64,000 nt of DNA, from positions 8,452-72,451 of the forward strand of contig JBDRLW010000046.1 in the NCBI GenBank assembly GCA_043812655.1, given 5' to 3'. A program made the position numbers and the translations under genes. How positions within the stretch are numbered: position 1 is the stretch's first letter; every line of letters begins with the position of its first letter. Positions 1 to 64,000 of the stretch are shown one piece after another. Source of the stretch: a bacterium (lineage in GTDB: Bacteria; Margulisbacteria; WOR-1; O2-12-FULL-45-9; XYB2-FULL-48-7). The notes below the pieces were generated by a model, which was not told the DNA's origin, ran no database searches, and saw only the letters and a list, made by a program, of their open reading frames with translations.

Positions 1-2
1 CC

Positions 3-815
3 CTGGGCGGCGGAGTGATCGGCGACCTGGCCGGATTTGTGGCGGCAACCTATATGCGCGGGATCGATTATGTTAATGTCCCGACCACGCTGCTTGCCCA
101 AGTTGACGCGTCGATCGGCGGCAAGACTGGAGTGAACCATCCAAAATGTAAAAATCTGATCGGTTGTTTCTACCAGCCAAAGCTGGTCTATATTGACGTA
201 AAAACGCTAAGCACTTTGCCGGCCAGGGAACTGCGGACAGGCCTGGCGGAAGTAGTGAAATACGGCGTCATTAAAGACGCGGAATTCTTTAGGTTTCTTG
301 AAGCCAATGCCCACCATTTAAATACTAAAGCGTTTGAAGAAGAGGACACTAAGCGGGCGGCGCTAAAACTGTGGCAGTCGATCGTGACCGAATCGGCCCA
401 GATAAAAGCTGACGTAGTTGGAAAAGACGAGCGGGAATCGGGTTACAGGATGATCTTAAATTATGGGCATACTTTGGGCCACGCGATCGAATCGCTGACC
501 CGTTATCAATCTTATAATCATGGCGAGGCAGTGGCGGTTGGGATGGTGGGGGCGGCAATGGTAGCGGAGAAACTAGGGCTTTTAGACCAGGTTTTAGTTG
601 AGAGGATCAGGACACTGCCGCAAAAACTGGCTTTACCGGTCGAGATCAAAGGTCTATCGGCTAAAAACATCATCGCGGCCATGGGACTTGATAAAAAGGT
701 CAGTTCGGATAAAATAAATTTTGTTTTGCCGGAAAAGATCGGTAAAGTGGTGATCCGCGACGATGTTTCGCCTGACATTATAAAGCAAGTTTTAACAGGC
801 TTAGGTGCGAAATGA
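3..815 (+). CDS. aroB: 3-dehydroquinate synthase (5' partial, begins before window)
   Basis: [60 protein letters not shown] motifs; frame open to window edge. Confidence 0.97.
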
Positions 816-1978
816 AAAGTATTGAAGAACAATTGGACATTATTAGTCGTGGCAGTGCCGAATTAATCCCTGCCAATGATTTTGCCAATAAATTAAAAGA
901 AGGAAAGTCGCTTCGGATCAAATGGGGGGCAGACCCATCAGCGCCTGATCTCCACCTGGGGCATACTGTTGTTTTAAATAAATTACGGCAATTTCAAGAC
1001 TTAGGACATAAGGTTGTGTTTATTATTGGCGATTATACCGCTATGATCGGCGATCCGACAGGAAAATCAGAAACCAGGAAAGCTTTCTCAAAAAAAGAGG
1101 TTGAAAACAATGCCCGGACATATCAAGCCCAGGTCTTCAAAATCTTAGATAAGAATAAGACGGAAGTTGTATATAACAGTAAATGGCTTTCTGGTCTCAA
1201 AATGGATGACATGATAAAACTGGCCGGAAAATATACCGTGGCGAGGATGCTTGAGCGTGACGATTTCAGTAAACGTTTTAACAGCCAAAAACCGATCTCG
1301 ATCCATGAATTCCTTTATCCTTTGATCCAAGGTTATGATTCGATCCTTGTCAAAGCCGATGTTGAAGTTGGCGGGACTGATCAAAAATTCAATATGTTAG
1401 TCGGCCGGGAACTGCAAAGGGAAGAAGGCTTAAATCCTCAGGTTATTTTGACTATGCCGATCCTGGAAGGGACTGATGGCGTTCAAAAGATGAGTAAGTC
1501 CTTAAATAATTATATTGGTATAACGGAGGCGCCCAAAGAAATATTTGGCAAAACAATGTCTATTTCGGATGTATTAATGCTCCGTTATTATGAGCTTTTA
1601 ACTGATGTAAGCTTAGATGAAGTTAAAGCCATGCATCCGAAAGAAGCGAAGATGAAGTTGGCTAGTTTGTTAGTTGGTAAGTATTATGGGGAGAAAGAGG
1701 CAAGGAAGGCAGAAGAAGAGTTTGAGGCGGTTTTTAAGCAAGGCGGGTTGCCTGATAAGATCGAACTTTGCAAACTAGCCAAGAAAACGATAAATATTGT
1801 TGAATTATTGGCGGAGACAAAGCTGGCGCCGTCAAAAACCGAAGCCAAGCGGCTGATCAGCCAGGGTGGGGTATCGGTTGATAATGAAGTTGTTAAAGAT
1901 GAGAAGCTGGAAATTGATCTGTCTTCAGAGAAGCTGCTAAAAGTTGGGAAACGCAAGTTCTTAAAAGTTTCACATTAA
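812..1978 (+). CDS. tyrS: Tyrosine--tRNA ligase
   Basis: HLGH (HIGH) and KMSKS motifs, GGTDQKFN, C-terminal S4 domain. Confidence 0.97.
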
Positions 1979-1984
1979 TAGTAC

Positions 1985-2013
1985 TTGACCTATCTGATCT
2001 GTTTTATTATAAT
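1985..2013 (+). promoter_or_regulatory. sigma70-type promoter of glycan cluster
   Basis: TTGACC (1985-1990), 17 nt spacer, TATAAT (2008-2013). Confidence 0.8.
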
Positions 2014-2040
2014 GTTCACCAGGTGAACATATAGTGAACA
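2012..2040. promoter_or_regulatory. Palindromic operator, probably for adjacent MarR-type regulator
   Basis: Perfect inverted repeat ATGTTCACC-A-GGTGAACAT (2012-2030) plus extra half-site GTGAACA (2034-2040) over the predicted transcription start. Confidence 0.7.
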
Positions 2041-2043
2041 ACA

Positions 2044-2589
2044 ATGGTTAATGAGAACGAGTTAAAAATAATTGATGCGATCTCTCTTGATAAAAATTTG
2101 ACCCAGCGGGAGCTTTCAGCCCGGACCAAGCTTTCACTCGGAGCGGTTAATATTATCCTTAAACGATTGGTTAAGCGTGGCGCGGTCAAGACAACCAATT
2201 TAAATGCCAAGAAAGTTGAATACCTGGTCACACCACAGGGTTTTTCTGAAAAAGCCAAAAAATCATACAATTATATCCTTAAGACTATCGATCTAGTGAA
2301 AATGGTTCGTGAAGAGATCGCTAAGATCGTTTTGGAGGAATATAATAATGGTCAGAAGAAATTTGTTGTTTTGGGAGATGATGATCTAGCTGATATTATT
2401 GAATTAGCCTTAAAAGGCTTTGATTACGAGCGGGTTAATGATCTCAAAGATTTAAAAGATAAAGATCCTTTGGTCTTAGTAAGTAAAAGCTCTGCTAAGG
2501 CCAACGGTTTTCGTTCGATCAATATAGCGGATCGACTGGGTGAATCTTATTGGGGAGTTGAACTACAGCCGTATGAAAAGGTCAGATAA
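2044..2589 (+). CDS. EPS-associated MarR-family winged-helix regulator with C-terminal Rossmann-like domain
   Basis: LTQRELSARTKLSLGAVNIILKRLVKRG...YLVTPQGFSEK pattern; heads a polysaccharide cluster. Confidence 0.85.
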   Translation: MVNENELKIIDAISLDKNLTQRELSARTKLSLGAVNIILKRLVKRGAVKTTNLNAKKVEYLVTPQGFSEKAKKSYNYILKTIDLVKMVREEIAKIVLEEYNNGQKKFVVLGDDDLADIIELALKGFDYERVNDLKDLKDKDPLVLVSKSSAKANGFRSINIADRLGESYWGVELQPYEKVR

Positions 2590-3319
2590 TAACAGGGAAC
2601 AGGAATTGGTTGGGTTGAGTAGATTGCTGGAAGGGACAAGCGATGGCCGCAATCCGCACCTTGATTCTGATATGGGAGCCTCCCGATACATCGATAATGC
2701 GAATACAATAAAAAGTTGTTTGCCTTCTGGCAAAATATTTGATTGGGGCTGCGGACTTGGGCAAATGACTTATTTCTTGAAAAATCGTGGTTTCGATGTG
2801 GTTAGCTATGATGTAGATCAGGGGGGCAGAGATTTTCTGGCCGGGATTGGCCAAACTCTTATCTTGGCTACTGATCCAATTAAGCTTCCCTTTGCTGACA
2901 GTTCTTTTGACGCCGTCCTTTCTTCTGGTGTCTTGGAGCATGTTCCAGATCCCGCGGCTTCACTTAAAGAAGTGGCTAGAATAACTAAAAAGGACGGATA
3001 TTTCTTTGTTTTTCGGCTGCCCAATAAATATTCGTATATAGAATTTATTTCCGACATTATAGGTCGTGGCGACCATCAGGTGAAATACACAAAACCAGAA
3101 ATCGTTAAATTACTTAAAGAGAACGGCTATGAAATTGTCAGCCTTAATTATCAAGGCTTTTTGCCTTATAATTTAAAAGGTTTTCCTGGTTTTATCAGGA
3201 TGGGCTATCACTGGCTTGATCCATGGTGGCAAAAGATCGATCAACTCCTTTCAGCCTTGCCAATGATCAATAAATTGTCCACTAATATTGAACTTGTTGC
3301 GCGAAAAATAAGAAAATAA
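2573..3319 (+). CDS. Class I SAM-dependent methyltransferase
   Basis: IFDWGCGLG motif I, LPFADSSFDAV, VLEHVPDP; ATG at 2573 preferred over GTG at 2540. Confidence 0.85.
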   Translation: MKRSDNNREQELVGLSRLLEGTSDGRNPHLDSDMGASRYIDNANTIKSCLPSGKIFDWGCGLGQMTYFLKNRGFDVVSYDVDQGGRDFLAGIGQTLILATDPIKLPFADSSFDAVLSSGVLEHVPDPAASLKEVARITKKDGYFFVFRLPNKYSYIEFISDIIGRGDHQVKYTKPEIVKLLKENGYEIVSLNYQGFLPYNLKGFPGFIRMGYHWLDPWWQKIDQLLSALPMINKLSTNIELVARKIRK

Positions 3320-4765
3320 ATGGCACAAAGTACTACACAAAGAATAGCCAAAAACTTTTCTTGGTTAATGATCGCCAATATTGCTGGCGGGCTTATAAAT
3401 TTCTTCATGATCATTTATATCGCCAGGTTGCTTGGCTCTTCAGCTTTTGGCCTTTTCCAATTTTCCCAGGCCTTTCTATTATATTTGGTATTAATCGTTG
3501 ATTCTGGCCTGTCGGTTTACGGCACAAGGGAAATTGCCAAGGATCGGGCAAGTATAAACAAGATCGTAAGTAATGTTTTCGCCCTTCGTCTGCTTATCGC
3601 TCTAACGGTCCTGTTGATCAGTTTGTCTATACTTTTCATTATCCCGATCGCGCCGATGATCCGGACTCTTTTTTCCGTGACATTTTTACTGGTTATTTAT
3701 CGCGCGTTAAACTCTGACTGGGTTTTCCAAGGCCTGGAAAAAATGGAATATTTGGCTGTTTCCAAATTGATCTTTTCTGTCGCGATCCTTGTTTTTATCG
3801 TGATGTTTGTCAAAGGCCCAAGCGATTTAATTAAGATACCTTTAATCCAATTATTATGGGGATTATTGGTCGGGGGTTTATTCTTTCTGATCCTCTATCG
3901 CAAATACATAAAATTTGACATTAAAGAAATAGTGACCAACAACTGGCCGAGAATTGCTTTAATTTCTTTACCTTTAGGGGTTTCTGGTGTTTTGATGCTG
4001 ATCTACGATAACCTTGACACCATTATGCTCGGGATAATGACCACGTCGGCGACCGTTGGCATTTACAATGCCGCTTATCGGATATTTTATATATTTGCGG
4101 GGATATTTTCAATGTGGTTGGCAACGGCACTGCCTGTGATGTGCAAGCGTTTATCCCAAGATCAAGACAGGGCTAAAATATTTATCGAAAAATTCATTAG
4201 GCTGACAATGCTCTTGTTAATCCCAGTTTCTTTATTGGTTTGTCTGGCTTCTCCTATCATTATTAGTTTATTCTTTGGCAGTGGATACGTCCAAGCTGGC
4301 CTGGCATTAAGTGTTTTGATCTGGGCTTTAGTTCCTCTAGCTATCAGTAATACTTATGGCAGCCTGATCTTGATCCCAGCTGGTAGATTTAAACAGTTTT
4401 TGATTTCTGTTGGAGTTGGTGCGATGACAAATATTGCTTTAAATTTCATTCTTATTCCGCAATTCAGTTATATTGGCGCGGCGATCGCGACAATTTTAGC
4501 GCAAATATCTGCTGGGATAACCGCTTATTATTATGCCCAAAAAATAATCAAGCTGAATATTTTTGACTATTTATTTAAGCCAATTGTAGTTTTGACTCTT
4601 TCTTTTCTAGTATTTACAATAATATATTGGTTTACTCCTGGCCAACAACCAATACCGCAACTAATATTTAGTAGTTTAGGCTATTTAACAATGACTAGCT
4701 GGTTGATCTTTTGGTTAGAACGGGAGTTTCTTTTTGGCTTTATTAAGGAGATACTGCGAAAATGA
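3320..4765 (+). CDS. wzx: Wzx-like oligosaccharide flippase (MOP family)
   Basis: Polytopic membrane protein; RIAKNFSWL, YIARLLG, DTIMLG, VGIYNAAYR, LIPQFSYIGAAIAT. Confidence 0.88.
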   Translation: MAQSTTQRIAKNFSWLMIANIAGGLINFFMIIYIARLLGSSAFGLFQFSQAFLLYLVLIVDSGLSVYGTREIAKDRASINKIVSNVFALRLLIALTVLLISLSILFIIPIAPMIRTLFSVTFLLVIYRALNSDWVFQGLEKMEYLAVSKLIFSVAILVFIVMFVKGPSDLIKIPLIQLLWGLLVGGLFFLILYRKYIKFDIKEIVTNNWPRIALISLPLGVSGVLMLIYDNLDTIMLGIMTTSATVGIYNAAYRIFYIFAGIFSMWLATALPVMCKRLSQDQDRAKIFIEKFIRLTMLLLIPVSLLVCLASPIIISLFFGSGYVQAGLALSVLIWALVPLAISNTYGSLILIPAGRFKQFLISVGVGAMTNIALNFILIPQFSYIGAAIATILAQISAGITAYYYAQKIIKLNIFDYLFKPIVVLTLSFLVFTIIYWFTPGQQPIPQLIFSSLGYLTMTSWLIFWLEREFLFGFIKEILRK

Positions 4766-5808
4766 CCAAACCACTACTTTCGATCTGTATTCCAACTTAT
4801 AACAGGGCGCAGCTATTAAAACAGGCGGTTGAAAGCGTTTTGCGGCAAATAGACGAATCAATTATTGATGAAATAGAAGTAATAATATCTGACAATGCTT
4901 CTACTGATGAGACTTATTCAATTGTTCAGCAAATCAAGGATCAGTCAAAGGCGATAATTAAATATTATTTAAATAAAAAGAATGTTGGAGCCGAAAGCAA
5001 TTTCTTGCTGGCAGTAGAGCGGGCTTCAGGCCAGTACGCTTGCCTATTAGGCAGTGATGATTTGCTGGCGGATGGCGTACTTTTACGGCTAGTGCGGGAG
5101 ATCAAAAAATCGGATGGCATTGACATTTATTATGGGGAAAAGGAGGATTTTTATTTGTCACCAGACCAGCCAATGCGTTACCGTCCAATTATGCGCTATC
5201 CCCAGGAAACGATTTTTGATTTTAAGAAAAAAAACACTTTAGATGAATACTTTAAGGTTAATAAGAGATTGATTGCATATTGTAATTTCATCTCAAATGT
5301 AGTTTTTAACCGAGCAAGATGGCTCCAAGTCAGAGATAAAGATAAATTTATTGGGACTGAATATGTCCATGTTTATGTTTTTCAATCAATATTATGGGGG
5401 GAAAAACCGGGAGTAATGAAATATTTACCGTGGCCAATGGTGAAACGGCGATGGGGGAATGATGGGCCGATCGATCCTGGTAAAAGGCTAAGACAAGATG
5501 TATCAATGTTCCATATGATCGCTAATGAAGTGTTTACCGATAAAAAATACGTTCACCTGATTGACGACTTAGTTATTAGAAATGATGGGTTTTCTTGGGC
5601 CGTTAGGCTAAAGATAAATAATCCCAAACGTTATTTATTTAAACTTCTGCCTTTTTTGTTTAATATTTATAGTAATCATCTTCTGTTTTGGTTTAAATTA
5701 GTTCCTTTAGTTTTTATACCAAATTATTTGCTTAGGTTTATGAGGGGGTTATATCGAAAACAAGTTAAAGGTGAACCATTAGGAATGAAGGAACTAATGG
5801 TGAGCTAA
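4762..5808 (+). CDS. GT2-family glycosyltransferase (RfbV/abequosyltransferase-like)
   Basis: LSICIPTYNR, ISDNASTD, LGSDD motifs. Confidence 0.85.
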   Translation: MTKPLLSICIPTYNRAQLLKQAVESVLRQIDESIIDEIEVIISDNASTDETYSIVQQIKDQSKAIIKYYLNKKNVGAESNFLLAVERASGQYACLLGSDDLLADGVLLRLVREIKKSDGIDIYYGEKEDFYLSPDQPMRYRPIMRYPQETIFDFKKKNTLDEYFKVNKRLIAYCNFISNVVFNRARWLQVRDKDKFIGTEYVHVYVFQSILWGEKPGVMKYLPWPMVKRRWGNDGPIDPGKRLRQDVSMFHMIANEVFTDKKYVHLIDDLVIRNDGFSWAVRLKINNPKRYLFKLLPFLFNIYSNHLLFWFKLVPLVFIPNYLLRFMRGLYRKQVKGEPLGMKELMVS

Positions 5809-5860
5809 GGTATAATGGCGAAAATAAATAAGCTATAATTATTATTGTGGAGGTAGGACA

Positions 5861-6637
5861 ATGAAAGTCGTTATATTAGCTGGCGGATTAGGCTCCAGGA
5901 TCGGGGAAGAATCGGTTCTAAGGCCAAAGCCATTGTTGGAGATCGGAGAGAAACCAGTGCTTTGGCATATTATGAAAACTTATTCTCATTATGGGTTTAA
6001 CGATTTTATTATTTGTCTTGGTTATAAAGGCTTCCAGATAAAGGAATATTTTGCTAATTATTTCTTGCACGAATCGGATGTTACCTTTGATTTCTGTGAT
6101 GGGCGAAAAGAAGTGATACATAGACATGCGGCGGAAGCTTGGCGAGTGACATTGGTCAATACAGGGATGGGAACAGCTACTGGAGGCAGGATAAAAAGAA
6201 TAAAAAAATACTTACAGAATGAACCTTTTATGATGACCTATGGTGATGGCGTTTCTGACGTGAATATCAAGGACTTATTAAGTTATCACCAAAAACATGG
6301 CAAGCTTGCTACTGTGACAGCGGTAAAGCCAATGGGTCGATTTGGTGCGTTAAGTGTTGGGAAAAACAATGAAGTAAAGAGGTTCCAGGAAAAGCCAGAG
6401 GGGGATAAGGCTTGGATCAGTGGGGGGTATTTTGTTTTTCAGCCTAAAGTTCTTGATTATATAAAAGGTGATGAGATGTCGCTAGAAGGTGAGCCATTAG
6501 AAAAATTGGCAAAACAACGCCAATTAATGACTTATAAGCATAGCGGCTTTTGGCAGCCGATGGACACGCTACGTGAGCGCAAAATTCTAGAATCTCTTTG
6601 GAGTAGTGGCAAGGCTCCTTGGAAAGTCTGGGAATGA
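5861..6637 (+). CDS. rfbF: Glucose-1-phosphate cytidylyltransferase
   Basis: ILAGGLGSR, TYGDGVSD, FWQPMDTLRE, APWKVW; SD GGAGG upstream. Confidence 0.95.
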   Translation: MKVVILAGGLGSRIGEESVLRPKPLLEIGEKPVLWHIMKTYSHYGFNDFIICLGYKGFQIKEYFANYFLHESDVTFDFCDGRKEVIHRHAAEAWRVTLVNTGMGTATGGRIKRIKKYLQNEPFMMTYGDGVSDVNIKDLLSYHQKHGKLATVTAVKPMGRFGALSVGKNNEVKRFQEKPEGDKAWISGGYFVFQPKVLDYIKGDEMSLEGEPLEKLAKQRQLMTYKHSGFWQPMDTLRERKILESLWSSGKAPWKVWE

Positions 6638-7677
6638 ATTTTTGGCAAGATAAAAGAGTTTTTATTACCGGTCACACTGGATTTAAAGGTGCCTGGTTAT
6701 CTTTATGGTTGAATTTACTGGGAGCGAAAGTGACCGGTTACGCTTTAAAACCACCGACAACCCCTAATTTATTTGAGTTTTGTGAGCTTGAAAAGAAAAT
6801 GGAATCAATCATTGCGGATATTAGGGATTTGGATAAATTAAAGAGAGAAATATCAAAAGCAAAACCCGAAATTGTTATTCATATGGCGGCCCAGCCGATC
6901 GTTAGAGAATCTTATAAAGTTCCAGTTGAGACATTTTCCATAAATGTTATGGGGACCGTTAATATGCTTGAGGCTGTCAGAAGCTGCGAGGGGATCAAAG
7001 CTGTTGTTAATGTGACGACAGACAAAGTATATGAAGTCAGTAATGTGAATAGAGTAACGCGTAATGCGTACAGTGAAGAAGATCCACTGGGAGGACACGA
7101 TCCTTACTCAAGCAGTAAAGCGTGTTCCGAATTAGTATCGCAGGCCTATCAGCGTTCATATGGGATGAATATCGCGACCGCGCGGGCAGGAAACGTGATC
7201 GGTGGGGGAGATTGGGCGGCTGATCGTTTAGTCCCTGATTTTTTCCGGGCAGTATTAGCTGGGAAAAAGATGATGATACGTAATCCGAATGCGGTTAGGC
7301 CCTGGCAGCACGTTCTCGAACCGCTTCATGGTTATTTACTATTAGCAGAAAAATTGTATTGTTACCCAAGCAAGTATGATACCGCGTGGAATTTTGGGCC
7401 GAAAAAAAAGGATATAAAAACAGTGGAATGGGTTATTAATAGCTTATGCAAAGGTTGGGGGCAGGGAGCCAGTTATGAGGTTGATGGCAGCCAACATCCG
7501 CATGAGGCGGATTATTTGTGTCTAGATAATTCTAAAGCCAAAAAAAGCTTGGGCTGGCGACCGAAATGGGATTTGGAGACAGCGATGGACAAGGTAATTG
7601 AATGGACAAAAGCTTCACAGTCAGAAAAATACTTAAAAAGCGTATGCCTTGAGCAAATTAAAGAATATATAAAATGA
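6634..7677 (+). CDS. rfbG: CDP-glucose 4,6-dehydratase
   Basis: FWQDKRVFITGHTGFKG, DPYSSSK, RAGNVIGGGDWA, RPWQHVLEP; ATGA overlap with rfbF. Confidence 0.95.
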   Translation: MNFWQDKRVFITGHTGFKGAWLSLWLNLLGAKVTGYALKPPTTPNLFEFCELEKKMESIIADIRDLDKLKREISKAKPEIVIHMAAQPIVRESYKVPVETFSINVMGTVNMLEAVRSCEGIKAVVNVTTDKVYEVSNVNRVTRNAYSEEDPLGGHDPYSSSKACSELVSQAYQRSYGMNIATARAGNVIGGGDWAADRLVPDFFRAVLAGKKMMIRNPNAVRPWQHVLEPLHGYLLLAEKLYCYPSKYDTAWNFGPKKKDIKTVEWVINSLCKGWGQGASYEVDGSQHPHEADYLCLDNSKAKKSLGWRPKWDLETAMDKVIEWTKASQSEKYLKSVCLEQIKEYIK

Positions 7678-9314
7678 GAGTCCTCATTATTGTTCCAAGA
7701 GTGCAGTTGGAAGAAACGGTAAATTATAACTATCTATTTCCTTTAGGGCTGGCTTATATTACATCGGTTTTAAAAAAAGCTGGACATAAAACCACCGTTT
7801 TAAATCTTAATCATTTTTCGGGGAGTGTTCCACAGTTAATAAATGAACGGATCGAGCGGGAAGGTCCGTTTGATCTTGCTTGTACGGGCGGCATCTCCAC
7901 CATTTATCGGCAAGTAAAACTAATTGTCGAAGCGCTGCGTCTAACTCATCCAGAGGTTAAATTGATCCTGGGCGGCGGGCTGATCTCGAGCGAGCCGGAA
8001 CTGATGTTGACCGCCTTAAAGCCGGATTACGTTATCCTAGAAGAAGGGGAAGAAACTATCGTTGAGCTTTTATCTTGTCTTGATAAGCAGGGTGAGATTG
8101 AAAAGGTCGCAGGAATCGGTTATTCCGGGCCTGGTGATCAAATTATTATGACTAAAGCACGTTTGCCGATCGCTGATATTGATTCGATTCCCTGGCCTGA
8201 TTTTGAAGCTTTCGAATTTGATAAATATTTGGATCACATGCGTCCGTCTGATCAGGTTGGCTATGAATTATATGACAAGCCAAGGGTTTACCCGATCATT
8301 TGCAGTCGTTCTTGTCCATTTTCCTGCACTTTTTGTTATCATCCAATAGGAAAAAGATATCGACAGCGATCGGTCGCATCAATAATGGCCGAGCTTAAGG
8401 TCATGGTTAAACGTTATCGGATAAATATCATTGGCATCTACGATGAGCTTTTTTCTAATGACCGGAAATGGTTAAATGAGTTTTGCGCGCAGATAAAAGT
8501 TTTTCTTCTCGAGCTTCCCTGGGAATGCAAATGGGGTTGTCAGATCAGAGTAGATAAATTAGATGATGAGATGTTAAAGATGATGAAGGACGCGGGATGT
8601 TTTTCCTTGAGTTATGGCTTTGAAAGCTATAGTCCAGTTGTTTTAAAAAGCATGGAAAAGCATATAACGCCAGAGCAGATCGATCGGGCCGTAAAACTAA
8701 CAATGAAAAACAACCTAAGTCTTCAGGCAAATTTTATTTTTGGCGATCCGGCCGAAACAGTTAAAACCGCTAAGGAAACATTGGATTATTGGCGGGCCAA
8801 TGTGGGAGCGGGGATAATGTTGACCTTTATTAATCCCTATCCAGGGACGCCGATCTACCAAAAGTGCCTGGGAAAAGGGTTGATAAAGGATAAATTAGCC
8901 TTTATTGATAACCAGATCTTCGGCATACGGAACATGACTGACAATATGACCGACCGCGAATTCATCAGCTTGTGGCGTGATATTAACAAGGCTGTAATTA
9001 AAGATCGTGTTTACGCAAAAAAAATAGAGCTTGATCAAGCGACTGATGGCACTTATGTTGTTTCGGTCGAATGCCCCCATTGCAAAAAGACGATTAATTA
9101 TAGTAATTATCTGCTAAAATCAAAACAGTATTTTTCAGTGATGTTATATTGCCGTTCTTGCCGGCGACGTTTTTTTGCGGCATCGAATATGTTCAGGTTG
9201 GCTTTTAATATTCTTTTATTAATGTATTCTATTATGCCGGCCTTTTCATACAGATTTTATGAATATATTTGGCCAAGGAGATATATGATTCGAAAGGTAT
9301 TAAAAAATGCGTAA
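7674..9314 (+). CDS. Cobalamin-binding radical SAM protein with C-terminal Zn-ribbon
   Basis: PLGLAY, EGEE, SRSCPFSCTFC (CxxxCxxC), GFES; C-terminal CPHC...CRSC. Confidence 0.88.
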   Translation: MRVLIIVPRVQLEETVNYNYLFPLGLAYITSVLKKAGHKTTVLNLNHFSGSVPQLINERIEREGPFDLACTGGISTIYRQVKLIVEALRLTHPEVKLILGGGLISSEPELMLTALKPDYVILEEGEETIVELLSCLDKQGEIEKVAGIGYSGPGDQIIMTKARLPIADIDSIPWPDFEAFEFDKYLDHMRPSDQVGYELYDKPRVYPIICSRSCPFSCTFCYHPIGKRYRQRSVASIMAELKVMVKRYRINIIGIYDELFSNDRKWLNEFCAQIKVFLLELPWECKWGCQIRVDKLDDEMLKMMKDAGCFSLSYGFESYSPVVLKSMEKHITPEQIDRAVKLTMKNNLSLQANFIFGDPAETVKTAKETLDYWRANVGAGIMLTFINPYPGTPIYQKCLGKGLIKDKLAFIDNQIFGIRNMTDNMTDREFISLWRDINKAVIKDRVYAKKIELDQATDGTYVVSVECPHCKKTINYSNYLLKSKQYFSVMLYCRSCRRRFFAASNMFRLAFNILLLMYSIMPAFSYRFYEYIWPRRYMIRKVLKNA

Positions 9315-10551
9315 TGCAAAACAGCGGATACCTTATGCCGGCCGGGTTTATGATGAAAGAGAAGTTGATAACCTGATCGACGCGGCTAAAGAATTTTGGC
9401 TGACGGCCGGAAGATATGCCGATAAGTTTGAAAATGGTTTAGCCAAGTTCCTGAACATCAAATACTGTTCTTTGGTGAATTCAGGTTCTTCCGCCAACCT
9501 ATTGGCTTTTATGGCTTTAACCTCGCCCTTGTTAGGAAAGCGGAGGATCAAGCGGGGGGATGAAGTGATAACGGTTGCGGCCGGTTTTCCGACCACTGTC
9601 GCGCCGATCATCCAGTATGGCGCAATACCTGTTTTTGTCGATGTGGCTTTGCCTAGTTATAATCTTGATGTTTCTCAATTATCAAAGGCCTTATCAAAAA
9701 AGACCAAGGCTGTGATAATCGCCCATACTTTAGGCAATCCTTTTAATATCAAAGCGGTAAAAGCGTTTTGTGAGAAGCATGGGCTTTGGCTGATCGAGGA
9801 TAATTGTGATTCTTTAGGCTCGAAATATAATGGTCAATATACCGGGACGTTTGGCGATATTGGGACGTCTAGTTTTTATCCGCCGCACCATATTACGATG
9901 GGCGAGGGCGGGGCGGTTTACACTAATGATCGGTCATTAAATAAAATAATTAATTCGCTGCGTGATTGGGGGAGAGATTGTTCCTGTCCATCGGGCAAAG
10001 ATAATACCTGTGGGAAACGCTTTACCCAACAGTTTGGCGCGCTCCCATATGGTTATGACCATAAATATGTTTATTCTCATTTTGGTTATAATTTAAAGGC
10101 GACAGATCTCCAGGCGGCTATCGGCTGTGCGCAGCTGGAAAAACTACCGGATTTTATTAAAGCTAGAAAAAAGAACTGGCAGAAATTACGCGATGGGTTA
10201 AATGAGCTGTCAGATATTTTTATATTACCAGAAGCGGCAGATAATTCAGACCCAAGCTGGTTCGGCTTTCTTTTGACCGTGATTGAGAATTCTGGATACA
10301 AACGTGAAGATATTGTTAAATATTTAGAATCTAAAGGCATTCAAACCAGGATGTTGTTTGCTGGCAATATGATCAAACATCCTTGTTTTGATGAGATGAG
10401 GAAGAAGGGAGTAGGTTATAGGCAAATAGGGAATCTGAAAAATACAGAAATAATAATGAACCAGTCCTTTTGGATCGGAGTTTATCCCGGATTAACGGCA
10501 GAAATGACCGATTACATGATCAACCAGATCAAAGGAGTGTTGCATGTTTGA
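9307..10551 (+). CDS. rfbH: CDP-4-keto-6-deoxyglucose 3-dehydrase (E1, RfbH/DdhC)
   Basis: NSGSSANL, IEDNCD, SFYPPHHITMGEGG (His replaces PLP lysine), RDWGRDCSCPSGKDNTC, GYDHKY. Confidence 0.93.
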   Translation: MRNAKQRIPYAGRVYDEREVDNLIDAAKEFWLTAGRYADKFENGLAKFLNIKYCSLVNSGSSANLLAFMALTSPLLGKRRIKRGDEVITVAAGFPTTVAPIIQYGAIPVFVDVALPSYNLDVSQLSKALSKKTKAVIIAHTLGNPFNIKAVKAFCEKHGLWLIEDNCDSLGSKYNGQYTGTFGDIGTSSFYPPHHITMGEGGAVYTNDRSLNKIINSLRDWGRDCSCPSGKDNTCGKRFTQQFGALPYGYDHKYVYSHFGYNLKATDLQAAIGCAQLEKLPDFIKARKKNWQKLRDGLNELSDIFILPEAADNSDPSWFGFLLTVIENSGYKREDIVKYLESKGIQTRMLFAGNMIKHPCFDEMRKKGVGYRQIGNLKNTEIIMNQSFWIGVYPGLTAEMTDYMINQIKGVLHV

Positions 10552-12058
10552 CCGATTATTTATTTTTGAATTAGCGAATAACCATTCTGGCGATGTCGAG
10601 CATGGGATCAAAACGATCAGAGAGATCGCGGCAGTGGCGAAAAAATATGATTTTAATTATGCCTTTAAATTTCAGTACCGCGATCTTGAGACTTTTATCC
10701 ATCCCGATTATCAGGGACGGACTGACATTAAATATGTTAAAAGATTTCAGGCTACAGCGCTTAAAGAAGGCGATTTTCTTAAGCTAAAGCAAGAAGTCGA
10801 AAACATGGGGGCCATGACAATTTGTACCCCGTTTGATGAGGTTTCGGTCGATATGGTGGTTAAACATAAATATAATGCATTAAAAATTGCCAGTTGTTCT
10901 TTTACCGACTGGCCGCTCATTGAAAAAATTGCTGGCACGGACTTGCCGATCATTGCCTCGACTGCCAGTGCCTCGCTGGAAGAGATCGATCAAGTGGTCT
11001 CATTTTTTGAACATCGGAACAAAAAACTCTGTATCATGCATTGTGTTGGCGAGTATCCGACTAAAGGCGCGAACCTTCAGTTAAACCAGATCGACTTGCT
11101 TAAAAAGCGTTATCCGGAAATAGTGATCGGCTTTTCCACCCATGAAGAACCAGATAATACCAGTTCGATAAAGGTTGCGGTGGCCAAAGGAGCAAAAGTA
11201 TTTGAAAGGCATGTTGCCGTTAAAGCTGATAAATATCCAATTAATGGTTATTCTTCAACCCCAGACCAAATTGATAAATGGCTTGAGGCCGCGCAAGAAG
11301 CTTTTAATATGTGTGGCGTAGTAAAGGGACGTTATCCGATCACGGAAAAAGAGCGGAGCGATCTTAGGGGACTAAAGAGGGGTGTATTTGCGAAAGATAA
11401 CCTTAAAAAAGGTGAAAAACTGTCTAAAGATAATGTCTTTTTTGCTATACCGTGCACGGAAGCACAGTTAGTGGCAAACGACTTATCTAAATATGTTGAA
11501 TATGTATTAGAAAGAGAAGTTAAACCTAATGAAGCTGTGAACAATAATGATCTAAAAACAAAGAATTTAAGGGAAAAGGTCTTAAAGATCATTAAGGAGT
11601 TGCGGGAGATCATTCTTAAAAGCCATATTGCCTTGCCGAACCGGATCGAACTGGAATTGTCCCATCATTATGGGATCGAAAGATATGAAGAGTGGGGGGC
11701 GGCGATACTAAATTGCATTAATCGGGAATACTGCAAGAAGCTAATAATTTTATTGCCTGGACAAAAACATCCTTTGCACCATCATGTTAAGAAGGAAGAA
11801 ACATTCCAGGTCCTTTACGGCGACATGGACGTTAAGGTTGAAGGAGAGGAGCAGGGGTTAAAAGCGGGGGATATGCTGACAGTAGAGCGAAAGGTTGATC
11901 ATTCTTTTTCTTCCAAACAAGGTTGTGTTTTTGAGGAAGTATCTACCACCCACTTTAAAAATGACTCATTTTATGAAGATGAAGCAGTCGGAAAAAATAA
12001 AGACCGAAAAACAAACATGACTTTTTGGTCTGATTGGCTGACCAAACCGGTCGCCTAA
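10544..12058 (+). CDS. NeuB-family ulosonate synthase fused to SAF and C-terminal cupin (sugar ketol-isomerase-like) domains
   Basis: FELANNHSGD, KFQYR, CTPFD, KIASCS, GFSTHE, FERHV; SAF RGVFAKDNLKKGE; cupin LPGQKHPLHHHVKKEETF. Confidence 0.85.
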   Translation: MFDRLFIFELANNHSGDVEHGIKTIREIAAVAKKYDFNYAFKFQYRDLETFIHPDYQGRTDIKYVKRFQATALKEGDFLKLKQEVENMGAMTICTPFDEVSVDMVVKHKYNALKIASCSFTDWPLIEKIAGTDLPIIASTASASLEEIDQVVSFFEHRNKKLCIMHCVGEYPTKGANLQLNQIDLLKKRYPEIVIGFSTHEEPDNTSSIKVAVAKGAKVFERHVAVKADKYPINGYSSTPDQIDKWLEAAQEAFNMCGVVKGRYPITEKERSDLRGLKRGVFAKDNLKKGEKLSKDNVFFAIPCTEAQLVANDLSKYVEYVLEREVKPNEAVNNNDLKTKNLREKVLKIIKELREIILKSHIALPNRIELELSHHYGIERYEEWGAAILNCINREYCKKLIILLPGQKHPLHHHVKKEETFQVLYGDMDVKVEGEEQGLKAGDMLTVERKVDHSFSSKQGCVFEEVSTTHFKNDSFYEDEAVGKNKDRKTNMTFWSDWLTKPVA

Positions 12059-12071
12059 CCTGGAGGGTGAA

Positions 12072-12647
12072 GTGAAAACAATAGTTTGGGACGTTGATGA
12101 TGTTTTAAATGATCTGATGAGGGTCTGGTTTGAAGAGTTTTGGCGGCCAAAGCATCCCGACAATAAAATGAAATATGAAACCATTAACTTCAATCCTCCA
12201 CATCAACTTTTTGAAGCGACCAAGGAAGAATACCTGGCCTCACTTGATGATTTCCGTTTGAGCGGATGCTATGAAAAGCTGAAACCTATCAAAGAAGTGA
12301 AGGAATGGTTCTTGGCGAATGGGGAAAAATACAGGCATGTGGCGTTGACTAGGGTGCCGGTTGCGGTTGCCCATGTCTCTGCGGCTTGGGTGACGAAGAA
12401 TTTTGGCGCCTGGATCAGGTCGTTTCATTTTATTCCGTCATATCGGGCAGGTGAAAATCCGCCAGTTTATGACGAAAACAAAGGAACATATTTACATTAT
12501 TTTGGAAAAGCCGATCTTTTAATTGATGATACAATAGAAAATATTGAAGCAGCCGAAAAATATGGCGTTAAAACTTTAGTCTTTCCCCGACCCTGGAATA
12601 AGTCAAAGTTGACGATCAGCCAGACGCTTGATGAAATATTAAGATGA
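12072..12647 (+). CDS. HAD-superfamily phosphatase (NT5C-like)
   Basis: WDVDDVL motif I, LTR motif II, LLIDD motif IV, RPWN. Confidence 0.75.
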   Translation: MKTIVWDVDDVLNDLMRVWFEEFWRPKHPDNKMKYETINFNPPHQLFEATKEEYLASLDDFRLSGCYEKLKPIKEVKEWFLANGEKYRHVALTRVPVAVAHVSAAWVTKNFGAWIRSFHFIPSYRAGENPPVYDENKGTYLHYFGKADLLIDDTIENIEAAEKYGVKTLVFPRPWNKSKLTISQTLDEILR

Positions 12648-14440
12648 TAAAACTATCTGATTACGTAATGAAGTTTATCGCGGCTGCCGGAGTAAAAGAT
12701 GTCTTTATGCTCTCGGGCGGTGGCTGTATGCATTTGGTTGACTCCCTGGGTAGAAATCCTGATCTAAAGTATATTTCTTGTTTACACGAACAGGTGGTAG
12801 CTTTTGCGGCGACAGCTTACGCTCAATATACCAATAATTTAGGAGTAGCTCTAGTCACAACTGGTCCTGGCGGAACCAACGCTATTACTGGTGTGGCCGG
12901 TGCTTGGACCGATTCAATTCCTCTATTAGTCCTATCAGGTCAGGTAAAAAGAGCTGATCTAGCCAAGAATGTTGGGGTGAGGACGCTTGGGTTTCAGGAA
13001 TTAGCTGTTGTTTCGATCGTTAAACCGATCACAAAATACGCAGTCACAGTTCTAGAGCCCAAAGAGATCAAATATCATTTGGAAAAAGCTTTGTATCTAG
13101 CTAAGTCTGGTCGACCAGGTCCAGTTTGGCTTGATATTCCGCTTGATGTCCAGGCGACCATGGTTGATGAGGCTGAATTAGCAGGTTTTACTGCTGAGCC
13201 GGAAGAAAAGCAAGAAACTGATATTAGAGATAAAATTTCTCAAATTATTGATCTGATAAATAATTCAAAGCGGCCGGTGATGATTGCCGGGTACGGGATT
13301 AAAATATCAAAAAGTGAAGAGAACTTTATCGAATTGGCTAAAAAATTAAATATTCCAGTGTTAACGACCTGGAAAGCAATGGATTTATTACCGGAAGATT
13401 CACCCCTTTATTATGGGCGGCCGGGTTGTATTGGGCAAAGAGGAGCAAACTTTATCCAGCAGAATTCTGACCTGGTGATCGCTTTGGGAGCGCGGCTTGA
13501 TTATGGCCAGATCGGTTTTGACCATGAAAGCTTTGCGCGGCAAGCTAAAAAGATAATAATTGATGTTGATGGGGCAGAATTAAATAAGTTTAAGTTTAAA
13601 GTCGATATTAAGATCAATGCAGATGCCAGTGTGTTTATTAATGAGCTAGAGAACCAACTGGGCAAGCTGAAAAATGTTGATCGAGCCGTTTGGCTAAAGC
13701 GTTGCCAGGATTGGAAAGATAAATATCCTGTTATTTTGCCGGAGCATTGGCAAAAAAAAGATCTGGTCAGTACTTACGCTTTGGTTGATACATTAACGAA
13801 ACATTCAGGCCAAGATGATGTATTTGCGCCGGAAAATTCTGGGGCAGCAAGCGAAATAGTGATGCAGGCTTTACGTTTAAAAAGTGGGCAAAGGGTTATA
13901 AGTACGAACACTTTGGGTTCGATGGGTTCTGGTTTGCCGGCGAGCATTGGGGCTTGTATTGCCAGCGGCAAGAAGCGGACGATCTCGGTTAATGGTGACG
14001 GCGGTTTTATGATGAATATCCAGGACCTGGAAACAGTTGCTAGACTGAAACTGCCGATCAAATATTTTATCCTGAATAATGATGGGTATGGTTCGATCAG
14101 GAATACGCAGAGGAATTTCTTTAAAGGATTTTATGTCGGTTCAGATCACACGAGCGGTGTGACAATTCCTGACTTAGAGAAGATCGCTACGGCTTTTGGC
14201 CTTAAATATTTCAAGATCGCAAATAATAGCGAACTGGAAGTTAAAGTTAAAGCAGCGCTCTTTGAGCCTGGGCCAGTTTTGTGCGATGTTGTTATCGATC
14301 CGGCAGAACCAACCATGCCGAAACTTACTTCCGAGCTCAAGGCCGATGGCTCGATGGTTTCCAAACCGCTGGAAGACCTCTGGCCGTTCTTGGAGCGGGG
14401 AGAGTTTAAGGCGAATATGATCGTTAAGCTTTTAGATTAA
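12644..14440 (+). CDS. ThDP-dependent carboligase, YerE/acetolactate-synthase-like
   Basis: HEQ, TTGPGGTN, GRPGPVWLDIP, GDGG...NNDGYGSI ThDP motif; sits in sugar cluster. Confidence 0.88.
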   Translation: MIKLSDYVMKFIAAAGVKDVFMLSGGGCMHLVDSLGRNPDLKYISCLHEQVVAFAATAYAQYTNNLGVALVTTGPGGTNAITGVAGAWTDSIPLLVLSGQVKRADLAKNVGVRTLGFQELAVVSIVKPITKYAVTVLEPKEIKYHLEKALYLAKSGRPGPVWLDIPLDVQATMVDEAELAGFTAEPEEKQETDIRDKISQIIDLINNSKRPVMIAGYGIKISKSEENFIELAKKLNIPVLTTWKAMDLLPEDSPLYYGRPGCIGQRGANFIQQNSDLVIALGARLDYGQIGFDHESFARQAKKIIIDVDGAELNKFKFKVDIKINADASVFINELENQLGKLKNVDRAVWLKRCQDWKDKYPVILPEHWQKKDLVSTYALVDTLTKHSGQDDVFAPENSGAASEIVMQALRLKSGQRVISTNTLGSMGSGLPASIGACIASGKKRTISVNGDGGFMMNIQDLETVARLKLPIKYFILNNDGYGSIRNTQRNFFKGFYVGSDHTSGVTIPDLEKIATAFGLKYFKIANNSELEVKVKAALFEPGPVLCDVVIDPAEPTMPKLTSELKADGSMVSKPLEDLWPFLERGEFKANMIVKLLD

Positions 14441-14444
14441 TGAA

Positions 14445-15497
14445 ATGATAAACCATATTATTAAGGACGACTTAGAGATAATAATTAGCCATAAATTAGA
14501 TTGGAGTAAATTTGATGATTCACTGGTTTTGATAACAGGCGCGAATAGTTATATCGCGGCCTACATTCTGGAAACGTTGCTTTATCTGAACGATAAATAT
14601 GATAAGAAGATCAAGGTCGTGGCCTTAGCTAGAGACAAAGAAAAAGCGTTAAAGAAATATAGCCATCATCAAGGGAGGAAAGACCTGGAATTTATTTTCC
14701 AGGATGTTTGTCAGCCGATTAAAATCAAGGAACCGATAAATTTTATTGTTCATGCCGCAAGTCAATCCAGCCCAAAGTATTATGAACATGATCCGGTTGG
14801 CACCTTATGCGCCAATACAATTGGTACGATAAATCTATTAAAAATAACAAACAAAAATGACTTAAAAGGTTTTTTGTTTTTAAGTACTGGGGGAGTGTAT
14901 GGGGAAGTTAAAGCAAATCAGTTGCCAACTAAAGAAAATAATTATGGATATATCGATCCAACAGATGTCATGTCATGTTATAACGAAAGCAAGAGAATGG
15001 GAGAGAATATTTGTGTCTGCTGGTCCCATCAATACGGGATCCCAACAAAGATCGCCAGGATCTCCTGGGTTTATGGCCCAGGGATGGATTTGAATGATGA
15101 AAGGGTTGTTTCTTCCTTTGTTTCAGACATCTTAAATAAACGTGATATTATCATCAAAAGCGATGGTCGAGCGACAAGGTCATTTTGCTATATAGCCGAT
15201 GCGACAAAAGCCTTTTTTACCCTGCTTTTGAATGGGGCAAATGGGGGCGCATATAATGTTGGAGTTGAGAAAGAGACCAGTATTTATGAGCTAGCTAAGA
15301 TAATAGTCGCTCAGTCACCGAAAAATGGGATCAAAATAATAAGAAAACATGGCCACCGATCACTTTATCACCAGCAACATGTTTTTAAGAGAAGCTGTTT
15401 GGCTATAACAAAAATAAAAAAGCTCGGGTGGAAACCCCAAATAAATATTAACGATGGCATCAAAAGAACAATTCAAAGTTATTGTAACGATGAATAA
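14445..15497 (+). CDS. NAD-dependent epimerase/dehydratase (UDP-glucuronate decarboxylase-like)
   Basis: ITGANSYIA, HAAS, YNESKR, RSFCYIAD. Confidence 0.85.
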   Translation: MINHIIKDDLEIIISHKLDWSKFDDSLVLITGANSYIAAYILETLLYLNDKYDKKIKVVALARDKEKALKKYSHHQGRKDLEFIFQDVCQPIKIKEPINFIVHAASQSSPKYYEHDPVGTLCANTIGTINLLKITNKNDLKGFLFLSTGGVYGEVKANQLPTKENNYGYIDPTDVMSCYNESKRMGENICVCWSHQYGIPTKIARISWVYGPGMDLNDERVVSSFVSDILNKRDIIIKSDGRATRSFCYIADATKAFFTLLLNGANGGAYNVGVEKETSIYELAKIIVAQSPKNGIKIIRKHGHRSLYHQQHVFKRSCLAITKIKKLGWKPQININDGIKRTIQSYCNDE

Positions 15498-15525
15498 TCA
15501 TGATCTGTCAGGAATAAATTAAAAA

Positions 15526-16416
15526 ATGAAAGTTTTTATTACAGGCGGAGCTGGCTTTATAGCCAAAAATCTAACAGAACAATTGCAAAATGATGATGAG
15601 ATTTTTGATTGTGATGTTGAGAAGCTGGATTTATTAGATGATCAGAAAGTATTGAGCTATTTAAAGAAAAACAAATTTGATGTGGTCATCCATACTGCGA
15701 CATATGATGTTATCACGAGACGATCGACCAAAGATCCAGCCAAGGTCTTAGAAAACAATCTCCGGATGTATTTCAATCTTATTAGAGGTCAAGATTATTA
15801 TGGCCGATTGCTCTATTTTGGGTCAGGAGCGGAATATGGCAGGGAAAAATGGCAAGCCAAAATGAGAGAAGATTATTATGACCAAAATGTCCCGACCGAT
15901 CAATATGGCTACTCAAAATATCTAATGACTAAATACGCGTTATTGCATAAAGATATTATTAATCTTAGGTTATTCGCTGTCTTTGGTAAATATGAAGAGT
16001 GGAGAGCCCGGTTTATTTCTAATGCGTGCTGTCGAGCGGTCTTAAACCTGCCGATCGAGATCAAGCAAAATGTCTTTTTTGATTATTTATATATTGATGA
16101 TCTGGTGAAAATAGTTAAATGGTTTATCCATAATAAGCCGGCCAAGAAGGTGTATAACATTTGTACTGGCCAGGCGAATGATTTAAAGACGCTTGCTGAA
16201 ATGGTTAGACAAATATCAGGAAAAAGATTGGATATTATTATTAAAACAGAAGGGTTGGGGCGAGAATATAGTGGGGACAACTCATTATTAATGAGGGAGT
16301 TGAAAAACCTGGAGCTTAGCCCGTTAGAGGGATCGATTAAAAAACTTTATGATTGGTATGCTGACAACAAAGTAATGATCAAAGATTATTTTCAAAAGAA
16401 GTGCCTAGCACCATGA
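15526..16416 (+). CDS. NAD-dependent epimerase/reductase (extended SDR)
   Basis: TGGAGFIA, GSGAEYG, YGYSK. Confidence 0.85.
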   Translation: MKVFITGGAGFIAKNLTEQLQNDDEIFDCDVEKLDLLDDQKVLSYLKKNKFDVVIHTATYDVITRRSTKDPAKVLENNLRMYFNLIRGQDYYGRLLYFGSGAEYGREKWQAKMREDYYDQNVPTDQYGYSKYLMTKYALLHKDIINLRLFAVFGKYEEWRARFISNACCRAVLNLPIEIKQNVFFDYLYIDDLVKIVKWFIHNKPAKKVYNICTGQANDLKTLAEMVRQISGKRLDIIIKTEGLGREYSGDNSLLMRELKNLELSPLEGSIKKLYDWYADNKVMIKDYFQKKCLAP

Positions 16417-17351
16417 CAAAAAGAAAAAAACAATATCAGGGCTTGCTAGATATTAGGACTAACTATAAGTCGGGTTTGATAAATAAAGCGGATTATATCG
16501 ATCAATGTCAGGCGCGACATCTTCAATTATTTGATTATCCTGGATTTATGATGGGAACAAATATTTCATCAATTGAGATCAAGGATCATGGCATTTGCCT
16601 TACAACACGCAATGAAGGGATCAAGATGATGGCAAGCCAAATTGACAAAAGAACTGCGCCAATAGAAATGCTAAATTTTGGGGATGCGGAGAAAGACGAA
16701 ATGATAATATTAAAAAAACTTATTAAGAAAAACAGGAAAAAGAATATCACGATATTAGATGTTGGGGCTAATATCGGGTGGTTTAGTCTATATTATGCAA
16801 AAGCCTTGCCTGGATCTCAAATATATTCATTTGAGCCGATTGCTAATAATTATGCCAATATTTTGTTTAATATAAAATTAAATGGCTTAAAGAATATAAA
16901 AGCTGTCAATGTTGGGGTTTCAGACCATCAAGGGGTGGCAACTTTTTATTGTGATCAGGAAATTACCGCCAATGCTTCCTTGGTTAAGCATAGCGCCAGA
17001 AAGCATTTAGAAGAAAAGAACGTGAAATTGGTGACGTTAGACAAGTATTGCGGCCAAAATGGAATTAGACCGGACCTACTTAAAGTCGATGTCGAGGGGG
17101 CGGAATTATTTGTGTTTAAAGGGGCGAAACGGATCCTGGCCGATCATCATCCGATCGTTTTCGCTGAAATGCTTCGCAAGTGGGCGGAGAAATTTAATTA
17201 TCACCCTAACCAAATAATTGAATTATTGAATAATTATGGATACCAATGCTTCCGTTTGTGCGGCGACAGATTGAGGCTTTTTGCCAAGATGGATGACTCA
17301 ACTAAGGAAACGAATTTCTTTTTTCTTGATCAACGATACCATAAAATATGA
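16413..17351 (+). CDS. FkbM-family methyltransferase
   Basis: LDVGANIG, SFEP, LKVDVEGAE; ATGA overlap with upstream gene. Confidence 0.9.
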   Translation: MTKRKKQYQGLLDIRTNYKSGLINKADYIDQCQARHLQLFDYPGFMMGTNISSIEIKDHGICLTTRNEGIKMMASQIDKRTAPIEMLNFGDAEKDEMIILKKLIKKNRKKNITILDVGANIGWFSLYYAKALPGSQIYSFEPIANNYANILFNIKLNGLKNIKAVNVGVSDHQGVATFYCDQEITANASLVKHSARKHLEEKNVKLVTLDKYCGQNGIRPDLLKVDVEGAELFVFKGAKRILADHHPIVFAEMLRKWAEKFNYHPNQIIELLNNYGYQCFRLCGDRLRLFAKMDDSTKETNFFFLDQRYHKI

Positions 17352-17355
17352 ACCG

Positions 17356-17847
17356 ATGAATATATTTAAGGCGATCAAGGATATTGATGAACAGGTTGCC
17401 GATGCTTCGCAGGGCTTACCCGAAGAACTGTTTTTTTTAATTAGCCGGCTTGTACCAATGGTTAATGTTGACTTGCTTATTAAAGACGAAAAGGGGCGGA
17501 TCCTTTTAGCCTGGCGGGATGATCAATATGCCGGCATTGGCTGGCATTTGCCTGGCGGGATAGTGCGTTTCAAGGAAAAATTAGAAAAGCGGATCGATCA
17601 GGTAGCTTTAACTGAGATCGGGCAGGCGGTGTCATTTGAACCGGTGCCTTTGGCAATGAATCAAGTCATTTGTGAGCATGAGATAAGGGGCCATTTTATT
17701 TCAATTTTATATAAATGTTCTTTGCCAGGCCAATTTATCCCCAAAAATGCCGGGTTAACGAACAAAGACCCGGGCTTCTTAAAATGGCACGAAGCTTGCC
17801 CAGAAAACCTAGTCAAAGTCCATGAGATGTATCGAAAATATGTTTAG
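17356..17847 (+). CDS. NUDIX hydrolase, GDP-mannose mannosyl hydrolase-like
   Basis: LVPMVNVDLLI, WHLPGGIVRFKE; ATG at 17356 preferred. Confidence 0.75.
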   Translation: MNIFKAIKDIDEQVADASQGLPEELFFLISRLVPMVNVDLLIKDEKGRILLAWRDDQYAGIGWHLPGGIVRFKEKLEKRIDQVALTEIGQAVSFEPVPLAMNQVICEHEIRGHFISILYKCSLPGQFIPKNAGLTNKDPGFLKWHEACPENLVKVHEMYRKYV

Positions 17848-17855
17848 GAGTATTT

Positions 17856-18992
17856 ATGAAAACAAATAAATGTCGGGTTTGTGGCCATGATCTTTTTAAA
17901 GCTCCTTTATTGAAGCTGGAAAACATGCCGAAGGCAGCCCAATATTTGCCTGATGCAAAAACACTTGTTAATGATAACGGGATCAGGCTTGAGGTCTGTC
18001 AATGTTCTGGTTGCGGTCTAGTCCAATTAAATAATAAACCGGTGCCATATTATCGGGAAGTAATCCGCGCGGCGGCCTTTTCTCCGGAGATGCGAATTTT
18101 TCGGGCTAAACAATTTGCCGCTTTTGTGTCACGCTATTCGCTAAAAGGGGAAAAAGTTATTGAAATAGGTTGTGGGCACGGCGAATATTTGGAGATCATG
18201 CGGGAGCAAGGGGTTGAGGCTTTTGGTCTGGAACATTTGGCTAAGGCGGTCGCCCAATGCAAGAAGAAAGGTCTAAAAACGAGACAGGGTTTTATTGACA
18301 AGGCGTCTACTAAAATTCTTGGAGCGCCTTTTGTGGCTTTTTTTATGATGAGCTTTTTAGAACATTTGCCTGAGCCTAATACAACGCTAGTTGGAATCAG
18401 GAATAATTTAGATGATGGGGGGTTCGGCTTGGTCGAGGTCCCCAATTTTGATCTCATCTTACAGCAAAACCTTTTTGCGGAATTCATTGGCGACCATTTG
18501 TTTTACTTTACTAAAGAGACTTTAGCGCGGACCTTAGAGCTTAATGGTTTTGATGTTATTGAATGTCAAGAAGTTTGGCATAATTATATTATTTCGGCAG
18601 TGGTAAAAAAGCGCCGGAAGCTTGAGCTGAATGGTTTAAAGCACCAGCAAACGTGCTTAAAATTTGAAATACAAGCGTTGCTAGACAGATATCAAGAGAA
18701 ACAGGTGGCGGTTTGGGGGGCAGGGCACCAAGCGTTAGCTCTTATTGCCTTAATGGGGATTGCTAAAAAGATCAAATATGTGGTTGATTCGGCTACCTTT
18801 AAACAAGGGAAATATACTCCTGCCACGCATCTCCCGATCGTGGGACCTGACAAACTGGACAGTGATCCGGCTAAAGCGATTATTGTTGTGGCCGCTAGTT
18901 ATTCAGCTGAAGTAGTAGGGATCATAAAACAAAAATATGGCAATAAAGTTGAAATATTTGTTATTAAAGAAGGAACGATTAAGACAGTATGA
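17856..18992 (+). CDS. SAM-dependent methyltransferase, NDP-sugar C-methyltransferase-like
   Basis: N-terminal CRVC...CSGC Zn site, EIGCGHG, LEH, VWGAGH, VDSATFKQGKY. Confidence 0.8.
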   Translation: MKTNKCRVCGHDLFKAPLLKLENMPKAAQYLPDAKTLVNDNGIRLEVCQCSGCGLVQLNNKPVPYYREVIRAAAFSPEMRIFRAKQFAAFVSRYSLKGEKVIEIGCGHGEYLEIMREQGVEAFGLEHLAKAVAQCKKKGLKTRQGFIDKASTKILGAPFVAFFMMSFLEHLPEPNTTLVGIRNNLDDGGFGLVEVPNFDLILQQNLFAEFIGDHLFYFTKETLARTLELNGFDVIECQEVWHNYIISAVVKKRRKLELNGLKHQQTCLKFEIQALLDRYQEKQVAVWGAGHQALALIALMGIAKKIKYVVDSATFKQGKYTPATHLPIVGPDKLDSDPAKAIIVVAASYSAEVVGIIKQKYGNKVEIFVIKEGTIKTV

Positions 18993-20659
18993 TCGCTAAC
19001 GTGCGGACTAAGGCTAAAACAAAAATATTATTTATTATCCCACCTCATATAAGCTTCAGGCAATATATTCATCCAGCTTTTAATGAAAGAGTCCTCCATA
19101 AAAAAAACGGTGATTTTGGTAGCGTCTTAACTGATATGCCGTTAGGGGTTTTGGCCATAAGCAGCTATATCAAGAAACATGCCGAAGCAGAGGTAAGGCT
19201 GATAGATTTTAACATTGTTTTGAACAAACTAGACGAATTTAACTTTAGTTCTTTTCAGGATTTTTTTCGTGATCAGCTAAAAGTCCATAAAATGGCTGGC
19301 TATGAACCGGACATAATAGGGATTTCCGCGCTCTTCACTCCGGCTTACCGGAATATGTTGGATATCAGCCTCTGTTGTCGGGAAATATTCCCGCCAACCG
19401 TTATCGTCGCTGGCGGTAGTGTGCCGACCAACCTTTATAAGGAAATCTTTGCCGAAAGTAACAGTTTTGACGGTCTTTGTTTTGGTGAAGGGGAAAAGCC
19501 GTTCTTGGCGTTGGTTAAGGCCACCGACAAAAAACGCCTGCTCTGCGAACATGATTCTTGGATCACTCAAGAAAAGGTTCAAGCGAATCGATCTTATCAG
19601 CACGATTTTATTGAAGATCTTGATCAGATACCTTTTACCGACTACAGCATCTGTAAAATGACCGAATATGGCCGTAATCCAGCCATTACTGCGTACGCTT
19701 CGCTTGTTGATCAGAACCAGAATTTTCACGTGATGACATCGCGCGGCTGTCCGCACCGCTGTTGTTTCTGCTCTTCCCATACCGTTCATGGTCGGCAGAT
19801 GCGTTATTACAGCGTGGCTCGTGTAAAAGAGGATTTTCAACGATTAAGAGATCAATATGGGGCAAAGATCCTGGTTTTCCAAGATGATCACTTTGTGGCT
19901 GACCGAAAGAGGGCTTTAGAAATAATCGGGATCGTTAAAGAACTTAATTTAAGAGCGGTTTTTCAAAATGGACTAGCGTTATACGCGCTTGATCGGCCAA
20001 TACTTGAAGCTTTGAGGAGCGCGGGGGTCGATCAACTTCTTTTGTCCGTCGAATCAGGCAGTGCCAGAGTACTTAAGGAAATTATGCACAAGCCGCTTGA
20101 CCTGACCATTGTCCAGCGGGTAGCTAATGATTGCCGCCAATTAGGGATTTACACGAATGTGAATATTTTGATCGGTCTGCCAGGAGAAACCAAACAAGAT
20201 ATACAGGATGCTAGGGATTTTTTAAAGACGATCAATGCCAACTGGTTCCTGATATTTTGCGCCAATCCCTTAGTCGGGAGTGAGATGTTTGATATTTGCC
20301 GTGAGAAAAAACATCTTAAGGGTGATCATATTGATTGCGATTATAAGAAAGCGGTTGTTGAGACAGAAGATTTTTCCGCTGAATACATCCAGGACATGGC
20401 TTATATAATGAACTTGGAACTTAATTTTGTGGAGAATAGCGATTTCCGGTTGGGTAATTATGCGATAGCCTTGAAGGGGTTTGAGAGCGCGATCAAAGCC
20501 AAAGATGACCATGCGCTGGCTTATTTTTGTGCCGCCAGATGTTATGATAAACTTGGGGAAAGGGGAAAAGCTGGTCAATATATGTCTAAGGCAAAAGAAA
20601 TTGTCAAGAATAGCGCTTTTTGGCGAAAATATGCCGAGATGTTTAACCTTCCAATTTAA
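18989..20659 (+). CDS. Cobalamin-binding radical SAM protein with C-terminal TPR-like helices
   Basis: PLGVLAI, GEGE, TSRGCPHRCCFC, VESG, IGLPGET. Confidence 0.88.
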   Translation: MIANVRTKAKTKILFIIPPHISFRQYIHPAFNERVLHKKNGDFGSVLTDMPLGVLAISSYIKKHAEAEVRLIDFNIVLNKLDEFNFSSFQDFFRDQLKVHKMAGYEPDIIGISALFTPAYRNMLDISLCCREIFPPTVIVAGGSVPTNLYKEIFAESNSFDGLCFGEGEKPFLALVKATDKKRLLCEHDSWITQEKVQANRSYQHDFIEDLDQIPFTDYSICKMTEYGRNPAITAYASLVDQNQNFHVMTSRGCPHRCCFCSSHTVHGRQMRYYSVARVKEDFQRLRDQYGAKILVFQDDHFVADRKRALEIIGIVKELNLRAVFQNGLALYALDRPILEALRSAGVDQLLLSVESGSARVLKEIMHKPLDLTIVQRVANDCRQLGIYTNVNILIGLPGETKQDIQDARDFLKTINANWFLIFCANPLVGSEMFDICREKKHLKGDHIDCDYKKAVVETEDFSAEYIQDMAYIMNLELNFVENSDFRLGNYAIALKGFESAIKAKDDHALAYFCAARCYDKLGERGKAGQYMSKAKEIVKNSAFWRKYAEMFNLPI

Positions 20660-20674
20660 TAAAAGGAGAAGAGT

Positions 20675-21772
20675 ATGTCTGATCAAACAGGGCAATTAAA
20701 AACGAACGAGATTGAAAAAAGAAATTCATTGAAAAAAGACAAACCGCATGTTTTTGCCAAGATCATGAAATACGACGAAAAAATAAAACGGGGAGAAAGC
20801 ATTGCGATTATCCAGTTCCAATATGACTATACCTGTAATTTTCGCTGTGAGCACTGCTCGGTCAAGCGATTTCAGGGTAAAAACGATAAACGATGTTTTA
20901 CGATCGACGATGTTAAAGAGCTCTCCCGGCAGGCGGATGAAATGGGGTTGGCCCATATAGTTATTACTGGGGGAGAACCGTTGGTGTTCTCCGATTTTGA
21001 TGAGCTAGTCAAGGCGATCGATCCGCAAAAATTCTACATCACTTCTGATACCAATGGGTGGTTGTTGGATGAGGCCAAGGCAAAACATATTAAAAGCTTA
21101 GGCGTTGATAAGATCCAGCTTAGCTTGGATAGTTTGGATCCGGCAGTGCATGATGAGTTTCGGCGCCAGAAAGGATCACATGAGCGGGCGCTCAAAGCGA
21201 TCGAAGCGGCACAAACAGCGGAGCTAAACATCATCGTTCAAACAGTCGTGACCAAGCAAAGGATCCGTTCTCAAGAATTTATTGATTTCTTGAAGTTCCT
21301 TAATGATAAAGGAGTGGGAGTCTTTGTTACTTATGCAAAACCTGTTGGCGCTTGGGAAGGCAATTATGACGCACTGGTAGATCGAAGTGATATGGATTAT
21401 ATGCGGGAACTGGAGAAAAAATATAATGTGTTTACCCATCTAACGCCTTCTTACGGTCTTGATCTTGGTTGTATCGGTGTAAAGAGGATGATTTCCATTA
21501 CCCAGTATGGTGATGTTTTGCCTTGTCCCTATATCCATGTTTCACTGGGCAACTTCTTTCAAGAACCGTTGAAGGATATTGTAGAAAAAGGCTTGAATAT
21601 TAAGCATTTTGGTCAGTATTGTGATACTTGTTGGATCGCTGAAGATAGGGAATTTATCAAGAAATACGTCTCTGGCAGGATTTACGGCAAACCATTGCCG
21701 GTACCCTATGATGAAGTATTTTTTAAAGAAGATATAATTGAACCGAAAGATCGACGTTTGTATCGCATTTAA
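20675..21772 (+). CDS. Radical SAM protein with twitch/SPASM domain
   Basis: CNFRCEHC, TGGEP, TNG; CIGVKRMISITQYGDVLPC. Confidence 0.88.
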   Translation: MSDQTGQLKTNEIEKRNSLKKDKPHVFAKIMKYDEKIKRGESIAIIQFQYDYTCNFRCEHCSVKRFQGKNDKRCFTIDDVKELSRQADEMGLAHIVITGGEPLVFSDFDELVKAIDPQKFYITSDTNGWLLDEAKAKHIKSLGVDKIQLSLDSLDPAVHDEFRRQKGSHERALKAIEAAQTAELNIIVQTVVTKQRIRSQEFIDFLKFLNDKGVGVFVTYAKPVGAWEGNYDALVDRSDMDYMRELEKKYNVFTHLTPSYGLDLGCIGVKRMISITQYGDVLPCPYIHVSLGNFFQEPLKDIVEKGLNIKHFGQYCDTCWIAEDREFIKKYVSGRIYGKPLPVPYDEVFFKEDIIEPKDRRLYRI

Positions 21773-21784
21773 TAGGGGGAAGAA

Positions 21785-22714
21785 ATGAAAAAGATAAGCA
21801 TAGTTACACCGACATATAATGAGGCAGGGAATGTAAGGGAAATATACAGGCAGGTAAAGGAAATATTTAGCAAATTGCCGGAATACAAGTATGAACATTT
21901 ATTTATTGACAATGCTTCAAAAGACCAGACGGTTGAGATTTTAAAAGAAATAGCGGCTAACGATAATAATATTAAAATTATTGTTAATACCCGTAACTTT
22001 GGCCATATTCGCTCGGGATATTATGGTTTTTTGAAAACAACAGGTGATGCGGTTATCACCTTGGTCGCTGATTTACAAGATCCTCCAACAATGATAATCG
22101 ATTTTATCAGGAAGTGGAAAGAGGGATACAAGATTGTGGTTGGAGTAAAAAAAAAGAGTCAGGAGTCTCGGTTGATGTTTGTGGTTCGCAACCTTTTTTA
22201 CCGGTTAATTGGGACTTTATCAGAAGTTGAACAAGTGAGAGGGTTTACTGGTTTTGGATTATATGATAAAAGGGTGGTCGAGATACTCAAACAAATTGAT
22301 GATCCTTATCCGTATTTTAGGGGCTTGATCACGGATCTTGGCTTTGAAATAGCAAAAGTAGAATATTTTCAACCGAAGCGCTGGCACGGGAGAACAAAGA
22401 ATAATTTTTATACCCTCTACGACTTGGCGATGCTGGGCATTACCAACCATTCAAAAATTCCTTTACGCCTGGCAACCATGCTTGGGTTTTTGATCTCAAT
22501 TCTTTCTATTTTGACCGCCTTTGGATACTTGATCTACAAGTTGGTTTTCTGGAACAATTTTAACGTTGGGATTGCCCCGTTAGTGATCGGTTTCTTTTTC
22601 TTTGCTTCTGTTCAGCTTTTCTTTATCGGGATACTTGGCGAGTATATTGGCTCAATTCATACCCAGGTATTGAAGCGGCCGCTGGTGATCGAGAAAGAGC
22701 GGATAAACTTTTAA
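21785..22714 (+). CDS. GtrB/DPM1-like polyprenyl-phosphate glycosyltransferase (GT2)
   Basis: SIVTPTYNE, IDNASKD, RNFG, ADLQDPP, two C-terminal TM helices, GEYIG. Confidence 0.9.
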   Translation: MKKISIVTPTYNEAGNVREIYRQVKEIFSKLPEYKYEHLFIDNASKDQTVEILKEIAANDNNIKIIVNTRNFGHIRSGYYGFLKTTGDAVITLVADLQDPPTMIIDFIRKWKEGYKIVVGVKKKSQESRLMFVVRNLFYRLIGTLSEVEQVRGFTGFGLYDKRVVEILKQIDDPYPYFRGLITDLGFEIAKVEYFQPKRWHGRTKNNFYTLYDLAMLGITNHSKIPLRLATMLGFLISILSILTAFGYLIYKLVFWNNFNVGIAPLVIGFFFFASVQLFFIGILGEYIGSIHTQVLKRPLVIEKERINF

Positions 22715-23140
22715 ATGAAGGCGCTCTATCGGCAGCATAAGGATAAGATCAATTATCTTTTAGTTGGCGCTTGGAACACTTTATTTGGTTATTGTGTTTT
22801 TCTTTTGTTATATTTTTTGTTTGCCGCTAAGATCCATTATCTGTTTTTGCTGGTATTTAGCAATATCTTGGCTATTACCAATGCTTATATCGGCTACAAG
22901 ATCTTTGTCTTTCGGACTAAGGGAAATTATTTAAAAGAATATCTACGTTTCTATGTGGTATATGGAGCGGCGATGATCTTGAATATGATAATATTGCCGT
23001 TCGTTGTAGAGTTGTTTAAACTTTCACCACCGATAGCCCAAACAGGGCTAATGCTGATCAATATAATATTTAGTTATTTGGGGCATAAATATTTTTCATT
23101 TGAACAAAGCGCAATCAAGAAAAGCACTACTGGGATTTGA
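22715..23140 (+). CDS. GtrA-family flippase
   Basis: YLLVGAWNT, KIFVF, four TM segments, KYFSF; follows GtrB-like gene. Confidence 0.85.
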   Translation: MKALYRQHKDKINYLLVGAWNTLFGYCVFLLLYFLFAAKIHYLFLLVFSNILAITNAYIGYKIFVFRTKGNYLKEYLRFYVVYGAAMILNMIILPFVVELFKLSPPIAQTGLMLINIIFSYLGHKYFSFEQSAIKKSTTGI

Positions 23141-24450
23141 TACATCATAATTCGCTCTACAAGAGTGCCGTCAATTAGAAAATTGTAAGCATTTTGTTCT
23201 GTAAAAGCATAAATGATCAATAAAAGATTCAATAGGATGATCAGAAAAACTAGTTTTAGTTTAGATCCCCAGATTTGCCGCCAGTTGAATATTAGAACAA
23301 TAATTAGTACGAACCACAAGATTTGCCAATCGGCATATGTAAACATCCGTTTACTGATTTGATTTATTATATTAACTAACGAAGGTGTACCGTAAGGCAA
23401 TGCGGTGGAAATTGATGGCAAAATAGCCGGCTGATTATTACTGGCGACAGGGATCATTTTATTGATTAATAATTGAAATTGAGAGATCAATGAGCTTTTC
23501 GGATTTATTAACCAGGGAAAAGCGACGATGATCGTTGTCACTAAAAAAGTCAGCCCTGATTTATTCTCTTGGCGATTTTCCAAGAAAATATATAAAAGTA
23601 AAATAAAGTAAGCGATTATCCAGAGCGGAATACCGAGCTGTTTTACGAAACAGCCTAAACCAAAATATATCGCCGAAAAACATAAAAAAGAATGCTTATT
23701 TATGCGCATCCAACGAAATAAATAAATAACGCCAACTGAATAATAAAAGGTTTGCATGAAATCGGAGTAAGCTGTTCCTACATGATAGATAATTAGCGGG
23801 AAAGAGGTGAGAAGCAAGGTAAAAAACAACGCTTTAAGCCGATCCATTTCCTGTCGTAAATTAAAATAGAAGATCAAAATCAGCGCAACAAAACAAAGAG
23901 GAAAAACTATCTTGCCAATTGCGTCATTCCAAGTCCCGATCCCCATATATATCCAAGCTTGGGATAATGGGTTTAAATAGGGATGGGGGCCAGCCAATTC
24001 TATAGCTTGGGGAGTTAAGACTTTGCCAGTCGTAAAAATAAGCTTAGCAATTGCTCCTTGGCGCCAGAGGTCATCGAAATTTACGATTGGCTTCACTAAA
24101 GCGTCGAAAAAGACATAAATGACAATTACAGCAATTAAAATAAACAAGATTGATTCAGTGATTGATATGTTAGGGAGTAAAATGTTTAGTTTTATCTTAG
24201 GCTTTAGAAAAAGTAAAAATATTCCAATAATTATTAGCGCCGGTAATGAGCTGGTTAGTAGATTTAAAGGGATGTCAAACAATGAAAGAACAAACATCTC
24301 CATTCCCAGTAATCCAAGGCCGATCCCCCAAGCCAGAGCAGTTCTTTCAAGAAAATTGATTTTCAATTTCTCCCTGGTTATCAAAGAAACCACACAAAAA
24401 CCTAGGATTAACGGCAATAATATAGTTAATAACAATCTAGTTAAGATCAT
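23074..24450 (-). CDS. Polytopic membrane protein, probable GT-C fold glycosyltransferase (ArnT/PMT-like)
   Basis: About 12 TM segments, luminal loop NFDD, HPYLNP, AYSD, FVKQ. Confidence 0.55.
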   Translation of the reverse strand: MILTRLLLTILLPLILGFCVVSLITREKLKINFLERTALAWGIGLGLLGMEMFVLSLFDIPLNLLTSSLPALIIIGIFLLFLKPKIKLNILLPNISITESILFILIAVIVIYVFFDALVKPIVNFDDLWRQGAIAKLIFTTGKVLTPQAIELAGPHPYLNPLSQAWIYMGIGTWNDAIGKIVFPLCFVALILIFYFNLRQEMDRLKALFFTLLLTSFPLIIYHVGTAYSDFMQTFYYSVGVIYLFRWMRINKHSFLCFSAIYFGLGCFVKQLGIPLWIIAYFILLLYIFLENRQENKSGLTFLVTTIIVAFPWLINPKSSLISQFQLLINKMIPVASNNQPAILPSISTALPYGTPSLVNIINQISKRMFTYADWQILWFVLIIVLIFNWRQIWGSKLKLVFLIILLNLLLIIYAFTEQNAYNFLIDGTLVERIMMYQIPVVLFLIALCSNEKYLCPK

Positions 24451-25515
24451 TTATTGCACCTTTTTCATAATATATTGGCCATCAGCAAATTTAGCATAAA
24501 AAGAAAAAGTTTTATTTACATGTTGGTTTGGGTCAGATTGGAAAAACAGCAGGTATTCAGCTTCTTGACTTATATCCCTTGTAAGGACATGGGGAATTAA
24601 ATAAATCCTAGCTTGTAGTTCCGCCGCGTATCTTGATGATAAAAAAGCGAACTTTACTGGTTTTTTTGGTAGTTTCTCTTTAGCAAAAGCCAAATATTTA
24701 TAAAAATCCTTTCCATAAGTGATTTCCCTTTTAGCTTCGATTGACTTGCCAAAATACTTCGAAAAGTTGTCTTTAAATATATTGAAGTAATTAAAATATG
24801 AACTAAATGTAAGAAGGATCCAGAAAAAGAATGCAAGGAATAGGGTTTGTTTGCCGGATTCTTGGAAAATCGAGTAAAAGATGGCTTGATCTTTCTTTTT
24901 TGTTTTCTTATTCGCTTTTTGTGACTTATAATAATTTAATGTAAATAAAAAGAGGAAACCAAGCCCAATCAGCCAATAAACGTAAAGATTGATCGATCGG
25001 CCGAAAAACGAGCTGCTTGGGATCAAATTGATCGTGCTTCCTATAACGACTCTCCCTTTTGGTCCCCAAAACTCCCGCCACCCCGACCGAATATTCGTAA
25101 AAAGATCGCCTGGGATGGCTTTAGCCGACTCGATCTCAACTCCTTGAGAACCGCCATCGGGAAAGATCAAGATCTGGGGGATAAAGCCGATCCAGTATGG
25201 ATTTTGCGACTTAACGTTGAAAACATATTCTTTGGGAGAATCAGATTTGTTCAGGAAAAACCAAAGGCTTTTAGGTTCATTCATTTGCTGGTCAAGCGAT
25301 GAAGCCCAAAAAAGACGGGCAGTGCCGCTTTTAACTGATTTGATCTTTATAATTAAAGTAGTAAATTCTTCAGCATCAACATTCATTTCCGGCGCGCCTA
25401 CGATATATGGGGTGCCGGCTGGTTTAGTGAAAGAAAAATTGATCTCATCAAGCGCGGCAGCAAACGAAGAAAAAATAAATAAAAAGCATATCAACAACCA
25501 AGAAACGCGTCTCAT
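24451..25515 (-). CDS. Hypothetical membrane protein (signal peptide, beta-rich extracytoplasmic domain, two TM segments)
   Basis: N-terminal signal-like SSFAAA; hydrophobic stretches mid-protein; coupled to neighbours. Confidence 0.6.
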   Translation of the reverse strand: MRRVSWLLICFLFIFSSFAAALDEINFSFTKPAGTPYIVGAPEMNVDAEEFTTLIIKIKSVKSGTARLFWASSLDQQMNEPKSLWFFLNKSDSPKEYVFNVKSQNPYWIGFIPQILIFPDGGSQGVEIESAKAIPGDLFTNIRSGWREFWGPKGRVVIGSTINLIPSSSFFGRSINLYVYWLIGLGFLFLFTLNYYKSQKANKKTKKKDQAIFYSIFQESGKQTLFLAFFFWILLTFSSYFNYFNIFKDNFSKYFGKSIEAKREITYGKDFYKYLAFAKEKLPKKPVKFAFLSSRYAAELQARIYLIPHVLTRDISQEAEYLLFFQSDPNQHVNKTFSFYAKFADGQYIMKKVQ

Positions 25516-26366
25516 CTTTTAGCCTTCTCTTGATAGAGTTTTATTAGCTTCTCCGTGACCGGGCAGCATTTCCCTTTACCGATTTTCCGGTTCCCGATCC
25601 GGGTGATCGGAATGATCCCGGTCCCCGACATGGTAACAAAACATTCGTCGGCATTATAGAGCTCCCTGGGTGTAAAAGACCTTTCCAGCACCCTGATCGC
25701 CGATTGTTTGGCCAAGGCCATCACAAAATCACGGGTAATGCCGCGCAAGATCGGGGCGGTGGCGGGCGGAGTGTAGAGCGAGCCAAGTTTAACAATAAAA
25801 AGATTACTGACTGTCCCTTCTAGCAAATGGCCTTTCTCATCAAGAAAAAAAGCTTCTTTAGCGCCGGCTTTTTTGGCTTCGGCCAGGGCGAGCGCGTTAT
25901 CAATATAGCAAAGAGTTTTAAGTTGGTTAGTCGGTGAATCGGTTCGTTTAAAAGAAGAAATGATGGCTTTCAGCCCATTAGTAAAAAGTTCTTTCCTTGG
26001 TTCTTTCAATTCTTCGGCAATAATAATAACGTTTGGTTTTCCAGTAGTATTAGAAAAAGAGAGCCCGTGCCCAAGCGCGTCGCCCCTGGTAATTATTACT
26101 TTAAGGTAAGTTTCCTTAAAATTATTAAGCCTTATGGCGGTAAGGATAAAACTTTTAAGTTTATTTATATTGTAAGGTGAACGGATCCCGAGTGCTTTAG
26201 CTCCGGCTAGCAGTCTTTTTAAATGCTCATCCAGCAAAAATGGTTTTTTATTGTAGGTCCTGAAAGACTCAAAGACTCCGTCACCATAAAGAAATCCCCG
26301 GTCAAAAACCGTGATCTTTGCTTTATTAGCCGGAACAAAATTGCCGTTAATAAATATTTTATTCAT
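25512..26366 (-). CDS. Class IV PLP aminotransferase (IlvE/Dat/PabC family)
   Basis: DRGFLYGDGVFE, HLKRL, catalytic LKTLCY, EGTVSN, LRGITR. Confidence 0.9.
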   Translation of the reverse strand: MNKIFINGNFVPANKAKITVFDRGFLYGDGVFESFRTYNKKPFLLDEHLKRLLAGAKALGIRSPYNINKLKSFILTAIRLNNFKETYLKVIITRGDALGHGLSFSNTTGKPNVIIIAEELKEPRKELFTNGLKAIISSFKRTDSPTNQLKTLCYIDNALALAEAKKAGAKEAFFLDEKGHLLEGTVSNLFIVKLGSLYTPPATAPILRGITRDFVMALAKQSAIRVLERSFTPRELYNADECFVTMSGTGIIPITRIGNRKIGKGKCCPVTEKLIKLYQEKAKR

Positions 26367-26367
26367 A

Positions 26368-26946
26368 TTACGCGAACGTACTAAAATTCGACGCGTCCCA
26401 AAGTGTTGGGCTTAGTGTTGGATATTCTGGTCGTTTACCGGCGATCATCCCATCGATCATCGTTGCCAACCGATCAAGTTCTTGGTTAGGGGCATTTTCG
26501 GAAAGTTTTGGTTGTCCGGTCGCAATATCGATCACCGTAATGCCGGTGTCGCTGATGATCTTAATGTTTTCAGAATAAACTTTGCCGTTTTCCACCCGCC
26601 AGGCGTAAAATTCCGGGTTATAACGGTCTTGCAAGCCAATAATAAATAAATATTTCTGATTGTGTGATAAGTCCTGGGCCGAAGGGACAGGGATCCCCTT
26701 AGGATGGGTGTGATAAATGCCAAGATATTCCAGCTGATGCTTAACTAAAAAACGATAGGCAGTATCGATATCATCGGACGAGAGGGCAAACGTCTCTGTC
26801 CGGTTGTATAAATGTTTGTTGGGGATCGGCAAAACGCCTAAGATCGTATTTTCCCGTCCGCCTAAAAAACCACCAGTTTCTTGAGGGTAGCAAGCTTGGG
26901 CCTGCTTCATGATGATATCGTATTGCCGCTGGGTGATCCTAAACAT
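26368..26946 (-). CDS. JAB/MPN (Mov34) metalloprotease-family protein
   Basis: YPQETGG glutamate plus YHTHP...PSAQD JAMM motif; about 65 aa C-terminal extension. Confidence 0.88.
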   Translation of the reverse strand: MFRITQRQYDIIMKQAQACYPQETGGFLGGRENTILGVLPIPNKHLYNRTETFALSSDDIDTAYRFLVKHQLEYLGIYHTHPKGIPVPSAQDLSHNQKYLFIIGLQDRYNPEFYAWRVENGKVYSENIKIISDTGITVIDIATGQPKLSENAPNQELDRLATMIDGMIAGKRPEYPTLSPTLWDASNFSTFA

Positions 26947-27056
26947 AATTGATTATAATTATAACATGTAATATAATAGTAAGGTTTTATTTATAAAAAC
27001 TGCCAAGTTAAAAGCTTTTTAAATATAAAATTGGCAGGAATGAAAGGGGAAAAGAA

Positions 27057-29033
27057 ATGAAAATGATCTATTTGCCATTGATCTCGGGGGTATTGGGGGC
27101 GATTTTCGCCTTATTCTTATATTTTAAGGTCATTAAGCAATCAATGGGGACGGATAAGATGAAAGAGATCGCCGGATTGATCCAAGAAGGGGCAATGGCT
27201 TATTTGAACCGGCAATACCGGGTGGTCTTGATCTTTATTATTGTTATCTTTTTTGTTTTAACTTTTTTAATTAATATTTATGTTTCGATCGCGTATCTTT
27301 TTGGCGGGATTTGTTCTATGCTAGCCGGTTATATCGGGATGAATGCTGCGACCAGGGCAAATGTTCGAACTGCCAGCGCCGCAGCTGAAAAGAACCAAGG
27401 TAAATCGTTAGGGATAGCTTTTTCCGGTGGGGCGGTTATGGGAATGGCGGTCGCTTCGATCGGTGTATTAGGCTTAGGATTATTGTTCCTTTTTGTAAAG
27501 GGCCTCGCTTTAAAAGCGGCGATGATCGGCGGGTTTTCGATGGGGGCATCCTCGATCGCCCTGTTTGCCCGAGTTGGCGGCGGAATATACACAAAATCGG
27601 CCGATGTTGGGGCTGACCTGGTCGGTAAAGTTGAAGCGGGGATCCCGGAAGATGATCCCAGGAATCCGGCGGTGATCGCTGATAATGTGGGCGATGTGGC
27701 GGGCATGGGTGCCGATCTTTTTGAATCTTATGTCGGTTCGGTCGTCGCGACAGTTGCCATTGGAGCGCTTATGGCGACCAATCCTCTTTCCTGGATGATG
27801 CTGCCGCTAATGTTGATCGCGGCGGGCACGATCGCTTCTATAATCGGCGTTTTATTTATTGAGTTCATCCAAAACATGAATCCGCAGGCGGCTTTGCGTT
27901 ATTCGACTTATGTGGCACAAGGTTTATTTATTATTGCCGCTTTTTTCCTGTCAAAGATCGTGGTCGGCAGTCTCGATGTTTTTTGGGCGATCTTGGCCGG
28001 TATCTTGGTTGGCATGGCGATCGGATTGATCTCGGAAATGTACACTTCGGGTAAAATATTAAAAGAAATTGCTGAAGCCTGTAAAACGGGGCCCGCCACA
28101 AATATTATCGCCGGTTTATCGATCGGGATGAAGAGCACTGTTTTCCCGATCCTGTCTATCTGCGCCGCGATTTTTATCGCTTATAAATTTGCCGGCCTTT
28201 ACGGCATTGCCATTTCGGCGGTGGGGATGCTTGGGACGACCGGGATCATTATGGCGGTTGATGCTTATGGGCCGATCGCCGATAATGCCGGCGGCATTGT
28301 TACTATGTCGGGAGCGGCACCCGAAGCCAGGAAGATCACCGATACCCTAGATTCGCTCGGCAATACTACCGCCGCGATCGGAAAAGGTTTCGCGATCGGT
28401 TCTGCCGCGTTGACCGCGTTAGCCTTGTTTGCCGCTTATACCCAGGTAGTGAATTTAAGATCGATCAATGTCCTCAAACCTGAAGTCGTGATCGGCTTAT
28501 TTTTGGGAGGATTGGTCCCTTTTGCTTATGTATCGATGACCTTGCAGGCGGTAGGGCGGGCGGCCTTTAAAATGGTTGAAGAAGTGCGCCGCCAATTTAG
28601 AGACATTAAAGGACTGCTTGAGGGAAAAGCCAAACCAGACATAAAAAAATGCGTCGATATTAGCACTGACGCGGCGCTAAAAGAAATGATGATCCCAGGA
28701 ATCTCAGCTGTTATCATTCCTATAGTGGTTGGTATTGTTCTTGGGCCGGAAGCGTTGGGCGGGTTGCTGGCTGGCGCCTTATGTGTTGGCGTGCCAATGG
28801 CGATCATGCTCGCGAACTCTGGCGCTGTTTGGGATAACGGCAAGAAATTGATCGAAGATGGTTATTTAGGCGGCAAGGGGACTCCCATCCATGCGGCCGC
28901 TGTAGTAGGAGATACTGTTGGCGATCCTTTTAAAGATACCAGCGGGCCGGCGATGAATATTCTTCTTAAGTTAATGGCTATTGTTTCTTTAGTCTTGGGG
29001 CCGGTCTTAGCGGCAATTCACTTTGCCCTTTGA
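27057..29033 (+). CDS. hppA: Membrane pyrophosphatase, K+-dependent, probably Na+-translocating; acidic motif shortened
   Basis: [26 protein letters not shown] (Ala = K+-dependent), [16 protein letters not shown]; reads [10 protein letters not shown] instead of [14 protein letters not shown]. Confidence 0.93.
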
Positions 29034-29077
29034 GCTATCTTTGAAGATAGTAATTTGTTGTTGGGGTTGATCCAGGC

Positions 29078-29695
29078 TTAAGAGGAGGCGGGTTTAACCC
29101 TTTCCATCTTTAGTAGGACTACTTTACTGCTTCGTTCCAGCTCGGAGAGTTTCATTTTGATCAAATTCACGTTCCGCTGTAATTCTGGGATCAAAATATA
29201 TTCTAGCGCGTTCACCCGGCGGCGGGTTTCAATGATCTGTTCGGCCAAAAGGCGCAGCGATTTGCTTAAGGCGGCCATTCTTACCAGTTCCGGGAGCAAA
29301 GAGATAAAAAGGTCGGAGGCTTCTTTTGCTTCAACTGAAGCGGATAGCCCCTTAAATAGTGGTTTTCCTTCCACGGAAAAAGAATAATCAGGGATCTTCA
29401 CCCCCATTATGTTGCGGATGGTCGTTTGCAGGGTAATGGTAGGTTTTAATTTTTCCTCAACTTCAAAAGCGTTGGGAGACGAAAGGGCGTAGGCAAAAAG
29501 AGAACTTGAAAAAAGGGAGACCATCTTTACCTCTAGATCCTCGTGCAGGGAGAGATAGTCTTTTTTAATAGTAAAAAACCGTTGGACCAAGCCGTCTAAT
29601 TTGTCCTTCAGCAGCTTATGCCCGCGCCGCGCCAGCTCAAGTCGGCTTCGCAGCTTGAGCAGCTGCATGCGGGTGGGATTAACTCTGATGCGCAT
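29078..29695 (-). CDS. ntpD: V/A-type ATPase subunit D
   Basis: [25 protein letters not shown]. Confidence 0.95.
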
Positions 29696-31034
29696 ATTTT
29701 TCGATGATCTCGTCTTTAACGCGTTTTAATTCCGCCCGGGGTAAAAGGTTCAATAACCGCCAGGAAATAGAGAGAGTCTCGTTGATGGTCCGGTTTTCTG
29801 TCTCTTTTTGCCGAATGAAAAGGCTTTCAAATTCATCCGCGAACTTTAAATATTTACGGTCTAGTTCGGAAAGCGCCGCTTCGCCTAAGATGACTACCAG
29901 TTCGCGCACCTCGCGGCCTCTGGCGTAAGCGGCAAAAAGCTGGTTGGCAACGCCGGCGTGGTCTTCCCGTGTTTTCCCGGCGCCGATCGCTTTGTCCCTT
30001 AGCCTGGAAAGTGAAGGGAGCGGGTCAACCGGCGGATAGATCCCTTTTCTTTCCAGCTCGCGGCTTAAAATTATTTGGCCTTCAGTGATATAGCCGGTCA
30101 GGTCGGGAATAGGATGGGTTTTATCGTCATCAGGCATGGTTAATATGGGGATCAGGGTGATCGATCCATTCTTCCCTTTTATCCTGCCCGCCCTTTCATA
30201 AAGAGTGGCCAGGTCGGTGTATAAATAGCCGGGATAACCGCGCCGACCCGGGACCTCTTTCCTGGCGGCTGAAACTTCCCTTAAGCTTTCACAATAATTG
30301 GTCATGTCGGTCAAGATGACCAGGATATGCAGGTCTTTTTCAAACGCCAGGTATTCCGCGGCGGTTAAAGCCAAGCGGGGAGTGGCGATCCGTTCAATAG
30401 CCGGGTCAGAAGCTAAGTTTATAAAAAGGACCGCGTTCTCAATGGCGCCGGTTTTCCTGAAATTGGAAATAAAAAATTCTGATTCTTCATAAGTGATCCC
30501 CATAGCGGCAAATACGACCGCGAAATCCTCGTTTTTTACGCTTGCTTGGCGGGCGATTTGCGCCGCGATCCTGGAATGGGGGAGGCCCGAACCAGAAAAG
30601 ATCGGCAATTTTTGTCCGCGGGTCAAAGTATTCAAGCCATCGATCGTTGAAATCCCGGTTTGGATAAAGTCATTAGGATAATCACGGGCGTAAGGATTGA
30701 TCGGGTCCCCGTTAATATCCAGCTTTTTTTCCGGGATAATGGCGGGTGCGCCGTCGATGGGACGGCCAATACCGGAAAATATCCGGCCTAGAATATCGGG
30801 AGAGACGGGCAGCTCCAAGCCATGCCCGCGGAATTTCAGGTTAAGGCTGGAGATATCCAACCCATCGGTCCCTTCAAAAACTTGGATCAGCGCCTTATCC
30901 CTGTTTATCTCCAGAATTTTACCTAAACGGATCTCTCCCGAACGAAGCTTAATTTCTACTAATTCATCGTAAGAGGCGCCTGAAACGCCTTCCAATAAAA
31001 TTAGCGGCCCAGAAATTTCTGCGATTTTGATCAT
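29679..31034 (-). CDS. ntpB: V/A-type ATPase subunit B
   Basis: [42 protein letters not shown]. Confidence 0.97.
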
Positions 31035-31035
31035 A

Positions 31036-32760
31036 TTATTTTATTTTTCCTTCCAAATTACGCGTCGACTGCGCGATATTCTCCAGTATCCCGGTTATTT
31101 CCTCTTCTCCCATAAAACGGCAGCGGACGATCTTATCCACAACCTCTAGTTTCCTGATCTCATCCAAACAGACCCCGGCATCCAGCGCGAGCTCCGCCTG
31201 GTCATTTAAAAGCAAAATAGCCTTTAAGATCAAATATTGTTTCTTTAAGGTGGTGTACTGGTCGATCGGGTCAAAAGCGCCTTGATAAAGAAAATCTTCC
31301 CTGATCAATTTAGCAGTAAATAAAAGAAGCTGTTCTTTAAAAGAAAGTGATTCCATGCCGACTAGCCTGACGATCTCTTCCAATTGAGCTTCATGGGCTA
31401 AGATCTTTAGCGCTTTGGCCCTAACTTCGTAGAAATCTTCAGCTACTTCCCGTGAAAAGTAATCTTTTAAGCCTTCCAGGTAGAGTGAGTAGGAAAGCAG
31501 CCAGTTTATGGCGGGAAAATGCCGTTTGTGGGCAAGATTTTCATCTAAGCCCCAAAAAACTTTAGCTACGCGCAAAGTGTTTTGTACGACCGGTTCCGAC
31601 AGGTCGCCGCCGGGAGGTGAAACCGAACCGATGATAGTGAGCGAGCCTTCTCTGGCCGGCTTTCCCACGCATTGGCCGAAGCCGGCACGCTCATAAAAAT
31701 CGGCCAGGCGCGAACCGAGATAAGCGGGATAACCTTCTTCGCCCGGCATTTCTTCAAGGCGTCCTGACATTTCCCTCAATGCTTCTGCCCAACGGGAGGT
31801 GGAATCAGCTAAAAGCGCGACATGATAACCCATATCACGGAAATATTCGGCAATAGCCGCGCCAGTGTAAACAGAAGCTTCTCTGGCGGCGATCGGCATA
31901 TTCGCGGTATTGGCGATCAAAATAGTCCTTTCCAAAAGCGGCCGGCCGCTTTTGGGATCCTTTAATTCCGGGAATTCGATCAGCACGTCGGTCATCTCAT
32001 TGCCGCGCTCACCACAACCGATAAAAATAATGATATCCGCGTCAGCCCATTTGGCAAGCTGATGCTGGATCACGGTTTTCCCCGCGCCAAAAGGCCCTGG
32101 GATGCAAGCGGCTCCCCCTTTTCCAAGAGGGAAAAAAGCGTCAATGATCCTTTGCCCCGTAACTAAAGGGACCTTGACCGGTGACTTTTCTTTTAAAATT
32201 CTTCGTTTCCTGACCGGCCATTTTTGGAGCATGCGAATTTTTTGCCCTGAAATGGTCGCGATCGTTTCCTCAATAGTAAATTTCCCGCTTTTGATCTCTT
32301 CAATTTTGCCGGTGATCCCGGACGGGACCATGATCTTGTGGTTAACCAGGGCTGTTTCTTGGACAGTTCCCAGCAGGTCCCCTTCAGAAACTTGGTCGCC
32401 TTTCATTAATACGGGAACAAACTCCCATTTTTTTGAACGGGAGAGAGCTGGGACTTCTATTCCCCGAGTAATGAATGGGCCCGTTTTTTTCATGATCTCT
32501 TCCAGCGGGCGCTGGATACCGTCAAAGATCGAACTGATCAGCCCCGGACCTAATTCTACCGAAAGAGGGGCGCCGGTCGTTTCAACCGGATCATTAACTT
32601 TTAAACCGGCGGTTTCTTCGTACACCTGGATAGAGGCAAGATTGCCCCGCAGTTCCAGGATCTCACCGATCAACCTTTTTTCACCGATTCGTACCAGGTC
32701 GCCTTTGCGGGCATTTTCTATTTCAGCGATCACCAGCGGGCCAGCTACTTTGATTATCAT
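31036..32760 (-). CDS. ntpA: V/A-type ATPase subunit A
   Basis: Walker [28 protein letters not shown]. Confidence 0.97.
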
Positions 32761-32761
32761 T

Positions 32762-33067
32762 TTAGGTTGACGCTCCTGTTGCTTTTGAGATCAAACGATC
32801 CAGATCTTCGTTAAAAAGGCCGATACCGCCGCGATGGTCGGGGAGGAGGACCACGTTTATCCCCTGGTCTTCAGCTGCTTTGATGGAAGGGGTTATTTCC
32901 ATGGCGGTTTGTTCAGTGATAAAAACAATGGTATGATTTCCCTTAACGATAATATTGTTAAAAATGTCTTCTCCTTGGGGACTGGAATCACAGTAAAAAG
33001 TATCGATGCCCGAAGAGGAGAGCGGGGCAATTAGATATTTTGGGCCGATCAGCGCGATATTAGACAT
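32762..33067 (-). CDS. V/A-type ATPase subunit F
   Basis: IALIG N-terminus, IVFITE, LLP..., SKATG C-terminus; 101 aa, directly upstream of subunit A. Confidence 0.8.
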   Translation of the reverse strand: MSNIALIGPKYLIAPLSSSGIDTFYCDSSPQGEDIFNNIIVKGNHTIVFITEQTAMEITPSIKAAEDQGINVVLLPDHRGGIGLFNEDLDRLISKATGAST

Positions 33068-33770
33068 AGCTATGCCTTAACCGTTCTTTGATCTTGTCGG
33101 TTTTGACCTGCATTTTTTTTGCTACCAAGATCAAGCGGAGTATCTTTATCTCCATTTCTTTGGCGATAAGAAAGCCGATCAGCGGTTCGATGCCAAAAGA
33201 GCAATATCTGGCTTTTTTAACCGCGTCGGTCAAATGATCGTCAATTTCCCGCTCCAGCGCAAAGAGGCTCCCGGTTTTTTTATATTGCTCCAAGCCGACC
33301 GAAATAACCCGGTCGTAATCAGTATATTTATATTTGTTTTGCGCGGTGTTAAGGTCCGCTTGACCGTTCAAAATATCAGTCCTTAACTGGTGCAAAATAA
33401 TATATCCCCGAACATATTTCGTGAAAAGAGGAGGACATTCTTGTCCCAGCGATTTTTTTAGAATGGCAAGATACTCATTAAGGGTAAGGGACGGATCGTA
33501 TTTTTTCCACAAAACAGTTAAGAATTTATTTCCCGGCGCCAGGTCAGCTAATAAACTCTTTGTCCATAAGAGTTCATTTTCTAATAAGGCTTCAAGATCA
33601 AAAGAGTCCGGCAAGCGGTCGATCTTTTCGGCGTAATTAGCGTTTTCGCGTAAAACCAAGAAAGCTGTTTCAAAATCTTTCGCGTCTACTAGCCGAATGA
33701 TCTGGCTTTCATCCAAAAGCTGCGCTTCTAGCGCTCTGATCCTGCCGACCGCGTAAGTAAATTCAACCAT
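33060..33770 (-). CDS. ntpC: V/A-type ATPase subunit C (shortened, 236 aa)
   Basis: YAVGRIRALE N-terminus; FGIEPLIGFLIAKEMEIKILRLI...IKERLR C-terminus. Confidence 0.85.
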   Translation of the reverse strand: MVEFTYAVGRIRALEAQLLDESQIIRLVDAKDFETAFLVLRENANYAEKIDRLPDSFDLEALLENELLWTKSLLADLAPGNKFLTVLWKKYDPSLTLNEYLAILKKSLGQECPPLFTKYVRGYIILHQLRTDILNGQADLNTAQNKYKYTDYDRVISVGLEQYKKTGSLFALEREIDDHLTDAVKKARYCSFGIEPLIGFLIAKEMEIKILRLILVAKKMQVKTDKIKERLRHSYV

Positions 33771-34086
33771 AAAGCACCTTAATTACTTCGGTTTCTTTCT
33801 TTTCCCTGACCTCTGGCGCTAACCCGGTGAAAACCTGGTCTAAAAATTTATGCTTTTCTTCCAATATTTTTTTTCTGGCTTCCAATCGGGCTGGAACCAA
33901 AATAGACTGTTGTTCTTCAGCCGCGGTCAACCGGGCTTCCGCTAAGATCTGTTGGCGCGAATGTTCCGACTTTGTTTTGGCTTCAGCGATTATCCGGCCA
34001 GCTTCCTGCTCGGCCTGCTGTTTTATTTTTGCCGCTTCCGCTTCCGCTTCTTCGATGATCTTTTTTTCTATTTCCGCGATCCCCAT
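33763..34086 (-). CDS. ntpE: V/A-type ATPase subunit E (shortened, 107 aa)
   Basis: MGIAEIEKKIIEEAEAEA coiled coil, ARLEARKKILEEK, EVIKVLY ending. Confidence 0.75.
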   Translation of the reverse strand: MGIAEIEKKIIEEAEAEAAKIKQQAEQEAGRIIAEAKTKSEHSRQQILAEARLTAAEEQQSILVPARLEARKKILEEKHKFLDQVFTGLAPEVREKKETEVIKVLYG

Positions 34087-34090
34087 TAGA

Positions 34091-34573
<483 letters not shown>

Positions 34574-34577
34574 TTAT

Positions 34578-36512
34578 TTATTTTATGATAACATATTTGG
34601 TTTGGTAACTGAAGGGTTTGAACTCTTTCCCGTTCCCTTCAAAAAATTTACCAAAAAACTCGACCAACTGGAGCCTGGCGGAATGAATGAACGCGCCCAA
34701 GACAGAGACGACCAAGTTGAATATGTGGCCAATGACTAAAACTAGCGCCATAACAAAATAACCGATGATCGGGATCCCGGTGGTCATGCTGGCAATAATA
34801 TTGATGACCATTCCGATGATGGAAGTGGTCATCATTAACGCCAGCAAGCGGGAGTAGGAGAGGGTGTCTCCCAGATATCCGGTCGTTCTGTAAAGGCTTA
34901 AAAGCCCGAAAATAAATTTTTTAAATATGCCTTTTTCGTTTCTTCCCTGGGTTAAAACCAGCAGAGCGGCGCCGACCATCGCAAACCTGCCAAATAAAAC
35001 GGCCAGAGGAGAACCAAGGCTGGCTGTTGCCCCGTAAGCGACCAAGCTAAGGAGAAAATAGATCCAAAGGCCAGAGTCAAGAAAGGCGGCCAAATAATCG
35101 CGATCTTTTAGTTTCCAATACATTGCCAGTGCTACCCCGGTGATATTTTGGATCACCCCCAAACCGATAGAAAAGAGCAAGACATTTAAAGGGTTCTTGA
35201 TCGGGTCGATCACTTGCAATTTTTTTAATAACGGCGGTAGTTGGTTAAGATCCATACTAAAATAACTGCCGGTCATGATGCCGACAAAGATCGTCGCGAT
35301 CCCGCCCCAGAAGAGAAGGAGGAGCAGTTTTGTCCCCCCTTCGGTCAAGGTCAATTTTTTTAAAAAGTAAAATGAGACGATGGCCAGAAGTATCCCGTAG
35401 CCGACGTCGGAAAGGCACATGGCAAAAAATAACAGATAAAAGAACGCAAGTGGTCCGGTCGGATCGATCTCATTCTGTGAAGGAAGGCCAAAAATGCGGG
35501 TAACCAGCTCGAAAGGATAAAAAACGCTCACATTCTTAATTATCGTCGGCGCTACTTCTCCTTCACTAGGTTCGATCTCGCGAAGCTCTAACAGGGGACT
35601 AACTTCGCCAAGACGTTTTTTTAAATGGCCGACCTTTTCCGCCGCGATCCAGCCGGCCAATAAAAAGGTCTTACTGGTAAGGGCTATCTTTTCTTTAGCC
35701 TTTTCTTTAAGCGCTTGCTGTGACAGATAATCGTAAGTAAGTTTAAGTGATGGGCTGTAACGATAAAAAGCCATGATCTCTTTAGTGATCTTTGTTTGGT
35801 CATCATGATTTTCTTTTAGTAAGCGGGTAAGATTGGCCAGCTCTTCCGCCGGAGTCCTGTTGGCCAGAGGAAGCAAGCTCTTCTCAAAAGAAGTTTTCGA
35901 AAGGAAATTAAGGCATTTAGCCGAAATTGAAGCGGGAGAAAAAAGTAAAAAGTAAATTTGGTTATTGTTGGTTTCAATCGTTTCTATCTTATGAGCGGGA
36001 AAATTTTCTTCCAAGCCTTGCTTAAGCGCTTCAAAGTCTTTTAATTTGCAACTGCCAGCCGTCAAACAAATTTTTTCCGAACAGTTTATCGGGTCCAAAA
36101 TGATATTTATGCTTTGCCAAGGGGAAAGGGCGGCCATCTCTGCCTGGAGGGAGTGGGTAAGGTTTTTAAGGTTGGCCAGCCGCGACTCCAGCTCTTTTAG
36201 TTGCGCGACTATCTTTTGCCAGTCAAATTCTTGGGCAGTTCGCTGTAAAGAGCTTTCGGCCAAAGGTTCTTTGTAGGGGGCAAAACTTTCGATAAAGCCT
36301 TTCTTTTTGCCGCAAATTTTTTCCAACAGGTTGATGGCGTTTTCCAGTTCCGCCAGGCTTAATTCAAACTCCGGCTCGCTTTGTGGCGCGGACTCCAATT
36401 GATCCATCTTAGTAAGTTCGATCAAACCTTGCTTCTGGAGTTCAGAAAGCAGGCTTTCCTGGATCTTTTGGTGGCCAAAGAGCGCCACTTTTTTCATCGA
36501 GACTACAGGCAT
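34578..36512 (-). CDS. ntpI: V/A-type ATPase subunit I
   Basis: EIDPT, DVGYG, DTLSYSRLLAL, HSARLQLVEFFGKF. Confidence 0.95.
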   Translation of the reverse strand: MPVVSMKKVALFGHQKIQESLLSELQKQGLIELTKMDQLESAPQSEPEFELSLAELENAINLLEKICGKKKGFIESFAPYKEPLAESSLQRTAQEFDWQKIVAQLKELESRLANLKNLTHSLQAEMAALSPWQSINIILDPINCSEKICLTAGSCKLKDFEALKQGLEENFPAHKIETIETNNNQIYFLLFSPASISAKCLNFLSKTSFEKSLLPLANRTPAEELANLTRLLKENHDDQTKITKEIMAFYRYSPSLKLTYDYLSQQALKEKAKEKIALTSKTFLLAGWIAAEKVGHLKKRLGEVSPLLELREIEPSEGEVAPTIIKNVSVFYPFELVTRIFGLPSQNEIDPTGPLAFFYLLFFAMCLSDVGYGILLAIVSFYFLKKLTLTEGGTKLLLLLFWGGIATIFVGIMTGSYFSMDLNQLPPLLKKLQVIDPIKNPLNVLLFSIGLGVIQNITGVALAMYWKLKDRDYLAAFLDSGLWIYFLLSLVAYGATASLGSPLAVLFGRFAMVGAALLVLTQGRNEKGIFKKFIFGLLSLYRTTGYLGDTLSYSRLLALMMTTSIIGMVINIIASMTTGIPIIGYFVMALVLVIGHIFNLVVSVLGAFIHSARLQLVEFFGKFFEGNGKEFKPFSYQTKYVIIK

Positions 36513-36799
36513 ATTTGCTTTGCCTTTGCCAAAAGGGGAGTTATATTTTTACGAAGAACGGATAATTCTCCGGAATTCAATCTTTCAATTTCAACTTTTT
36601 CCGCCTCGGCTTCTTTTCGGCTTTTTTCAATCATTGACCGAGCTTCAACGCGGGCGGAGCGCAGGGCTTCTTGGTTGGCGGCTTCCGCGGATTTGCGCGC
36701 GGCTTCGATCAATTGAAGTTTTTCTTTTTCCGCCGCGCTTACGACCTCCCGCGCTTTTTTTTCAATGGCCAGGAGCTCATTAAAAGTTTCTTTTAACAT
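36503..36799 (-). CDS. V/A-type ATPase peripheral stalk subunit (G/H-type)
   Basis: Ala/Glu/Lys coiled coil heading the operon; ATG at 36799 (MLKETF) preferred. Confidence 0.7.
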   Translation of the reverse strand: MLKETFNELLAIEKKAREVVSAAEKEKLQLIEAARKSAEAANQEALRSARVEARSMIEKSRKEAEAEKVEIERLNSGELSVLRKNITPLLAKAKQICL

Positions 36800-36809
36800 A
36801 ACGGCAACT

Positions 36810-36861
36810 ATTTTAACACAAACTTGGAGATGTTTACAGCCGGCCAAAATTATTGTAAAAT
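36810..36861. promoter_or_regulatory. Divergent promoters for V-ATPase and rnf operons
   Basis: Plus strand TTTACA (36833-38), 17 nt, TAAAAT (36856-61); minus strand TGt-TAAAAT (36818-36810). Confidence 0.55.
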
Positions 36862-36876
36862 GACATAAAGTAAGAC

Positions 36877-38187
36877 ATGAAAACTTTTGCCCGCGGCATC
36901 CATCCGCCTGAAAACAAGGGATTAACCGAAGAAAAACCGATCAAAGAAGCCCCTTTACCCAAAAGAGTTATATTGCCTTTGCAACAAAACCTTGGCTGTG
37001 CTTGCGAACCTTTAGTTAAAGTTGGGGATGAAGTTATTGAAGGGCAAAAGATAGGCGATTCGCCAAAATTCATTTCCGCCCCGATCCATGCTTCGATCTC
37101 CGGCAAAGTTATAAGCCTTGATAAGATCTCCAACCTTTATGGTTCGGCTGTACCAATAGTTATTATCGAGCGGCAAGAAAATTCCGCCCCAGCCCCGGAC
37201 CATGGCCCCGAAAAAAAACTTGAAGAATTGAGCGCGGAGGAAATTCGCAAGATCGTTCGGGAAGCAGGGATCGTTGGCTTAGGCGGGGCCGCTTTTCCGA
37301 CGCACGTAAAGCTTTCGCCGCCGAAAGAAAAAAAGATCAACACTATCATTATAAATGGCTGTGAGTGCGAGCCGTACATTACTACTGACCACCGTTTGAT
37401 GCTGGAACGGCCAGAGGAAGTTATTTTAGGCGCTAGAGCGATCGCTAAAGCGGTTGGCGCGGAGCGCATCATTTTTGGGATCGAAAGCAATAAAGCCAAC
37501 GCGATCGAAAAGATGAAGATATTTGGGGTGGGGATAGAAGTTGAAGCGGTAAAAACAAAATATCCGCAAGGCGGGGAGAAGATGCTGATCAAAGCCCTAT
37601 TGGACCGTGAGGTCCCTTCGGGCGGGTTACCAATGGATGTCGGAGTCGTAGTGTCTAATGTAAGTACAGCGGTAGCGGTGGCGGAAGCCATCAAATTTAA
37701 TAAGCCGCTCATCCAAAGGGTGGTAACCGTTACTGGCTCCGGTGTTCGGGAGCCGCAAAATCTGCTGGTCAGGATCGGGACACCCTTTAATGAGATCATT
37801 GAGCTTTGCGGCGGGCTGACACCTGATGTCGCTAAGGTTATTATGGGAGGACCGATGACCGGGATCACGGTTTCTTCGCTTGAGTCCCCATTGATCAAAG
37901 CCAATAATTGCCTCCTGGTCTTAAATAAGAACGAGGCCAAGATCTATGAAGAAAAGAATTGTATCCGTTGTGGGCGCTGTATCAAAGCTTGCCCAGTCGG
38001 TTTAATGCCGAATTATCTGGCGGATTACGCTAAAGCAAAAAACTGGGATAAAGTTGAAGATTACAACGTTGCCGATTGCATAGAGTGCGGTTCTTGCGCT
38101 TACGTTTGTCCCAGCCGGATATATTTAGTCCAATATTTTAAAGTCGGCAAGCGAGAACTGCAATTAAGGAAGACAGCATGCAAATAA
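36877..38187 (+). CDS. rnfC: Rnf complex subunit C
   Basis: GIVGLGGAAFPTHVK, ECEPY, YPQGGEK, CIRCGRCIKACP, CIECGSCAYVCP. Confidence 0.96.
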   Translation: MKTFARGIHPPENKGLTEEKPIKEAPLPKRVILPLQQNLGCACEPLVKVGDEVIEGQKIGDSPKFISAPIHASISGKVISLDKISNLYGSAVPIVIIERQENSAPAPDHGPEKKLEELSAEEIRKIVREAGIVGLGGAAFPTHVKLSPPKEKKINTIIINGCECEPYITTDHRLMLERPEEVILGARAIAKAVGAERIIFGIESNKANAIEKMKIFGVGIEVEAVKTKYPQGGEKMLIKALLDREVPSGGLPMDVGVVVSNVSTAVAVAEAIKFNKPLIQRVVTVTGSGVREPQNLLVRIGTPFNEIIELCGGLTPDVAKVIMGGPMTGITVSSLESPLIKANNCLLVLNKNEAKIYEEKNCIRCGRCIKACPVGLMPNYLADYAKAKNWDKVEDYNVADCIECGSCAYVCPSRIYLVQYFKVGKRELQLRKTACK

Positions 38188-39098
38188 ATCTTGACCTTTC
38201 AATTGCGCCTCACATTCGCGCTCGGGATGATTCCCAAAACATAATGTGGTGGGTGGCGTTCGCCTTACTTTTTCCTTCGGCCGCGGCGGTTTACTTTTTT
38301 GGGTTACCGGCCCTGATCTTAATTATTTTTACTACTTTTATTGCGGTTGTTTCCGAAGCGTTTTTTCAATTAGCGGCAAAAAAACCGATAACGGTGCAAG
38401 ACGGCAGTGCGGTTGTAACCGGGCTATTGCTAGCGCTGATCGTCCCGCCCAGCTTACCTTTATGGATGGCGGCGGTCGGCTCCGTGGCAGCAGTAGTTTT
38501 AGTAAAAGGATTATTTGGCGGGCTTGGCTTCAATATTTTTAACCCGGCACTGGCAGCGCGGGCGATCTTATTAGCTTCTTGGCCGGTGGCGATGACCACT
38601 TGGATAAAACCATTGGACAGTATTACGACCGCGACGCCGCTTTATCTAGCCAAGATCAATGAAGTTGTCCCGAGTTACTGGCAGCTTTTTATCGGCAATC
38701 GGGCCGGTTCATTGGGAGAGACTTCGGTTTTGGCTATTTTGATCGGGGCGGGGATACTCTTTTGGAAAAAGATCATTGATTGGCCGGCTCCCACCGCTTA
38801 TATCGGGACCGTAGCGATCCTGACTTTCTTGCTGGGCCACGACCCGCTCTTTTACGTGCTTAGCGGCGGATTAATGATCGGCGCCTTTTTTATGGCGACC
38901 GATTATGTTACCGCGCCGGTGACCACCCAGGGCCGATTTATCTTTGGCCTTGGTTGCGGGATCATGACAGTTTTAATTAGGTTTTTTGGCGGTTTTCCTG
39001 AAGGTGTTAATTATTCAATCCTTTTTATGAATATTTTTACGCCGCTCATTGATACTTACGCGCGTCCGCGTTTGTTCGGGGGGAAGAAGCGTGGCTAA
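38178..39098 (+). CDS. rnfD: Rnf complex subunit D
   Basis: FGGLGFNIFNPA, TTATPL (FMN-Thr site), GSLGETS, FFMATD. Confidence 0.95.
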   Translation: MQINLDLSIAPHIRARDDSQNIMWWVAFALLFPSAAAVYFFGLPALILIIFTTFIAVVSEAFFQLAAKKPITVQDGSAVVTGLLLALIVPPSLPLWMAAVGSVAAVVLVKGLFGGLGFNIFNPALAARAILLASWPVAMTTWIKPLDSITTATPLYLAKINEVVPSYWQLFIGNRAGSLGETSVLAILIGAGILFWKKIIDWPAPTAYIGTVAILTFLLGHDPLFYVLSGGLMIGAFFMATDYVTAPVTTQGRFIFGLGCGIMTVLIRFFGGFPEGVNYSILFMNIFTPLIDTYARPRLFGGKKRG

Positions 39099-39546
39099 AA
39101 TATTAAGATTAGCTTTAGTCTTGGGGGTCTTTTGTATAATCTCGGCAGGCTTGTTAGCTTATGTTTACCTTTTTACTTCCCCGCAAATATTAATGAACAG
39201 CAAAGTCTCATTTGAAAGGTCGAAGCGGGAAGTTTTACCGCCTGGGACAAAAGGGCGCGTCATCCAGGTTGCCCCCAAAGGTTATGCCGGGCCAGTAGAA
39301 ATTCTAGTTGGGATCGGAAAAAATGGTAAGGTTTCCGGATTAAAAATATTATCACAAAAAGAAACCCCAGGGCTTGGTTCAAACGCCGCTAAACCAGAGT
39401 TCTTAAAACAATTCATCGGTAAAAGCTTAAAGGATAAGATCGAAGCCAAGCAAGACATTGAGGCGATCACCGGCGCCACCATCACCAGCCGGGCGGTCTG
39501 CCGCGGAGTGAAGGAAGCGCTGACCAAAGCGAAAGGGAAAAGATGA
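39091..39546 (+). CDS. rnfG: Rnf complex subunit G
   Basis: N-terminal TM, KGYAG, ETPGLG, ITGATITS (FMN site); GTG start at 39091. Confidence 0.92.
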   Translation: MAKILRLALVLGVFCIISAGLLAYVYLFTSPQILMNSKVSFERSKREVLPPGTKGRVIQVAPKGYAGPVEILVGIGKNGKVSGLKILSQKETPGLGSNAAKPEFLKQFIGKSLKDKIEAKQDIEAITGATITSRAVCRGVKEALTKAKGKR

Positions 39547-40133
39547 ACCTTTGGAAAGACATTAATCAGGGAATAATAAAAGAAAATCCGGTTTTGCGTT
39601 TAATGATCGGCTTATGTCCGGCTTTGGCTGTTTCCAACAGCGCGATCAACGCTTTAGGGATGAGCGCCGCGGTAATGTTCGTCTTGATCTGTTCCAATGT
39701 GGTGGTCGCCATGATCCGCAAGATCGTTCCGGATGAGATCCGTATCCCGATCTTCATTATAATAATTTCCACATTTGTGACAGTTATCGACTATATTATG
39801 CAGGCTTATTCTCCGGTACTATACGCGGCGCTTGGGGTTTTTGTGCCGCTGATCGTTGTTAATTGTATTATTTTAGGCCGGGCGGAGGCATTTGCTTATC
39901 GTAATTCGATCTTCAGCTCGGTCCTAGACGGCTTTGGCATGAGTTTAGGCTTTGGGGTCGCGCTGGTAAGCATCGGGATAATAAGGGAAGTTTTGGGCGC
40001 GGGTTCGATCTTTGGCCTGGCTCTTTTTAAGCCAACGATCGCGGCGACGATCATGGTATTGCCGCCGGGGGCTTTCGTTACTATCGGGATACTAATGGCT
40101 TTTTTAAATAAACTGGAGAACAAGGTGCAGTAA
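39543..40133 (+). CDS. rnfE: Rnf complex subunit E
   Basis: GLCPALAV, PLIVVNCIILGRAE, LPPGAF. Confidence 0.95.
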   Translation: MNLWKDINQGIIKENPVLRLMIGLCPALAVSNSAINALGMSAAVMFVLICSNVVVAMIRKIVPDEIRIPIFIIIISTFVTVIDYIMQAYSPVLYAALGVFVPLIVVNCIILGRAEAFAYRNSIFSSVLDGFGMSLGFGVALVSIGIIREVLGAGSIFGLALFKPTIAATIMVLPPGAFVTIGILMAFLNKLENKVQ

Positions 40134-40711
40134 TGGAATTATTCGGCATATTTTTCTCGGCTTTTATCATTAACAATATTTTGTTGATCAGGTTCTTGGC
40201 GTTGTGTTCTTTTTTTGGGGTATCGACCAAAATAGAAACTACGGTCGGCATGAGTTCGGCCGTTATTTTTGTGATGACCATTGCCTCCGCCGTTTCTTGG
40301 CTGGTCTTCCATTATATTTTAGCCCCTTTAAACCTGGAATTCCTGCGGACCGCCGCTTTTATTTTGACAATCGCGGCTTTGGTCCAGCTGGTAGAGCTTT
40401 ATCTTAAAAAAATGGTACCCAGTTTATATCAGGCCATGGGGATATTTCTCCCTTTAATTACGACCAACTGCGCCATTTTAGCCGTAGCCTTCCTGGCGAT
40501 CGACTACAAATTTAATTTTATCCAATCAATGATCTATTCTCTGGGAGCTTCGATCGGTTATTCATTGGCGATCATTTTATTTGCTTTTATCCGGGAGCGG
40601 ATGGTGCTGGCACCCATCCCGAAATGGTTCCAGGGATATCCGATCGCTTTTATTACCGCGGCTTTGATGTCGCTTGCTTTTTTGGGCTTTACCGGGATGT
40701 TTGGTTTATAA
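40133..40711 (+). CDS. rnfA: Rnf complex subunit A
   Basis: FLALCSFFGVS, LPLITTNCAIL. Confidence 0.95.
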   Translation: MELFGIFFSAFIINNILLIRFLALCSFFGVSTKIETTVGMSSAVIFVMTIASAVSWLVFHYILAPLNLEFLRTAAFILTIAALVQLVELYLKKMVPSLYQAMGIFLPLITTNCAILAVAFLAIDYKFNFIQSMIYSLGASIGYSLAIILFAFIRERMVLAPIPKWFQGYPIAFITAALMSLAFLGFTGMFGL

Positions 40712-40712
40712 A

Positions 40713-41498
40713 ATGCTAATTATAACTTCGATCATAGTTTTAGGGATGATGGGTTTGATCTTTGCCGGACTGCTTGGGTTTGCGGCAAGATATTATAGAG
40801 TAGAAGAAGATCCGCGGGTCGCCAGCATCATGGCTATTTTGCCAGGCGCGAATTGCGGCGCTTGCGGAGTGGCTGGCTGCCATACCTTCGCGGATAAAGT
40901 GAGCAAAGGGGAGATCGCGGTAAGCGGTTGTTTGGTTGGCGGGATGGATGTAGCTAAAAAGATCGCGGCGATAATGGGGGAGGAGGGGTTTGAGGTCCAT
41001 AAAAAAGTAGCGGTGGTCCATTGCGGTGCTAAAAAAGATCAAAAAAAGAAAAAAGCCAACTATATTGGCGTTAAAACCTGTATAGGAGCAAGTTTAATTG
41101 ACAATGGCGGCTTGCTTTGTTCTTATGGCTGCATGGGTTACGGTGATTGTGCTTGTATTTGTCCGTTCAATGCGATCAAGATGGTTGATGGCCTTCCCGT
41201 TATCGATCCGGAAAAGTGTACGGCTTGCGGCAAGTGCATCAAAAATTGCCCCAAGAAAATAATTGCTTTAAAACCCTATGATTTCAAGGCCGTGGTGGCG
41301 TGTTCTTCGCGTGACCGGGGAGCGGAAACCCGCAAAAATTGCCCGGTCGGCTGCATCGCCTGCAAGATCTGCGAAAAAGCGGTCCCCGAAGTTTTTAAAG
41401 TAACAGATAATTTAGCCGTTATTGATCATGATAAAAAAGGGATCGATTGTTCCGCTGCAATTGAAAAATGCCCCACTAAATGTATCGTGAAAGCCTAA
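40713..41498 (+). CDS. rnfB: Rnf complex subunit B
   Basis: N-terminal TM, LPGANCGACGVAGC, multiple ferredoxin Cys motifs; ATG at 40713. Confidence 0.94.
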   Translation: MLIITSIIVLGMMGLIFAGLLGFAARYYRVEEDPRVASIMAILPGANCGACGVAGCHTFADKVSKGEIAVSGCLVGGMDVAKKIAAIMGEEGFEVHKKVAVVHCGAKKDQKKKKANYIGVKTCIGASLIDNGGLLCSYGCMGYGDCACICPFNAIKMVDGLPVIDPEKCTACGKCIKNCPKKIIALKPYDFKAVVACSSRDRGAETRKNCPVGCIACKICEKAVPEVFKVTDNLAVIDHDKKGIDCSAAIEKCPTKCIVKA

Positions 41499-41501
41499 AC
41501 T

Positions 41502-43952
41502 TTATACTTTTTTATTTAAAGATTTTAATCCCTCAAACCAAGCGAGGCAGAGAAGCGCGCCAAAAATCGAAATAACAAGGCCATAAGCGGGGATCGGGGC
41601 AAAATGGAAGAGAGAGCGCAAAAATGGGATATAAAGTACAGTTAATAGAGCTATAATCGCTCCGCTAACGACCCACCACAAAGCCTTATTTTGTTCATTA
41701 ATGACCGACAAGGCATTTTGCGACCGGGATAAATTAGTCAGGATTAAAATTATATTAGAAAATACCATTGCCGCGAAAGAAGTGGTCCTAGCTTGGTCAG
41801 CGCTCATTCCTGTCCATAATGACCAAATATAGATAAGAAAAACAATAATTAAAACGCTAAAGCCTTGCAATAAGCTAAGAAATAGGGCAGATCGGTTAAA
41901 CAATGGGTCTTTTAGGTCGCGAGGCGGTTTGTTCATGGTGTCTTTATCTTCCGGCTCGGCTTCAAAAACAGTGGAACAAGCGGGATCAATTATCAATTCC
42001 AGGAACGCGATGTGGGCTGGCAATAGAACGATCGGCAGATTAAATAAGATCGGCAGAAGCGACATGCCGGCGATCGGGATATGGACGGCAAAAACATAGG
42101 AAATGGCTTTTTTTAAGTTTTCGAAGATCCTGCGGCCAAGCCTGACAGCCGCGACGATCGAAGAAAAATCATCGTTAAGCAAGACAAGATCTGACGATTC
42201 CCGGGCAACATCGGTCCCGCGCTCGCCCATGGCCACGCCAATATGAGCTGCTTTAAGGGCAGGAGCATCATTAACGCCGTCACCGGTCATGGCGACTATT
42301 TCCCCATTCGCTTTAAGGGCGCTGATGATCGCTAGCTTTTGTTCCGGGACAACTCGGGCAAAAATATTGGTAGTTCTAATTTTATTTCTTAATTCTTCGG
42401 CGCTAAGCTTTTCCAGTTCCGGACCGGTGATATAATTTTCCGGATCATTCAAGCCGATCTGCCGGGCGATAAATTGCGCGGTCGAAGGATAATCGCCGGT
42501 TATCATGATCACTCTTATCCCGGCGCCGTAAGCTTCTTTTATCGCTCCAGGGACAGTCGGCCTAACTGGATCAACAAAGCCAAGGAGCCCGACAAACTCA
42601 AAAACAAAATCGTGTTGTTCATTTGGGAGTGGGCTTTTATCGAATGAGGCTTTAGCCACACCCAGAACTCGTAGCCCTTGGGCTGCCATCTTTTCGATCT
42701 TCTGGGTTAATTCCTCTTTCTTGGCTTCTGAAAAATGGCAGAGACCGGCGATCGCTTCGGGCGCGCCTTTTGCCGCTATTATATAATGTAAGCTGTCAGG
42801 CGACTCCCAAACGTGGGAGATAGCCAGGAGCTCTTTTGATAACTGGTACTCCCTGACCAATTGCCAGTTCTTATGGATATGTTCTGTGCCGGAAAGATAT
42901 AATTCGCCTAAACGTTTGATTTCCTTTTCGATCGGGTCAAATGGGTCATTTTGGCTAGCTAAAATACCATATTCCAATAGATCATGGTTTTCTTCGGAAG
43001 CCGTGAGGCCATCGAGTTTCAAAGCGTTTAAAGTTAAGGTCCCAGTCTTATCAACGCATAAAACCGTAGCGGCCCCAAGCGTTTCAATGGCTTGGGCCTT
43101 CCTGGTTAATACCTGGCTTTTTGAGATCCGCCAAGCTCCCAAAGTTAAAAAGATAATTAAGATCACTGGGAACTCTTCTGGTAAAAGGGCCATACTTAAG
43201 GTTAGGCCGGCCAAAAAACCATTGATCCAGTCTCCCCGGGTTGATCCGTAAATAATAATGACCAGACAGCAAAAGACCAAGCCGACAACCGCAAAGGTCC
43301 GAACGATCTTCCCTGTTTCTTTCTTTAGCAATGTATCTTCGTCTTTGATCGTTTCCAGGGCTTTACCGATCTTTCCCATTTCCGATTTGGCTCCGGTCGA
43401 GGTAACCTTAGCCGTACCGTGGCCGGAGACAATTAAAGTCCCGGAAAATATCTTTAGGTCGTCAAGTTTCCTGACCGGAAAAGATTCGCCGGTCAAAAGC
43501 GATTCGTCAACGGATAAGTTGGAAGAAAAAAGTAGTGTTGCGTCAGCCGGAACCCGATCGCCTTCGCGCAGGACAATAATGTCGTCCCGGACGACTTCAC
43601 GGCCTGGGAGGCGACGCTGGTTCCCATCCCTAATGACTAACGCCCTAGGGCTGGATAAATTACGAAGGGCTTCCAGAGCCCGCTCAGTTTTTCTCTCTTG
43701 ATAAAAGGTGATGCCGATAATGACAAAGACAAAAGTGAGCAGCATTAACGCGTCTGTAATATCACCAAGAAAAACGTAAAGTAAACCGCAGACGAGGAGG
43801 AGCAGGAGCATCGGTTCGCGGACCACGCTTATTAATAATTGTAAAAAGTTCTGGCTTTTTTGCGAGGGAAGGTCGTTAAACCCTTCTTTTTTCAGGCGGA
43901 GCCTAGCTTCATTCTCACTTAAACCCTTTATGTTGTTAGGATCGAACGCCAT
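41502..43952 (-). CDS. Cation-transporting P-type ATPase (P2-like)
   Basis: LTGES, DKTGT, KGAPE, TGD, GDGVNDAPAL; TM4 PEEFP; ATG at 43952 (MAFDP). Confidence 0.93.
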   Translation of the reverse strand: MAFDPNNIKGLSENEARLRLKKEGFNDLPSQKSQNFLQLLISVVREPMLLLLLVCGLLYVFLGDITDALMLLTFVFVIIGITFYQERKTERALEALRNLSSPRALVIRDGNQRRLPGREVVRDDIIVLREGDRVPADATLLFSSNLSVDESLLTGESFPVRKLDDLKIFSGTLIVSGHGTAKVTSTGAKSEMGKIGKALETIKDEDTLLKKETGKIVRTFAVVGLVFCCLVIIIYGSTRGDWINGFLAGLTLSMALLPEEFPVILIIFLTLGAWRISKSQVLTRKAQAIETLGAATVLCVDKTGTLTLNALKLDGLTASEENHDLLEYGILASQNDPFDPIEKEIKRLGELYLSGTEHIHKNWQLVREYQLSKELLAISHVWESPDSLHYIIAAKGAPEAIAGLCHFSEAKKEELTQKIEKMAAQGLRVLGVAKASFDKSPLPNEQHDFVFEFVGLLGFVDPVRPTVPGAIKEAYGAGIRVIMITGDYPSTAQFIARQIGLNDPENYITGPELEKLSAEELRNKIRTTNIFARVVPEQKLAIISALKANGEIVAMTGDGVNDAPALKAAHIGVAMGERGTDVARESSDLVLLNDDFSSIVAAVRLGRRIFENLKKAISYVFAVHIPIAGMSLLPILFNLPIVLLPAHIAFLELIIDPACSTVFEAEPEDKDTMNKPPRDLKDPLFNRSALFLSLLQGFSVLIIVFLIYIWSLWTGMSADQARTTSFAAMVFSNIILILTNLSRSQNALSVINEQNKALWWVVSGAIIALLTVLYIPFLRSLFHFAPIPAYGLVISIFGALLCLAWFEGLKSLNKKV

Positions 43953-43959
43953 GAGAGGG

Positions 43960-43988
43960 ATTATAAGGCTTGACACCCAAAAAGGCAA
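43960..43988 (-). promoter_or_regulatory. sigma70-type promoter of P-type ATPase (probably leaderless mRNA)
   Basis: Minus strand TTGCCT (43988-83), 17 nt, TATAAT (43965-60), 7 nt, ATG. Confidence 0.6.
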
Positions 43989-43999
43989 TATGCTATTAT
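43970..43999 (+). promoter_or_regulatory. sigma70-type promoter of groESL
   Basis: TTGACA (43970-75), 18 nt, TGc-TATTAT (43994-99). Confidence 0.7.
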
Positions 44000-44000
44000 G

Positions 44001-44027
44001 TTAGCACTCGTTACAGAGGAGTGCTAA
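44001..44027. promoter_or_regulatory. CIRCE element (HrcA operator)
   Basis: Exact TTAGCACTC-N9-GAGTGCTAA upstream of groES. Confidence 0.97.
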
Positions 44028-44126
44028 TAATGAAAAATGACCTAATGTAAAATGAAAAATGAAGGTTAGAATTATTAGATAAAAAATACCTACATTTTTC
44101 ATTAAGTCATTTTTAATTTTTCATTA
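44028..44126. repeat. Inverted pair of AAATGAA-type heptamer arrays in groES leader
   Basis: AATG recurs at 44029/36/44/51/58; reverse complement of 44088-44126 closely resembles 44028-44066. Confidence 0.75.
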
Positions 44127-44150
44127 TAAAAGAAGGGGGTGAAGAAGGGT

Positions 44151-44447
44151 ATGGTAAGCAAAAAGTTGACTCCAATTGGTGACCGGGCAGTGGTGAAGCC
44201 GGAGCCGGAGGAAATCAAAACAAAGTCTGGGATCGTGCTGCCGGATTCAGCCAAAGAAAAACCGTCCGAAGGGACAGTGGTCGCGGTCGGATCTGGACGC
44301 GTCCTGGATAATGGACAAAAAGTTTCACTCGAAGTTAAGATCGGTGACAAGGTCATCTATAGTAAATACGGTGGGACAGAAGTTAAGATCGATGGTGAAG
44401 AATACATTATCTTAGCGGAACGGGATATTTTAGCAATTAGAGGATAA
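44151..44447 (+). CDS. groES: Co-chaperonin GroES
   Basis: [31 protein letters not shown]. Confidence 0.97.
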
Positions 44448-44461
44448 GGAGGTGAACTAAA

Positions 44462-46102
44462 ATGGCAGCAAAAGAAATGATGTTTGGCGATGAGGCCTGG
44501 AGGAAGCTCGAAAAGGGCGTTTCCAAAGTGGCCAAAGCAGTGATGGTGACCTTAGGCCCACGCGGTCGCAACGTGGTCCTCGAAAAGAAATGGGGTTCAC
44601 CGACAATAACGAATGACGGCGTGACGATCGCCAAGGAAATAGACCTAGAAGATCCATATGAAAATATGGGCGCGCAGCTGTTAAAAGAAGTTGCGAGCAA
44701 GACCAACGACATCGCGGGTGACGGGACTACTACCGCGACCGTTTTAGGTCACATTATATTTAAGGAAGGGTTAAAGAACGTTGTGTCCGGCGTCAATCCG
44801 ATGGCGCTAAAGCGCGGCATCCAATCCGCGGTCGAAACGGCCATCGCCGAGCTGAAAAAGCAAAGCCGGCCAGTTGAGACCAAGGAAGCGATCGCCCAGG
44901 TAGCTTCTATCTCCGCTAACAATGACATGGAGATCGGCAACCTGATCGCTGACGCGATGGAAAAAGTCGGTAAAGACGGGGTTATCACCGTTGAAGAGTC
45001 GAAAGGGATCGAGACTACCTTGGAAGTCGTGGAAGGGATGCAGTTTGATAAAGGGTATGCTTCTCCTTACATGGTAACAGATCGTGATCGGATGGAATGC
45101 GTCTTAGAAGACTGCTTCATGCTGATCACCGATAAAAAGATCAGCGCGGTCAAGGACCTGCTTCCCGCGCTTGAAAAAGTCGTCCAAGCGGGCAAGCCGC
45201 TATTGATTTTAGCCGATGAGATCGAAGGCGAAGCTTTAGCCACTTTAGTGGTCAATAAGCTGCGCGGCACGATCAATGCTGTTGCCGTTAAAGCTCCTGG
45301 TTTTGGCGATCGGCGCAAAGCAATGCTTGATGACATCGCGATCTTGACCGGCGGCGAGGTTATTTCCGAAGAAAAGGGTTTAACCTTGGAGAATGTTGAA
45401 GAAGCCTGGTTCGGTAAAGCAAAGAAAGTGATCGTCCGCAAGGAAAACACCACGATCATTGAAGGAGCCGGGACTGCTAAGGCGGTTAAAGACCGGATCG
45501 GCCAGATCAAGAAAGAGATCGACCTTTCTGATTCTTCTTATGATAAGGAGAAATTACAAGAGAGATTGGCCAAACTTTCTGGCGGTGTCGCGGTCATTAA
45601 AGCTGGCGCGGCGACCGAAACTGAGCTCAAAGAAAAGAAACACCGGATCGAAGATGCTTTATCAGCTACCCGTGCGGCAGTTGAAGAAGGGATCATCTCC
45701 GGCGGCGGTTCCGCTTTTATCCATATCCTACCAGCGTTGGCCAAACTTTTTGCCGGTCTCTCTGGCGATGAAAAAGTTGGCGCGGCGATCGTGACCAAGT
45801 CACTAGAGGAACCTCTAAGACAGATCGCGAACAATGCCGGCTGGGAAGGGTCTGTAGTTGTTGAACGGGTTAAGAAAGAAAAATCTGGCATCGGTTTTGA
45901 TGCGCAGAAATTTGATTTCGTTGACATGTTCAAAGCCGGGATCGTTGATCCGCTTAAGGTGACCCGTTCTGCCTTGCAGAATGCGGCCTCCATTGCCTCT
46001 ATGCTATTAACAACTGAAGTCTTGGTAGCAGAAAAGCCTGAAGAAGAAAAGGCCAAAATGCCGCCAATGCCTCCAGGTGGCGGGTATGGGGACATGATGT
46101 AA
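44462..46102 (+). CDS. groEL: Chaperonin GroEL
   Basis: [31 protein letters not shown]-like tail. Confidence 0.98.
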
Positions 46103-46110
46103 TTGGGTTT

Positions 46111-46129
46111 ACCCGCCGCGCAGGCGGGT
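46111..46129. repeat. Short GC-rich hairpin after groEL
   Basis: ACCCGCC-GCGCA-GGCGGGT; no U-tract, so REP-like rather than a clear terminator. Confidence 0.45.
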
Positions 46130-46157
46130 TGACAAATACAGCGACCAGCTGTAAAAT
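46129..46157 (+). promoter_or_regulatory. sigma70-type promoter of nusA-infB operon
   Basis: TTGACA, 17 nt, TAAAAT. Confidence 0.8.
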
Positions 46158-46167
46158 AAGTTCAAGT

Positions 46168-46197
46168 CGCAAAAGTGGGGTTTCTCCCACTTTTGCG
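46168..46197 (+). promoter_or_regulatory. Leader hairpin of nusA operon (rimP-leader-like attenuator)
   Basis: 12-bp stem CGCAAAAGTGGG / CCCACTTTTGCG; AGTGGG..CCCACT hairpins are typical upstream of rimP-nusA-infB. Confidence 0.65.
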
Positions 46198-46227
46198 CTT
46201 ATATGGGGTTTAGCGTGGAGGATTATT

Positions 46228-47337
46228 ATGAAAATTGAACATTTTAATGAAATGCTTGAGGAAATCCAGCGGGAACGGGGGATATCAAAAGATGGCCTGG
46301 TTTCCGCGATCAAAGCCTCTCTTTTATCGGCGGCGAAGAAGCGGTTTAAAGAAGAAGACCAGCTGGAATGCCGGATTTCCGATGATGGGGAAGTGAAAAT
46401 TTATCTTTTGGCTGAAGAAGGCGAAAAAGATGTTACTCCAGATGATTTTGGACGTTTTGCCGCCCAAACAGCAAAGCAGGTAATTATCCAACGGTTGCGT
46501 GAAGCGGAAAAAGAGGAATCATTCGAAGAATATTCAAAAAAAGCGGGAGAAGTTGTAACCGGGATCGTCCAACGCCGCGAGTTTGGCGGTTACCTGGTTA
46601 ATTTAGGCCGCTTAGAGACGATCTTACCGATATCGGAGCAGATCCCGGGGGAAATCCTGCGGGAAAGGGACCGGGTTAAATTTTATCTGGTCGAGACGAA
46701 AAGGACGCCAAAGGGACCAATGGCGCTCATTTCCAGATCGCATCCCAACTTAATTAAAAAACTTTTTGAAATGGAAATCCCGGAAATTAAAGAAGGCATT
46801 ATTGAAATTAAAGGGATCGTCAGGGAAGCGGGGAAAAGAAGCAAAGTAGCGATCTCTTCCAATGATCCTAACGTTGGGGCGGTTGGGACGTGTGTCGGCC
46901 ATATGGGGCAGAGGATCCAGAATATTATCCGCGAAATGGGGCCGGAGCGGATCGACATTGTGGAATGGAGCGACAACCCTAAAACCTTTATTAGCAATGC
47001 CTTAAGCCCGGCCAAAGTCCAAAAAATTGAATTAAATGAAGAGGAAAAAATCGCTAAGGTCTCGGTTTCCGATAAAGACCTTTCTCTAGCCATCGGAAAA
47101 GAGGGCCAGAATGTCCGCTTGGCGGTAAAACTTACAGGGTGGAAGATCGATCTTGGCTCCGAAGCGAAACCAGCCGAAAGTGAAGAAAAAAAATCAAATC
47201 TTAAAGTCCACGAATTAGCCAAGGAACTCGATCTGACCAGCAGCGAGCTGATCGCTAAGCTTCGGGAGATGGGTTTCCAGGTTAAGGCGGCCAATTCGAC
47301 CGTACCGGAAGAAGCAGTCAAACAACTGCGGGGGTAA
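46228..47337 (+). CDS. nusA: Transcription factor NusA with C-terminal IF2-N-like domain
   Basis: FGRFAAQTAKQVIIQ, S1 and KH domains, SLAIGKEGQNVRLA; SD GGAGG before ATG 46228; tail KVHELAKELDLTSSELI. Confidence 0.95.
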   Translation: MKIEHFNEMLEEIQRERGISKDGLVSAIKASLLSAAKKRFKEEDQLECRISDDGEVKIYLLAEEGEKDVTPDDFGRFAAQTAKQVIIQRLREAEKEESFEEYSKKAGEVVTGIVQRREFGGYLVNLGRLETILPISEQIPGEILRERDRVKFYLVETKRTPKGPMALISRSHPNLIKKLFEMEIPEIKEGIIEIKGIVREAGKRSKVAISSNDPNVGAVGTCVGHMGQRIQNIIREMGPERIDIVEWSDNPKTFISNALSPAKVQKIELNEEEKIAKVSVSDKDLSLAIGKEGQNVRLAVKLTGWKIDLGSEAKPAESEEKKSNLKVHELAKELDLTSSELIAKLREMGFQVKAANSTVPEEAVKQLRG

Positions 47338-47338
47338 A

Positions 47339-49318
47339 ATGGGTAAAATAAAAGTCGGTGATTTAGCAAAAGAGCTAGGCGTTGCCAACAAAGATCTATT
47401 GGCCGCCTTAAAAGATCTCGGCGTCGCCGCTAAAACTTCGGCTTCCTCGATCGATGAAGAATCCGCTAAAGTTGTAACCGAGCTCCTAAAGCCAAAAGCT
47501 AAAATTGAAACACCTAAACCTGCGCCTATTCCTGAACCTATACCTGTTCCTGTGCCTACGCCTATTCCCGTTTCAACCGGTAAAGAATTAACGATCGAAA
47601 CAGAAGATATTTCGGTCAAAGAACTATCCGAAAAACTTAAAGCTAAAGCTTCGGAAGTGATCAAAGAGCTAATGAAAAAGGGGATCATGGTGACGATGAA
47701 CCAGCGGGTGGCGGCAGAAGTGGCCAAAGAAGTTGCCAGCGCGCTTGGCAAAGAATTAGTTATTAAAGAAAAAGTTGCCCAAGCCTCAAAAGGCTTAATG
47801 AAGCCGATGACCGGGTCGCTTCGTCCGCCGATCGTGACCGTCATGGGCCACGTTGACCATGGAAAAACAAAATTACTTGACGCGATCAGATCGACTAAAG
47901 TGGCCGAAAGCGAAGCGGGGGGCATTACCCAGCATATCGGTGCTTACCAAGTTATGGTGCAAGATCGAAAGGTCACATTTTTAGATACGCCAGGCCACGA
48001 AGCTTTTACTGCTTTGCGAGCCAGGGGTGCAAAGGTTACCGATATTGTTATTTTGGTCGTCGCCGCTGATGACGGAGTGAAACCGCAAACGATCGAAGCG
48101 GTCAACCACGCTAAAGCGGCCGGTGTACCAATTATTGTCGCGATCAATAAGATCGATAAGCCAGAAGCCAATCCTGATCGGGTCAAAACCCAGTTAGCTG
48201 AGCTTGGCCTGCAAGCCGAAGACTGGGGCGGAAAGACCGTGATGGTCCCTGTTTCGGCTAAAGCCAAGACGGGAATTGAAGAGCTCCTCGAAATGGTCCT
48301 TCTAGTCGCCGACCTTGGTGAATTAAAGGCCGATGCTAATGCTAACCCGCAAGGGATAGTGATCGAATCGCGGCTTGATAAAGGGCGCGGGCCGGTAGCT
48401 AGCGTACTCGTGCAAAATGGAACTTTAAAAATTGGGGATGTCTTTACTTGCGGCGCGACTTTTGGCAAAGTCAGAGCCTTACTTAGCGATAAAAATGCCC
48501 GGCTGGAAAAAGCGCCGCCATCAATGCCGGTCGAAGTTTTAGGTTTTATGTCTGTGCCAAACCCTGGAGATGTTTTAACCGTAGTACCAACTGAAAAAGA
48601 AGCCAGAACACTTGCTGAAAACAATAAAATTGCCGATGGGCATACCCAGCGCGGGAAGGTCGTTTCGCTTGAAGATTTCTCAAAACACGTTAAAGAAGGC
48701 GAAGGGAAAGACCTAAATCTTGTCCTCAAAGCTGATGTCCAAGGTTCGTTGAGCGCGATCGTCCAATCATTGACCGACCTAAAAATGGGGAACATTGGCG
48801 TTCATATTATCCACAGTGCTGTCGGTTTGATCAATGAATCTGACATTATGCTGGCCAAAGCTTCTGGCGCCATTTTAGTTGGGTTTAATGTTGGCTATGA
48901 AGGCGGGGCAGAGTCAAAAGGTTCTGACGAAGGAGTTGAGGTCAGGTTATATAATGTTATCTACAAATTAATCGATGACGTTAAACTGGCAATGGAAGGT
49001 TTGCTTGAGCCGGAATTTGAAGAAGTTATCACCGGCCATGCCGAAGTCCGCCAGATGTTCTCTTTCTCCAAGGTTGGCTCGATCGCCGGTTGTTTTGTCA
49101 CCGATGGTAAAATGACAAGAGGGACCGGACTAAGGATCTTAAGGGATAAGAAGAAGATCTACGAGGGCAAACTTGAATCGCTCAAACGATTTAAAGAAGA
49201 CGTAAAAAGCGTGGAGCAAAATTATGAATGCGGTATCGCTATCCCCGGTTATTCTGATTTCCAGAAAGGGGATATTATCGAGAACTTTGAAGTCAGAGAG
49301 AAAAAACGCCAAGGATGA
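47339..49318 (+). CDS. infB: Translation initiation factor IF-2
   Basis: MGHVDHGKT, DTPGHEAF, NKID; two IF2-N repeats with a Pro-rich linker. Confidence 0.98.
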   Translation: MGKIKVGDLAKELGVANKDLLAALKDLGVAAKTSASSIDEESAKVVTELLKPKAKIETPKPAPIPEPIPVPVPTPIPVSTGKELTIETEDISVKELSEKLKAKASEVIKELMKKGIMVTMNQRVAAEVAKEVASALGKELVIKEKVAQASKGLMKPMTGSLRPPIVTVMGHVDHGKTKLLDAIRSTKVAESEAGGITQHIGAYQVMVQDRKVTFLDTPGHEAFTALRARGAKVTDIVILVVAADDGVKPQTIEAVNHAKAAGVPIIVAINKIDKPEANPDRVKTQLAELGLQAEDWGGKTVMVPVSAKAKTGIEELLEMVLLVADLGELKADANANPQGIVIESRLDKGRGPVASVLVQNGTLKIGDVFTCGATFGKVRALLSDKNARLEKAPPSMPVEVLGFMSVPNPGDVLTVVPTEKEARTLAENNKIADGHTQRGKVVSLEDFSKHVKEGEGKDLNLVLKADVQGSLSAIVQSLTDLKMGNIGVHIIHSAVGLINESDIMLAKASGAILVGFNVGYEGGAESKGSDEGVEVRLYNVIYKLIDDVKLAMEGLLEPEFEEVITGHAEVRQMFSFSKVGSIAGCFVTDGKMTRGTGLRILRDKKKIYEGKLESLKRFKEDVKSVEQNYECGIAIPGYSDFQKGDIIENFEVREKKRQG

Positions 49319-49695
49319 GCAGGCCAGAAAAAGCCGCCGAATTAATTAGGGCCGAAGTCAGCAAGATATTAAGGGCTAAAGTGTCGGACCCCCGGGTTGG
49401 TTTTGTCAGTATTACTTCAGTAGATGTTTCCCCAGACCTTGAAAACGCCGCGATCTATGTTAGTATCTTTGGCGGGGAAAAAGATAAAGTGGCCGCGATG
49501 GCCGGCCTTGATTCCGCGACAAGGTTTATCCGCGGCGAACTTGGCCGCCGGATAGAATTCCGCCAAGTTCCCCAGATCCGTTTTGTGCGGGATGATTCGC
49601 TGGAGAAGGGGAGTAATGTCCTAGGGATCATAAACAAGCTACATAAAGATGAAAAAACAGTTCGACCAAGTAAAAGAGCTCCTAAAAAAAGCTAA
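49315..49695 (+). CDS. rbfA: Ribosome-binding factor A
   Basis: DPRVGFVSITSVDVSPDL, VPQIRFVRDDS; follows infB. Confidence 0.95.
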   Translation: MSRPEKAAELIRAEVSKILRAKVSDPRVGFVSITSVDVSPDLENAAIYVSIFGGEKDKVAAMAGLDSATRFIRGELGRRIEFRQVPQIRFVRDDSLEKGSNVLGIINKLHKDEKTVRPSKRAPKKS

Positions 49696-50605
49696 GACAG
49701 TTATAATCGCGGCGCATGTTGACCCCGATGGCGACGCGATCGGCTCAATGCTTGCACTGGCCGGCATTTTAGAAAAACTGGGGAAATCGGTTATTTGTTA
49801 TTCGGCCGATAACTTCCCGAAAGTTTATCGATTCCTGCCTGGCGCGGACACGATCAAAAGAGAGATCCTCAATCAACAGCATTTTAACATGGCGTTCGTC
49901 CTTGATTCTTCCAACCTCGGTCGAGTTGGTGACAAGGTCGATCTCACCGAAATCACTAAAGTGATCGTTAATATTGACCATCATCCAGATAATACTAAAT
50001 TTGGAGAAGTTAATATTGTTTCCAACGCTTCTTCAACTGGTGAATTGGTCTATGAACTGGCAAAAGCTTTGCAAGTAAAGATCGATAAGCCGATCGCCGA
50101 AGCGCTTTACACGGCGATCATTACTGATACCGGTAACTTCCGCTATGAAAACACAAGCGTCAAAACTTTTGAAATAGCGGCTGAACTTTTAAAGGCGGGA
50201 GTGGATACACATACGTTAACCGGGCAAATTTATGACCGCAAAACCATCGCTTCGATCAAGATCTTAGGATTAGCACTTTCGAATTTAAGGTTTTCGCCGG
50301 ACAAAAAAATAGTTTGGACCGGCGTCAATGACCAGATGCTTAAAGAGACCGGGGCCATGGGCGAAGATCTAGTGGGAATTATCGATCATTTAAGGGCGAT
50401 CGATGGGATCGAAGTAGCTGTATTGTTCCGGCGGAAAGAAAATAAGTGCAAGGTCAATTTCCGCTCCAAAGACAAAGCCAATGTTTCGCTTATTGCGAAA
50501 AGCTTGGGCGGTGGTGGGCATGTTAAAGCAGCAGGGGCGACGATCGAAGGCGATTGTCACGACGTGGTAGAGCGCGTTATTACCGCGATCCAAAAACATC
50601 TTTAA
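49649..50605 (+). CDS. nrnA: DHH/DHHA1 oligoribonuclease / PAP phosphatase
   Basis: HVDPDGDAIGS, IDHH, TDTGNF, GGGGHVKAAG. Confidence 0.9.
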   Translation: MKKQFDQVKELLKKAKTVIIAAHVDPDGDAIGSMLALAGILEKLGKSVICYSADNFPKVYRFLPGADTIKREILNQQHFNMAFVLDSSNLGRVGDKVDLTEITKVIVNIDHHPDNTKFGEVNIVSNASSTGELVYELAKALQVKIDKPIAEALYTAIITDTGNFRYENTSVKTFEIAAELLKAGVDTHTLTGQIYDRKTIASIKILGLALSNLRFSPDKKIVWTGVNDQMLKETGAMGEDLVGIIDHLRAIDGIEVAVLFRRKENKCKVNFRSKDKANVSLIAKSLGGGGHVKAAGATIEGDCHDVVERVITAIQKHL

Positions 50606-50609
50606 CCTC

Positions 50610-51338
50610 ATGGACGGAATCATTATTGTTAATAAACCCCAAGGCTGGACATCATTTGATGTTGTCGCCAAGATCCGCAATTTAACCAGGGTCAAAAAAG
50701 TTGGCCATTCCGGGACGCTTGACCCAATGGCGACGGGAGTTCTCCCTGTTTTCCTTGGCAAAGCGACAAAATCGATAAACCAATACTTGAATGGTGATAA
50801 GGGGTACGATGGGGAGATGGCCATCGGCGTCAGGACTGATTCTGGAGATGCCGATGGTCAAATTCTAAATCCTAAATCCGAAATCCTAAACAATACCGAA
50901 ATCTCAATATCAAAATCCAAAATAGAAGAAATATTTAAGAAATATGTTGGTGAAATTGAACAGGTGCCGCCGATGTTTTCGGCGGTGAAGATCAACGGCC
51001 AGAGGCTTTACGAACTAGCGAGAAAAGGGATCGAAGTTGAACGGAAAGCAAGAAAAATAACCATTTACGCATTACGCATTACGCATTACGATTCGCCCGA
51101 CGCTACCCATCCACGCCTGACGTTTTCCGTCCTCTGCTCCAAAGGCACTTACATCCGCCAATTGGTAATGGATATTGGTGACGATCTGGGGTGTGGCGCA
51201 CATTTATCAAAGCTGGTCAGGACTTATGCGCATCCATTCCATCTCTCGCAAGCGATCGATATGGAAACGATCGTTAACCTGGCTAAGATCGGGAAATTAG
51301 AGACAATTGTTTTACCATATGAAACTAGTAACAGCTGA
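50610..51338 (+). CDS. truB: tRNA pseudouridine(55) synthase (no C-terminal PUA domain)
   Basis: KVGHSGTLDPMATGVL, QVPPMFSAVK, CSKGTYIR. Confidence 0.95.
   Translation: MDGIIIVNKPQGWTSFDVVAKIRNLTRVKKVGHSGTLDPMATGVLPVFLGKATKSINQYLNGDKGYDGEMAIGVRTDSGDADGQILNPKSEILNNTEISISKSKIEEIFKKYVGEIEQVPPMFSAVKINGQRLYELARKGIEVERKARKITIYALRITHYDSPDATHPRLTFSVLCSKGTYIRQLVMDIGDDLGCGAHLSKLVRTYAHPFHLSQAIDMETIVNLAKIGKLETIVLPYETSNS
50860..50923. repeat. In-frame AAATCCN heptamer tract within truB
   Basis: AAATTCT AAATCCT AAATCCG AAATCCT ... AAATCTC AATATCA AAATCCA. Confidence 0.8.
51064..51091. repeat. In-frame ATTACGC heptamer tract within truB
   Basis: TTTACGC ATTACGC ATTACGC ATTACGA. Confidence 0.85.
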
Positions 51339-51963
51339 CGAAATGGCGGAACTAGACCGCCATGCTATAAAAGACCTCAAAATCCCTTCTTTAACACTCA
51401 TGGAAAACGCGGGGAGAGCTGTGGCGGACGAAGTATGCAAAATTCCGGAAATCCATAAGATCCTTGTCGTTTGTGGAAAAGGTAACAATGGTGGAGATGG
51501 TTTTGTTGCGGCCAGATATTTGGCCGAAAGAGGTTATGAGGTTGAAGTTGTTCTAATCGGTAATCGGGATGAAGTAAAGCATGATCCGAAGGTAAATATT
51601 GAGCAGCTAAAAAAGTTAGAGGCCAACAACCCCACACTGAAGTGTGGGGAATATACCCCAGACTTTAGTCTGGGGTTGCAAGCCAAAGATATTATTGTGG
51701 ATTCCTTATTCGGTATCGGCCTAAAAACTGAATTAAAACCGCCTTACATTGACATCATTAATCAATTAAATTCGACCGGCAAACCGATCATTGCGGTCGA
51801 TGTTCCTTCCGGCCTAGACGCGACAACTGGCAAAGTCTTAGGCGCGGCGATCAAAGCGACCAAAACTGTCACTTTCGCGGCGGCTAAAACGGGGTTTTAT
51901 AAAGAAGAGGGACCGGCGCATACTGGGGAAGTGGTTGTTGTAGACATTGGGATTCCATTGTAG
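51319..51963 (+). CDS. nnrE: NAD(P)H-hydrate epimerase (YjeF-N domain only)
   Basis: LMENAG, CGKGNNGGDG, VDSLFGIG, AVDVPSG, DIGIP. Confidence 0.92.
   Translation: MKLVTADEMAELDRHAIKDLKIPSLTLMENAGRAVADEVCKIPEIHKILVVCGKGNNGGDGFVAARYLAERGYEVEVVLIGNRDEVKHDPKVNIEQLKKLEANNPTLKCGEYTPDFSLGLQAKDIIVDSLFGIGLKTELKPPYIDIINQLNSTGKPIIAVDVPSGLDATTGKVLGAAIKATKTVTFAAAKTGFYKEEGPAHTGEVVVVDIGIPL
51627..51678. repeat. REP-like palindrome doublet inside nnrE
   Basis: CAACCCCACAC-TGAA-GTGTGGGG and inverted ACCCCAGAC-TTTA-GTCTGGGGTTG. Confidence 0.85.
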
Positions 51964-54070
<2,107 letters not shown>

Positions 54071-54835
54071 ATGAAAGAAAAACTAAAACTGATTAAAAAC
54101 TTACTAGAAAAGCGGAGCGCCAGGCGGAAAGAGAAGGCCTTTGTCATTGAAGGGCCGCATTTGGTGGAAGAAGCGGGGGAGCGGGTAAAATTTATTGTTT
54201 ACAGTGAGAAGTTGCCAATCGTTAAAACGCTGGAAGAAAATGGGACGCCAGCTTATAAAATATCAAAAGAACAATATGCCGAAATCTCTCGAGTGGAGAC
54301 TCCGCAAGGTGTTTTGGCTGTAGTCAGAGAGTTTGGCTATTCGTTTAGAGATGTATTGAAAGAGGACAAAAGCTTAATCGTTTTTTGCCTTGGGGTACAG
54401 GATCCTGGCAATCTGGGTACAATTATCCGTTCAGCCGATGCGTTTGGGGCAACTGGAATCATCCTCTCTAAAGGAACAGTCGACCTGTATAATCCTAAAG
54501 TTATCCGCTCATCGATGGGTTCGCTTTTTCATCTCCCGATCGTTACGACCGAGGACGAAAAAGAAACCATTATGTATTTAAAGGAAAAAGGTGTTAAAAT
54601 TATTGCAACTGACGCGAAAGCCAGTAAGATCTGTTCGGCCGTAGATCTAAGTGGGCCGGTTGCGATAATTTTAGGGAATGAAGGGGAAGGGCTCTCTACT
54701 GAAATTACCGAAATGGTTGCGGAGTCAGTTAGAATTCCGATGGTTGGGCAAGCTGAATCATTAAATGTTGGGATGTCGGCGTCCGTTTTGTTATACGAAG
54801 TTTTGAGGCAGGGGGATAATGCAGGAAAAAATTAA
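54071..54835 (+). CDS. TrmH/SpoU-family RNA methyltransferase
   Basis: QDPGNLGTIIRSA, GNEGEG, IPM...ESLNV SPOUT motifs. Confidence 0.92.
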   Translation: MKEKLKLIKNLLEKRSARRKEKAFVIEGPHLVEEAGERVKFIVYSEKLPIVKTLEENGTPAYKISKEQYAEISRVETPQGVLAVVREFGYSFRDVLKEDKSLIVFCLGVQDPGNLGTIIRSADAFGATGIILSKGTVDLYNPKVIRSSMGSLFHLPIVTTEDEKETIMYLKEKGVKIIATDAKASKICSAVDLSGPVAIILGNEGEGLSTEITEMVAESVRIPMVGQAESLNVGMSASVLLYEVLRQGDNAGKN

Positions 54836-55835
54836 ACAAATTAAGGAAGAGGCTTTAAGAGTTATCCAGGCGGCAGGAAGTTTAGCTGCGCTTGACGATG
54901 CTAGGGTTAAATTTACCGGTAAAAAGAGCGAGCTACTCGAATTATTAAAGTCGCTGGGAACTTTATCGGCTGAAGAGCGGCCAATTGTCGGGGCTTTGGT
55001 TAATGAGACCAAAGGATTGATCGAGCAGGCGCTAAGAGAAAAGAAGATCGTCCTTTTACAAACGGAACAAAAACAAAAGATCGCGGCTGAAAAGATCGAT
55101 GTTACTCTGCCGGGAAAAGGGATCAGGCGCGGCCATTATCATCCGCTAACCCAGGTGATGGAAGAAGCTAAAGGAATATTTTTGCGGCTTGGCTTTGAAG
55201 TAGCGCAAGGGCCCGAGATCGAAACCGAATATTATAATTTTGATGGCTTAAATATCCCGCCGCATCATCCATCGCGCGATATGTGGTCGACTTTGTTCAT
55301 TAAAGATAATTTACTTTTGCGGACTCATACATCGCCTGTCCAGATCAGGGTGATGGAAAAGAGGAAGCCGCCGCTGGCGATCATTGCCCCTGGCCGGGTT
55401 TTTCGCCGTGATTACGATGCGACTCATTCACCGGTTTTTCAACAGCTGGAAGGATTCCTGGTTAATGAAAATGTGACCTTTGGCGATCTCAAAGGGACTT
55501 TGACCGAATTCTTGCGCCAAATGTTTGGCAAAGACAAAAAAGTTCGCTTCCGCCCGAGTTTTTTCCCGTTCACCGAACCATCGGCCGAAGTCGATGTTGA
55601 ATGTGTTATGTGCAATGGTAAAGGTTGCCGGCTCTGCAAAGAGACAGGCTGGTTAGAAATTTTGGGCTCGGGGATGATCGATCCTAATGTTTTTAAAGCG
55701 GTCGGCTACGATGCGGAAAAGGTCAGCGGGTTCGCGTTTGGCATGGGGATCGACCGGATCGCGATGCTCAAATACGGAATTGATAATATCCACTTGATGT
55801 ATGAAGATGATGTTAGATTTTTGGAGCAATTTTAA
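54819..55835 (+). CDS. pheS: Phenylalanine--tRNA ligase alpha subunit
   Basis: LRTHTSPVQIR, DATHSP, FRPSFFPFTEPS, GFAFGMG. Confidence 0.98.
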   Translation: MQEKIKQIKEEALRVIQAAGSLAALDDARVKFTGKKSELLELLKSLGTLSAEERPIVGALVNETKGLIEQALREKKIVLLQTEQKQKIAAEKIDVTLPGKGIRRGHYHPLTQVMEEAKGIFLRLGFEVAQGPEIETEYYNFDGLNIPPHHPSRDMWSTLFIKDNLLLRTHTSPVQIRVMEKRKPPLAIIAPGRVFRRDYDATHSPVFQQLEGFLVNENVTFGDLKGTLTEFLRQMFGKDKKVRFRPSFFPFTEPSAEVDVECVMCNGKGCRLCKETGWLEILGSGMIDPNVFKAVGYDAEKVSGFAFGMGIDRIAMLKYGIDNIHLMYEDDVRFLEQF

Positions 55836-57814
55836 TGCGTGTACCAATTGATTGGCTAAAAGAGTTAATTACATTTCGTTCTGGGCCTGACCAGTTGGCG
55901 CAGATGCTGACCAGCGGCGGGCTGGAAACAGTTCTATTGCCGGATGATATTTTAGAGATCGATGTTTTGCCAAACCGGGCCGACGCTTGGAGTGTCCGGG
56001 GTATCGCCAGGGAAGTGTCAGCGCTAACAAAATTTAAAACTAAAGAGACAGCGCTTAAGATCAAAGAATCCGGTAAAAAGGCCGCCGATTTCGTTAAGGT
56101 TGAAGTCCGGGATAAAGATCTTTGTCCCCGTTATATGGCCAGGGTGATCAAGAATGTTAAGATCGTTGAATCGCCGGAATGGCTGAAAAAACGGTTGGAA
56201 AGGTCGGGGCTTCGCTCAATAAACAATGTTGTTGATGTTACCAATTATCTTCTCCACGAACTTGGCCAGCCGATGCACGCGTTTGACGCGAATTTGATCA
56301 AAGAGCAATTTATTATTGTCCGCCGGGCTAATCCTGGTGAAAAAGTGGTTACTTTAGACGGCAAAGAACATAATTTAGACCCAGATACTTTGGTTATAGC
56401 CGATCAAGAGAAGATAATCGCGGTGGCTGGCGTTATGGGCGCGGCCAATACCGAAGTAAACCAAGAAACGAAAACGATAATCTTGGAGTCAGCTTATTTT
56501 AATCCGATCTCGATCCATAAAACTTCTAAATTAATTAAAACCAGAACAGAATCTTCTATCCGCTTTGAGCATGGAGTTGACTGGAATGTGGTGGAAGAGG
56601 CTCTTGATCGTGGTGCGGCGATGATCGCCGAGCTCGGTCGGGGTGAGATCTATAAAGGTAAGATCGATGTTATCGGTAAAGAAATTAAGCCAATTATGAT
56701 CGAATTGCGGACCGATCGGGTCAATAAACTGCTCGGGACCGATATTTCCGTCGGTGATATGACCAGTATTTTGGGTCGGCTGGGGTTTGAATTTAAAAAA
56801 ATAGATAGTACTAGGTTAAAAGTTACAGTCCCGCTCTTCCGTTTAATGGATATTGAGCGGGAAATTGATCTGATCGAAGAAATTGCCAGGATCTGGGGTT
56901 ATAACCGGATCGTGGGGACAATGCCCAATACCGCGTTTGCAGGCAAAGAAATCGATAAACAAGATCTCTTTCACCAGAAGATCAGGGAAGTTTTAGTCGG
57001 TAGCGGCCTAAATGAAGCCCAAACATACAGCATGGTCGGGCCAAAAGACTTTGAAAAGAGCGGGTTTCCGCTGGTGGCCGCGGTCGGAATTGCCAATCCA
57101 CTGGCGATCGAATCGAGTTTAATGCGCCCAGCCATTTTGCCGGGGCTCCTTAATGTTCTAACGCACAATCAAAACCGGCAGGTGGAGAATGTCTTTGTTT
57201 TTGAGATTGGAAAAATATTCAAGCCGGAAGAAGTTTGGCATTTAGGCGGAGTCTTATCTGGTTCGCCGTTTTTAAGCGCGCTGGATAAAGGGGAGATCGA
57301 TTATGCTTATCTAAAAGGTATCCTCGAGAATTTATTTAAGGCGCTCAATATTAAACTGCCACGAGTGATGGAGACCAATAATCAACTTTTGCAGCCAGGG
57401 AAGGGTGCGGAAATTGAGGGAATTGGTGTATTTGGCGCGCTTCATCCTAATCTGCTCCATAATTATGAATTTACCAAACCAGTTTTTGTTTTTGAGTTTA
57501 ACCTAGAAGCCTTATTTAAATTATCTGGCCAAGAACCAAAATATAATCAATTGCCCAAATTTCCTCCTTCAGCCAGAGATATTTCCATGTTTATCCCCGC
57601 CGAACTTGAAAACCAGACGATCATTCAGCTTATCAAGAGGGTCGGGGGAGAGCTAGTTGAAGATGTTTTTCCTTTTGATAAATATAAAGATAGCATTGCC
57701 TATCGAGTCATTTATCGTCACCTCGATCGGACTCTGACTGAAGATGAAGTGAATGCTAAACATCAGGAGGTGGTTCAGGCTTTAGTTTCTAAGTTGATGG
57801 TTAAAATAAGGTAA
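55835..57814 (+). CDS. pheT: Phenylalanine--tRNA ligase beta subunit (lacks B2 OB domain)
   Basis: PNRAD, INNVVDVTNY, GQPMHAFD, DLIEEIAR, RTLTEDEV; 659 aa. Confidence 0.95.
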   Translation: MRVPIDWLKELITFRSGPDQLAQMLTSGGLETVLLPDDILEIDVLPNRADAWSVRGIAREVSALTKFKTKETALKIKESGKKAADFVKVEVRDKDLCPRYMARVIKNVKIVESPEWLKKRLERSGLRSINNVVDVTNYLLHELGQPMHAFDANLIKEQFIIVRRANPGEKVVTLDGKEHNLDPDTLVIADQEKIIAVAGVMGAANTEVNQETKTIILESAYFNPISIHKTSKLIKTRTESSIRFEHGVDWNVVEEALDRGAAMIAELGRGEIYKGKIDVIGKEIKPIMIELRTDRVNKLLGTDISVGDMTSILGRLGFEFKKIDSTRLKVTVPLFRLMDIEREIDLIEEIARIWGYNRIVGTMPNTAFAGKEIDKQDLFHQKIREVLVGSGLNEAQTYSMVGPKDFEKSGFPLVAAVGIANPLAIESSLMRPAILPGLLNVLTHNQNRQVENVFVFEIGKIFKPEEVWHLGGVLSGSPFLSALDKGEIDYAYLKGILENLFKALNIKLPRVMETNNQLLQPGKGAEIEGIGVFGALHPNLLHNYEFTKPVFVFEFNLEALFKLSGQEPKYNQLPKFPPSARDISMFIPAELENQTIIQLIKRVGGELVEDVFPFDKYKDSIAYRVIYRHLDRTLTEDEVNAKHQEVVQALVSKLMVKIR

Positions 57815-57827
57815 AACAAAATAACGA

Positions 57828-57926
57828 GGAAACCGCGAAGTTTATTCGCCGGTTTCCGAGTTGCTGAATGGTTTCGTAACCAGCGACTAAACCCCGATGT
57901 AGGAATCGGGGCAAGCGTCGCGGTTA
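57828..57926. repeat. Inverted REP-like doublet with nested CCCCGAT hairpin
   Basis: GGAAACCGCGAA-GTTTA-TTCGC-C-GGTTTCC and AACC-A-GCGAC[TAAACCCCGATGTAGGAATCGGGGCAAGC]GTCGCGGTT. Confidence 0.8.
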
Positions 57927-57943
57927 ATTAAGGAGGTTTTGAT

Positions 57944-58288
57944 ATGAAAAAATGTTTAATTGTTGCTTTAATTGCTTTTACTGCATTGATTTTTGCTAAG
58001 GTCTCTTTTGCTCAAGAAGCGCCGATTGATCAGCCAAAACCTGGCCAAGAAATGGCTCAACCTCAAAGACCGGGACCCGGTGGTCAACCCTGGTTGGCAC
58101 AATATATTGGAAGTAAGGTTAAATTTGTTTCGATAGCTAGAGCTTATGCATGGTATGAGTTTAAGGGAGAATTACAAAAAGTTGAAATATCGGGTATAGT
58201 TGTTAAGGATATAACAGGTTGGCCAAACGGTAAAGAAGCTTTTTTCCCTTTTGGAACAATAGTATTCATTCAACCGGTTTCGGATTAG
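57944..58288 (+). CDS. Hypothetical secreted protein (signal peptide, P/Q linker, small beta domain)
   Basis: SD AAGGAGGT; MKK plus hydrophobic stretch and SFA/QE cleavage site. Confidence 0.75.
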   Translation: MKKCLIVALIAFTALIFAKVSFAQEAPIDQPKPGQEMAQPQRPGPGGQPWLAQYIGSKVKFVSIARAYAWYEFKGELQKVEISGIVVKDITGWPNGKEAFFPFGTIVFIQPVSD

Positions 58289-58306
58289 TTGAGGATAATA
58301 AACAAC

Positions 58307-58334
58307 AAATCCCCACACTTAAGTGTGGGGATTT
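58307..58334. repeat. Perfect 28-bp palindrome, same family as the nnrE element; may double as terminator
   Basis: AAATCCCCACACTTAAGTGTGGGGATTT. Confidence 0.85.
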
Positions 58335-58365
58335 AATTATATACTGTTGGAGGTAAGATTGCTGT

Positions 58366-58491
58366 ATGGATAAAAAACAAAAGAGTTGGCAAAAACGGTT
58401 TGAAGTATTTTTGAAAAAAGCTGATAAAAAGATGGTAAGGATTTCGTACGAAGAAATATCAAGTGAAGTTACTAAAACTAGATGTGAATAG
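58366..58491 (+). CDS. Small 41-aa ORF, possible antitoxin remnant
   Basis: SD GGAGGT at 58349-54; MDKKQKSWQKRFEVFLKKADKKMVRISYEEISSEVTKTRCE. Confidence 0.4.
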   Translation: MDKKQKSWQKRFEVFLKKADKKMVRISYEEISSEVTKTRCE

Positions 58492-58523
58492 TTATTAGTT
58501 GAATGCTATAATAACTATTAATC

Positions 58524-58763
58524 ATGCCGACTTTATTTGTAATTAATGGCTATAGGTTTTTCTTCTTTAGTAACGAGGGAAATGAACCTAAACATGTTCA
58601 TATTGAAAAAGCGGGAAAATACGCAAAGTTCTGGCTTGATCCAATTATTTTAGCCGTAAATTACGGTTTTAATAGCCCCGAATTGAAATTAATCGAAGAA
58701 TTAGTCGAAAATAAAAAGAAAGAAATTGAGGTGAAATGGAATGAATATTTCAGTATCGGTTGA
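58524..58763 (+). CDS. DUF4160-family protein (putative toxin-antitoxin component)
   Basis: MPTLFVINGYRFFFFSNEGNEPKHVHI...AKFWL...WNEYF pattern. Confidence 0.85.
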   Translation: MPTLFVINGYRFFFFSNEGNEPKHVHIEKAGKYAKFWLDPIILAVNYGFNSPELKLIEELVENKKKEIEVKWNEYFSIG

Positions 58764-58980
58764 CGCCAAAGCTTCTGGCCTGAAAATTACCAATGAAGAT
58801 TTATCTGTTGATCTGATCGATGGGAGGGAAGTGAAAGTCCCTTTGGTTTGGTTCCCAAAGCTTTTACGGGCAACTCCCGCACAAAGGAACAATTATCGCC
58901 TAATTGGCAATGGCATCGGTATCCATTGGATTGATTTAGATGAGGATCTGTCAGTTGAGGGTTTATTAGCTGTTAAGTAA
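58741..58980 (+). CDS. DUF2442-family protein (putative toxin-antitoxin component)
   Basis: VDLIDGREVKVPLVWFPKL...GIHWIDLDEDLSVEGLL pattern; overlaps DUF4160 gene. Confidence 0.88.
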   Translation: MNISVSVDAKASGLKITNEDLSVDLIDGREVKVPLVWFPKLLRATPAQRNNYRLIGNGIGIHWIDLDEDLSVEGLLAVK

Positions 58981-58983
58981 ATC

Positions 58984-61557
58984 ATGCCCGACTTAACCCC
59001 GATGGCCCGGCAATACCAGGAGATCAAAGCCTCCCAAAAGGACGCGATCCTCTTTTTCCGCTTGGGTGATTTCTACGAAATGTTTTATGAGGATGCTGAA
59101 CTCGCCTCTCGCGAACTCGATCTAACCCTTACCGGCCGTGGGAAAGACGAAAACCGGATGCCGATGTGCGGCGTCCCATACCATGCTGCCGAAAGCTATA
59201 TTGCCAAGTTGATCGAAAAAGGGTACAAGGTGGCGATTTGCGAGCAGGTGGAAGACCCGAAACTGGCCAAAGGTTTAGTTAGAAGAGAAGTGATCAGAAT
59301 CATCACCCCCGGAACCGTAATTGAATCATCCATGCTGTTTGATAGGACTAATAACTATTTAATGGCGATTAATCAAGAAAAGGGTAAGTACGGATTAGCC
59401 TTTGTTGAGGCAACCACTGGTGAATTTAAGCTGTCTGATTTTGATTCGGTAGAAAAGATGCATGATGAAGTAACAAGAATTAATCCCTCAGAAATTATCG
59501 TTTCTGATCTGCTTCCCGAGGAACCGCGACGTTTAGTCGCAGGTTCCAGACCAGTTTCATTATTCAAGGACATCTATGACAACGAGACGGCAATTGAGAA
59601 GCTAAAAGAACATTTTGCTGTTCAGTCGCTCGAATCGTTTGGTTTAGATGGGAATGAAGTCGCCCTGGGTGCCGCGGCCGCGATCCTTGATTATCTCAAA
59701 GAGACGCAAAAGACCACCCTCGGTCACATTAATAACTTAAAGCATTATCAGACGGAAGAATTTATGTTTATTGATGCGACAACGAGACGGAATTTAGAAC
59801 TGACCGCCACCGCCCGGGACAAATCATTTAGAGGCAGCCTCCTTTGGGTTCTTGATCGGACAAAGACATCGATGGGGAGTCGATTATTGCGACAATGGTT
59901 GCTACAACCATTATTAGATGTAACCATAATTAATAAGCGCTTAGACGCGGTTGAAGAATTATTTGGTGATGCAATGCTGCGGTCGGAATTAAGCGAGGGC
60001 TTAAAGAAAGTCTTTGATATCGAACGGTTAACCGGTAAAGTTGCGACTCAAGCGGCAAATGCCAGGGATTTGGTGGCATTAAAAGAATCGTTAGAGCAGT
60101 TGCCGAGGATCAGGAATGTTATAAAAGAATGTAAGGCTGGATTATTAAAACAAATGGAACCAGAGAATAAATTCTCGGTTCCATCAAGAGATCCTGCAGA
60201 ATTAATTCCGCAGGATCAAGACACAATAACCGCGAATTCATTCGCTGGTTTCGAAAATCAAATCATAAACCTCATATCCAAATCCATCATCGACGAACCG
60301 CCATTTGTGATCAAAGAAGGAGGGCTGATCAAGCAAGGTTTTAATGCCGAACTTGATGAGCTCAAGAAAGCGACCAGCGGCGGGAAGCAATGGATCGCCG
60401 AGTTAGAAGTCTCGGAAAGAAAACGGTCAGGGATCAAATCGCTTAAGATCGGCTTTACGAAAGTTTTTGGTTATTACATCGAGGTGACGAATTCCAACCT
60501 TAATGAAGTGCCGCCAGATTATATCCGCAAACAGACGCTGGTTAACGCCGAGCGATTCATCACCCCCGAGTTAAAGGAGAAGGAAGCCCTGATCTTGAAC
60601 GCCGATGAACGGATGAAAGAGCTGGAATATCAAATTCTTTGTGATGTTCGGACGCAAGTTGCGGGTTTTACCAAGCAATTGCAGGCCGTTGCTTTCGCCT
60701 TAGCTCAAACGGATGTACTTTTATCCCTGGCCGAGGTCGCGGTTGAGAATAAGTATTGCCGCCCTATACTCCAGGCTCCGAACTCCCAACTCCGAACTAT
60801 TCAAGGCCGTCACCCGGTGGTAGAAAAAACTCTTAATGAATTCCAGTTTGTCCCTAATGATGTCGAATTAAATGATGAGCAACGATTCCTTTTAATAACT
60901 GGACCCAATATGGGTGGAAAATCAACTTATATGAGACAAGTCGCGCTTATCTGCCTCATGGCGCAGATCGGTTCATTTGTCCCGGCCAACAAAGCGGAAC
61001 TTTCATTAATAGATAGGATCTTTACCAGGATCGGAGCAATGGATGATATTTATTCCGGGCAATCGACCTTTATGGTAGAGATGACGGAGACGGCTAACAT
61101 TATTAATAATGCCACCGAAAAGAGTCTGATCATATTGGATGAGATCGGGCGGGGGACGTCGACTTTTGACGGGATGTCGATCGCGGCAGCGGTCGCCGAA
61201 TATATCCACACCAAGATCCGTGCCAAAACGCTTTTTGCCACTCATTATCACGAGATCACCCAGCTAGCTGATAAACATAAGGGGATGGCCAATGTTAATG
61301 TCCTGGTCAAAGAAGCTGGGGATAAAATAACTTTTTTACATCAAGTTGTTCCCGGCCCAGCTGACCGCTCTTATGGCATCCAAGTCGCCAAGTTAGCGGG
61401 TTTGCCAAATGAAGTAGTAAAAAGAGCAAAGGAAGTTTATAATACTTTGGAGATGGTTGAAAATGATTTGGGGAAAGAAGAGAAGAACAAGGCCGTTAAT
61501 TTAAAAGCCAGTAAAAGAGCTGTTTATAATAATAGAGACCAGGTTAGTTTATTTTAG
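58984..61557 (+). CDS. mutS: DNA mismatch repair protein MutS
   Basis: FRLGDFYEMF, CGVPYHA, TGPNMGGKST, DEIGRGTST, SYGIQVA; C-terminal QVSLF clamp-binding-like motif. Confidence 0.98.
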   Translation: MPDLTPMARQYQEIKASQKDAILFFRLGDFYEMFYEDAELASRELDLTLTGRGKDENRMPMCGVPYHAAESYIAKLIEKGYKVAICEQVEDPKLAKGLVRREVIRIITPGTVIESSMLFDRTNNYLMAINQEKGKYGLAFVEATTGEFKLSDFDSVEKMHDEVTRINPSEIIVSDLLPEEPRRLVAGSRPVSLFKDIYDNETAIEKLKEHFAVQSLESFGLDGNEVALGAAAAILDYLKETQKTTLGHINNLKHYQTEEFMFIDATTRRNLELTATARDKSFRGSLLWVLDRTKTSMGSRLLRQWLLQPLLDVTIINKRLDAVEELFGDAMLRSELSEGLKKVFDIERLTGKVATQAANARDLVALKESLEQLPRIRNVIKECKAGLLKQMEPENKFSVPSRDPAELIPQDQDTITANSFAGFENQIINLISKSIIDEPPFVIKEGGLIKQGFNAELDELKKATSGGKQWIAELEVSERKRSGIKSLKIGFTKVFGYYIEVTNSNLNEVPPDYIRKQTLVNAERFITPELKEKEALILNADERMKELEYQILCDVRTQVAGFTKQLQAVAFALAQTDVLLSLAEVAVENKYCRPILQAPNSQLRTIQGRHPVVEKTLNEFQFVPNDVELNDEQRFLLITGPNMGGKSTYMRQVALICLMAQIGSFVPANKAELSLIDRIFTRIGAMDDIYSGQSTFMVEMTETANIINNATEKSLIILDEIGRGTSTFDGMSIAAAVAEYIHTKIRAKTLFATHYHEITQLADKHKGMANVNVLVKEAGDKITFLHQVVPGPADRSYGIQVAKLAGLPNEVVKRAKEVYNTLEMVENDLGKEEKNKAVNLKASKRAVYNNRDQVSLF
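59520..59547. repeat. REP-like palindrome in frame inside mutS
   Basis: GGAACC-GCGAC-GTTTA-GTCGC-A-GGTTCC; same family as 57828-57926. Confidence 0.85.
60154..60250. repeat. Cluster of three REP-like palindromes in frame inside mutS
   Basis: ATGGAACC-A-GAGAA-TAAA-TTCTC-GGTTCCAT; GATCCTGCAGAATTAATTCCGCAGGATC; AACC-GCGAA-TTCA-TTCGC-T-GGTT. Confidence 0.85.
60769..60796. repeat. In-frame CTCCGAA heptamer tract in mutS
   Basis: CTCCAGG CTCCGAA CTCCCAA CTCCGAA. Confidence 0.75.
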
Positions 61558-61566
61558 GAGGATAAA

Positions 61567-61980
61567 ATGAAAAGAGGTATATTGGTTGGTTTGTTGGTTA
61601 GTGTGTTAGTGGGAAATGCGTTCGCGGCGGTAACGGAGATCGTGGGCGGGGTGAGGGATGGAGCTGCCTTAGGCATACAGCTTGAAAGCAGCGTAGCGAA
61701 AAACTTAACCATCCGCGGCGGGATCGAATTTGACTCTGGCAAACAGCCTTTCATCGGTTTTCTCGGTTTAAAATTTCCTTTAACTAGCATCGGCCGGATG
61801 CCTCTCGCGCTAGGCTTGGGGGCCGTTGGATATTTTGGCAATAATAAGACCGAGGCCGGAGTTTCTCTCTCTTTTATTTTCAACCGTTTCCTGGATATTA
61901 ATCCGCTCTTTTTGGAGCTGGGCGTCGACGCGGCTGGTACTGGTAAATTACTCGCCCAATTAGGCTACAAGATATACTGA
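61567..61980 (+). CDS. Hypothetical protein, probable small outer-membrane beta-barrel
   Basis: Signal peptide (AFA), alternating Gly/hydrophobic strands, C-terminal LGYKIY. Confidence 0.55.
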   Translation: MKRGILVGLLVSVLVGNAFAAVTEIVGGVRDGAALGIQLESSVAKNLTIRGGIEFDSGKQPFIGFLGLKFPLTSIGRMPLALGLGAVGYFGNNKTEAGVSLSFIFNRFLDINPLFLELGVDAAGTGKLLAQLGYKIY

Positions 61981-61987
61981 AGATATA

Positions 61988-62938
61988 ATGTTCAAATGGC
62001 TGGCTGACAAAATAACATATGATCTTTTACGTTTGACCCCAGGCTCGCGAGTGGGCGAAAGCGTTAACTTCTTCTTTTACGACCTGCCTAAGATCTACGT
62101 GATGCTGCTGACGATCATGTTCGTTATCGCCGTTTTACGCAGTTTTATCCCGCCGCGAAAGATCCGCCAGATTTTAAGCCATCGCCACGCATTTATTGGT
62201 AATATTCTAGCCGCTGGTTTTGGCGTCTTAACCCCATTTTGCACCTGTTCCGCCATTCCACTCTTTATCGGGATGCTCGAATCTGGCGTGCCGCTGGGAG
62301 TAACGATGTCTTTCCTGATCTCGTCGCCAACGGTCAATGAGATCGCTTTAGTCTTGTTATGGGGCCTGTTTGGCTGGAAAATAGCGCTAACCTATGTGGC
62401 CAGCGGATTAACGATCGCGGTCGTTTGCGGCTTTATCATCGGCCGCTTAAAAATGGAAAAATATCTTGAGGAGATAGTTTTTAAAACAAAGACAGTAGGG
62501 GAGACAATTGAAAAACAACCGAATTGGCAAGAGAGATTTACTTCCGCTTACGAATATACAATTGCTGTTTTTAGATCGGTCTGGTTCTATGTTCTGTTTG
62601 GCGTCGGGTTAGGTTCATTGATCCACGGTTACGTCCCGGTAGGCTTGGTCATAAAATACGCGGGGACAAATAATCCGCTGGCGGTGATCATCGCTGTCAT
62701 CTTAGGCGTGCCGCTTTACGCTAATTGCGCCGGCGCTTTGCCTGTTGTCCAAGCGATCCTGGAAAAAGGCTTGCCGCTTGGGACTAGCCTGGCGTTCATG
62801 ATGTCTGTTACCGCCTTGTCATTCCCGGAATTCATTATTTTGCGCAAGGTGATGAAGCCGCAGCTCCTCTTTACTTTTATCGGGATGGTAGCGACCGGAA
62901 TTATCTTGATCGGCTACTTTTTTAATCTCGTCTTTTAA
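61988..62938 (+). CDS. DUF318/ArsP-like permease
   Basis: PFCTCSAIP, FLISSP, GVPLY, TALSFPE; polytopic. Confidence 0.85.
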   Translation: MFKWLADKITYDLLRLTPGSRVGESVNFFFYDLPKIYVMLLTIMFVIAVLRSFIPPRKIRQILSHRHAFIGNILAAGFGVLTPFCTCSAIPLFIGMLESGVPLGVTMSFLISSPTVNEIALVLLWGLFGWKIALTYVASGLTIAVVCGFIIGRLKMEKYLEEIVFKTKTVGETIEKQPNWQERFTSAYEYTIAVFRSVWFYVLFGVGLGSLIHGYVPVGLVIKYAGTNNPLAVIIAVILGVPLYANCAGALPVVQAILEKGLPLGTSLAFMMSVTALSFPEFIILRKVMKPQLLFTFIGMVATGIILIGYFFNLVF

Positions 62939-63510
62939 CTATATAAAGAAATATGCGGTTTTTTGATCAGCGCGAATTCCCCGGGTTTTAAGTTCCCTAA
63001 TTTGATCGGACCTATTTTTACTCTGATCAAACGCAAGCAGGGGAGGCCAACCGCGGCTGTCATTTTCCTGACTTGCCGGTTGCGGCCTTCATGAATGGTG
63101 ATTTCCAGCCACGAAGTTGGGACTGACCTCCTAAAACGGATCGGTTTTGTTCTTGGCCAGATCAGTAGGTTATCAGGCAGTTGTTTAACCCTGGCCGGCA
63201 AAGTTTTTTTCCCTTCAATGACAACGCCTTTTCCCAAGTTTGAGATCGCTTCTTTTGCAGGCAGCCCTTCGACTTGCGCCCAATAAGTCTTTTCAACTTT
63301 ATACCTAGGATTGCTCATCTGCTGGTTCAATTTGCCGTCATCGGTTAAAAAGAGGAGCCCCTCGCTGTCATAATCAAGCCGGCCAACGGGATAGATGCCC
63401 TGAACATCAATATAATCTTTAAGGGTTTGGCGACCGCTCGAATCAGTAAACTGGCAGAGGACTTCAAAAGGCTTATTGAAAATTAAATATTTAAACTGCT
63501 CTTTGTTCAT
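62935..63510 (-). CDS. rluE: RsuA-family pseudouridine synthase, RluE-like
   Basis: FNKPFEVLCQF, VGRLDYDSEGLL, EGRNRQVRKM. Confidence 0.85.
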   Translation of the reverse strand: MNKEQFKYLIFNKPFEVLCQFTDSSGRQTLKDYIDVQGIYPVGRLDYDSEGLLFLTDDGKLNQQMSNPRYKVEKTYWAQVEGLPAKEAISNLGKGVVIEGKKTLPARVKQLPDNLLIWPRTKPIRFRRSVPTSWLEITIHEGRNRQVRKMTAAVGLPCLRLIRVKIGPIKLGNLKPGEFALIKKPHISLYS

Positions 63511-63576
63511 TTTTGTAATTCATACCATTATACAACTTTTCATTCTGTTATAATATATGCCAGGAGGTAAATAATT

Positions 63577-63891
63577 ATGGCAAAAGAAATTTCTGACGCG
63601 GAATTCAAGAAAGAGGTTGAAGACAACCAAGGCGTGGTCTTTGTTGATTTTTGGGCGCCATGGTGCGGCCCGTGCCGGATGATGGCTCCGGTCTTTGAAA
63701 AAATGGCGACAAAATATCCGACGGTCAAGTTTTGCAAGGTTAATACGACCGAGCATATTAAGAAAGCCAGCGAGCTGGGAGTTTCCGGCATTCCCTGCAT
63801 TATTGTTTTTAAGAATGGAAAAGAAGTCGATCGTTTGGTTGGTTTTAGGTCAGAACCGGAGTTTGAAAAGGACGTTAAAAAACATGCTTAA
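63577..63891 (+). CDS. trxA: Thioredoxin
   Basis: WAPWCGPC; SD GGAGG; TGt-TATAAT upstream. Confidence 0.95.
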   Translation: MAKEISDAEFKKEVEDNQGVVFVDFWAPWCGPCRMMAPVFEKMATKYPTVKFCKVNTTEHIKKASELGVSGIPCIIVFKNGKEVDRLVGFRSEPEFEKDVKKHA

Positions 63892-64000
63892 GAAAAATAT
63901 TTTAATAATTATTTTACTGGTCGTGGCCTTATGTTCTATTGTCCATTGCCCGGCCTTTGGCATGGGGGAGAAACAGGAAGTTTATCCAAATTTAAAGGAG
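63884..64000 (+). CDS. Secreted protein, 5' portion only (runs off window)
   Basis: MLKKNILIIILLVVALCSIVHCPAFGMGEK..., overlaps trxA stop, open to window end. Confidence 0.5.
   Translation, partial: MLKKNILIIILLVVALCSIVHCPAFGMGEKQEVYPNLKE

Follow-up and report, generated by a model that had tools for sequence, protein, structure and literature searches.

How short palindromes and period-7 repeats came to lie inside intact housekeeping genes is the question raised by a 64,000-nucleotide stretch of bacterial DNA, referred to here as the window. Short hairpins and heptamer blocks of about 33 bases occur inside intact essential genes throughout the whole order. On balance, it is probable that they are three kinds of miniature dispersed DNA (about 25-35 nt) that have colonised an order-level clade, and that each kind doubles, at other places in the genome, as the ends of a cassette built round a small gene. 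Intragenic REPs and an excess of heptamers are already known; the tie between heptamers and four-helix-bundle (4HB) cassettes, and overwriting without a change of length, are new.

Genome and window features

The host is a small uncultured bacterium whose genome is 1.6 Mb and about 95% coding, and was available as a 46-contig draft assembly, 93% complete with 2.6% contamination. Genome-wide genes were called with a rough in-house caller, and host identity was checked in sampled hosts only. Pfam searches confirmed groES/EL, nusA, infB, rbfA, spoU and pheS/T in the window, together with truB (50610-51338), nnrE (YjeF_N; 51307-51963), ligA (52003-53958) and mutS (58984-61557); the frames of all of them are open. 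Pfam domains were found in 13 of 13 tested ORFs hosting the AACC-GCGA..TCGC-GGTT hairpin, designated REP1, including PolA, an AddA-like protein, MurG, QueA, TsaD, MiaA, LipA and LarC, and in all of 20 randomly drawn heptamer hosts, including TrpA, NadA, TrmD, AroC, MetRS, GuaA and IscS. With these hosts, the open frames and the enrichment over nulls given below, the observation of an earlier sequence-only reading that hairpins and period-7 repeats lie inside intact housekeeping genes was borne out.

Perfect tandem repeats of at least three copies numbered 15 for period 7, while no other period between 5 and 15 had more than one; none of period 7 was found in the Markov or the codon-shuffled null. 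Tandem Repeats Finder (TRF) reported 247 period-7 and 72 period-14 arrays, where a Markov-5 null gave 50 and 10, and perfect hairpins with stems of at least 10 bp numbered 162 against 20. The length of heptamer blocks has its mode at 30-35 nt in genic and intergenic positions alike, with almost none above 36 nt. Period-7/14 TRF rows numbered none in 1-27 kb, two weak ones in 27-44 kb and eight (six loci) in 44-64 kb, and perfect 8-bp hairpins one, one and seven, respectively, in agreement with the reported near-absence of repeats from the 27-44 kb energy block, which contains the H+-PPase, the V/A-ATPase operon and Rnf.

Hairpin elements and associated genes

REP1 is present in 61 copies against 3 in the null, and its strict pattern in 71 copies against 1 for the reversed pattern. 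Three Y1_Tnp genes were found in the genome, two of which (on contigs C3 and C5, outside the window; IS200/RAYT-like) have REP1 on both flanks, as had been anticipated when a search for RAYT/IS200 genes was proposed. Both exceed the NCBIfam IS200/IS605 cut-off and, at 46.7 and 45.2 bits, miss the RAYT cut-off of 80, against which the third gene scores 63.6 bits. At 10 of the 13 Y1 loci examined, a REP1 copy is no more than about 110 nt away from the gene, and among 31 genomes of the order REP1 was found in 29 and Y1_Tnp in 21; in one 96% complete genome (G002) no Y1_Tnp was found despite 40 copies of REP1. REP1 elements, single or as inverted doublets, correspond to the flanking hairpins of IS200/RAYT-like HUH-Y1 genes, and the Y1 enzyme most likely moves them in trans, as single-stranded DNA.

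In the window, a REP1 hairpin (GGAAACCGCGAAgtttaTTCGCCGGTTTCC; 57828-57857) lies between genes after pheT, and another is in frame in mutS domain II (59520-59547, + strand), encoding (E)EPRRLVAGS. A compound insert in mutS loop 2 (60156-60250, + strand), which adds about 26 aa, consists of REP1 copies (60156-60182 and 60228-60250) on either side of a GATCCTGC…GCAGGATC hairpin (60190-60217). In nnrE, two 20-nt hairpins, CCCCACACtgaaGTGTGGGG (51630-51649) and CCCCAGACtttaGTCTGGGG (51656-51675), together encode NPTLKCGEYTPDFSLG.

DUF559 genes outside the window are bracketed by CCCCTCTCC-type hairpins, one on contig C8 between CCCCTCTC hairpins and one on C3 between variant hairpins; a search for such nucleases had likewise been suggested. 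The CCCCTCTCC/GGGTGAGGG elements would be cassette ends of DUF559 (Vsr-like nuclease) genes. Hairpins of the CC[CT]TCTC form number 48 against none in the null. At least four hairpin families had been claimed, of which AACC…GGTT, CCCCACAC/CCCCAGAC (CCCCA[CG]AC; nine copies against none in the null) and CCTTCTCC/CCCTCTCC (48-53 copies, 39 of 48 intergenic) are enriched, whereas CCCCGAT, with a single perfect copy in this genome (57892-57911), was rejected as a family.

Heptamer blocks in truB, ligA and mutS

Two adjoining AAATCCT/AAAATCC blocks in truB (50860-50923, + strand; TRF) encode ILNPKSEILNNTEISISKSKI in loop 1, with GAA standing where a perfect repeat would give the stop codon TAA, and residues 86-96 of the predicted structure have pLDDT below 50. 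The second truB block, a perfect (TTACGCA)x3.7 (51065-51090, + strand; TRF), encodes IYALRITHY, which aligns without indels to E. coli VYELLFIRH; it falls in a predicted strand (E148-160) with a block pLDDT of 91, and its periodicity is shared in imperfect form by relatives of family f1 and missing, at equal length, in f2. In ligA, (CCGAACT)x2.3 with an imperfect continuation (52136-52151, + strand; TRF) lies on a conserved motif whose length is unchanged in 24 of 24 orthologues, and (AGGGGCC/AGGGTCC)x4.1 (53708-53736, + strand; TRF) encodes 10 residues of the HhH-BRCT linker, which among 22 other aligned orthologues is of equal length in 20 and 2 aa longer in two; many LigA orthologues have other heptamer units there. 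In mutS loop 3, (CTCCGAA)x3.3 (60776-60798, + strand; TRF) encodes APNSQLRT, the loop being 13 aa long where the outgroup median is 12.

Of six heptamer sites examined, five are length-neutral (-1 to +1 aa) relative to orthologues or solved homologues, the exception being TruB loop 1, which exceeds its E. coli counterpart by 7 aa; the suspicion that some tracts replace loops rather than add to them was well founded. Their supposed restriction to variable loops does not hold, as the TTACGCA block forms a confident core beta-strand of TruB and CCGAACT lies on a conserved LigA motif. Nor is 'always in frame' a property of the process: it reflects a survivorship filter and a stop-free bias of intragenic units, the consensus unit being stop-free in sense in 80 of 108 intragenic arrays, in antisense in 55 of 108, and in 13 of 34 intergenic arrays. 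The ATTGTCC unit reported at 63931-63951 (+ strand) is weak; it amounts to two imperfect copies (ATTGTCC/ATTGCCC) with no TRF row and is a doubtful member.

Heptamer arrays and 4HB cassettes

Nine 4HB genes, Avd-like, were found in the genome outside the window. By the TRF criterion, seven have arrays on both sides and two on one side (by eye, all nine have both), compared with both flanks at 29 of all 1560 called genes (1.9%). Each cassette has its own heptamer unit, the flanks are exclusively inverted at five of the nine loci, and the arrays are predicted to pair around the ORF (z -4.6). Among 29 4HB loci of relatives, arrays lie on both sides of 18, one side of 9 and neither side of 2, and among 15 loci of distant phyla the counts are 10, 4 and 1. 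Blocks of 4.3-5 heptamers (30-35 nt) would be equivalent to the inverted ends of Avd-like 4HB cassettes (PF05635/TIGR02436), which resemble rRNA intervening sequences in having the ORF enclosed by a long stem of two paired arrays.

Among 194 arrays remote from 4HB genes, the unit of 105 differs by at most one mismatch from a 4HB-flank unit, compared with 42.8 on average and no more than 57 in 200 sets of letter-shuffled units. The copy number of 4HB genes correlates with array density in housekeeping loci (rho 0.51, n=30), a value based on 4-24 kb of each genome and on related genomes that are not independent. Abundant families, among them AACTCCG/C, AAAAATG and AGGGTCC, lack a 4HB partner in the 93%-complete assembly. 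Among the enzyme classes that had been listed for a search, Y1, DUF559 and 4HB genes are repeat-flanked, and a reverse transcriptase was searched for and none was found.

An inverted-array hairpin without an ORF (44027-44127), made of AATGAAA (44029-44063; TRF) and TTTTCAT-type (44095-44125) arrays, is situated in the groES leader directly after a CIRCE-like inverted repeat; its RNA fold of -26.4 kcal/mol (z -5.45) was equalled by none of 200 shuffles. Similar hairpins occur on contigs C36 and C32.

Origin of the elements

A small repeat-bracketed gene probably spreads its own type of repeat. Because the genome is about 95% coding, many copies would land in genes, and survivors would be those in frame, stop-free and in tolerant stretches. 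REP hairpins may mainly insert into hypervariable loops, which then become hot spots for other elements; across the order, different elements re-occupy the same protein loops. Since a 4HB cassette could not itself have been lodged in an essential gene, the blocks within genes require a separate route. For the most part, heptamer blocks cover native codons with length kept, and we infer short-patch conversion or templated replacement at partly similar sites, followed by homogenisation within the block. The assignment of particular proteins to particular elements is likewise conjectural. The window contains no gene for a cognate enzyme. The proposed trans dispersal by an enzyme encoded outside it agrees with the repeat-flanked genes found elsewhere, while a causal role of the 4HB protein or DUF559 is suggested by association and one filled/empty site. 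A contrast of 4/5 versus 1/5 is a weak point, being small and drawn from hand-picked sets.

Local slippage or a 7-nt polymerase bias could make heptamer blocks with no trans element, 4HB genes merely lying in repeat-rich spacers, and this is a possible though rather doubtful explanation. It would suit the 108 distinct canonical units among the 247 arrays, the presence of only 12 of 247 period-7 rows at 400 nt or less from a 4HB gene, and orthologous sites with related yet different, internally homogeneous units, resembling concerted evolution in place; in many prokaryotes, long SSRs are described as being most often heptanucleotide repeats, and the heptamer excess is ascribed to polymerase slippage in the work of Mrazek and colleagues, of which PMC4679880 gives a summary. 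However, slippage is at odds with the sharp 30-35 nt size mode, with frame breakage by any single-unit step within genes, with the few unit families that recur at unrelated loci (matches to 4HB flanks being 2.5 times those of shuffled units), and with arrays that are inverted around the ORF and bracket seven of nine 4HB genes against 1.9% of genes. Empty sites without any array also count against it: at one junction in one genus, a 4HB cassette of about 490 nt with arrays is present in G010, the site is empty and array-free in G013 and G014, and in G004 it is occupied by a 94-nt CCCTCTCC element. The same two array-free sites tell against mobile 4HB cassettes targeting pre-existing arrays or hairpin loops of other origin as landing pads, which is improbable even though ORF-less hairpins such as 44027-44127 exist, every cassette has its own unit, and rRNA intervening sequences carrying this ORF family are described in PMC4990558 as occupying helix loops. 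Insertion into one array predicts direct flanks, whereas five of nine loci are inverted only, and pairs of 4HB proteins that come from different genera and are 70-75% identical (n=4) have 13-30 flanking 7-mers in common when the two flanks are pooled, as against about 5 in pairs under 50% identity.

Retention of the tracts for some use, such as that of a flexible linker, a regulatory RNA hairpin or an attenuator, with loop recurrence due to selection for function, is very unlikely. The 28-nt mutS REP1 core is 26-28/28 identical (93-100%) across six genomes of two families, beside third codon positions near saturation (0.32-0.49 identical), and the same loops are filled in many genera; yet REP1 is translated in many frames and both orientations into unrelated peptides, hosts are unrelated in function, many orthologues are element-free at these sites, and different element types stand in for one another at a given loop, also among members of a single genus (REP1 in L029, CCCCACAC in L031). 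An assembly or binning artefact, with repeats marking chimeric joins in a metagenome-assembled genome, is scarcely credible: the draft state and contamination of the assembly and several repeat copies at contig ends would fit it, but host frames are all intact with complete domains, the elements recur loop for loop in relatives that were assembled independently, one of them in a single contig, and short public contigs, which may be from the source sample, span the mutS REP1 and heptamer block with 0 differences.

Other elements in the window

A composite GC-rich element fills the ligA-spoU spacer from over the ligA stop to the spoU start (53949-54070), with CCTTCTCC (53974-53994) and CCCTCTCC (54023-54043) hairpins and a terminal GGGTGAGGG. 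A CCCCACAC hairpin (58307-58334, core 58311-58330), a perfect palindrome of 14+14 nt, follows a small secreted-protein ORF. A REP1-like outer stem, AACCAGCGAC…GTCGCGGTT (57878-57925), holds the CCCCGAT hairpin nested in its loop, and the CCCCGAT inner stem recurs in the mutS REP of relative L029.

Genome-wide census of the repeats

The genome that carries the window, at C46:8452-72451, is 1.62 Mb in 46 contigs and 93 % complete, and it was compared with about 30 relatives (1.1-1.9 Mb) sampled from two families of one order. Between 44 and 64 kb the window holds a housekeeping run consisting of groES/EL, nusA, infB, rbfA, a DHH phosphoesterase gene, truB, nnrE (YjeF_N), ligA, spoU, pheS/T, mutS and genes for a permease, a pseudouridine synthase and a thioredoxin, in which all frames are open and the Pfam domains are full. 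V/A-type ATPase, Rnf and H+-PPase genes are also present in the genome. The hairpins and period-7 arrays that the sequence-only reading had reported from the housekeeping run were recovered, the arrays by TRF and the hairpins by direct reading. The unit ATTGTCC is present in two imperfect copies and is weak, and CCCCGAT, which has one copy in the genome, nested in a hairpin resembling REP1 (the AACC-GCGA…TCGC-GGTT family), was rejected as a family of this genome.

Period-7 arrays number 247 in the genome against 50 in a fifth-order Markov null; by the same census period-14 arrays number 72 against 10, and period-8 arrays are enriched about twofold (114 against 55). Perfect repeats of at least three copies occur 15 times at period 7, where both the Markov and the codon-shuffled nulls give 0, and at most once at each other period from 5 to 15, and the commonest heptamer units recur 5 to 17 times. 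Perfect hairpins with a stem of at least 10 bp number 162 (null, 20), the strict REP1 pattern has 71 copies against 1 for the reversed pattern, and CCCCA[CG]AC and CC[CT]TCTC hairpins have 9 and 48 copies, respectively, against 0 in the null. Density is uneven, as had been noticed: 1-27 kb of the window has no period-7 rows and the energy block at 27-44 kb has two weak ones.

Location, reading frame and block size

Counts by location depend on confident ORFs from a rough gene caller of our own, by which 133 of the 247 period-7 arrays lie deep in genes (spread over 95 hosts), 71 near ORF ends and 43 between genes, while the 71 REP1 copies divide into 21 deep in genes (about 30 %), 14 near ORF ends and 36 intergenic. 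Each of the 13 REP1 host ORFs put through a Pfam scan has domains (mutS had been verified separately, and one giant gene was not scanned), and REP1 lies mostly within the domain envelope; examples of these hosts are DNA polymerase I, an AddA-like helicase-nuclease, MurG, QueA, TsaD, MiaA, lipoyl synthase and LarC. Pfam domains were likewise found in 20/20 heptamer hosts drawn at random from 89, among them TrpA, NadA, TrmD, chorismate synthase, MetRS, GuaA and IscS. REP1 is translated in many frames and in both orientations, and the resulting peptides include EPRRSVAGS, NREVHSLVS, GTANLFAGS and KPATKRRGF. In the giant ORF (5071 aa; G000:C9:12613-27825, contig C9 of this genome), REP1 occurs twice and heptamer blocks at least seven times.

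The repeats had been described as always in frame, which is better read as survivorship. Among intragenic arrays of at least 20 nt, the consensus unit is stop-free in 80/108 in the sense direction and in 55/108 on the antisense of the same arrays, and the figure for intergenic arrays is 13/34. Successive units of a perfect heptamer repeat pass through all three reading frames, so a stop anywhere in the cyclic unit destroys the gene; truB has GAA where (AAATCCT)n would put TAA. Selection would remove those copies that shift the frame, add a stop or break the fold.

The distribution of array lengths combines a component at 15-19 nt that looks like chance with a sharp 30-35 nt mode (4.3-5 units), the latter seen both within and between genes. 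Almost no arrays exceed 36 nt, and two of 57-58 nt are double blocks. The sharp mode and the cap therefore indicate discrete blocks of about 33 nt and not open-ended microsatellites.

Insertion, replacement and recurrent occupation

Some sites show insertion and others replacement, depending on the type of element. The suggestion that some tracts replace loops of similar length is borne out by the heptamer sites, 5/6 of which are length-neutral. MutS loop 3 (heptamer) has 13 aa against 12. In TrmD, (ACGATTC)3.9 encodes SRFTIHDSR, which aligns to EDLDVTEQAR of a solved TrmD with one residue fewer, and in TruB a TTACGCA block encodes a predicted strand (block pLDDT 91) without an indel relative to VYELLFIRH of E. 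coli. In LigA, a CCGAACT array lies on a conserved 16-letter motif at site 1, where length is unchanged in 24/24, and an AGGGGCC array lies in a linker of equal length in 20/22 other aligned orthologues, with units differing between genera. TruB loop 1, with a heptamer double block, is 7 aa longer than in E. coli and has a pLDDT below 50. At the REP1 sites, MutS loop 1 is 17 aa long, against a median of 16.5 within the order and of 22 among 38 outgroup MutS, and MutS loop 2, with a compound REP1, has 52 aa against 26; the outgroup figures draw on 40 of 80 outgroup loci (L112-L151).

The same loops are occupied in orthologues throughout the order. REP1 is in frame in the domain-II loop of MutS in 9/26 orthologues covering the loop, six in the EEPRRLVAGS frame, one in the GNREVYSQVS frame and two as doublets; two further orthologues have REP1 remnants, and others have unrelated hairpins or heptamers. 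The 28-nt REP core of the six EEPRRLVAGS-frame genes is identical at 26-28 of 28 positions, far above the flanking third codon positions (0.32-0.49), which means that REP1 is renewed there or else under strong constraint as DNA. MutS loop 2 has REP1 variants in 9/28 orthologues (one of them has CCCCGAT as its inner stem and another contains a nested hairpin) and an CCCCACAC hairpin in five; two species of one genus differ there, with REP1 in locus L029 and CCCCACAC in L031. At loop 2, relatives free of any element have the sequence …AAGGAAC…TTCC…, which is similar to the feet of REP1. One mutS match, L042 (G029:C127, in a draft that is 71 % complete), has one in-frame TAA.

The nnrE loop, which contains two CCCCA[CG]AC hairpins in this genome, has REP1 in 4/22 orthologues, once in reverse orientation and once as a doublet, and its length is about 16-21 aa with the element present or absent. 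TruB loop 1 is heptamer-coded in 17/20 orthologues (strings read by eye), by related but unlike units (AAATCCN, AAACTTC, AATGACG/C and AAATGAC).

Y1 transposases and REP1

The sequence-only reading had pointed to a trans-acting enzyme encoded outside the window, and a search for HUH-Y1 transposases (PF01797) gave three matches above cut-off in the genome (90.3, 80.2 and 44.7 bits). The genes on contigs C3 and C5 have REP1 on both sides and that on C10 has another hairpin pair; the translated C3 ORF has a visible HVH triad and C-terminal Y. All three proteins score below the cut-off of 80 of the curated RAYT model NF047646 (46.7, 45.2 and 63.6 bits); the two REP1-flanked proteins score 86.9 and 81.3 against a cut-off of 55 with NF033573 (IS200/IS605 TnpA). 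In 10/13 loci from this genome and its relatives the Y1 gene has REP1 at a distance of about 110 nt or less, and many REP1 pairs are in opposite orientation about 40-70 nt apart. Among the 31 genomes of the order REP1 was found in 29 (0-77 copies per genome) and Y1_Tnp in 21, with a median REP1 count of 12 in genomes with Y1_Tnp against 4 in those without; G002 is an exception, with 40 REP1 copies and no Y1_Tnp found. On direct reading, neither foot of REP1 has GTAG, and CGTC lies inside some stems, not at the end.

The window's own copy of the mutS/ligA/truB syntenic block is without a Y1 transposase gene. In several relatives one lies directly upstream of mutS or between ligA and truB, and copies in this block (genome:contig:positions) are at G003:C11:34480-34833, G016:C85:69-434, G019:C16:21335-21679, G023:C60:7523-7870, G013:C25:22295-22642, G019:C14:37897-38244 and G004:C1:234737-235081.

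Four-helix-bundle cassettes and DUF559 genes

The search for four-helix-bundle (4HB, Avd-like) genes that the sequence-only reading had proposed gave nine matches over the PF05635 cut-off, with TIGR02436 scores of 60-123 bits against a cut-off of 24. The nine copies examined sit between protein genes, and each is bracketed by short inverted tandem arrays whose unit differs per gene (six of period 7, one of period 8, one of period 10 and one irregular, of 6-7 nt). Under a fixed TRF criterion, arrays occur on both sides of 7/9 4HB genes and on one side of 2/9, against 29/1560 called genes. In the predicted fold (MFE and centroid) the flank arrays pair around the 4HB ORF (z -4.62). ORF-less versions of the inverted arrays also exist, including the groES-leader hairpin, and 105/194 array units far from cassettes are within one mismatch of a cassette unit, against 42.8 on average and at most 57 in a shuffled-unit control.

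All 31 genomes of the order have 4HB genes (1-15 each). At the best 4HB locus of each of 29 relatives, arrays of periods 7 and 8 bracket the gene in 18 cases, lie on one side only in 9 and are absent in 2; the top-scoring subfamily in relatives has octamer-array flanks. Genomes with denser arrays in their housekeeping loci tend to have more 4HB genes (rho 0.51, n=30), in small samples from related genomes. In other phyla, a 4HB gene was found in 4/5 genomes with a heptamer array near mutS, all of these arrays being intergenic and outside the gene, against 1/5 self-picked genomes without an array, and 15 4HB loci of the other-phyla genomes have arrays on both sides in 10, on one side in 4 and on neither in 1.

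The junction of two convergent genes varies between species of one genus, which is a direct indication of mobility. In G010 it is filled by a cassette of about 490 nt made up of AAAGCTT arrays, a 4HB ORF and more arrays, whereas in G013 and G014 it is empty and has no array; the arrays therefore travel with the cassette. In G004 the same junction has a 94-nt CCCTCTCC/GGGTGAGGG element, and one site is thus used by two element classes. DUF559 genes (PF04480 above cut-off), which had also been suggested as a target, are present and are flanked by CCCCTCTCC-type hairpins.

Four runs of public reads each contained at most 0.17 of the sampled words; three were assembled and gave low-depth, short, identical contigs together with many foreign matches. 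The joints are short-sided and come from other organisms or repeats, no indel or alternative allele was read at any tract, and the runs are uninformative on polymorphism. At the AAATCCT block (window 50860), 26 contig ends in X1 and 8 in X2, two runs of one biofilm-metagenome sample, pile up with unrelated sequence beyond, so this unit is common in other organisms of that sample.

Comparison with known systems

REP and REPIN elements with their RAYT were reportedly described by Bertels and Rainey in 2011. The hairpins here resemble them in being short and GC-rich, in occurring as singlets and inverted doublets with tens of dispersed copies, in having a few-copy HUH-Y1 gene between the same hairpins and in lying in some cases in frame within replication and repair genes. 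Intragenic REPs, often in repair genes, have already been described in the available part of one survey, with Pol I, UvrD, DNA ligase and a tRNA pseudouridine synthase among the hosts in other species (Di Nocera et al. 2013, PMC3733652). REPs are mostly intergenic according to that survey, whereas 21/71 copies are deep in genes here; Additional file 3 of the same paper is a list of intragenic REPs and may bear on how rare such a share is. The genes flanked here also differ in being IS200/IS605 TnpA, below the NCBIfam RAYT cut-off, and the same loops are hit again order-wide in varied frames, orientations and element types.

Rickettsia palindromic elements (RPE) are said to have been found within genes by Ogata et al. 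in 2000. In both cases palindromic repeats lie in frame in housekeeping genes of a small genome and give rise to new, tolerated peptides. RPE-1 is longer than the elements here, which are of 20-30 nt and are accompanied by heptamer blocks that replace rather than add. RPE are mentioned in PMC3733652, the available part of which ties them to no transposase, whereas a candidate enzyme is present here. The likeness is in behaviour only.

Cyanobacterial heptanucleotide repeats (STRR) were reportedly described by Mazel et al. in 1990. Such heptamers share with the present arrays a period of 7 far above other periods, a limited unit set recurring genome-wide, and the presence of a few copies in ORFs, limited by encoded stops. 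TAACTGA repeats in Beggiatoaceae and a general heptamer excess, the latter with slippage as an explanation, are described in the available text of PMC4679880. The arrays here differ in being capped at about 5 units (about 35 nt) and not open-ended, in lying deep in genes in 133/247 cases, often on conserved codons at unchanged length, and in having units common to the arrays that bracket 4HB genes.

The intervening sequences (IVS) of 23S rRNA carry an ORF of the same family (S23p; PF05635/TIGR02436) within inverted repeats that form a long stem. The available part of PMC4990558 describes variable-number tandem heptamers (GACAGAT) before the S23p ORF, a proposal of mobility and a solved S23p homologue that is a pentamer. 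The cassettes examined here instead lie between protein genes, their stems consist of heptamer or octamer arrays, and ORF-less and solo arrays are dispersed, including within genes. The same ORF family includes Avd of diversity-generating retroelements (DGR), as far as the available parts of PMC10053308 and PMC3936711 go; a search for reverse transcriptase (PF00078, RVT_1) gave 0 matches in this 93 %-complete genome, and a DGR was therefore ruled out. In the literature available in part, no general link of PF05635/TIGR02436 genes to flanking heptamer arrays was found, the IVS case of PMC4990558 standing alone. Heptamer arrays as the ends of 4HB cassettes are a new link; intragenic REPs and heptamer excess are already described.

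The DUF559 genes match a Vsr-like endonuclease family (PF04480) and are small and stand-alone, as in other genomes, and differ in being flanked here by a dispersed CCCCTCTCC/GGGTGAGGG hairpin family. Hairpins like CCCCTCTCC/GGGTGAGGG may commonly accompany DUF559 genes elsewhere.

Proposed mechanism and significance

We infer the roles of the Y1, DUF559 and 4HB proteins, and the conversion step, as follows. The IS200/RAYT-like transposase would most likely mobilise REP1 in trans, in the form of single-stranded hairpins; REP1 would insert into hypervariable loops or replace part of them, existing hairpins attracting more elements. Heptamer blocks may derive from, or exchange with, the ends of 4HB cassettes; they would overwrite roughly 33 nt at sites that are partly similar and then homogenise in place. 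We regard it as improbable that the 4HB gene with its inverted heptamer arrays is the autonomous form of a widespread, undescribed mobile element, whose protein, pentameric in solved relatives, would recognise arrays of some 5 x 7 nt and cause copy-and-replace of patches of about 33 nt at the same length, including in essential genes. A match of five subunits to five units is speculation and is weakened by the 6-13-unit arrays beside 4HB genes in other phyla.

The origin of STRR-type heptamers and of ORF-bearing rRNA IVS is unexplained in the cited literature, and the 4HB link, which draws on units flanking 4HB genes in this order and four other phyla and on the filled and empty site, makes both testable by comparative genomics and with a protein and its DNA substrate. 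If true, the 4HB element would explain cyanobacterial STRR, ORF-bearing IVS and the rapid turnover of peptide segments in the order. In core enzymes such as TruB, TrmD, LigA, MutS, Pol I and MurG, stretches of 7-12 residues, including one beta-strand and one conserved motif, can be rewritten by selfish DNA, and the same loops are recurrent landing sites over order-level divergence. The recurrent tracts supply new peptide sequence and amount to a natural experiment on what proteins tolerate; in this lineage they will mislead the trimming of alignments, the use of phylogenomic markers and the quality control of MAGs.

Other features of the window

Positions 1-27000 have a G+C of 0.37-0.44, below that of the rest of the window, with one perfect 8-bp hairpin and no heptamer array, and may be a younger or foreign segment. 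Just upstream of groES, at 44001-44027, is an inverted repeat, TTAGCACTC-N9-GAGTGCTAA, which we take to match the CIRCE/HrcA operator consensus, and a heptamer hairpin (44027-44127) lies between it and the groES start (44139). The period-18/12 repeat found by TRF at 47513-47568, in the N-terminal region of infB, is an ordinary in-frame codon repeat outside the heptamer phenomenon. Upstream of mutS, two overlapping 80-aa ORFs (58524-58980) follow a small secreted-protein ORF (57944-58288) that is without a Pfam family. A composite CCTTCTCC/CCCTCTCC element at 53949-54071 overlaps the ligA stop codon, and its terminal GGGTGAGGG, which abuts the spoU ATG, could serve as a ribosome-binding site.

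Follow-up and report, generated by a model that had tools for sequence, protein, structure and literature searches.

The NusA protein encoded in the window (the whole stretch of DNA analysed, 64,000 nucleotides) ends in a small IF2_N domain, hereafter T, that recurs across the phylum Margulisbacteria. T, an additional and conserved copy of the IF2 N-terminal adaptor, probably links RNA polymerase to the machinery that starts protein synthesis. The computations made here show what kind of domain T is, which subtype and fold it has, how far it is conserved and constrained, and where it occurs; the features concerned are collected in Table 1. The source assembly is 1.6 Mb in size and 93% complete. 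A search of sequencing runs returned one DNA run containing 7% of the words; no RNA run was listed.

Table 1. Features of the nusA-infB region, with positions in the window.
Feature	Position	Strand	Basis or detail
Sigma-70-like promoter of nusA	46129..46157	+	TTGACA, 17 nt, TAAAAT; 11/12 matches
Leader hairpin, 13 bp, terminator/attenuator-like	46168..46197	+	MFE -25.1 kcal/mol, z -3.1
nusA, 369 aa + stop: NusA_N, S1, KH1, KH2, linker, T	46228..47337	+	Pfam, TIGR01953, AF2
KH2, last NusA core domain, aa 277-309	47056..47154	+	KH_NusA_C match; ends in WKIDL motif
Disordered linker, aa 310-322	47155..47193	+	pLDDT <50 at aa 313-323
T, C-terminal IF2_N domain of NusA, N1 subtype, aa 323-368 (46 residues)	47194..47331	+	Pfam, fold, dN/dS
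GGGGG, Shine-Dalgarno-like run for infB	47330..47334	+	Within last nusA codons, 5-9 nt 5' of ATG 47339
infB (IF2, 659 aa)	47339..49318	+	TIGR00487, 800.7 bits
IF2 repeat N1, aa 1-50	47339..47488	+	IF2_N, 50.6 bits
IF2 repeat N2, just 5' of the G domain	47600..47755	+	IF2_N, 48.0 bits

NusA matched TIGR01953 at 338.6 bits (cut-off 253.4), with the Pfam domains NusA_N, S1, KH_5, and KH_NusA_C in canonical order and a mean pLDDT of 86.4 for the whole AF2 model. The gene likely starts at the ATG at 46228, which is preceded by GGAGG and gives the 369 aa protein; it stops at TAA (47335-47337). An alternative start in the list of open reading frames (TTG, 46129) was rejected, being the -35 hexamer of the promoter-like site. 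The promoter scan found this one site, against 0.3 expected, directly after the groEL stop and hairpin. Relatives also have the core of the leader hairpin, AAGTGGG..CCCACTTTT, 5' of nusA, in many cases with a run of thymines after it; the hairpin had no match in Rfam. With groEL upstream, nusA is followed by infB without an intervening gene, and the infB ATG lies one base past the nusA stop in a different frame. Across the phylum the two genes abut or overlap (median gap 0). Neither RimP_N nor YlxR was matched anywhere in the 93% complete assembly. An earlier note on this DNA had described both the absence of rimP and ylxR and the abutting start of infB, and was correct on each. No match to an HhH/AR tail was observed on the NusA of the window at E values up to 1, nor among 82 NusA of Margulisbacteria at E up to 0.001, and these did not score as members of the AR type.

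T scored 45.0 bits against Pfam IF2_N (PF04760) within whole NusA and 49.3 bits alone (cut-off 25.3), and a genome-wide scan returned exactly three IF2_N matches: T itself (47.8 bits) and both IF2 repeats. T is 38% identical to the first of these repeats over 42 aa. The HMM scan that the earlier note had proposed thus identifies the tail as it had guessed, and its parallel between the tail and the start of infB holds as well. The model of T is beta-alpha-alpha-beta-alpha, the IF2_N fold, with a pLDDT of 77; values of 75-82 over the predicted models indicate a confidently folded domain. The model fit 4b44 with a TMq of 0.81 and an rmsd of 1.1 A over 46 columns, and 4b3x with a Z of 6.5 and an rmsd of 1.7 A over 48 residues. 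The T profile matched aa 3-49 of Thermus thermophilus IF2 in six sets of solved chains (E about 1e-8). With E values up to 1 allowed, the profile did not retrieve the N1 chain of E. coli from the solved structures; because it misses this chain and finds the Thermus N domain, E. coli N1 is a distant model for T. The ESM Atlas gave no usable match for T, and whole NusA returned ordinary NusA clusters only.

After IF2, the next structural matches of T were small DNA-binding domains of the MerR/Xis/RacA/Par type (Z 4.3-6.1), and arrays of similar repeats match many HTH families. Together with the binding of rRNA by the N2 repeat (PMC9192638), these matches would fit a small nucleic-acid-binding domain that gives NusA an extra contact with nascent RNA or DNA, unlinked to IF2 or the ribosome. 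We consider such a role improbable: Z values in this range are usual for common small folds, the net charge of T averages only +0.33, and its signature is specific to N1 rather than generic.

That signature was consistent among the T domains of the phylum. An N1 HMM scored above an N2 HMM in 39 of 39 T domains (mean 42.8 vs 11.2 bits). T shares with N1 the charged positions K6, K12, K33, and K/R48, which N2 does not have, and is without the basic positions typical of N2. Column 17, the lysine of the loop between helix 1 and helix 2, holds a basic residue in 62% of N2 and in only 38% of T, and holds none in the family of the window. In the class of the window, an N1 profile from outside phyla scored T at 63.0 bits, compared with 50.2 and 48.3 bits for the resident IF2 N1. 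T has neither the N2 signature (11.2 bits with the N2 profile of the phylum) nor the position before the G domain, being on NusA. Judged by these signatures, T is of the N1 subtype and not of the G-proximal N2 subtype.

IF2 itself had kept both N1 and N2 in 73 of the 80 regions sampled, with T or without it; three of the seven exceptions were regions shortened by our own extraction. The window follows this pattern, and infB keeps two IF2_N repeats of its own, as the earlier note had stated. Because IF2 retains N1 and N2 irrespective of T, T is an extra copy, and a shifted boundary between nusA and infB was rejected as its source. Relocation of T to another gene in genomes without it was likewise rejected for the class of the window, where all 27 genomes checked (families f3, f5, f7, f8, and f10-f13) had exactly two IF2_N matches.

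The resident N1 bears on another possible role for T, that of a docking platform for IF2: T would pair with IF2 N1, like with like, replacing the missing AR1 and bringing IF2 to the transcribing polymerase. The NusA of this phylum does lack AR domains, nusA lies next to infB in tight translational packing (median gap 0), and in E. coli NusA and IF2 make contact (PMC12297416). Such a heterodimer is nonetheless quite improbable. One genome (G132, locus L011) has T while its IF2 has lost N1, its congeners retaining both; lineages without T still keep N1; and no divergence of N1 following duplication was detected with the outside N1 profile, which scored it alike in genomes with and without T (41.5 vs 42.2 bits).

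Sampling of 82 NusA genes from 43 Margulisbacteria families found T in 39 of them, spread over 20 families and several classes; 33 of the 82 lay above the Pfam IF2_N gathering cut-off. In other phyla, whose loci were collected with a full-length NusA alignment, T was found in none of 79 NusA, a sample that did not include Cyanobacteriota, Vampirovibrionia, or Sericytochromatia. Apparent tail matches at seven of the other-phyla loci were rejected, as they came either from HhH tails or from the IF2 N1 encoded by the following gene. HhH tails were seen on NusA at the Acidobacteriota and Eisenbacteria loci L092 and L155. The dN/dS of T was about 0.12, close to that of the NusA core (0.10), and that of the linker was 0.72; by this measure T is kept by purifying selection. 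The survey of related genomes and the dN/dS calculation that the earlier note had called for therefore bear out a tail that is under constraint and, as far as sampled, specific to the lineage.

The earlier note had also allowed for a relic of a local duplication or deletion, or for misassembly at the nusA-infB junction. A homologous N1 coding stretch does directly adjoin T, and T is patchy in its occurrence within the phylum, as a neutral relic or an artefact would predict. Misassembly is excluded because the same architecture is conserved in 38 other genomes of the phylum. A neutral relic is scarcely credible: T appears old and widely distributed in the phylum, its dN/dS is core-like, its fold is confidently predicted, and T domains cluster together instead of each grouping with the N1 of its genome.

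In a FastTree of the domains, N2 split from N1 and T with a support of 0.994, and a single clade held 36 of 39 T (0.77). An AU test on a quick tree (treekit) gave no grounds to reject a single clade of all 39 T (p 0.935). When N1 domains from other phyla were added, the T clade was no longer resolved, and T was closer to the N1 of its own phylum in only 16 of 39 cases. Reconstruction of gain and loss on the NusA core tree gave 16 changes. These data fit a single ancient gain of T followed by many losses. In such a history T would have arisen by duplication of an N1-type module, the 5' end of the adjacent infB being the obvious candidate for its source, and would be old within Margulisbacteria. 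At least about 15 losses are counted, and T must therefore be dispensable.

As for function, our tentative preference, held at somewhat less than even confidence, is that NusA-T is a flexible tether or docking adaptor to the translation machinery, preferably on the 30S shoulder; all of the binding steps are ones that we infer. NusA bound to RNA polymerase would gain the binding specificity of the IF2 N-terminal adaptor, and the elongation complex would thereby be linked to the translation start machinery. The trans docking site of T would be helix h16 of the 30S shoulder or its surroundings, the place occupied by the IF2_N-fold domains of IF2. NusA would bridge RNA polymerase and the lead ribosome, and the shoulder site would be used in turn by NusA-T and by IF2. 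A trans tether is supported by the linker, which is disordered, nearly unconstrained in sequence (32% mean identity within the family), and 13 to about 185 aa long across the phylum.

The premise of the earlier note that IF2-N contributes to ribosome association stands in part. The N2 repeat of Pseudomonas IF2 is seen at high resolution on h16 of the 30S shoulder, and Thermus IF2 has a lone N domain, with an N1-like sequence, that is reported to interact with 30S and to fit N2 at 1 A rmsd (PMC9192638 for both); because of the Thermus report, T could bind 30S as well. The premise does not extend to every repeat: T is N1 in 39 of 39 cases, and Domain I of E. coli IF2, which contains N1, binds NusA and shows no ribosome-like state of its own in the one in vivo study of an IF2 with both N1 and N2 (PMC12297416). 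This counts against the tether, as does the N2 subtype of the h16 binder seen at high resolution, whose typical basic positions T lacks. The dispensability of T also speaks against it. The coupling of transcription and translation suggested by the earlier note is the most plausible role for T.

The main rival is that T is a built-in mimic of IF2 N1, acting on the core of NusA, either in cis or from one molecule to another, at the site of IF2 N1. As a pseudo-ligand it would gate IF2 recruitment to the elongation complex or compete with it, comparable to the masking of KH1 by AR2 in E. coli NusA. A fusion of NusA to a copy of the N1 module is what would be expected if fused partners interact, the uniform N1 subtype of T agrees, and the tether of about 13 aa in the family of the window is short enough for docking in cis. 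Further support comes from E. coli, where direct contact of NusA with IF2 Domain I (N1 plus two strands) was shown by pull-down, by cross-links at three positions, and by the failure of NusA without AR1-AR2 to bind (PMC12297416). This need for AR1-AR2 counts against a mimic in Margulisbacteria, whose NusA had no HhH/AR match. The E. coli N1 is also distant from T (not retrieved at E up to 1, compared with 1e-8 for Thermus), linker length varies more than tenfold, and no NusA core residue follows the occurrence of T in the two halves of the phylum alike (the best consistent difference in frequency was 0.33-0.36). We regard the mimic as possible, if on the unlikely side. Complex predictions with T as partner of NusA KH1-KH2 and of IF2 aa 1-83, run without controls, scored 0.00 and 0.00, which speaks neither for nor against any of these partners.

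A more far-reaching and rather unlikely proposal is that NusA-T is a natural fusion revealing a NusA/IF2-N1 partnership that is ancient and general, not confined to E. coli. T would hold the site of IF2 on the 30S shoulder or on NusA and hand it over to IF2, and the polymerase would deliver the small subunit to the nascent start site, amounting to transcription-directed initiation by an IF2 mimic.

These readings address the open question of how transcription and translation are coupled in bacteria. The binding of the IF2 N-terminal adaptor to NusA in E. coli was found only in 2025, and its authors asked whether it is general (PMC12297416). In a distant uncultured phylum, an N1-type adaptor has been welded to NusA and retained under selection. 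The view that NusA and the IF2 N1 module form one functional unit gains independent support from evolution in this way. Our literature search found no paper on a NusA with IF2_N architecture. NusA with and without the 46-residue domain would make a compact construct for asking what canonical N1 domains bind in most bacteria.

The closest solved relative of T is the N domain of Thermus thermophilus IF2 (4b3x, 4b44, 4kjz, 3j4j, 5lmv), with 31-34% identity, an rmsd of 1.0-1.7 A, an E of about 1e-8, and the same N1-like sequence signature. It differs in being the sole IF2_N repeat of its IF2, adjoining the G domain, and in being reported on 30S, whereas T is on NusA. The acidic HhH repeats AR1 and AR2 of E. 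coli NusA, which serve partner binding and self-regulation, resemble T as a lineage-specific C-terminal accessory module on a flexible tether, but their fold is unrelated. The Pseudomonas aeruginosa IF2 N2 on h16 of 16S rRNA (7uiu) shares the fold (TMq 0.69) and the trait of a small tethered domain anchoring a factor on the 30S shoulder (PMC9192638); it is of the N2 subtype, to which T is a poor match. Domain I (N1) of E. coli IF2-alpha, described by Metelev and Johansson (2025), involves the same two players, a conserved nusA-infB pair, and a proposed connection of transcription to translation initiation (PMC12297416). There the module lies inside IF2 and binds NusA in trans via KH2 and AR1; in Margulisbacteria the N1 copy is covalent on NusA, AR is absent, and IF2 retains its N1. 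Finally, NusA of Mycoplasma pneumoniae carries a lineage-specific tail of its own, a proline-rich C-terminal extension that reaches 30S in the expressome while the N terminus holds RNA polymerase (bioRxiv 10.1101/2020.02.28.970111); that tail is disordered, whereas T is a folded domain apparently borrowed from IF2.

The window's NusA ends in an IF2_N domain (Pfam PF04760), as the earlier note had proposed from the sequence alone; this tail is a real, conserved and constrained domain of the N1 subtype. In the Pfam scan (curated IF2_N cut-off 25.3 bits), NusA_N, S1, KH_5 and KH_NusA_C were followed by IF2_N at aa 323-368 with 45.0 bits, and the tail by itself reached 49.3 bits. NCBIfam identified the proteins as NusA (TIGR01953, 338.6 bits) and IF2 (TIGR00487, 800.7 bits). 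Exactly three IF2_N matches were found in the whole assembly: one is the NusA tail, and the others are the two repeats that IF2, as also claimed, keeps for itself (N1, at its N terminus, and N2, just before the G domain). The tail is 38% identical to IF2 repeat 1 over 42 residues.

Median dN/dS across 12 genes of the window's family was 0.12 in the tail domain, 0.10 in the core (NusA_N to KH2) and 0.72 in the intervening disordered linker (aa 310-322); these values are rough, with dS > 1 and only 36-55 of 66 pairs usable per region. That the tail is a neutral relic has almost no probability in our estimation. The AlphaFold2 model of NusA (38 rows) had a mean pLDDT of 86.4, with 75-82 in the tail domain and <50 at aa 313-323 of the linker; modelled by itself, the domain folded as beta-alpha-alpha-beta-alpha (pLDDT 77). 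Searched against solved chains, its profile matched Thermus thermophilus IF2 aa 3-49 (E about 1e-8), and the E. coli N1 chain gave no match at E up to 1. Foldseek placed 4b44 first (TMq 0.81, rmsd 1.1 Å, E 0.056 for this small domain) and also recovered the 30S-bound Pseudomonas N2 (7uiu, TMq 0.69). In VIA-align the best match was 4b3x (Z 6.5); small DNA-binding domains came next at Z 4-6, values that the program itself describes as common. A generic nucleic-acid-binding role for the tail seems improbable.

Features of the nusA-infB locus in the window
Feature	Position	Strand	Details
Gene order		+	groES-groEL, nusA, infB, rbfA, DHH-family gene, truB, further genes
Promoter-like site of nusA	from 46129, within 46129-46227	+	TTGACA, 17 nt, TAAAAT; 11/12 matches
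Leader hairpin	within 46129-46227		13 bp; downstream of nusA's own promoter-like site
nusA	46228-47337	+	369 aa; ATG 46228 preceded by GGAGG; TAA 47335-47337
IF2_N domain of NusA	47194-47331	+	aa 323-368
Shine-Dalgarno-like run for infB	47330-47334	+	GGGGG, 5-9 nt 5' of ATG 47339; within last nusA codons
infB	ATG 47339	+	different frame from nusA

The long open reading frame first listed for nusA began at TTG 46129. This start was rejected: it is the -35 hexamer of the promoter-like site, and NusA_N matched only from residue 39 of the frame. Because of that match and the ATG behind GGAGG, the shorter gene was adopted. The leader hairpin had no match to an Rfam family. In two families, most relatives have its core, AAGTGGG..CCCACTTTT, in front of nusA, and a T run often follows. 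The hairpin resembles a terminator or attenuator of the leader, perhaps serving NusA autoregulation.

The 1-nt spacing and frame change between the nusA stop and infB, noted earlier, were borne out. Throughout the phylum the two genes are tightly packed, overlapping by 4 nt or abutting in most genomes (67 loci); the median gap was 0 both with the tail domain (32 loci) and without it (35 loci), a rough figure, as start codons were picked by a simple rule. Together with the Shine-Dalgarno-like run, this packing points to translational coupling. In every sampled locus with enough DNA, infB followed nusA. The usual flanks of nusA, genes for RimP_N and YlxR proteins, were without a match anywhere in the assembly (1.6 Mb, 46 contigs, 93% complete), in agreement with the reported absence of rimP and ylxR.

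A shifted nusA-infB gene boundary was rejected, since IF2 keeps both repeats with or without the tail domain, which is thus an extra copy. IF2 had N1 at its very N terminus and N2 before the G domain in 73 of 80 sampled regions, whether or not NusA carried the tail; the seven exceptions comprised three regions shortened by extraction, two broken reading frames and two real losses of N1. In the window's class, the families that lack the tail (f3, f5, f7, f8, f10-f13) comprise 27 genomes, each with exactly two IF2_N matches, so the domain has not been relocated elsewhere. At one locus (L011, genome G132) IF2 lacks N1, yet NusA has the tail; the congeners G129 and G130 keep N1. At another (L019, G106) both are lost. 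Pairing of the tail with IF2 N1 is weakened by G132, and we regard it as highly doubtful.

A search with the tail region returned 28 proteins, all NusA with PF04760. Those with names were assigned to Candidatus Margulisbacteria, Margulisiibacteriota or WOR-1; the one exception, under the name Sulfotelmatobacter (tail identity 80%), is probably a binning error. Of the phylum's 146 genomes, 129 yielded a NusA, and nusA-infB regions were taken from 81 of these (11 loci of the window's family plus 70 chosen regions), a non-random sample covering every family with a usable contig. This survey of the architecture in related genomes found the tail domain in 39 of 82 NusA with a phylum-trained profile, in 38 with a tails-only profile (best score among 1600 shuffled tails, 8.0 bits) and in 34 with Pfam IF2_N at E up to 0.001, 33 of them above the cut-off. 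Within the window's class 12 families were sampled and four had it (f1, f2, f6, f9); it also occurred in 16 of 31 sampled families from other classes, one of them named Marinamargulisbacteria. NusA proteins without it end in a short, charged, low-complexity tail. A short conserved helix motif of LSLAEK / LSIVEKIK type, sometimes present twice, follows KH2 in the linkers of loci L050-L085; it occurs in other classes with or without the tail domain and is absent from the window's class.

Of 80 NusA loci drawn from a species-level genome collection, the single WOR-1 locus carried the domain, and it was absent from all 79 loci of other phyla (Bacillota, Acidobacteriota, Actinomycetota, Patescibacteria, Nitrospirota, Chloroflexota, Armatimonadota and others; the neighbouring cyanobacteria fell outside every sample). 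Two apparent outside matches were discarded as HhH tails: NusA of L092 (Acidobacteriota) and L155 (Candidatus Eisenbacteria) has a single HhH-type tail after KH2, followed in L092 by a long Gly/Ser/Pro-rich repeat. A profile search limited to longer proteins gave 95 hits, in which the NusA proteins with names were of Margulis type or from an unnamed 'bacterium' and the rest were IF2. In an exhaustive library, 6759 proteins matched the profile at E up to 0.001. Among thirty hits chosen from the top 150, with the domain not N-terminal, there were fusions of IF2_N-like domains with TIR, caspase, NYN RNase, protein kinase, cold-shock or methylase modules, and arrays; occurrence on so many module types suggests that this fold is an adaptor for targeting that has been reused widely, defence-like proteins included. 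Fusions of domains close to the NusA tail domain (P0054, P0050, P0056, P0126, P0058, P0169, P0130, P0087, P0030, P0034, P0096) include Ser/Thr kinase, KH and giant methylase-like partners, and arrays of 3-4 repeats.

Class profiles scored the tail at 42.8 bits on N1 versus 11.2 bits on N2, N1 being higher in 39/39, and the tail has N1-specific charged positions not shared by N2. In a FastTree built from 185 domains, N2 separated from N1 plus the tails (support 0.994), with 36 of 39 tails in one clade (0.77) and three divergent ones in a second. The AU test did not reject a single tail clade (p 0.935), the constrained tree being even better than the quick free search. On the NusA core tree, presence of the tail needs at least 16 changes, versus 22-33 in 200 shuffles; the distribution is structured but labile, and a single origin would therefore entail many losses. 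The tails are no nearer to N1 of their own phylum than to N1 from elsewhere (16/39), and their clade lost its resolution once N1 sequences of other phyla were included. Within the window's class the tail resembles a canonical N1 more (63.0 bits) than the N1 of the resident IF2 does (about 50 bits).

We found no description of the architecture in literature on NusA with IF2_N, on Margulisbacteria or on the C-terminal extension, supplements aside. A 2026 preprint reports a correlation between the lengths of the NusA tail and of the IF2 extension, and its NusA passages do not mention an IF2_N domain on NusA (10.64898/2026.02.08.704698). A study of the E. coli proteins found direct binding of IF2 Domain I to NusA; in its AlphaFold3 model, N1 and two further strands contact KH2 and AR1 of NusA, and deletion of AR1-AR2 abolishes the binding. 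Its authors regard the generality of the contact as unsettled (PMC12297416). In the main rival to the reading that we favour, the tail would mimic IF2 N1, acting on NusA in cis or in trans; this is possible but on the whole unlikely. The one set of in vivo data for an N1 domain speaks for it, and the absence of AR domains from Margulisbacteria NusA weakens it. We tentatively favour, at somewhat under an even chance, a flexible tether that would act in trans on the translation machinery, at the site used by IF2_N-fold domains. Three points speak for this: the Thermus N domain is the tail's closest characterised relative, the linker has the behaviour of an entropic tether, and in an expressome the KH domains of NusA adjoin the 30S shoulder. 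In known systems, Thermus IF2 is described as interacting with the 30S through its single N domain, whose sequence is N1-like, and Pseudomonas IF2 as using its N2 repeat to bind h16 at the 30S shoulder (PMC9192638); the KH domains of Mycoplasma NusA are placed at the entry site for mRNA, and the protein's own C-terminal extension on 30S proteins (bioRxiv 10.1101/2020.02.28.970111).

Follow-up and report, generated by a model that had tools for sequence, protein, structure and literature searches.

Repeat-derived segments in mutS

In the 64,000-nucleotide window (the whole stretch of DNA analyzed, to which positions without a contig label refer), pheT (55835-57814, forward strand, Pfam) lies upstream of mutS (58984-61557, forward strand), whose 857-aa product, translated from the open reading frame list, hosts three repeat-derived segments. 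The interval between the two genes contains REP copies, a small ORF, and a DUF4160/DUF2442 pair, with no Y1 transposase gene there. One REP copy sits directly after pheT (57828-57857, forward; fold z -6.0), and another on the reverse strand (57878-57925; z -5.0) encloses a further hairpin, CCCCGAT...ATCGGGG, within its loop. A palindrome of a separate repeat family, CCCCACACTTAAGTGTGGGG, follows the small ORF (58311-58330).

The mutS product contains the Pfam domains MutS_I, II, III, IV, and V in order, all far above their cut-offs, and matches E. coli MutS structures over residues 5-826 (E = 3.7e-207). It is thus a full-length MutS1-type mismatch-repair ATPase, close to MutS proteins of solved structure. 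The Walker A, Walker B, and Phe-X-Glu stretches are all found, in agreement with a first-pass annotation of this DNA that had described the catalytic motifs as intact. MutL is encoded in the same genome.

Site 1 consists of one REP hairpin of the 24-nt type, oriented forward (59520-59547; family match C46:67973-67996). It is read as EPRRLVAGS, aa 180-188 within the MutS_II envelope. Folded as single-stranded DNA, 59518-59549 reaches -12.2 kcal/mol (z -7.0), with none of 200 shuffles as stable.

Site 2 is a MITE-like composite of three hairpins spanning 97 nt (60154-60250, forward) that encodes MEPENKFSVPSRDPAELIPQDQDTITANSFAG, aa 391-422 within the MutS_III envelope. As single-stranded DNA, 60150-60254 folds at -26.8 kcal/mol (z -8.7), and none of 200 shuffles was as stable for this segment or for any of its parts. 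The left arm (60154-60184) is a 23-nt-type REP on the reverse strand (family match C46:68609-68631, minus strand; 60152-60186 at -11.0 kcal/mol, z -6.8), and the right arm (60226-60250) is a 23-nt-type REP in forward orientation (family match C46:68679-68701; 60224-60252 at -7.1 kcal/mol, z -4.0). Between them lies a palindrome (60190-60217; 60188-60219 at -8.7 kcal/mol, z -6.0) centered on GCAGAATTAATTC, which is not of the REP family. Compared by eye, GCAGAATTAATTC-centered palindromes recur in the middle of other composite copies, and their outer stems vary among copies yet stay complementary. The composite is found elsewhere in the genome as eight paired and two degenerate copies, in at least 10 places.

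Site 3, which falls in the linker joining the MutS_III envelope to that of MutS_V, is a tandem array of about four CTCCGAA-like heptamers (60769-60798, forward) with units CTCC[A/G/C][G/A][G/A], read as LQAPNSQLR (aa 596-604). TRF reports C46:69227-69249, which is 60776-60798 of the window, with unit CTCCGAA. No hairpin was found in these heptamers when their single-stranded DNA fold was compared with shuffles. All four hairpins thus lie where the first-pass annotation had placed them, with fold z-scores of -4.0 to -7.0, and the three peptides it listed are the ones that translation yields.

Lengths were compared with an outgroup of 74 MutS proteins from distant phyla, 43-57% identical to the mutS product, and extra residues were found at site 2 only. 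The stretch from invariant P374 to P439 is 66 residues long here, compared with an outgroup median of 40 and with one of the 74 equally long, so that site 2 adds about 26 aa; the alignment with E. coli MutS has a gap opposite this segment. At site 1 there is no gain (22 residues; outgroup median 27), and site 3 has no net gain (21 against 20, or +1). All three segments are built from repeats, as had been proposed, but as insertions they account for a length gain only at site 2. Likewise, the excess of about 25 aa that the first-pass annotation gave for the core-domain region holds for the core-domain site and does not extend to sites 1 and 3. An AlphaFold2 model built from 17 sequences was of poor quality as a whole (its mean pLDDT was 59.8, and domain I scored about 30) and was used for local contrast around site 2 only. 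There, residues 395-420 (pLDDT <50) are predicted as coil flanked by two confident helices, consistent with an insert accommodated as a loop.

The hairpin family and the Y1 transposase genes that it flanks

Three of the four mutS hairpins fit the motif AACC-G[C/A]GAx-loop TT(T/C)A-xTC[G/T]C-N-GGTT, the architecture of the intergenic copies after pheT, and they do so in both orientations as the first-pass annotation had noted: 59520-59547 and 60226-60250 are alike, and 60154-60184 is opposite. A regular expression detected 77 family copies in the genome, after three of 80 matches (C8:41367, C15:2864, and C22:31875) were removed by eye as unrelated. An independent IUPAC pattern gave 71 matches against one for its reversed control. 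Stems covary across the family, and many copies form (-,+) inverted pairs 34-72 nt apart. Short imperfect palindromes, many dispersed copies, and inverted doublets are the features of REP and REPIN elements. The listed copies begin (G)GAACC and none has a GTAG head; GACG occurs only in GCGACG variants.

Loci with at least three independent REP events per 4 kb are limited to a transposase locus on C5 and the pheT-mutS region. The clustering statistic at pheT-mutS is modest, because random placement yields at least one cluster of three in 31% of cases and this locus was picked post hoc.

Two Y1 transposase genes, C3:87979-88329 and C5:25605-25946, are each bracketed by inverted family copies, as in REP/REPIN-RAYT systems. 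The same bracketing is seen upstream of mutS in the related genomes G003 and G019. The C3 and C5 proteins pass the NCBIfam IS200 model NF033573 (86.0 and 81.4 bits; cut-off 55) and fail the RAYT model NF047646 (46.5 and 45.5 bits; cut-off 80). They are 42.5% identical to each other and are the two REP-flanked members among three PF01797 matches in the genome; blastp with a threshold of E <= 1e-3 matched the third to neither. The several near-identical autonomous copies characteristic of IS200/IS605 elements were not found. The only RAYT-type gene of the genome lies on C10, and the palindromes on its flanks are of another kind, headed by GTAG (by eye). Both ends of the site-2 composite correspond in sequence to those of the C3 transposase unit, with the gene absent, and the right end of that unit reads exactly as AATAACCGCGAATTCATTCGC of the right arm. 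Judging from the flanking copies, the resident Y1 transposases probably mobilize the REP family.

In-frame copies in other proteins

At least 13 proteins besides the mutS product carry in-frame copies of the family. Among 20 host frames examined, 13 REPs lie inside or between Pfam domain stretches of 10 proteins: an aminotransferase, LarC, a P-type ATPase, the PolA 3'-5' exonuclease, LipA, a UvrD-type helicase, QueA, MurG, TsaD, and MiaA. Another four REPs are internal to three further proteins, and with the three in mutS the translated internal REPs make up 20 of the 77 copies. As read from the listed copies, the REP unit is open in five of six reading frames. Repair genes account for three of the 14 host proteins, and all three are long. 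These are palindromic repeats in frame within functional protein genes, a feature shared with Rickettsia palindromic elements (RPEs). Heptamers are also abundant: arrays of period 7 number 150 genome-wide and those of period 6 three, and 107 of the 150 lie inside open frames of at least 150 aa.

Repeats at the MutS loops of related genomes

Of 31 genomes of the order, 29 contain the hairpin family and 21 have a PF01797 match. PF01797 is absent from G002, which has 40 pattern matches, and from G006 and G012. Both G006 and G012 keep intact hairpins in mutS despite the lack of a Y1 match, and two of the five pattern matches in all of G006 are inside mutS. The gene order pheT-Y1-mutS occurs in five genomes representing both families of the order. 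No clear pattern emerged between an adjacent Y1 gene and the REP load of mutS in these relatives; G019 and G003 have the Y1 gene adjacent, yet their mutS genes lack any REP of the strict pattern.

In other genomes of the order, the three MutS loops are again hot spots that carry either these repeats or different ones. In the site comparisons L022 was left out (its longest frame is not mutS), and L011 and L023 were partial. A family REP is found at site 1 in six of 18 MutS proteins, and a seventh has half of one. The hairpin is at the equal position in L005, L007, L012, and L020, and L018 has a hairpin pair. At site 2, six of 19 relatives have a family REP, four a CCCCACAC palindrome, and eight no hairpin; the CCCCACACTTAAGTGTGGGG family sits in frame there in four relatives (SPHLSVG/SPHLNVG). 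Other heptamers occupy site 3, and the orthologous sites differ among genera. The mutS frame is intact here and in 17 of 17 full-length relatives aligned.

Independent assemblies and a search for insert-less alleles

The first-pass annotation had named assembly chimerism as a way in which the hairpins could be spurious, but they recur without gaps in contigs of other runs. Identical contigs cover site 1 (X1 record 4 and X2 record 9) and 60178-60345 (X3 record 21), and a contig of about 90% identity (X4 record 27) spans 59789-60373 gap-free. Three other studies supplied contigs that contain the inserts, one of them from the relative of about 90% identity. The first-pass annotation had equally allowed that no length difference from orthologues might exist, contrary to the gain at site 2 reported above.

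No contig joining across an insert was found among the Logan contigs, which are of low depth and in which rare variants are invisible. The best holder had 0.29 of the sampled words, and large parts of mutS were uncovered. Joints were detected at 59030>59149, 59078>59233, 59273>60523, 60482>60550, and 60998>61221. Because none of these brackets an insert and their sides are short, they probably come from other organisms.

Origin of the mutS hairpins

We hypothesize, with a probability of about 0.7, that the mutS hairpins are REP/REPIN-like non-autonomous mobile copies tolerated in permissive loops and served by IS200-type Y1 transposases. Resident IS200-type HUH/Y1 single-stranded DNA transposases would serve the REP family, and the 97-nt triple hairpin would represent a transposase unit without its gene, composed of a left REP, an inner palindrome, and a right REP. 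Copies would land genome-wide, and those surviving within genes would be the ones that keep the frame, are free of stops, and lie in permissive surface loops. MutS would offer three such loops, which members of the order may keep refilling with REPs, other palindromes, and slippage-prone heptamers. The pheT-mutS interval could be the present or past home of a Y1 gene; in that case nearby insertion may raise the load in mutS, and REPs may have hopped locally around it. That coding REPs are tolerated in mutS, as suggested in the first-pass annotation, is borne out by a full-length, in-frame product with five domains, by the placement of the inserts in loops, and by the filling of the same loops in relatives. 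The inserts are probably neutral for MutS function.

The conservation of site 1 bears on a different explanation, in which selection acts on the hairpins as nucleic acid, for instance because they stabilize the mRNA, cause pausing, or bind a protein, so that they would be more than passengers. Where residues are identical, the codon is shared in 79 of 86 site-1 comparisons (92%) against 2938 of 6015 (49%) in the rest of mutS, from five genomes of four genera that are related and so non-independent samples. Such a pattern would be unexpected for an old passenger that is purely neutral, but repeated re-insertion or gene conversion would yield it equally. Variation among the compared site-1 copies is confined to the loop and leaves the stems intact, and selection on the nucleic acid would also suit the covarying stems of the family and the hairpins that G006 and G012 retain with no Y1 transposase found, two of five matches being in mutS in G006. 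However, the same elements also occur between genes and within at least 13 unrelated proteins, relatives have unrelated palindromes or none at those loops (none in eight of 19 at site 2), and Rfam returned no match on 57000-62000 at E <= 1. We therefore regard selection of this kind as unlikely. A broader version holds that the Y1/REP system is functionally coupled to mismatch repair in this order, with Y1 beside mutS since before the two families split, and that the REPs in mutS are kept at the nucleotide level and act in cis on expression or through reversible disruption. If true, this would tie repeat activity to the control of mutation and recombination, but we consider it quite improbable.

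The first-pass annotation also proposed that gain or excision of the inserts could modulate the mutation rate, making mutS a contingency locus in which precise excision switches MutS. mutS is a determinant of the mutation rate, the other hosts include PolA and a UvrD-type helicase, and the heptamer arrays are slippage-prone, with one 7-nt step shifting the frame; a passage of PMC3733652 speculates in a like manner about UvrABCD, RecBCD, PolA, and DnaE2. Against this, no contig skips an insert, and the frames are whole here and in 17 relatives. The site-1 hairpin is identically placed in at least five genera, which indicates that it is old and stable and does not switch. The inserts lie in variable loops outside the conserved motif stretches, and mutS belongs to a set of at least 14 hosts, many of them non-repair genes and the longer ones larger targets. 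These results run against the proposal, and we find such a switch highly improbable. Finally, repeats are classic points of chimerism, and a mis-assembled bin in this 46-contig draft might have stitched hairpins into mutS. Such an artefact is hardly credible given the independent gap-free contigs, identical or about 90% identical, the open frame of mutS, and the repeats at the same sites in separately assembled relatives.

Comparison with known repeat systems

Intragenic REPs, including those in repair genes, are already in print. Di Nocera et al. 2013 describe in-frame REPs and dimers encoding about 10-30 aa in known proteins, with many replication and repair genes among the hosts (UvrABCD, UvrD, PolA, RecBCD) and speculation on mutators (PMC3733652); its main text has no occurrence of mutS. 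Ours differs in belonging to another repeat family and another phylum and in filling the same loops order-wide. Rickettsia RPEs (Ogata et al. 2000, as summarized in PMC3733652 and PMC10969869) are in-frame palindromic selfish DNA in many unrelated housekeeping genes. They are described as about 100-150 bp long, with their own conserved peptide in presumed surface loops. By that description they differ from the 23-24 nt units and 97-nt composite found here, which are tied to Y1 genes; the passages concerned name no RPE transposase.

REP/REPIN-RAYT systems, or REPtrons, as outlined for Escherichia and Pseudomonas (10.1101/2022.05.22.493013, 10.1101/2021.07.10.451892), resemble the present case in having tens of short imperfect palindromes, inverted doublets, and a single-copy HUH/Y1 gene within an inverted bracket. 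In both, the transposase gene holds its genomic place (here pheT-Y1-mutS), as vertical inheritance predicts. Published REP superfamilies, as characterized in PMC3733652, have a GTAG or CGTC tetranucleotide at one end. Unlike REPtrons, the system described here has IS200-type transposases, no GTAG head, and about a quarter of its copies translated within genes.

mutS thus joins the known cases in which protein loops accommodate selfish DNA, and the mutation-rate switch is without support. It extends translated selfish DNA in essential genes, known from Rickettsia and REP-rich Proteobacteria, to an order of small-genome uncultured bacteria, and it ties translated repeats to a transposase of IS200 rather than RAYT type. 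Certain loops of proteins, including three in MutS, are refilled time and again by differing repeat families. For annotation, insert peptides such as EPRRLVAGS should be treated as repeat-derived and not as functional motifs. Such inserts could also be used for charting permissive loops of MutS and other enzymes and for studying the persistence of REP-like elements.

Two further classes of element offer comparisons. IS200/IS605 elements are insertion sequences with hairpin ends, and gene-less hairpin derivatives of them exist. The present system shares with them an IS200-type TnpA and hairpin ends, and its triple hairpin looks like two ends joined without a gene. It differs in that each Y1 gene is unique and the flanking hairpins are mutually inverted, as in REPtrons. 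The STRR heptamer repeats of heterocystous cyanobacteria are few-unit 7-nt arrays of several types scattered over the genome. The scattered 7-nt tandem arrays found here are similar but differ in that most of them lie in open frames and orthologous sites swap heptamers by genus.

Repeat-derived segments in MutS

The mutS gene (58984–61557, + strand) encodes an 857-aa protein that matches 5/5 Pfam MutS domains and aligns with E. coli MutS structures at E = 3.7e-207; a MutL gene was found elsewhere in the source genome (G000, contig C30). Its three repeat-derived segments are a hairpin at 59520–59547 (site 1), a triple hairpin at 60154–60250 (site 2) and a heptamer tandem at 60769–60798 (site 3). 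A first-pass annotation, made from the sequence alone, had placed four hairpins here and quoted the encoded peptides; the hairpins lie where it put them and the peptides are correct (aa 180–188, 391–422 and 596–604). Folded as single-stranded DNA, the single hairpins reach −7.1 to −12.2 kcal/mol each and the 105-nt stretch with three hairpins −26.8 kcal/mol, with z-scores of −4.0 to −8.7 and 0/200 shuffles equally stable. Site 3 consists of ~4 CTCCGAA-like units (TRF), and folding gave no hairpin there.

That annotation had also put the core-domain region at about 25 aa longer than usual. Comparison with an outgroup of 74 MutS (74/80 loci from other phyla, longest frame at least 780 aa) bears this out and traces the excess to site 2 alone. 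The P374–P439 stretch around site 2 spans 66 residues against an outgroup median of 40 (as long in 1/74), while S174–K195 at site 1 has 22 against 27 (71/74) and N589–R609 at site 3 has 21 against 20 (7/74). The whole core, M7–G830, measures 824 against 806 (9/74), and the aligned full-length MutS of the same order are 806–859 aa long. An AlphaFold2 model based on 17 aligned sequences is of poor quality as a whole (mean pLDDT 59.8). It shows residues 395–420 as coil with pLDDT <50, bounded by helices 386–391 and 419–434 in stretches with mean pLDDT 80–90.

A REP family and associated transposases

Three of the four hairpins belong to a family of REPs that we searched for on both strands of the 1.62-Mb draft (46 contigs) with a regular expression: AACC, a 5-nt stem, a 4–6-nt loop, the complement of the stem (one mismatch allowed), a single bulged base, and GGTT. 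Three of the 80 matches (C8:41367, C15:2864, C22:31875), which have no G[C/A]GA stem, were dropped by eye. The remaining 77 copies fall into a 24-nt type (54) and a 23-nt type (23). A separate IUPAC pattern gave 71 matches versus 1 in a reversed control. Copies frequently form (−,+) pairs at 34–72 nt spacing, and merging of pairs yields 54 events. At least three events within 4 kb occur only at the C5 transposase locus and the pheT–mutS locus; under random placement, 31% of trials had one or more such clusters and 1.2% had three or more such windows. On C46 (85 kb), of which positions 8452–72451 form the window, 4/4 strict family matches fall between the pheT end and mutS site 2. At 57878–57925, and at site 2 of two related mutS loci (L007, L009), the loop of a REP copy encloses a further hairpin, suggesting that insertions also target the loops of hairpins.

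Three genes for Y1 transposases (PF01797, Y1_Tnp) were detected in G000. One lies between pyrK-like and pyrD-like ORFs (C3:87979–88329) and one between purD-like and recJ-like ORFs (C5:25605–25946), all four ORFs named by eye from translations, and inverted family copies stand on both sides of each. Their proteins pass the NCBIfam IS200 model (86.0 and 81.4 bits, respectively; cut-off 55) and fail the RAYT model (46.5 and 45.5 bits; cut-off 80). The C5 frame (L002 1414–1848, minus strand) terminates in the REP-encoded peptide KEPRVSLAGS. In the purD frame beside it, a REP sits just upstream of the conserved start region. The third gene (C10:370–894, L003) passes RAYT model NF047646 (95.2 bits). 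The palindromes on either side of it, seen by eye, have a GTAG head and a different sequence; gene and palindromes would make up a second, classical REPtron in this genome.

The C3 unit runs REP(−), inner hairpin, transposase gene, further hairpin, REP(+), and mutS 60154–60250 runs REP(−), a palindrome centred on GCAGAATTAATTC, REP(+). Both REPs of the triple hairpin are almost letter-for-letter equal to the C3 unit ends, and the right arm AATAACCGCGAATTCATTCGC is identical between the two. Judged by this likeness, the mutS triple hairpin is apparently the C3 unit without its gene. Such composites number eight as REP pairs, plus two in which one of the arms is degenerate (C8:8589, C4:10068). 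Between copies, the middle palindrome varies in its outer stem, with complementarity kept. The composite at C12:32859–32987 weakly matches MutS residues 390–431 in tblastn.

The same sites across the order

MutS is present in 28/31 genomes of the order, G000 counted, and 20 loci were aligned (L022 excluded as not mutS; L011 and L023 partial). At site 1, the same REP hairpin occupies the same codons in L005, L007, L012 and L020; L018 has a REP pair, L010 a half copy, G023 a pattern match at the same place, and most other relatives unrelated hairpins. Site 2 holds a single family REP in L005, L009 and L020, a pair in L018, and in L007 a family REP whose loop encloses another hairpin. In L006, L008, L010 and L011 it carries the palindrome CCCCACA(C/T)TTAA(G/A)TGTGGGG in frame, read as SPHLSVG or SPHLNVG, and in 8/19 MutS it has no hairpin and the loop is short. 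Heptamer tandems of other sequence and equal length fill site 3 in most relatives, other genera included (e.g., GTAACGG, ACGCGTA, TTACGAA, ACTCCGA). Since repeats recur at the same sites in relatives, these three MutS loops are repeat hot spots across the order.

Within the site-1 REP, identical residues use the same codon in 79/86 comparisons (L004, L005, L007, L012, L020), against 2938/6015 in the rest of mutS from the same five loci; the genomes are related and the figures descriptive only. All differences among site-1 copies fall within the loop. G006 (95% complete) and G012 (91% complete) lack a PF01797 match, and both retain the mutS hairpins. These observations could be accounted for by selection on the hairpin, by gene conversion with copies elsewhere as donors, or by insertion that recurs at the site.

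The pheT–mutS interval

The REP pattern was found in 29/31 genomes (top counts G023 77, G000 71, G025 42, G002 40) and PF01797 in 21/31. G002 (96% complete) has its 40 pattern matches and no PF01797 match, and its REPs apparently persist in the absence of any transposase that could be detected.

An IS200-type Y1 gene precedes mutS, on the same strand and by no more than ~150 nt, in G003, G019 and G023; in G010 and G013 it lies 1.5–1.9 kb upstream. In 5/5 cases, from two families, it follows pheT (G003:C11, G019:C16, G023:C60, G010:C3, G013:C25; loci L055–L059); in G023 the gene contains an internal TAG. The proteins compared (G003, G010, G013, G019) are mutually 56–59% identical, with G010 and G013 at 93%, and the two REP-flanked Y1 proteins of G000 share only 42–49% identity with these mutS-adjacent ones. 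The G000 interval contains two REP copies, a small ORF without a Pfam match and a DUF4160/DUF2442 pair, and no transposase gene. Local hopping from an ancestral neighbour transposase would be a reasonable idea for the source of REPs at pheT–mutS. The overlapping DUF4160/DUF2442 pair (58524–58980) stands directly upstream of mutS, where relatives have the transposase gene. After the small ORF, the intergenic palindrome CCCCACACTTAAGTGTGGGG (58311–58330) looks like a terminator; the same palindrome is translated in mutS of L006, L008, L010 and L011.

In-frame copies and the status of the mutS inserts

Stop-to-stop frames of at least 150 aa contain 45/80 regex matches versus 90.7% of 2000 random 24-nt sites; REPs are thus depleted from coding DNA, yet far from excluded. 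We scanned 20 host frames with Pfam: 16/20 matched a family at E ≤ 1e-5 and 4/20 had no match. Nine proteins have the REP inside the envelope of a matched domain: a class I/II aminotransferase, QueA and MurG (two REPs each), a P-type ATPase, LipA, TsaD, MiaA, PolA (3'-5' exonuclease domain) and a UvrD-type helicase-nuclease. In LarC it lies between two matched stretches, and two PMT_2 glycosyltransferases and a 5080-residue open frame hold four further internal REPs, for a total, with three in mutS, of 20/77 copies in 14 proteins. REPs ahead of the first domain in AIRC, Peripla_BP_2 and Metallophos frames may precede the true start. Orientation and frame set the recurrent peptides EPRRxVAGS, GTAxFSRRF, NRExHSQVP, EPAxxRRGS and NLRLNVAV. 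With in-frame copies in many genes, mutS is not special as a REP host.

The repeat-derived segments in mutS are real and were well described by the first-pass annotation; most likely they are passengers, a reading to which we give a probability of about 0.7. The same annotation proposed that gain or excision of inserts modulates mutation rate. Mutator effects have been speculated upon in the main text of Di Nocera et al. 2013 (PMC3733652), which reports many intragenic REPs in UvrABCD, UvrD, PolA, RecBCD and DnaE2. Contigs of other sequencing runs cover site 1 (X1 record 4, X2 record 9), 60178–60345 (X3 record 21) and site 3 (X1 record 8) identically, and X4 record 27 spans 59789–60373 with 56 differences and no gap. 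No joint in these contigs brackets an insert, at a low depth where minority alleles could be missed; the proposal finds no support, and we consider a mutation-rate switch very improbable.

The inserts are a variant of the known intragenic REP or MITE insertions, distinguished by a transposase of IS200 type and by repeats lacking GTAG; the literature searched does not describe this for the lineage. The main text of PMC3733652 also describes intragenic REPs and REP dimers encoding 20–30 aa; "mutS" is absent from it, and its Additional file 3 may list the gene. Rickettsia RPEs are presented as the classic in-frame case (PMC3733652, PMC10969869), and REPIN-RAYT systems as vertically inherited with single-copy transposases (10.1101/2022.05.22.493013 and 10.1101/2021.07.10.451892). 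Our literature searches returned nothing on palindromic repeats in Saganbacteria and, for intragenic REPs in mutS, only an unrelated review. The present analysis adds the REP–transposase link in G000, the probable origin of the triple hairpin in the C3 unit, three order-wide MutS hot spots, pheT–Y1–mutS synteny and unexpectedly well-kept site-1 codons.

Heptamer arrays genome-wide

TRF arrays in G000 with at least 3 copies and a score of at least 36 comprise 150 of period 7, 3 of period 6, 28 of period 8 and 4 of period 9. Open frames of at least 150 aa contain 107/150 period-7 arrays, 89/107 of them in the inner 10–90% of the frame. The mutS unit (canonical AACTCCG) forms 5 arrays and its neighbour AACTCCC 7. 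The array at 60776–60798 is one of the 150.
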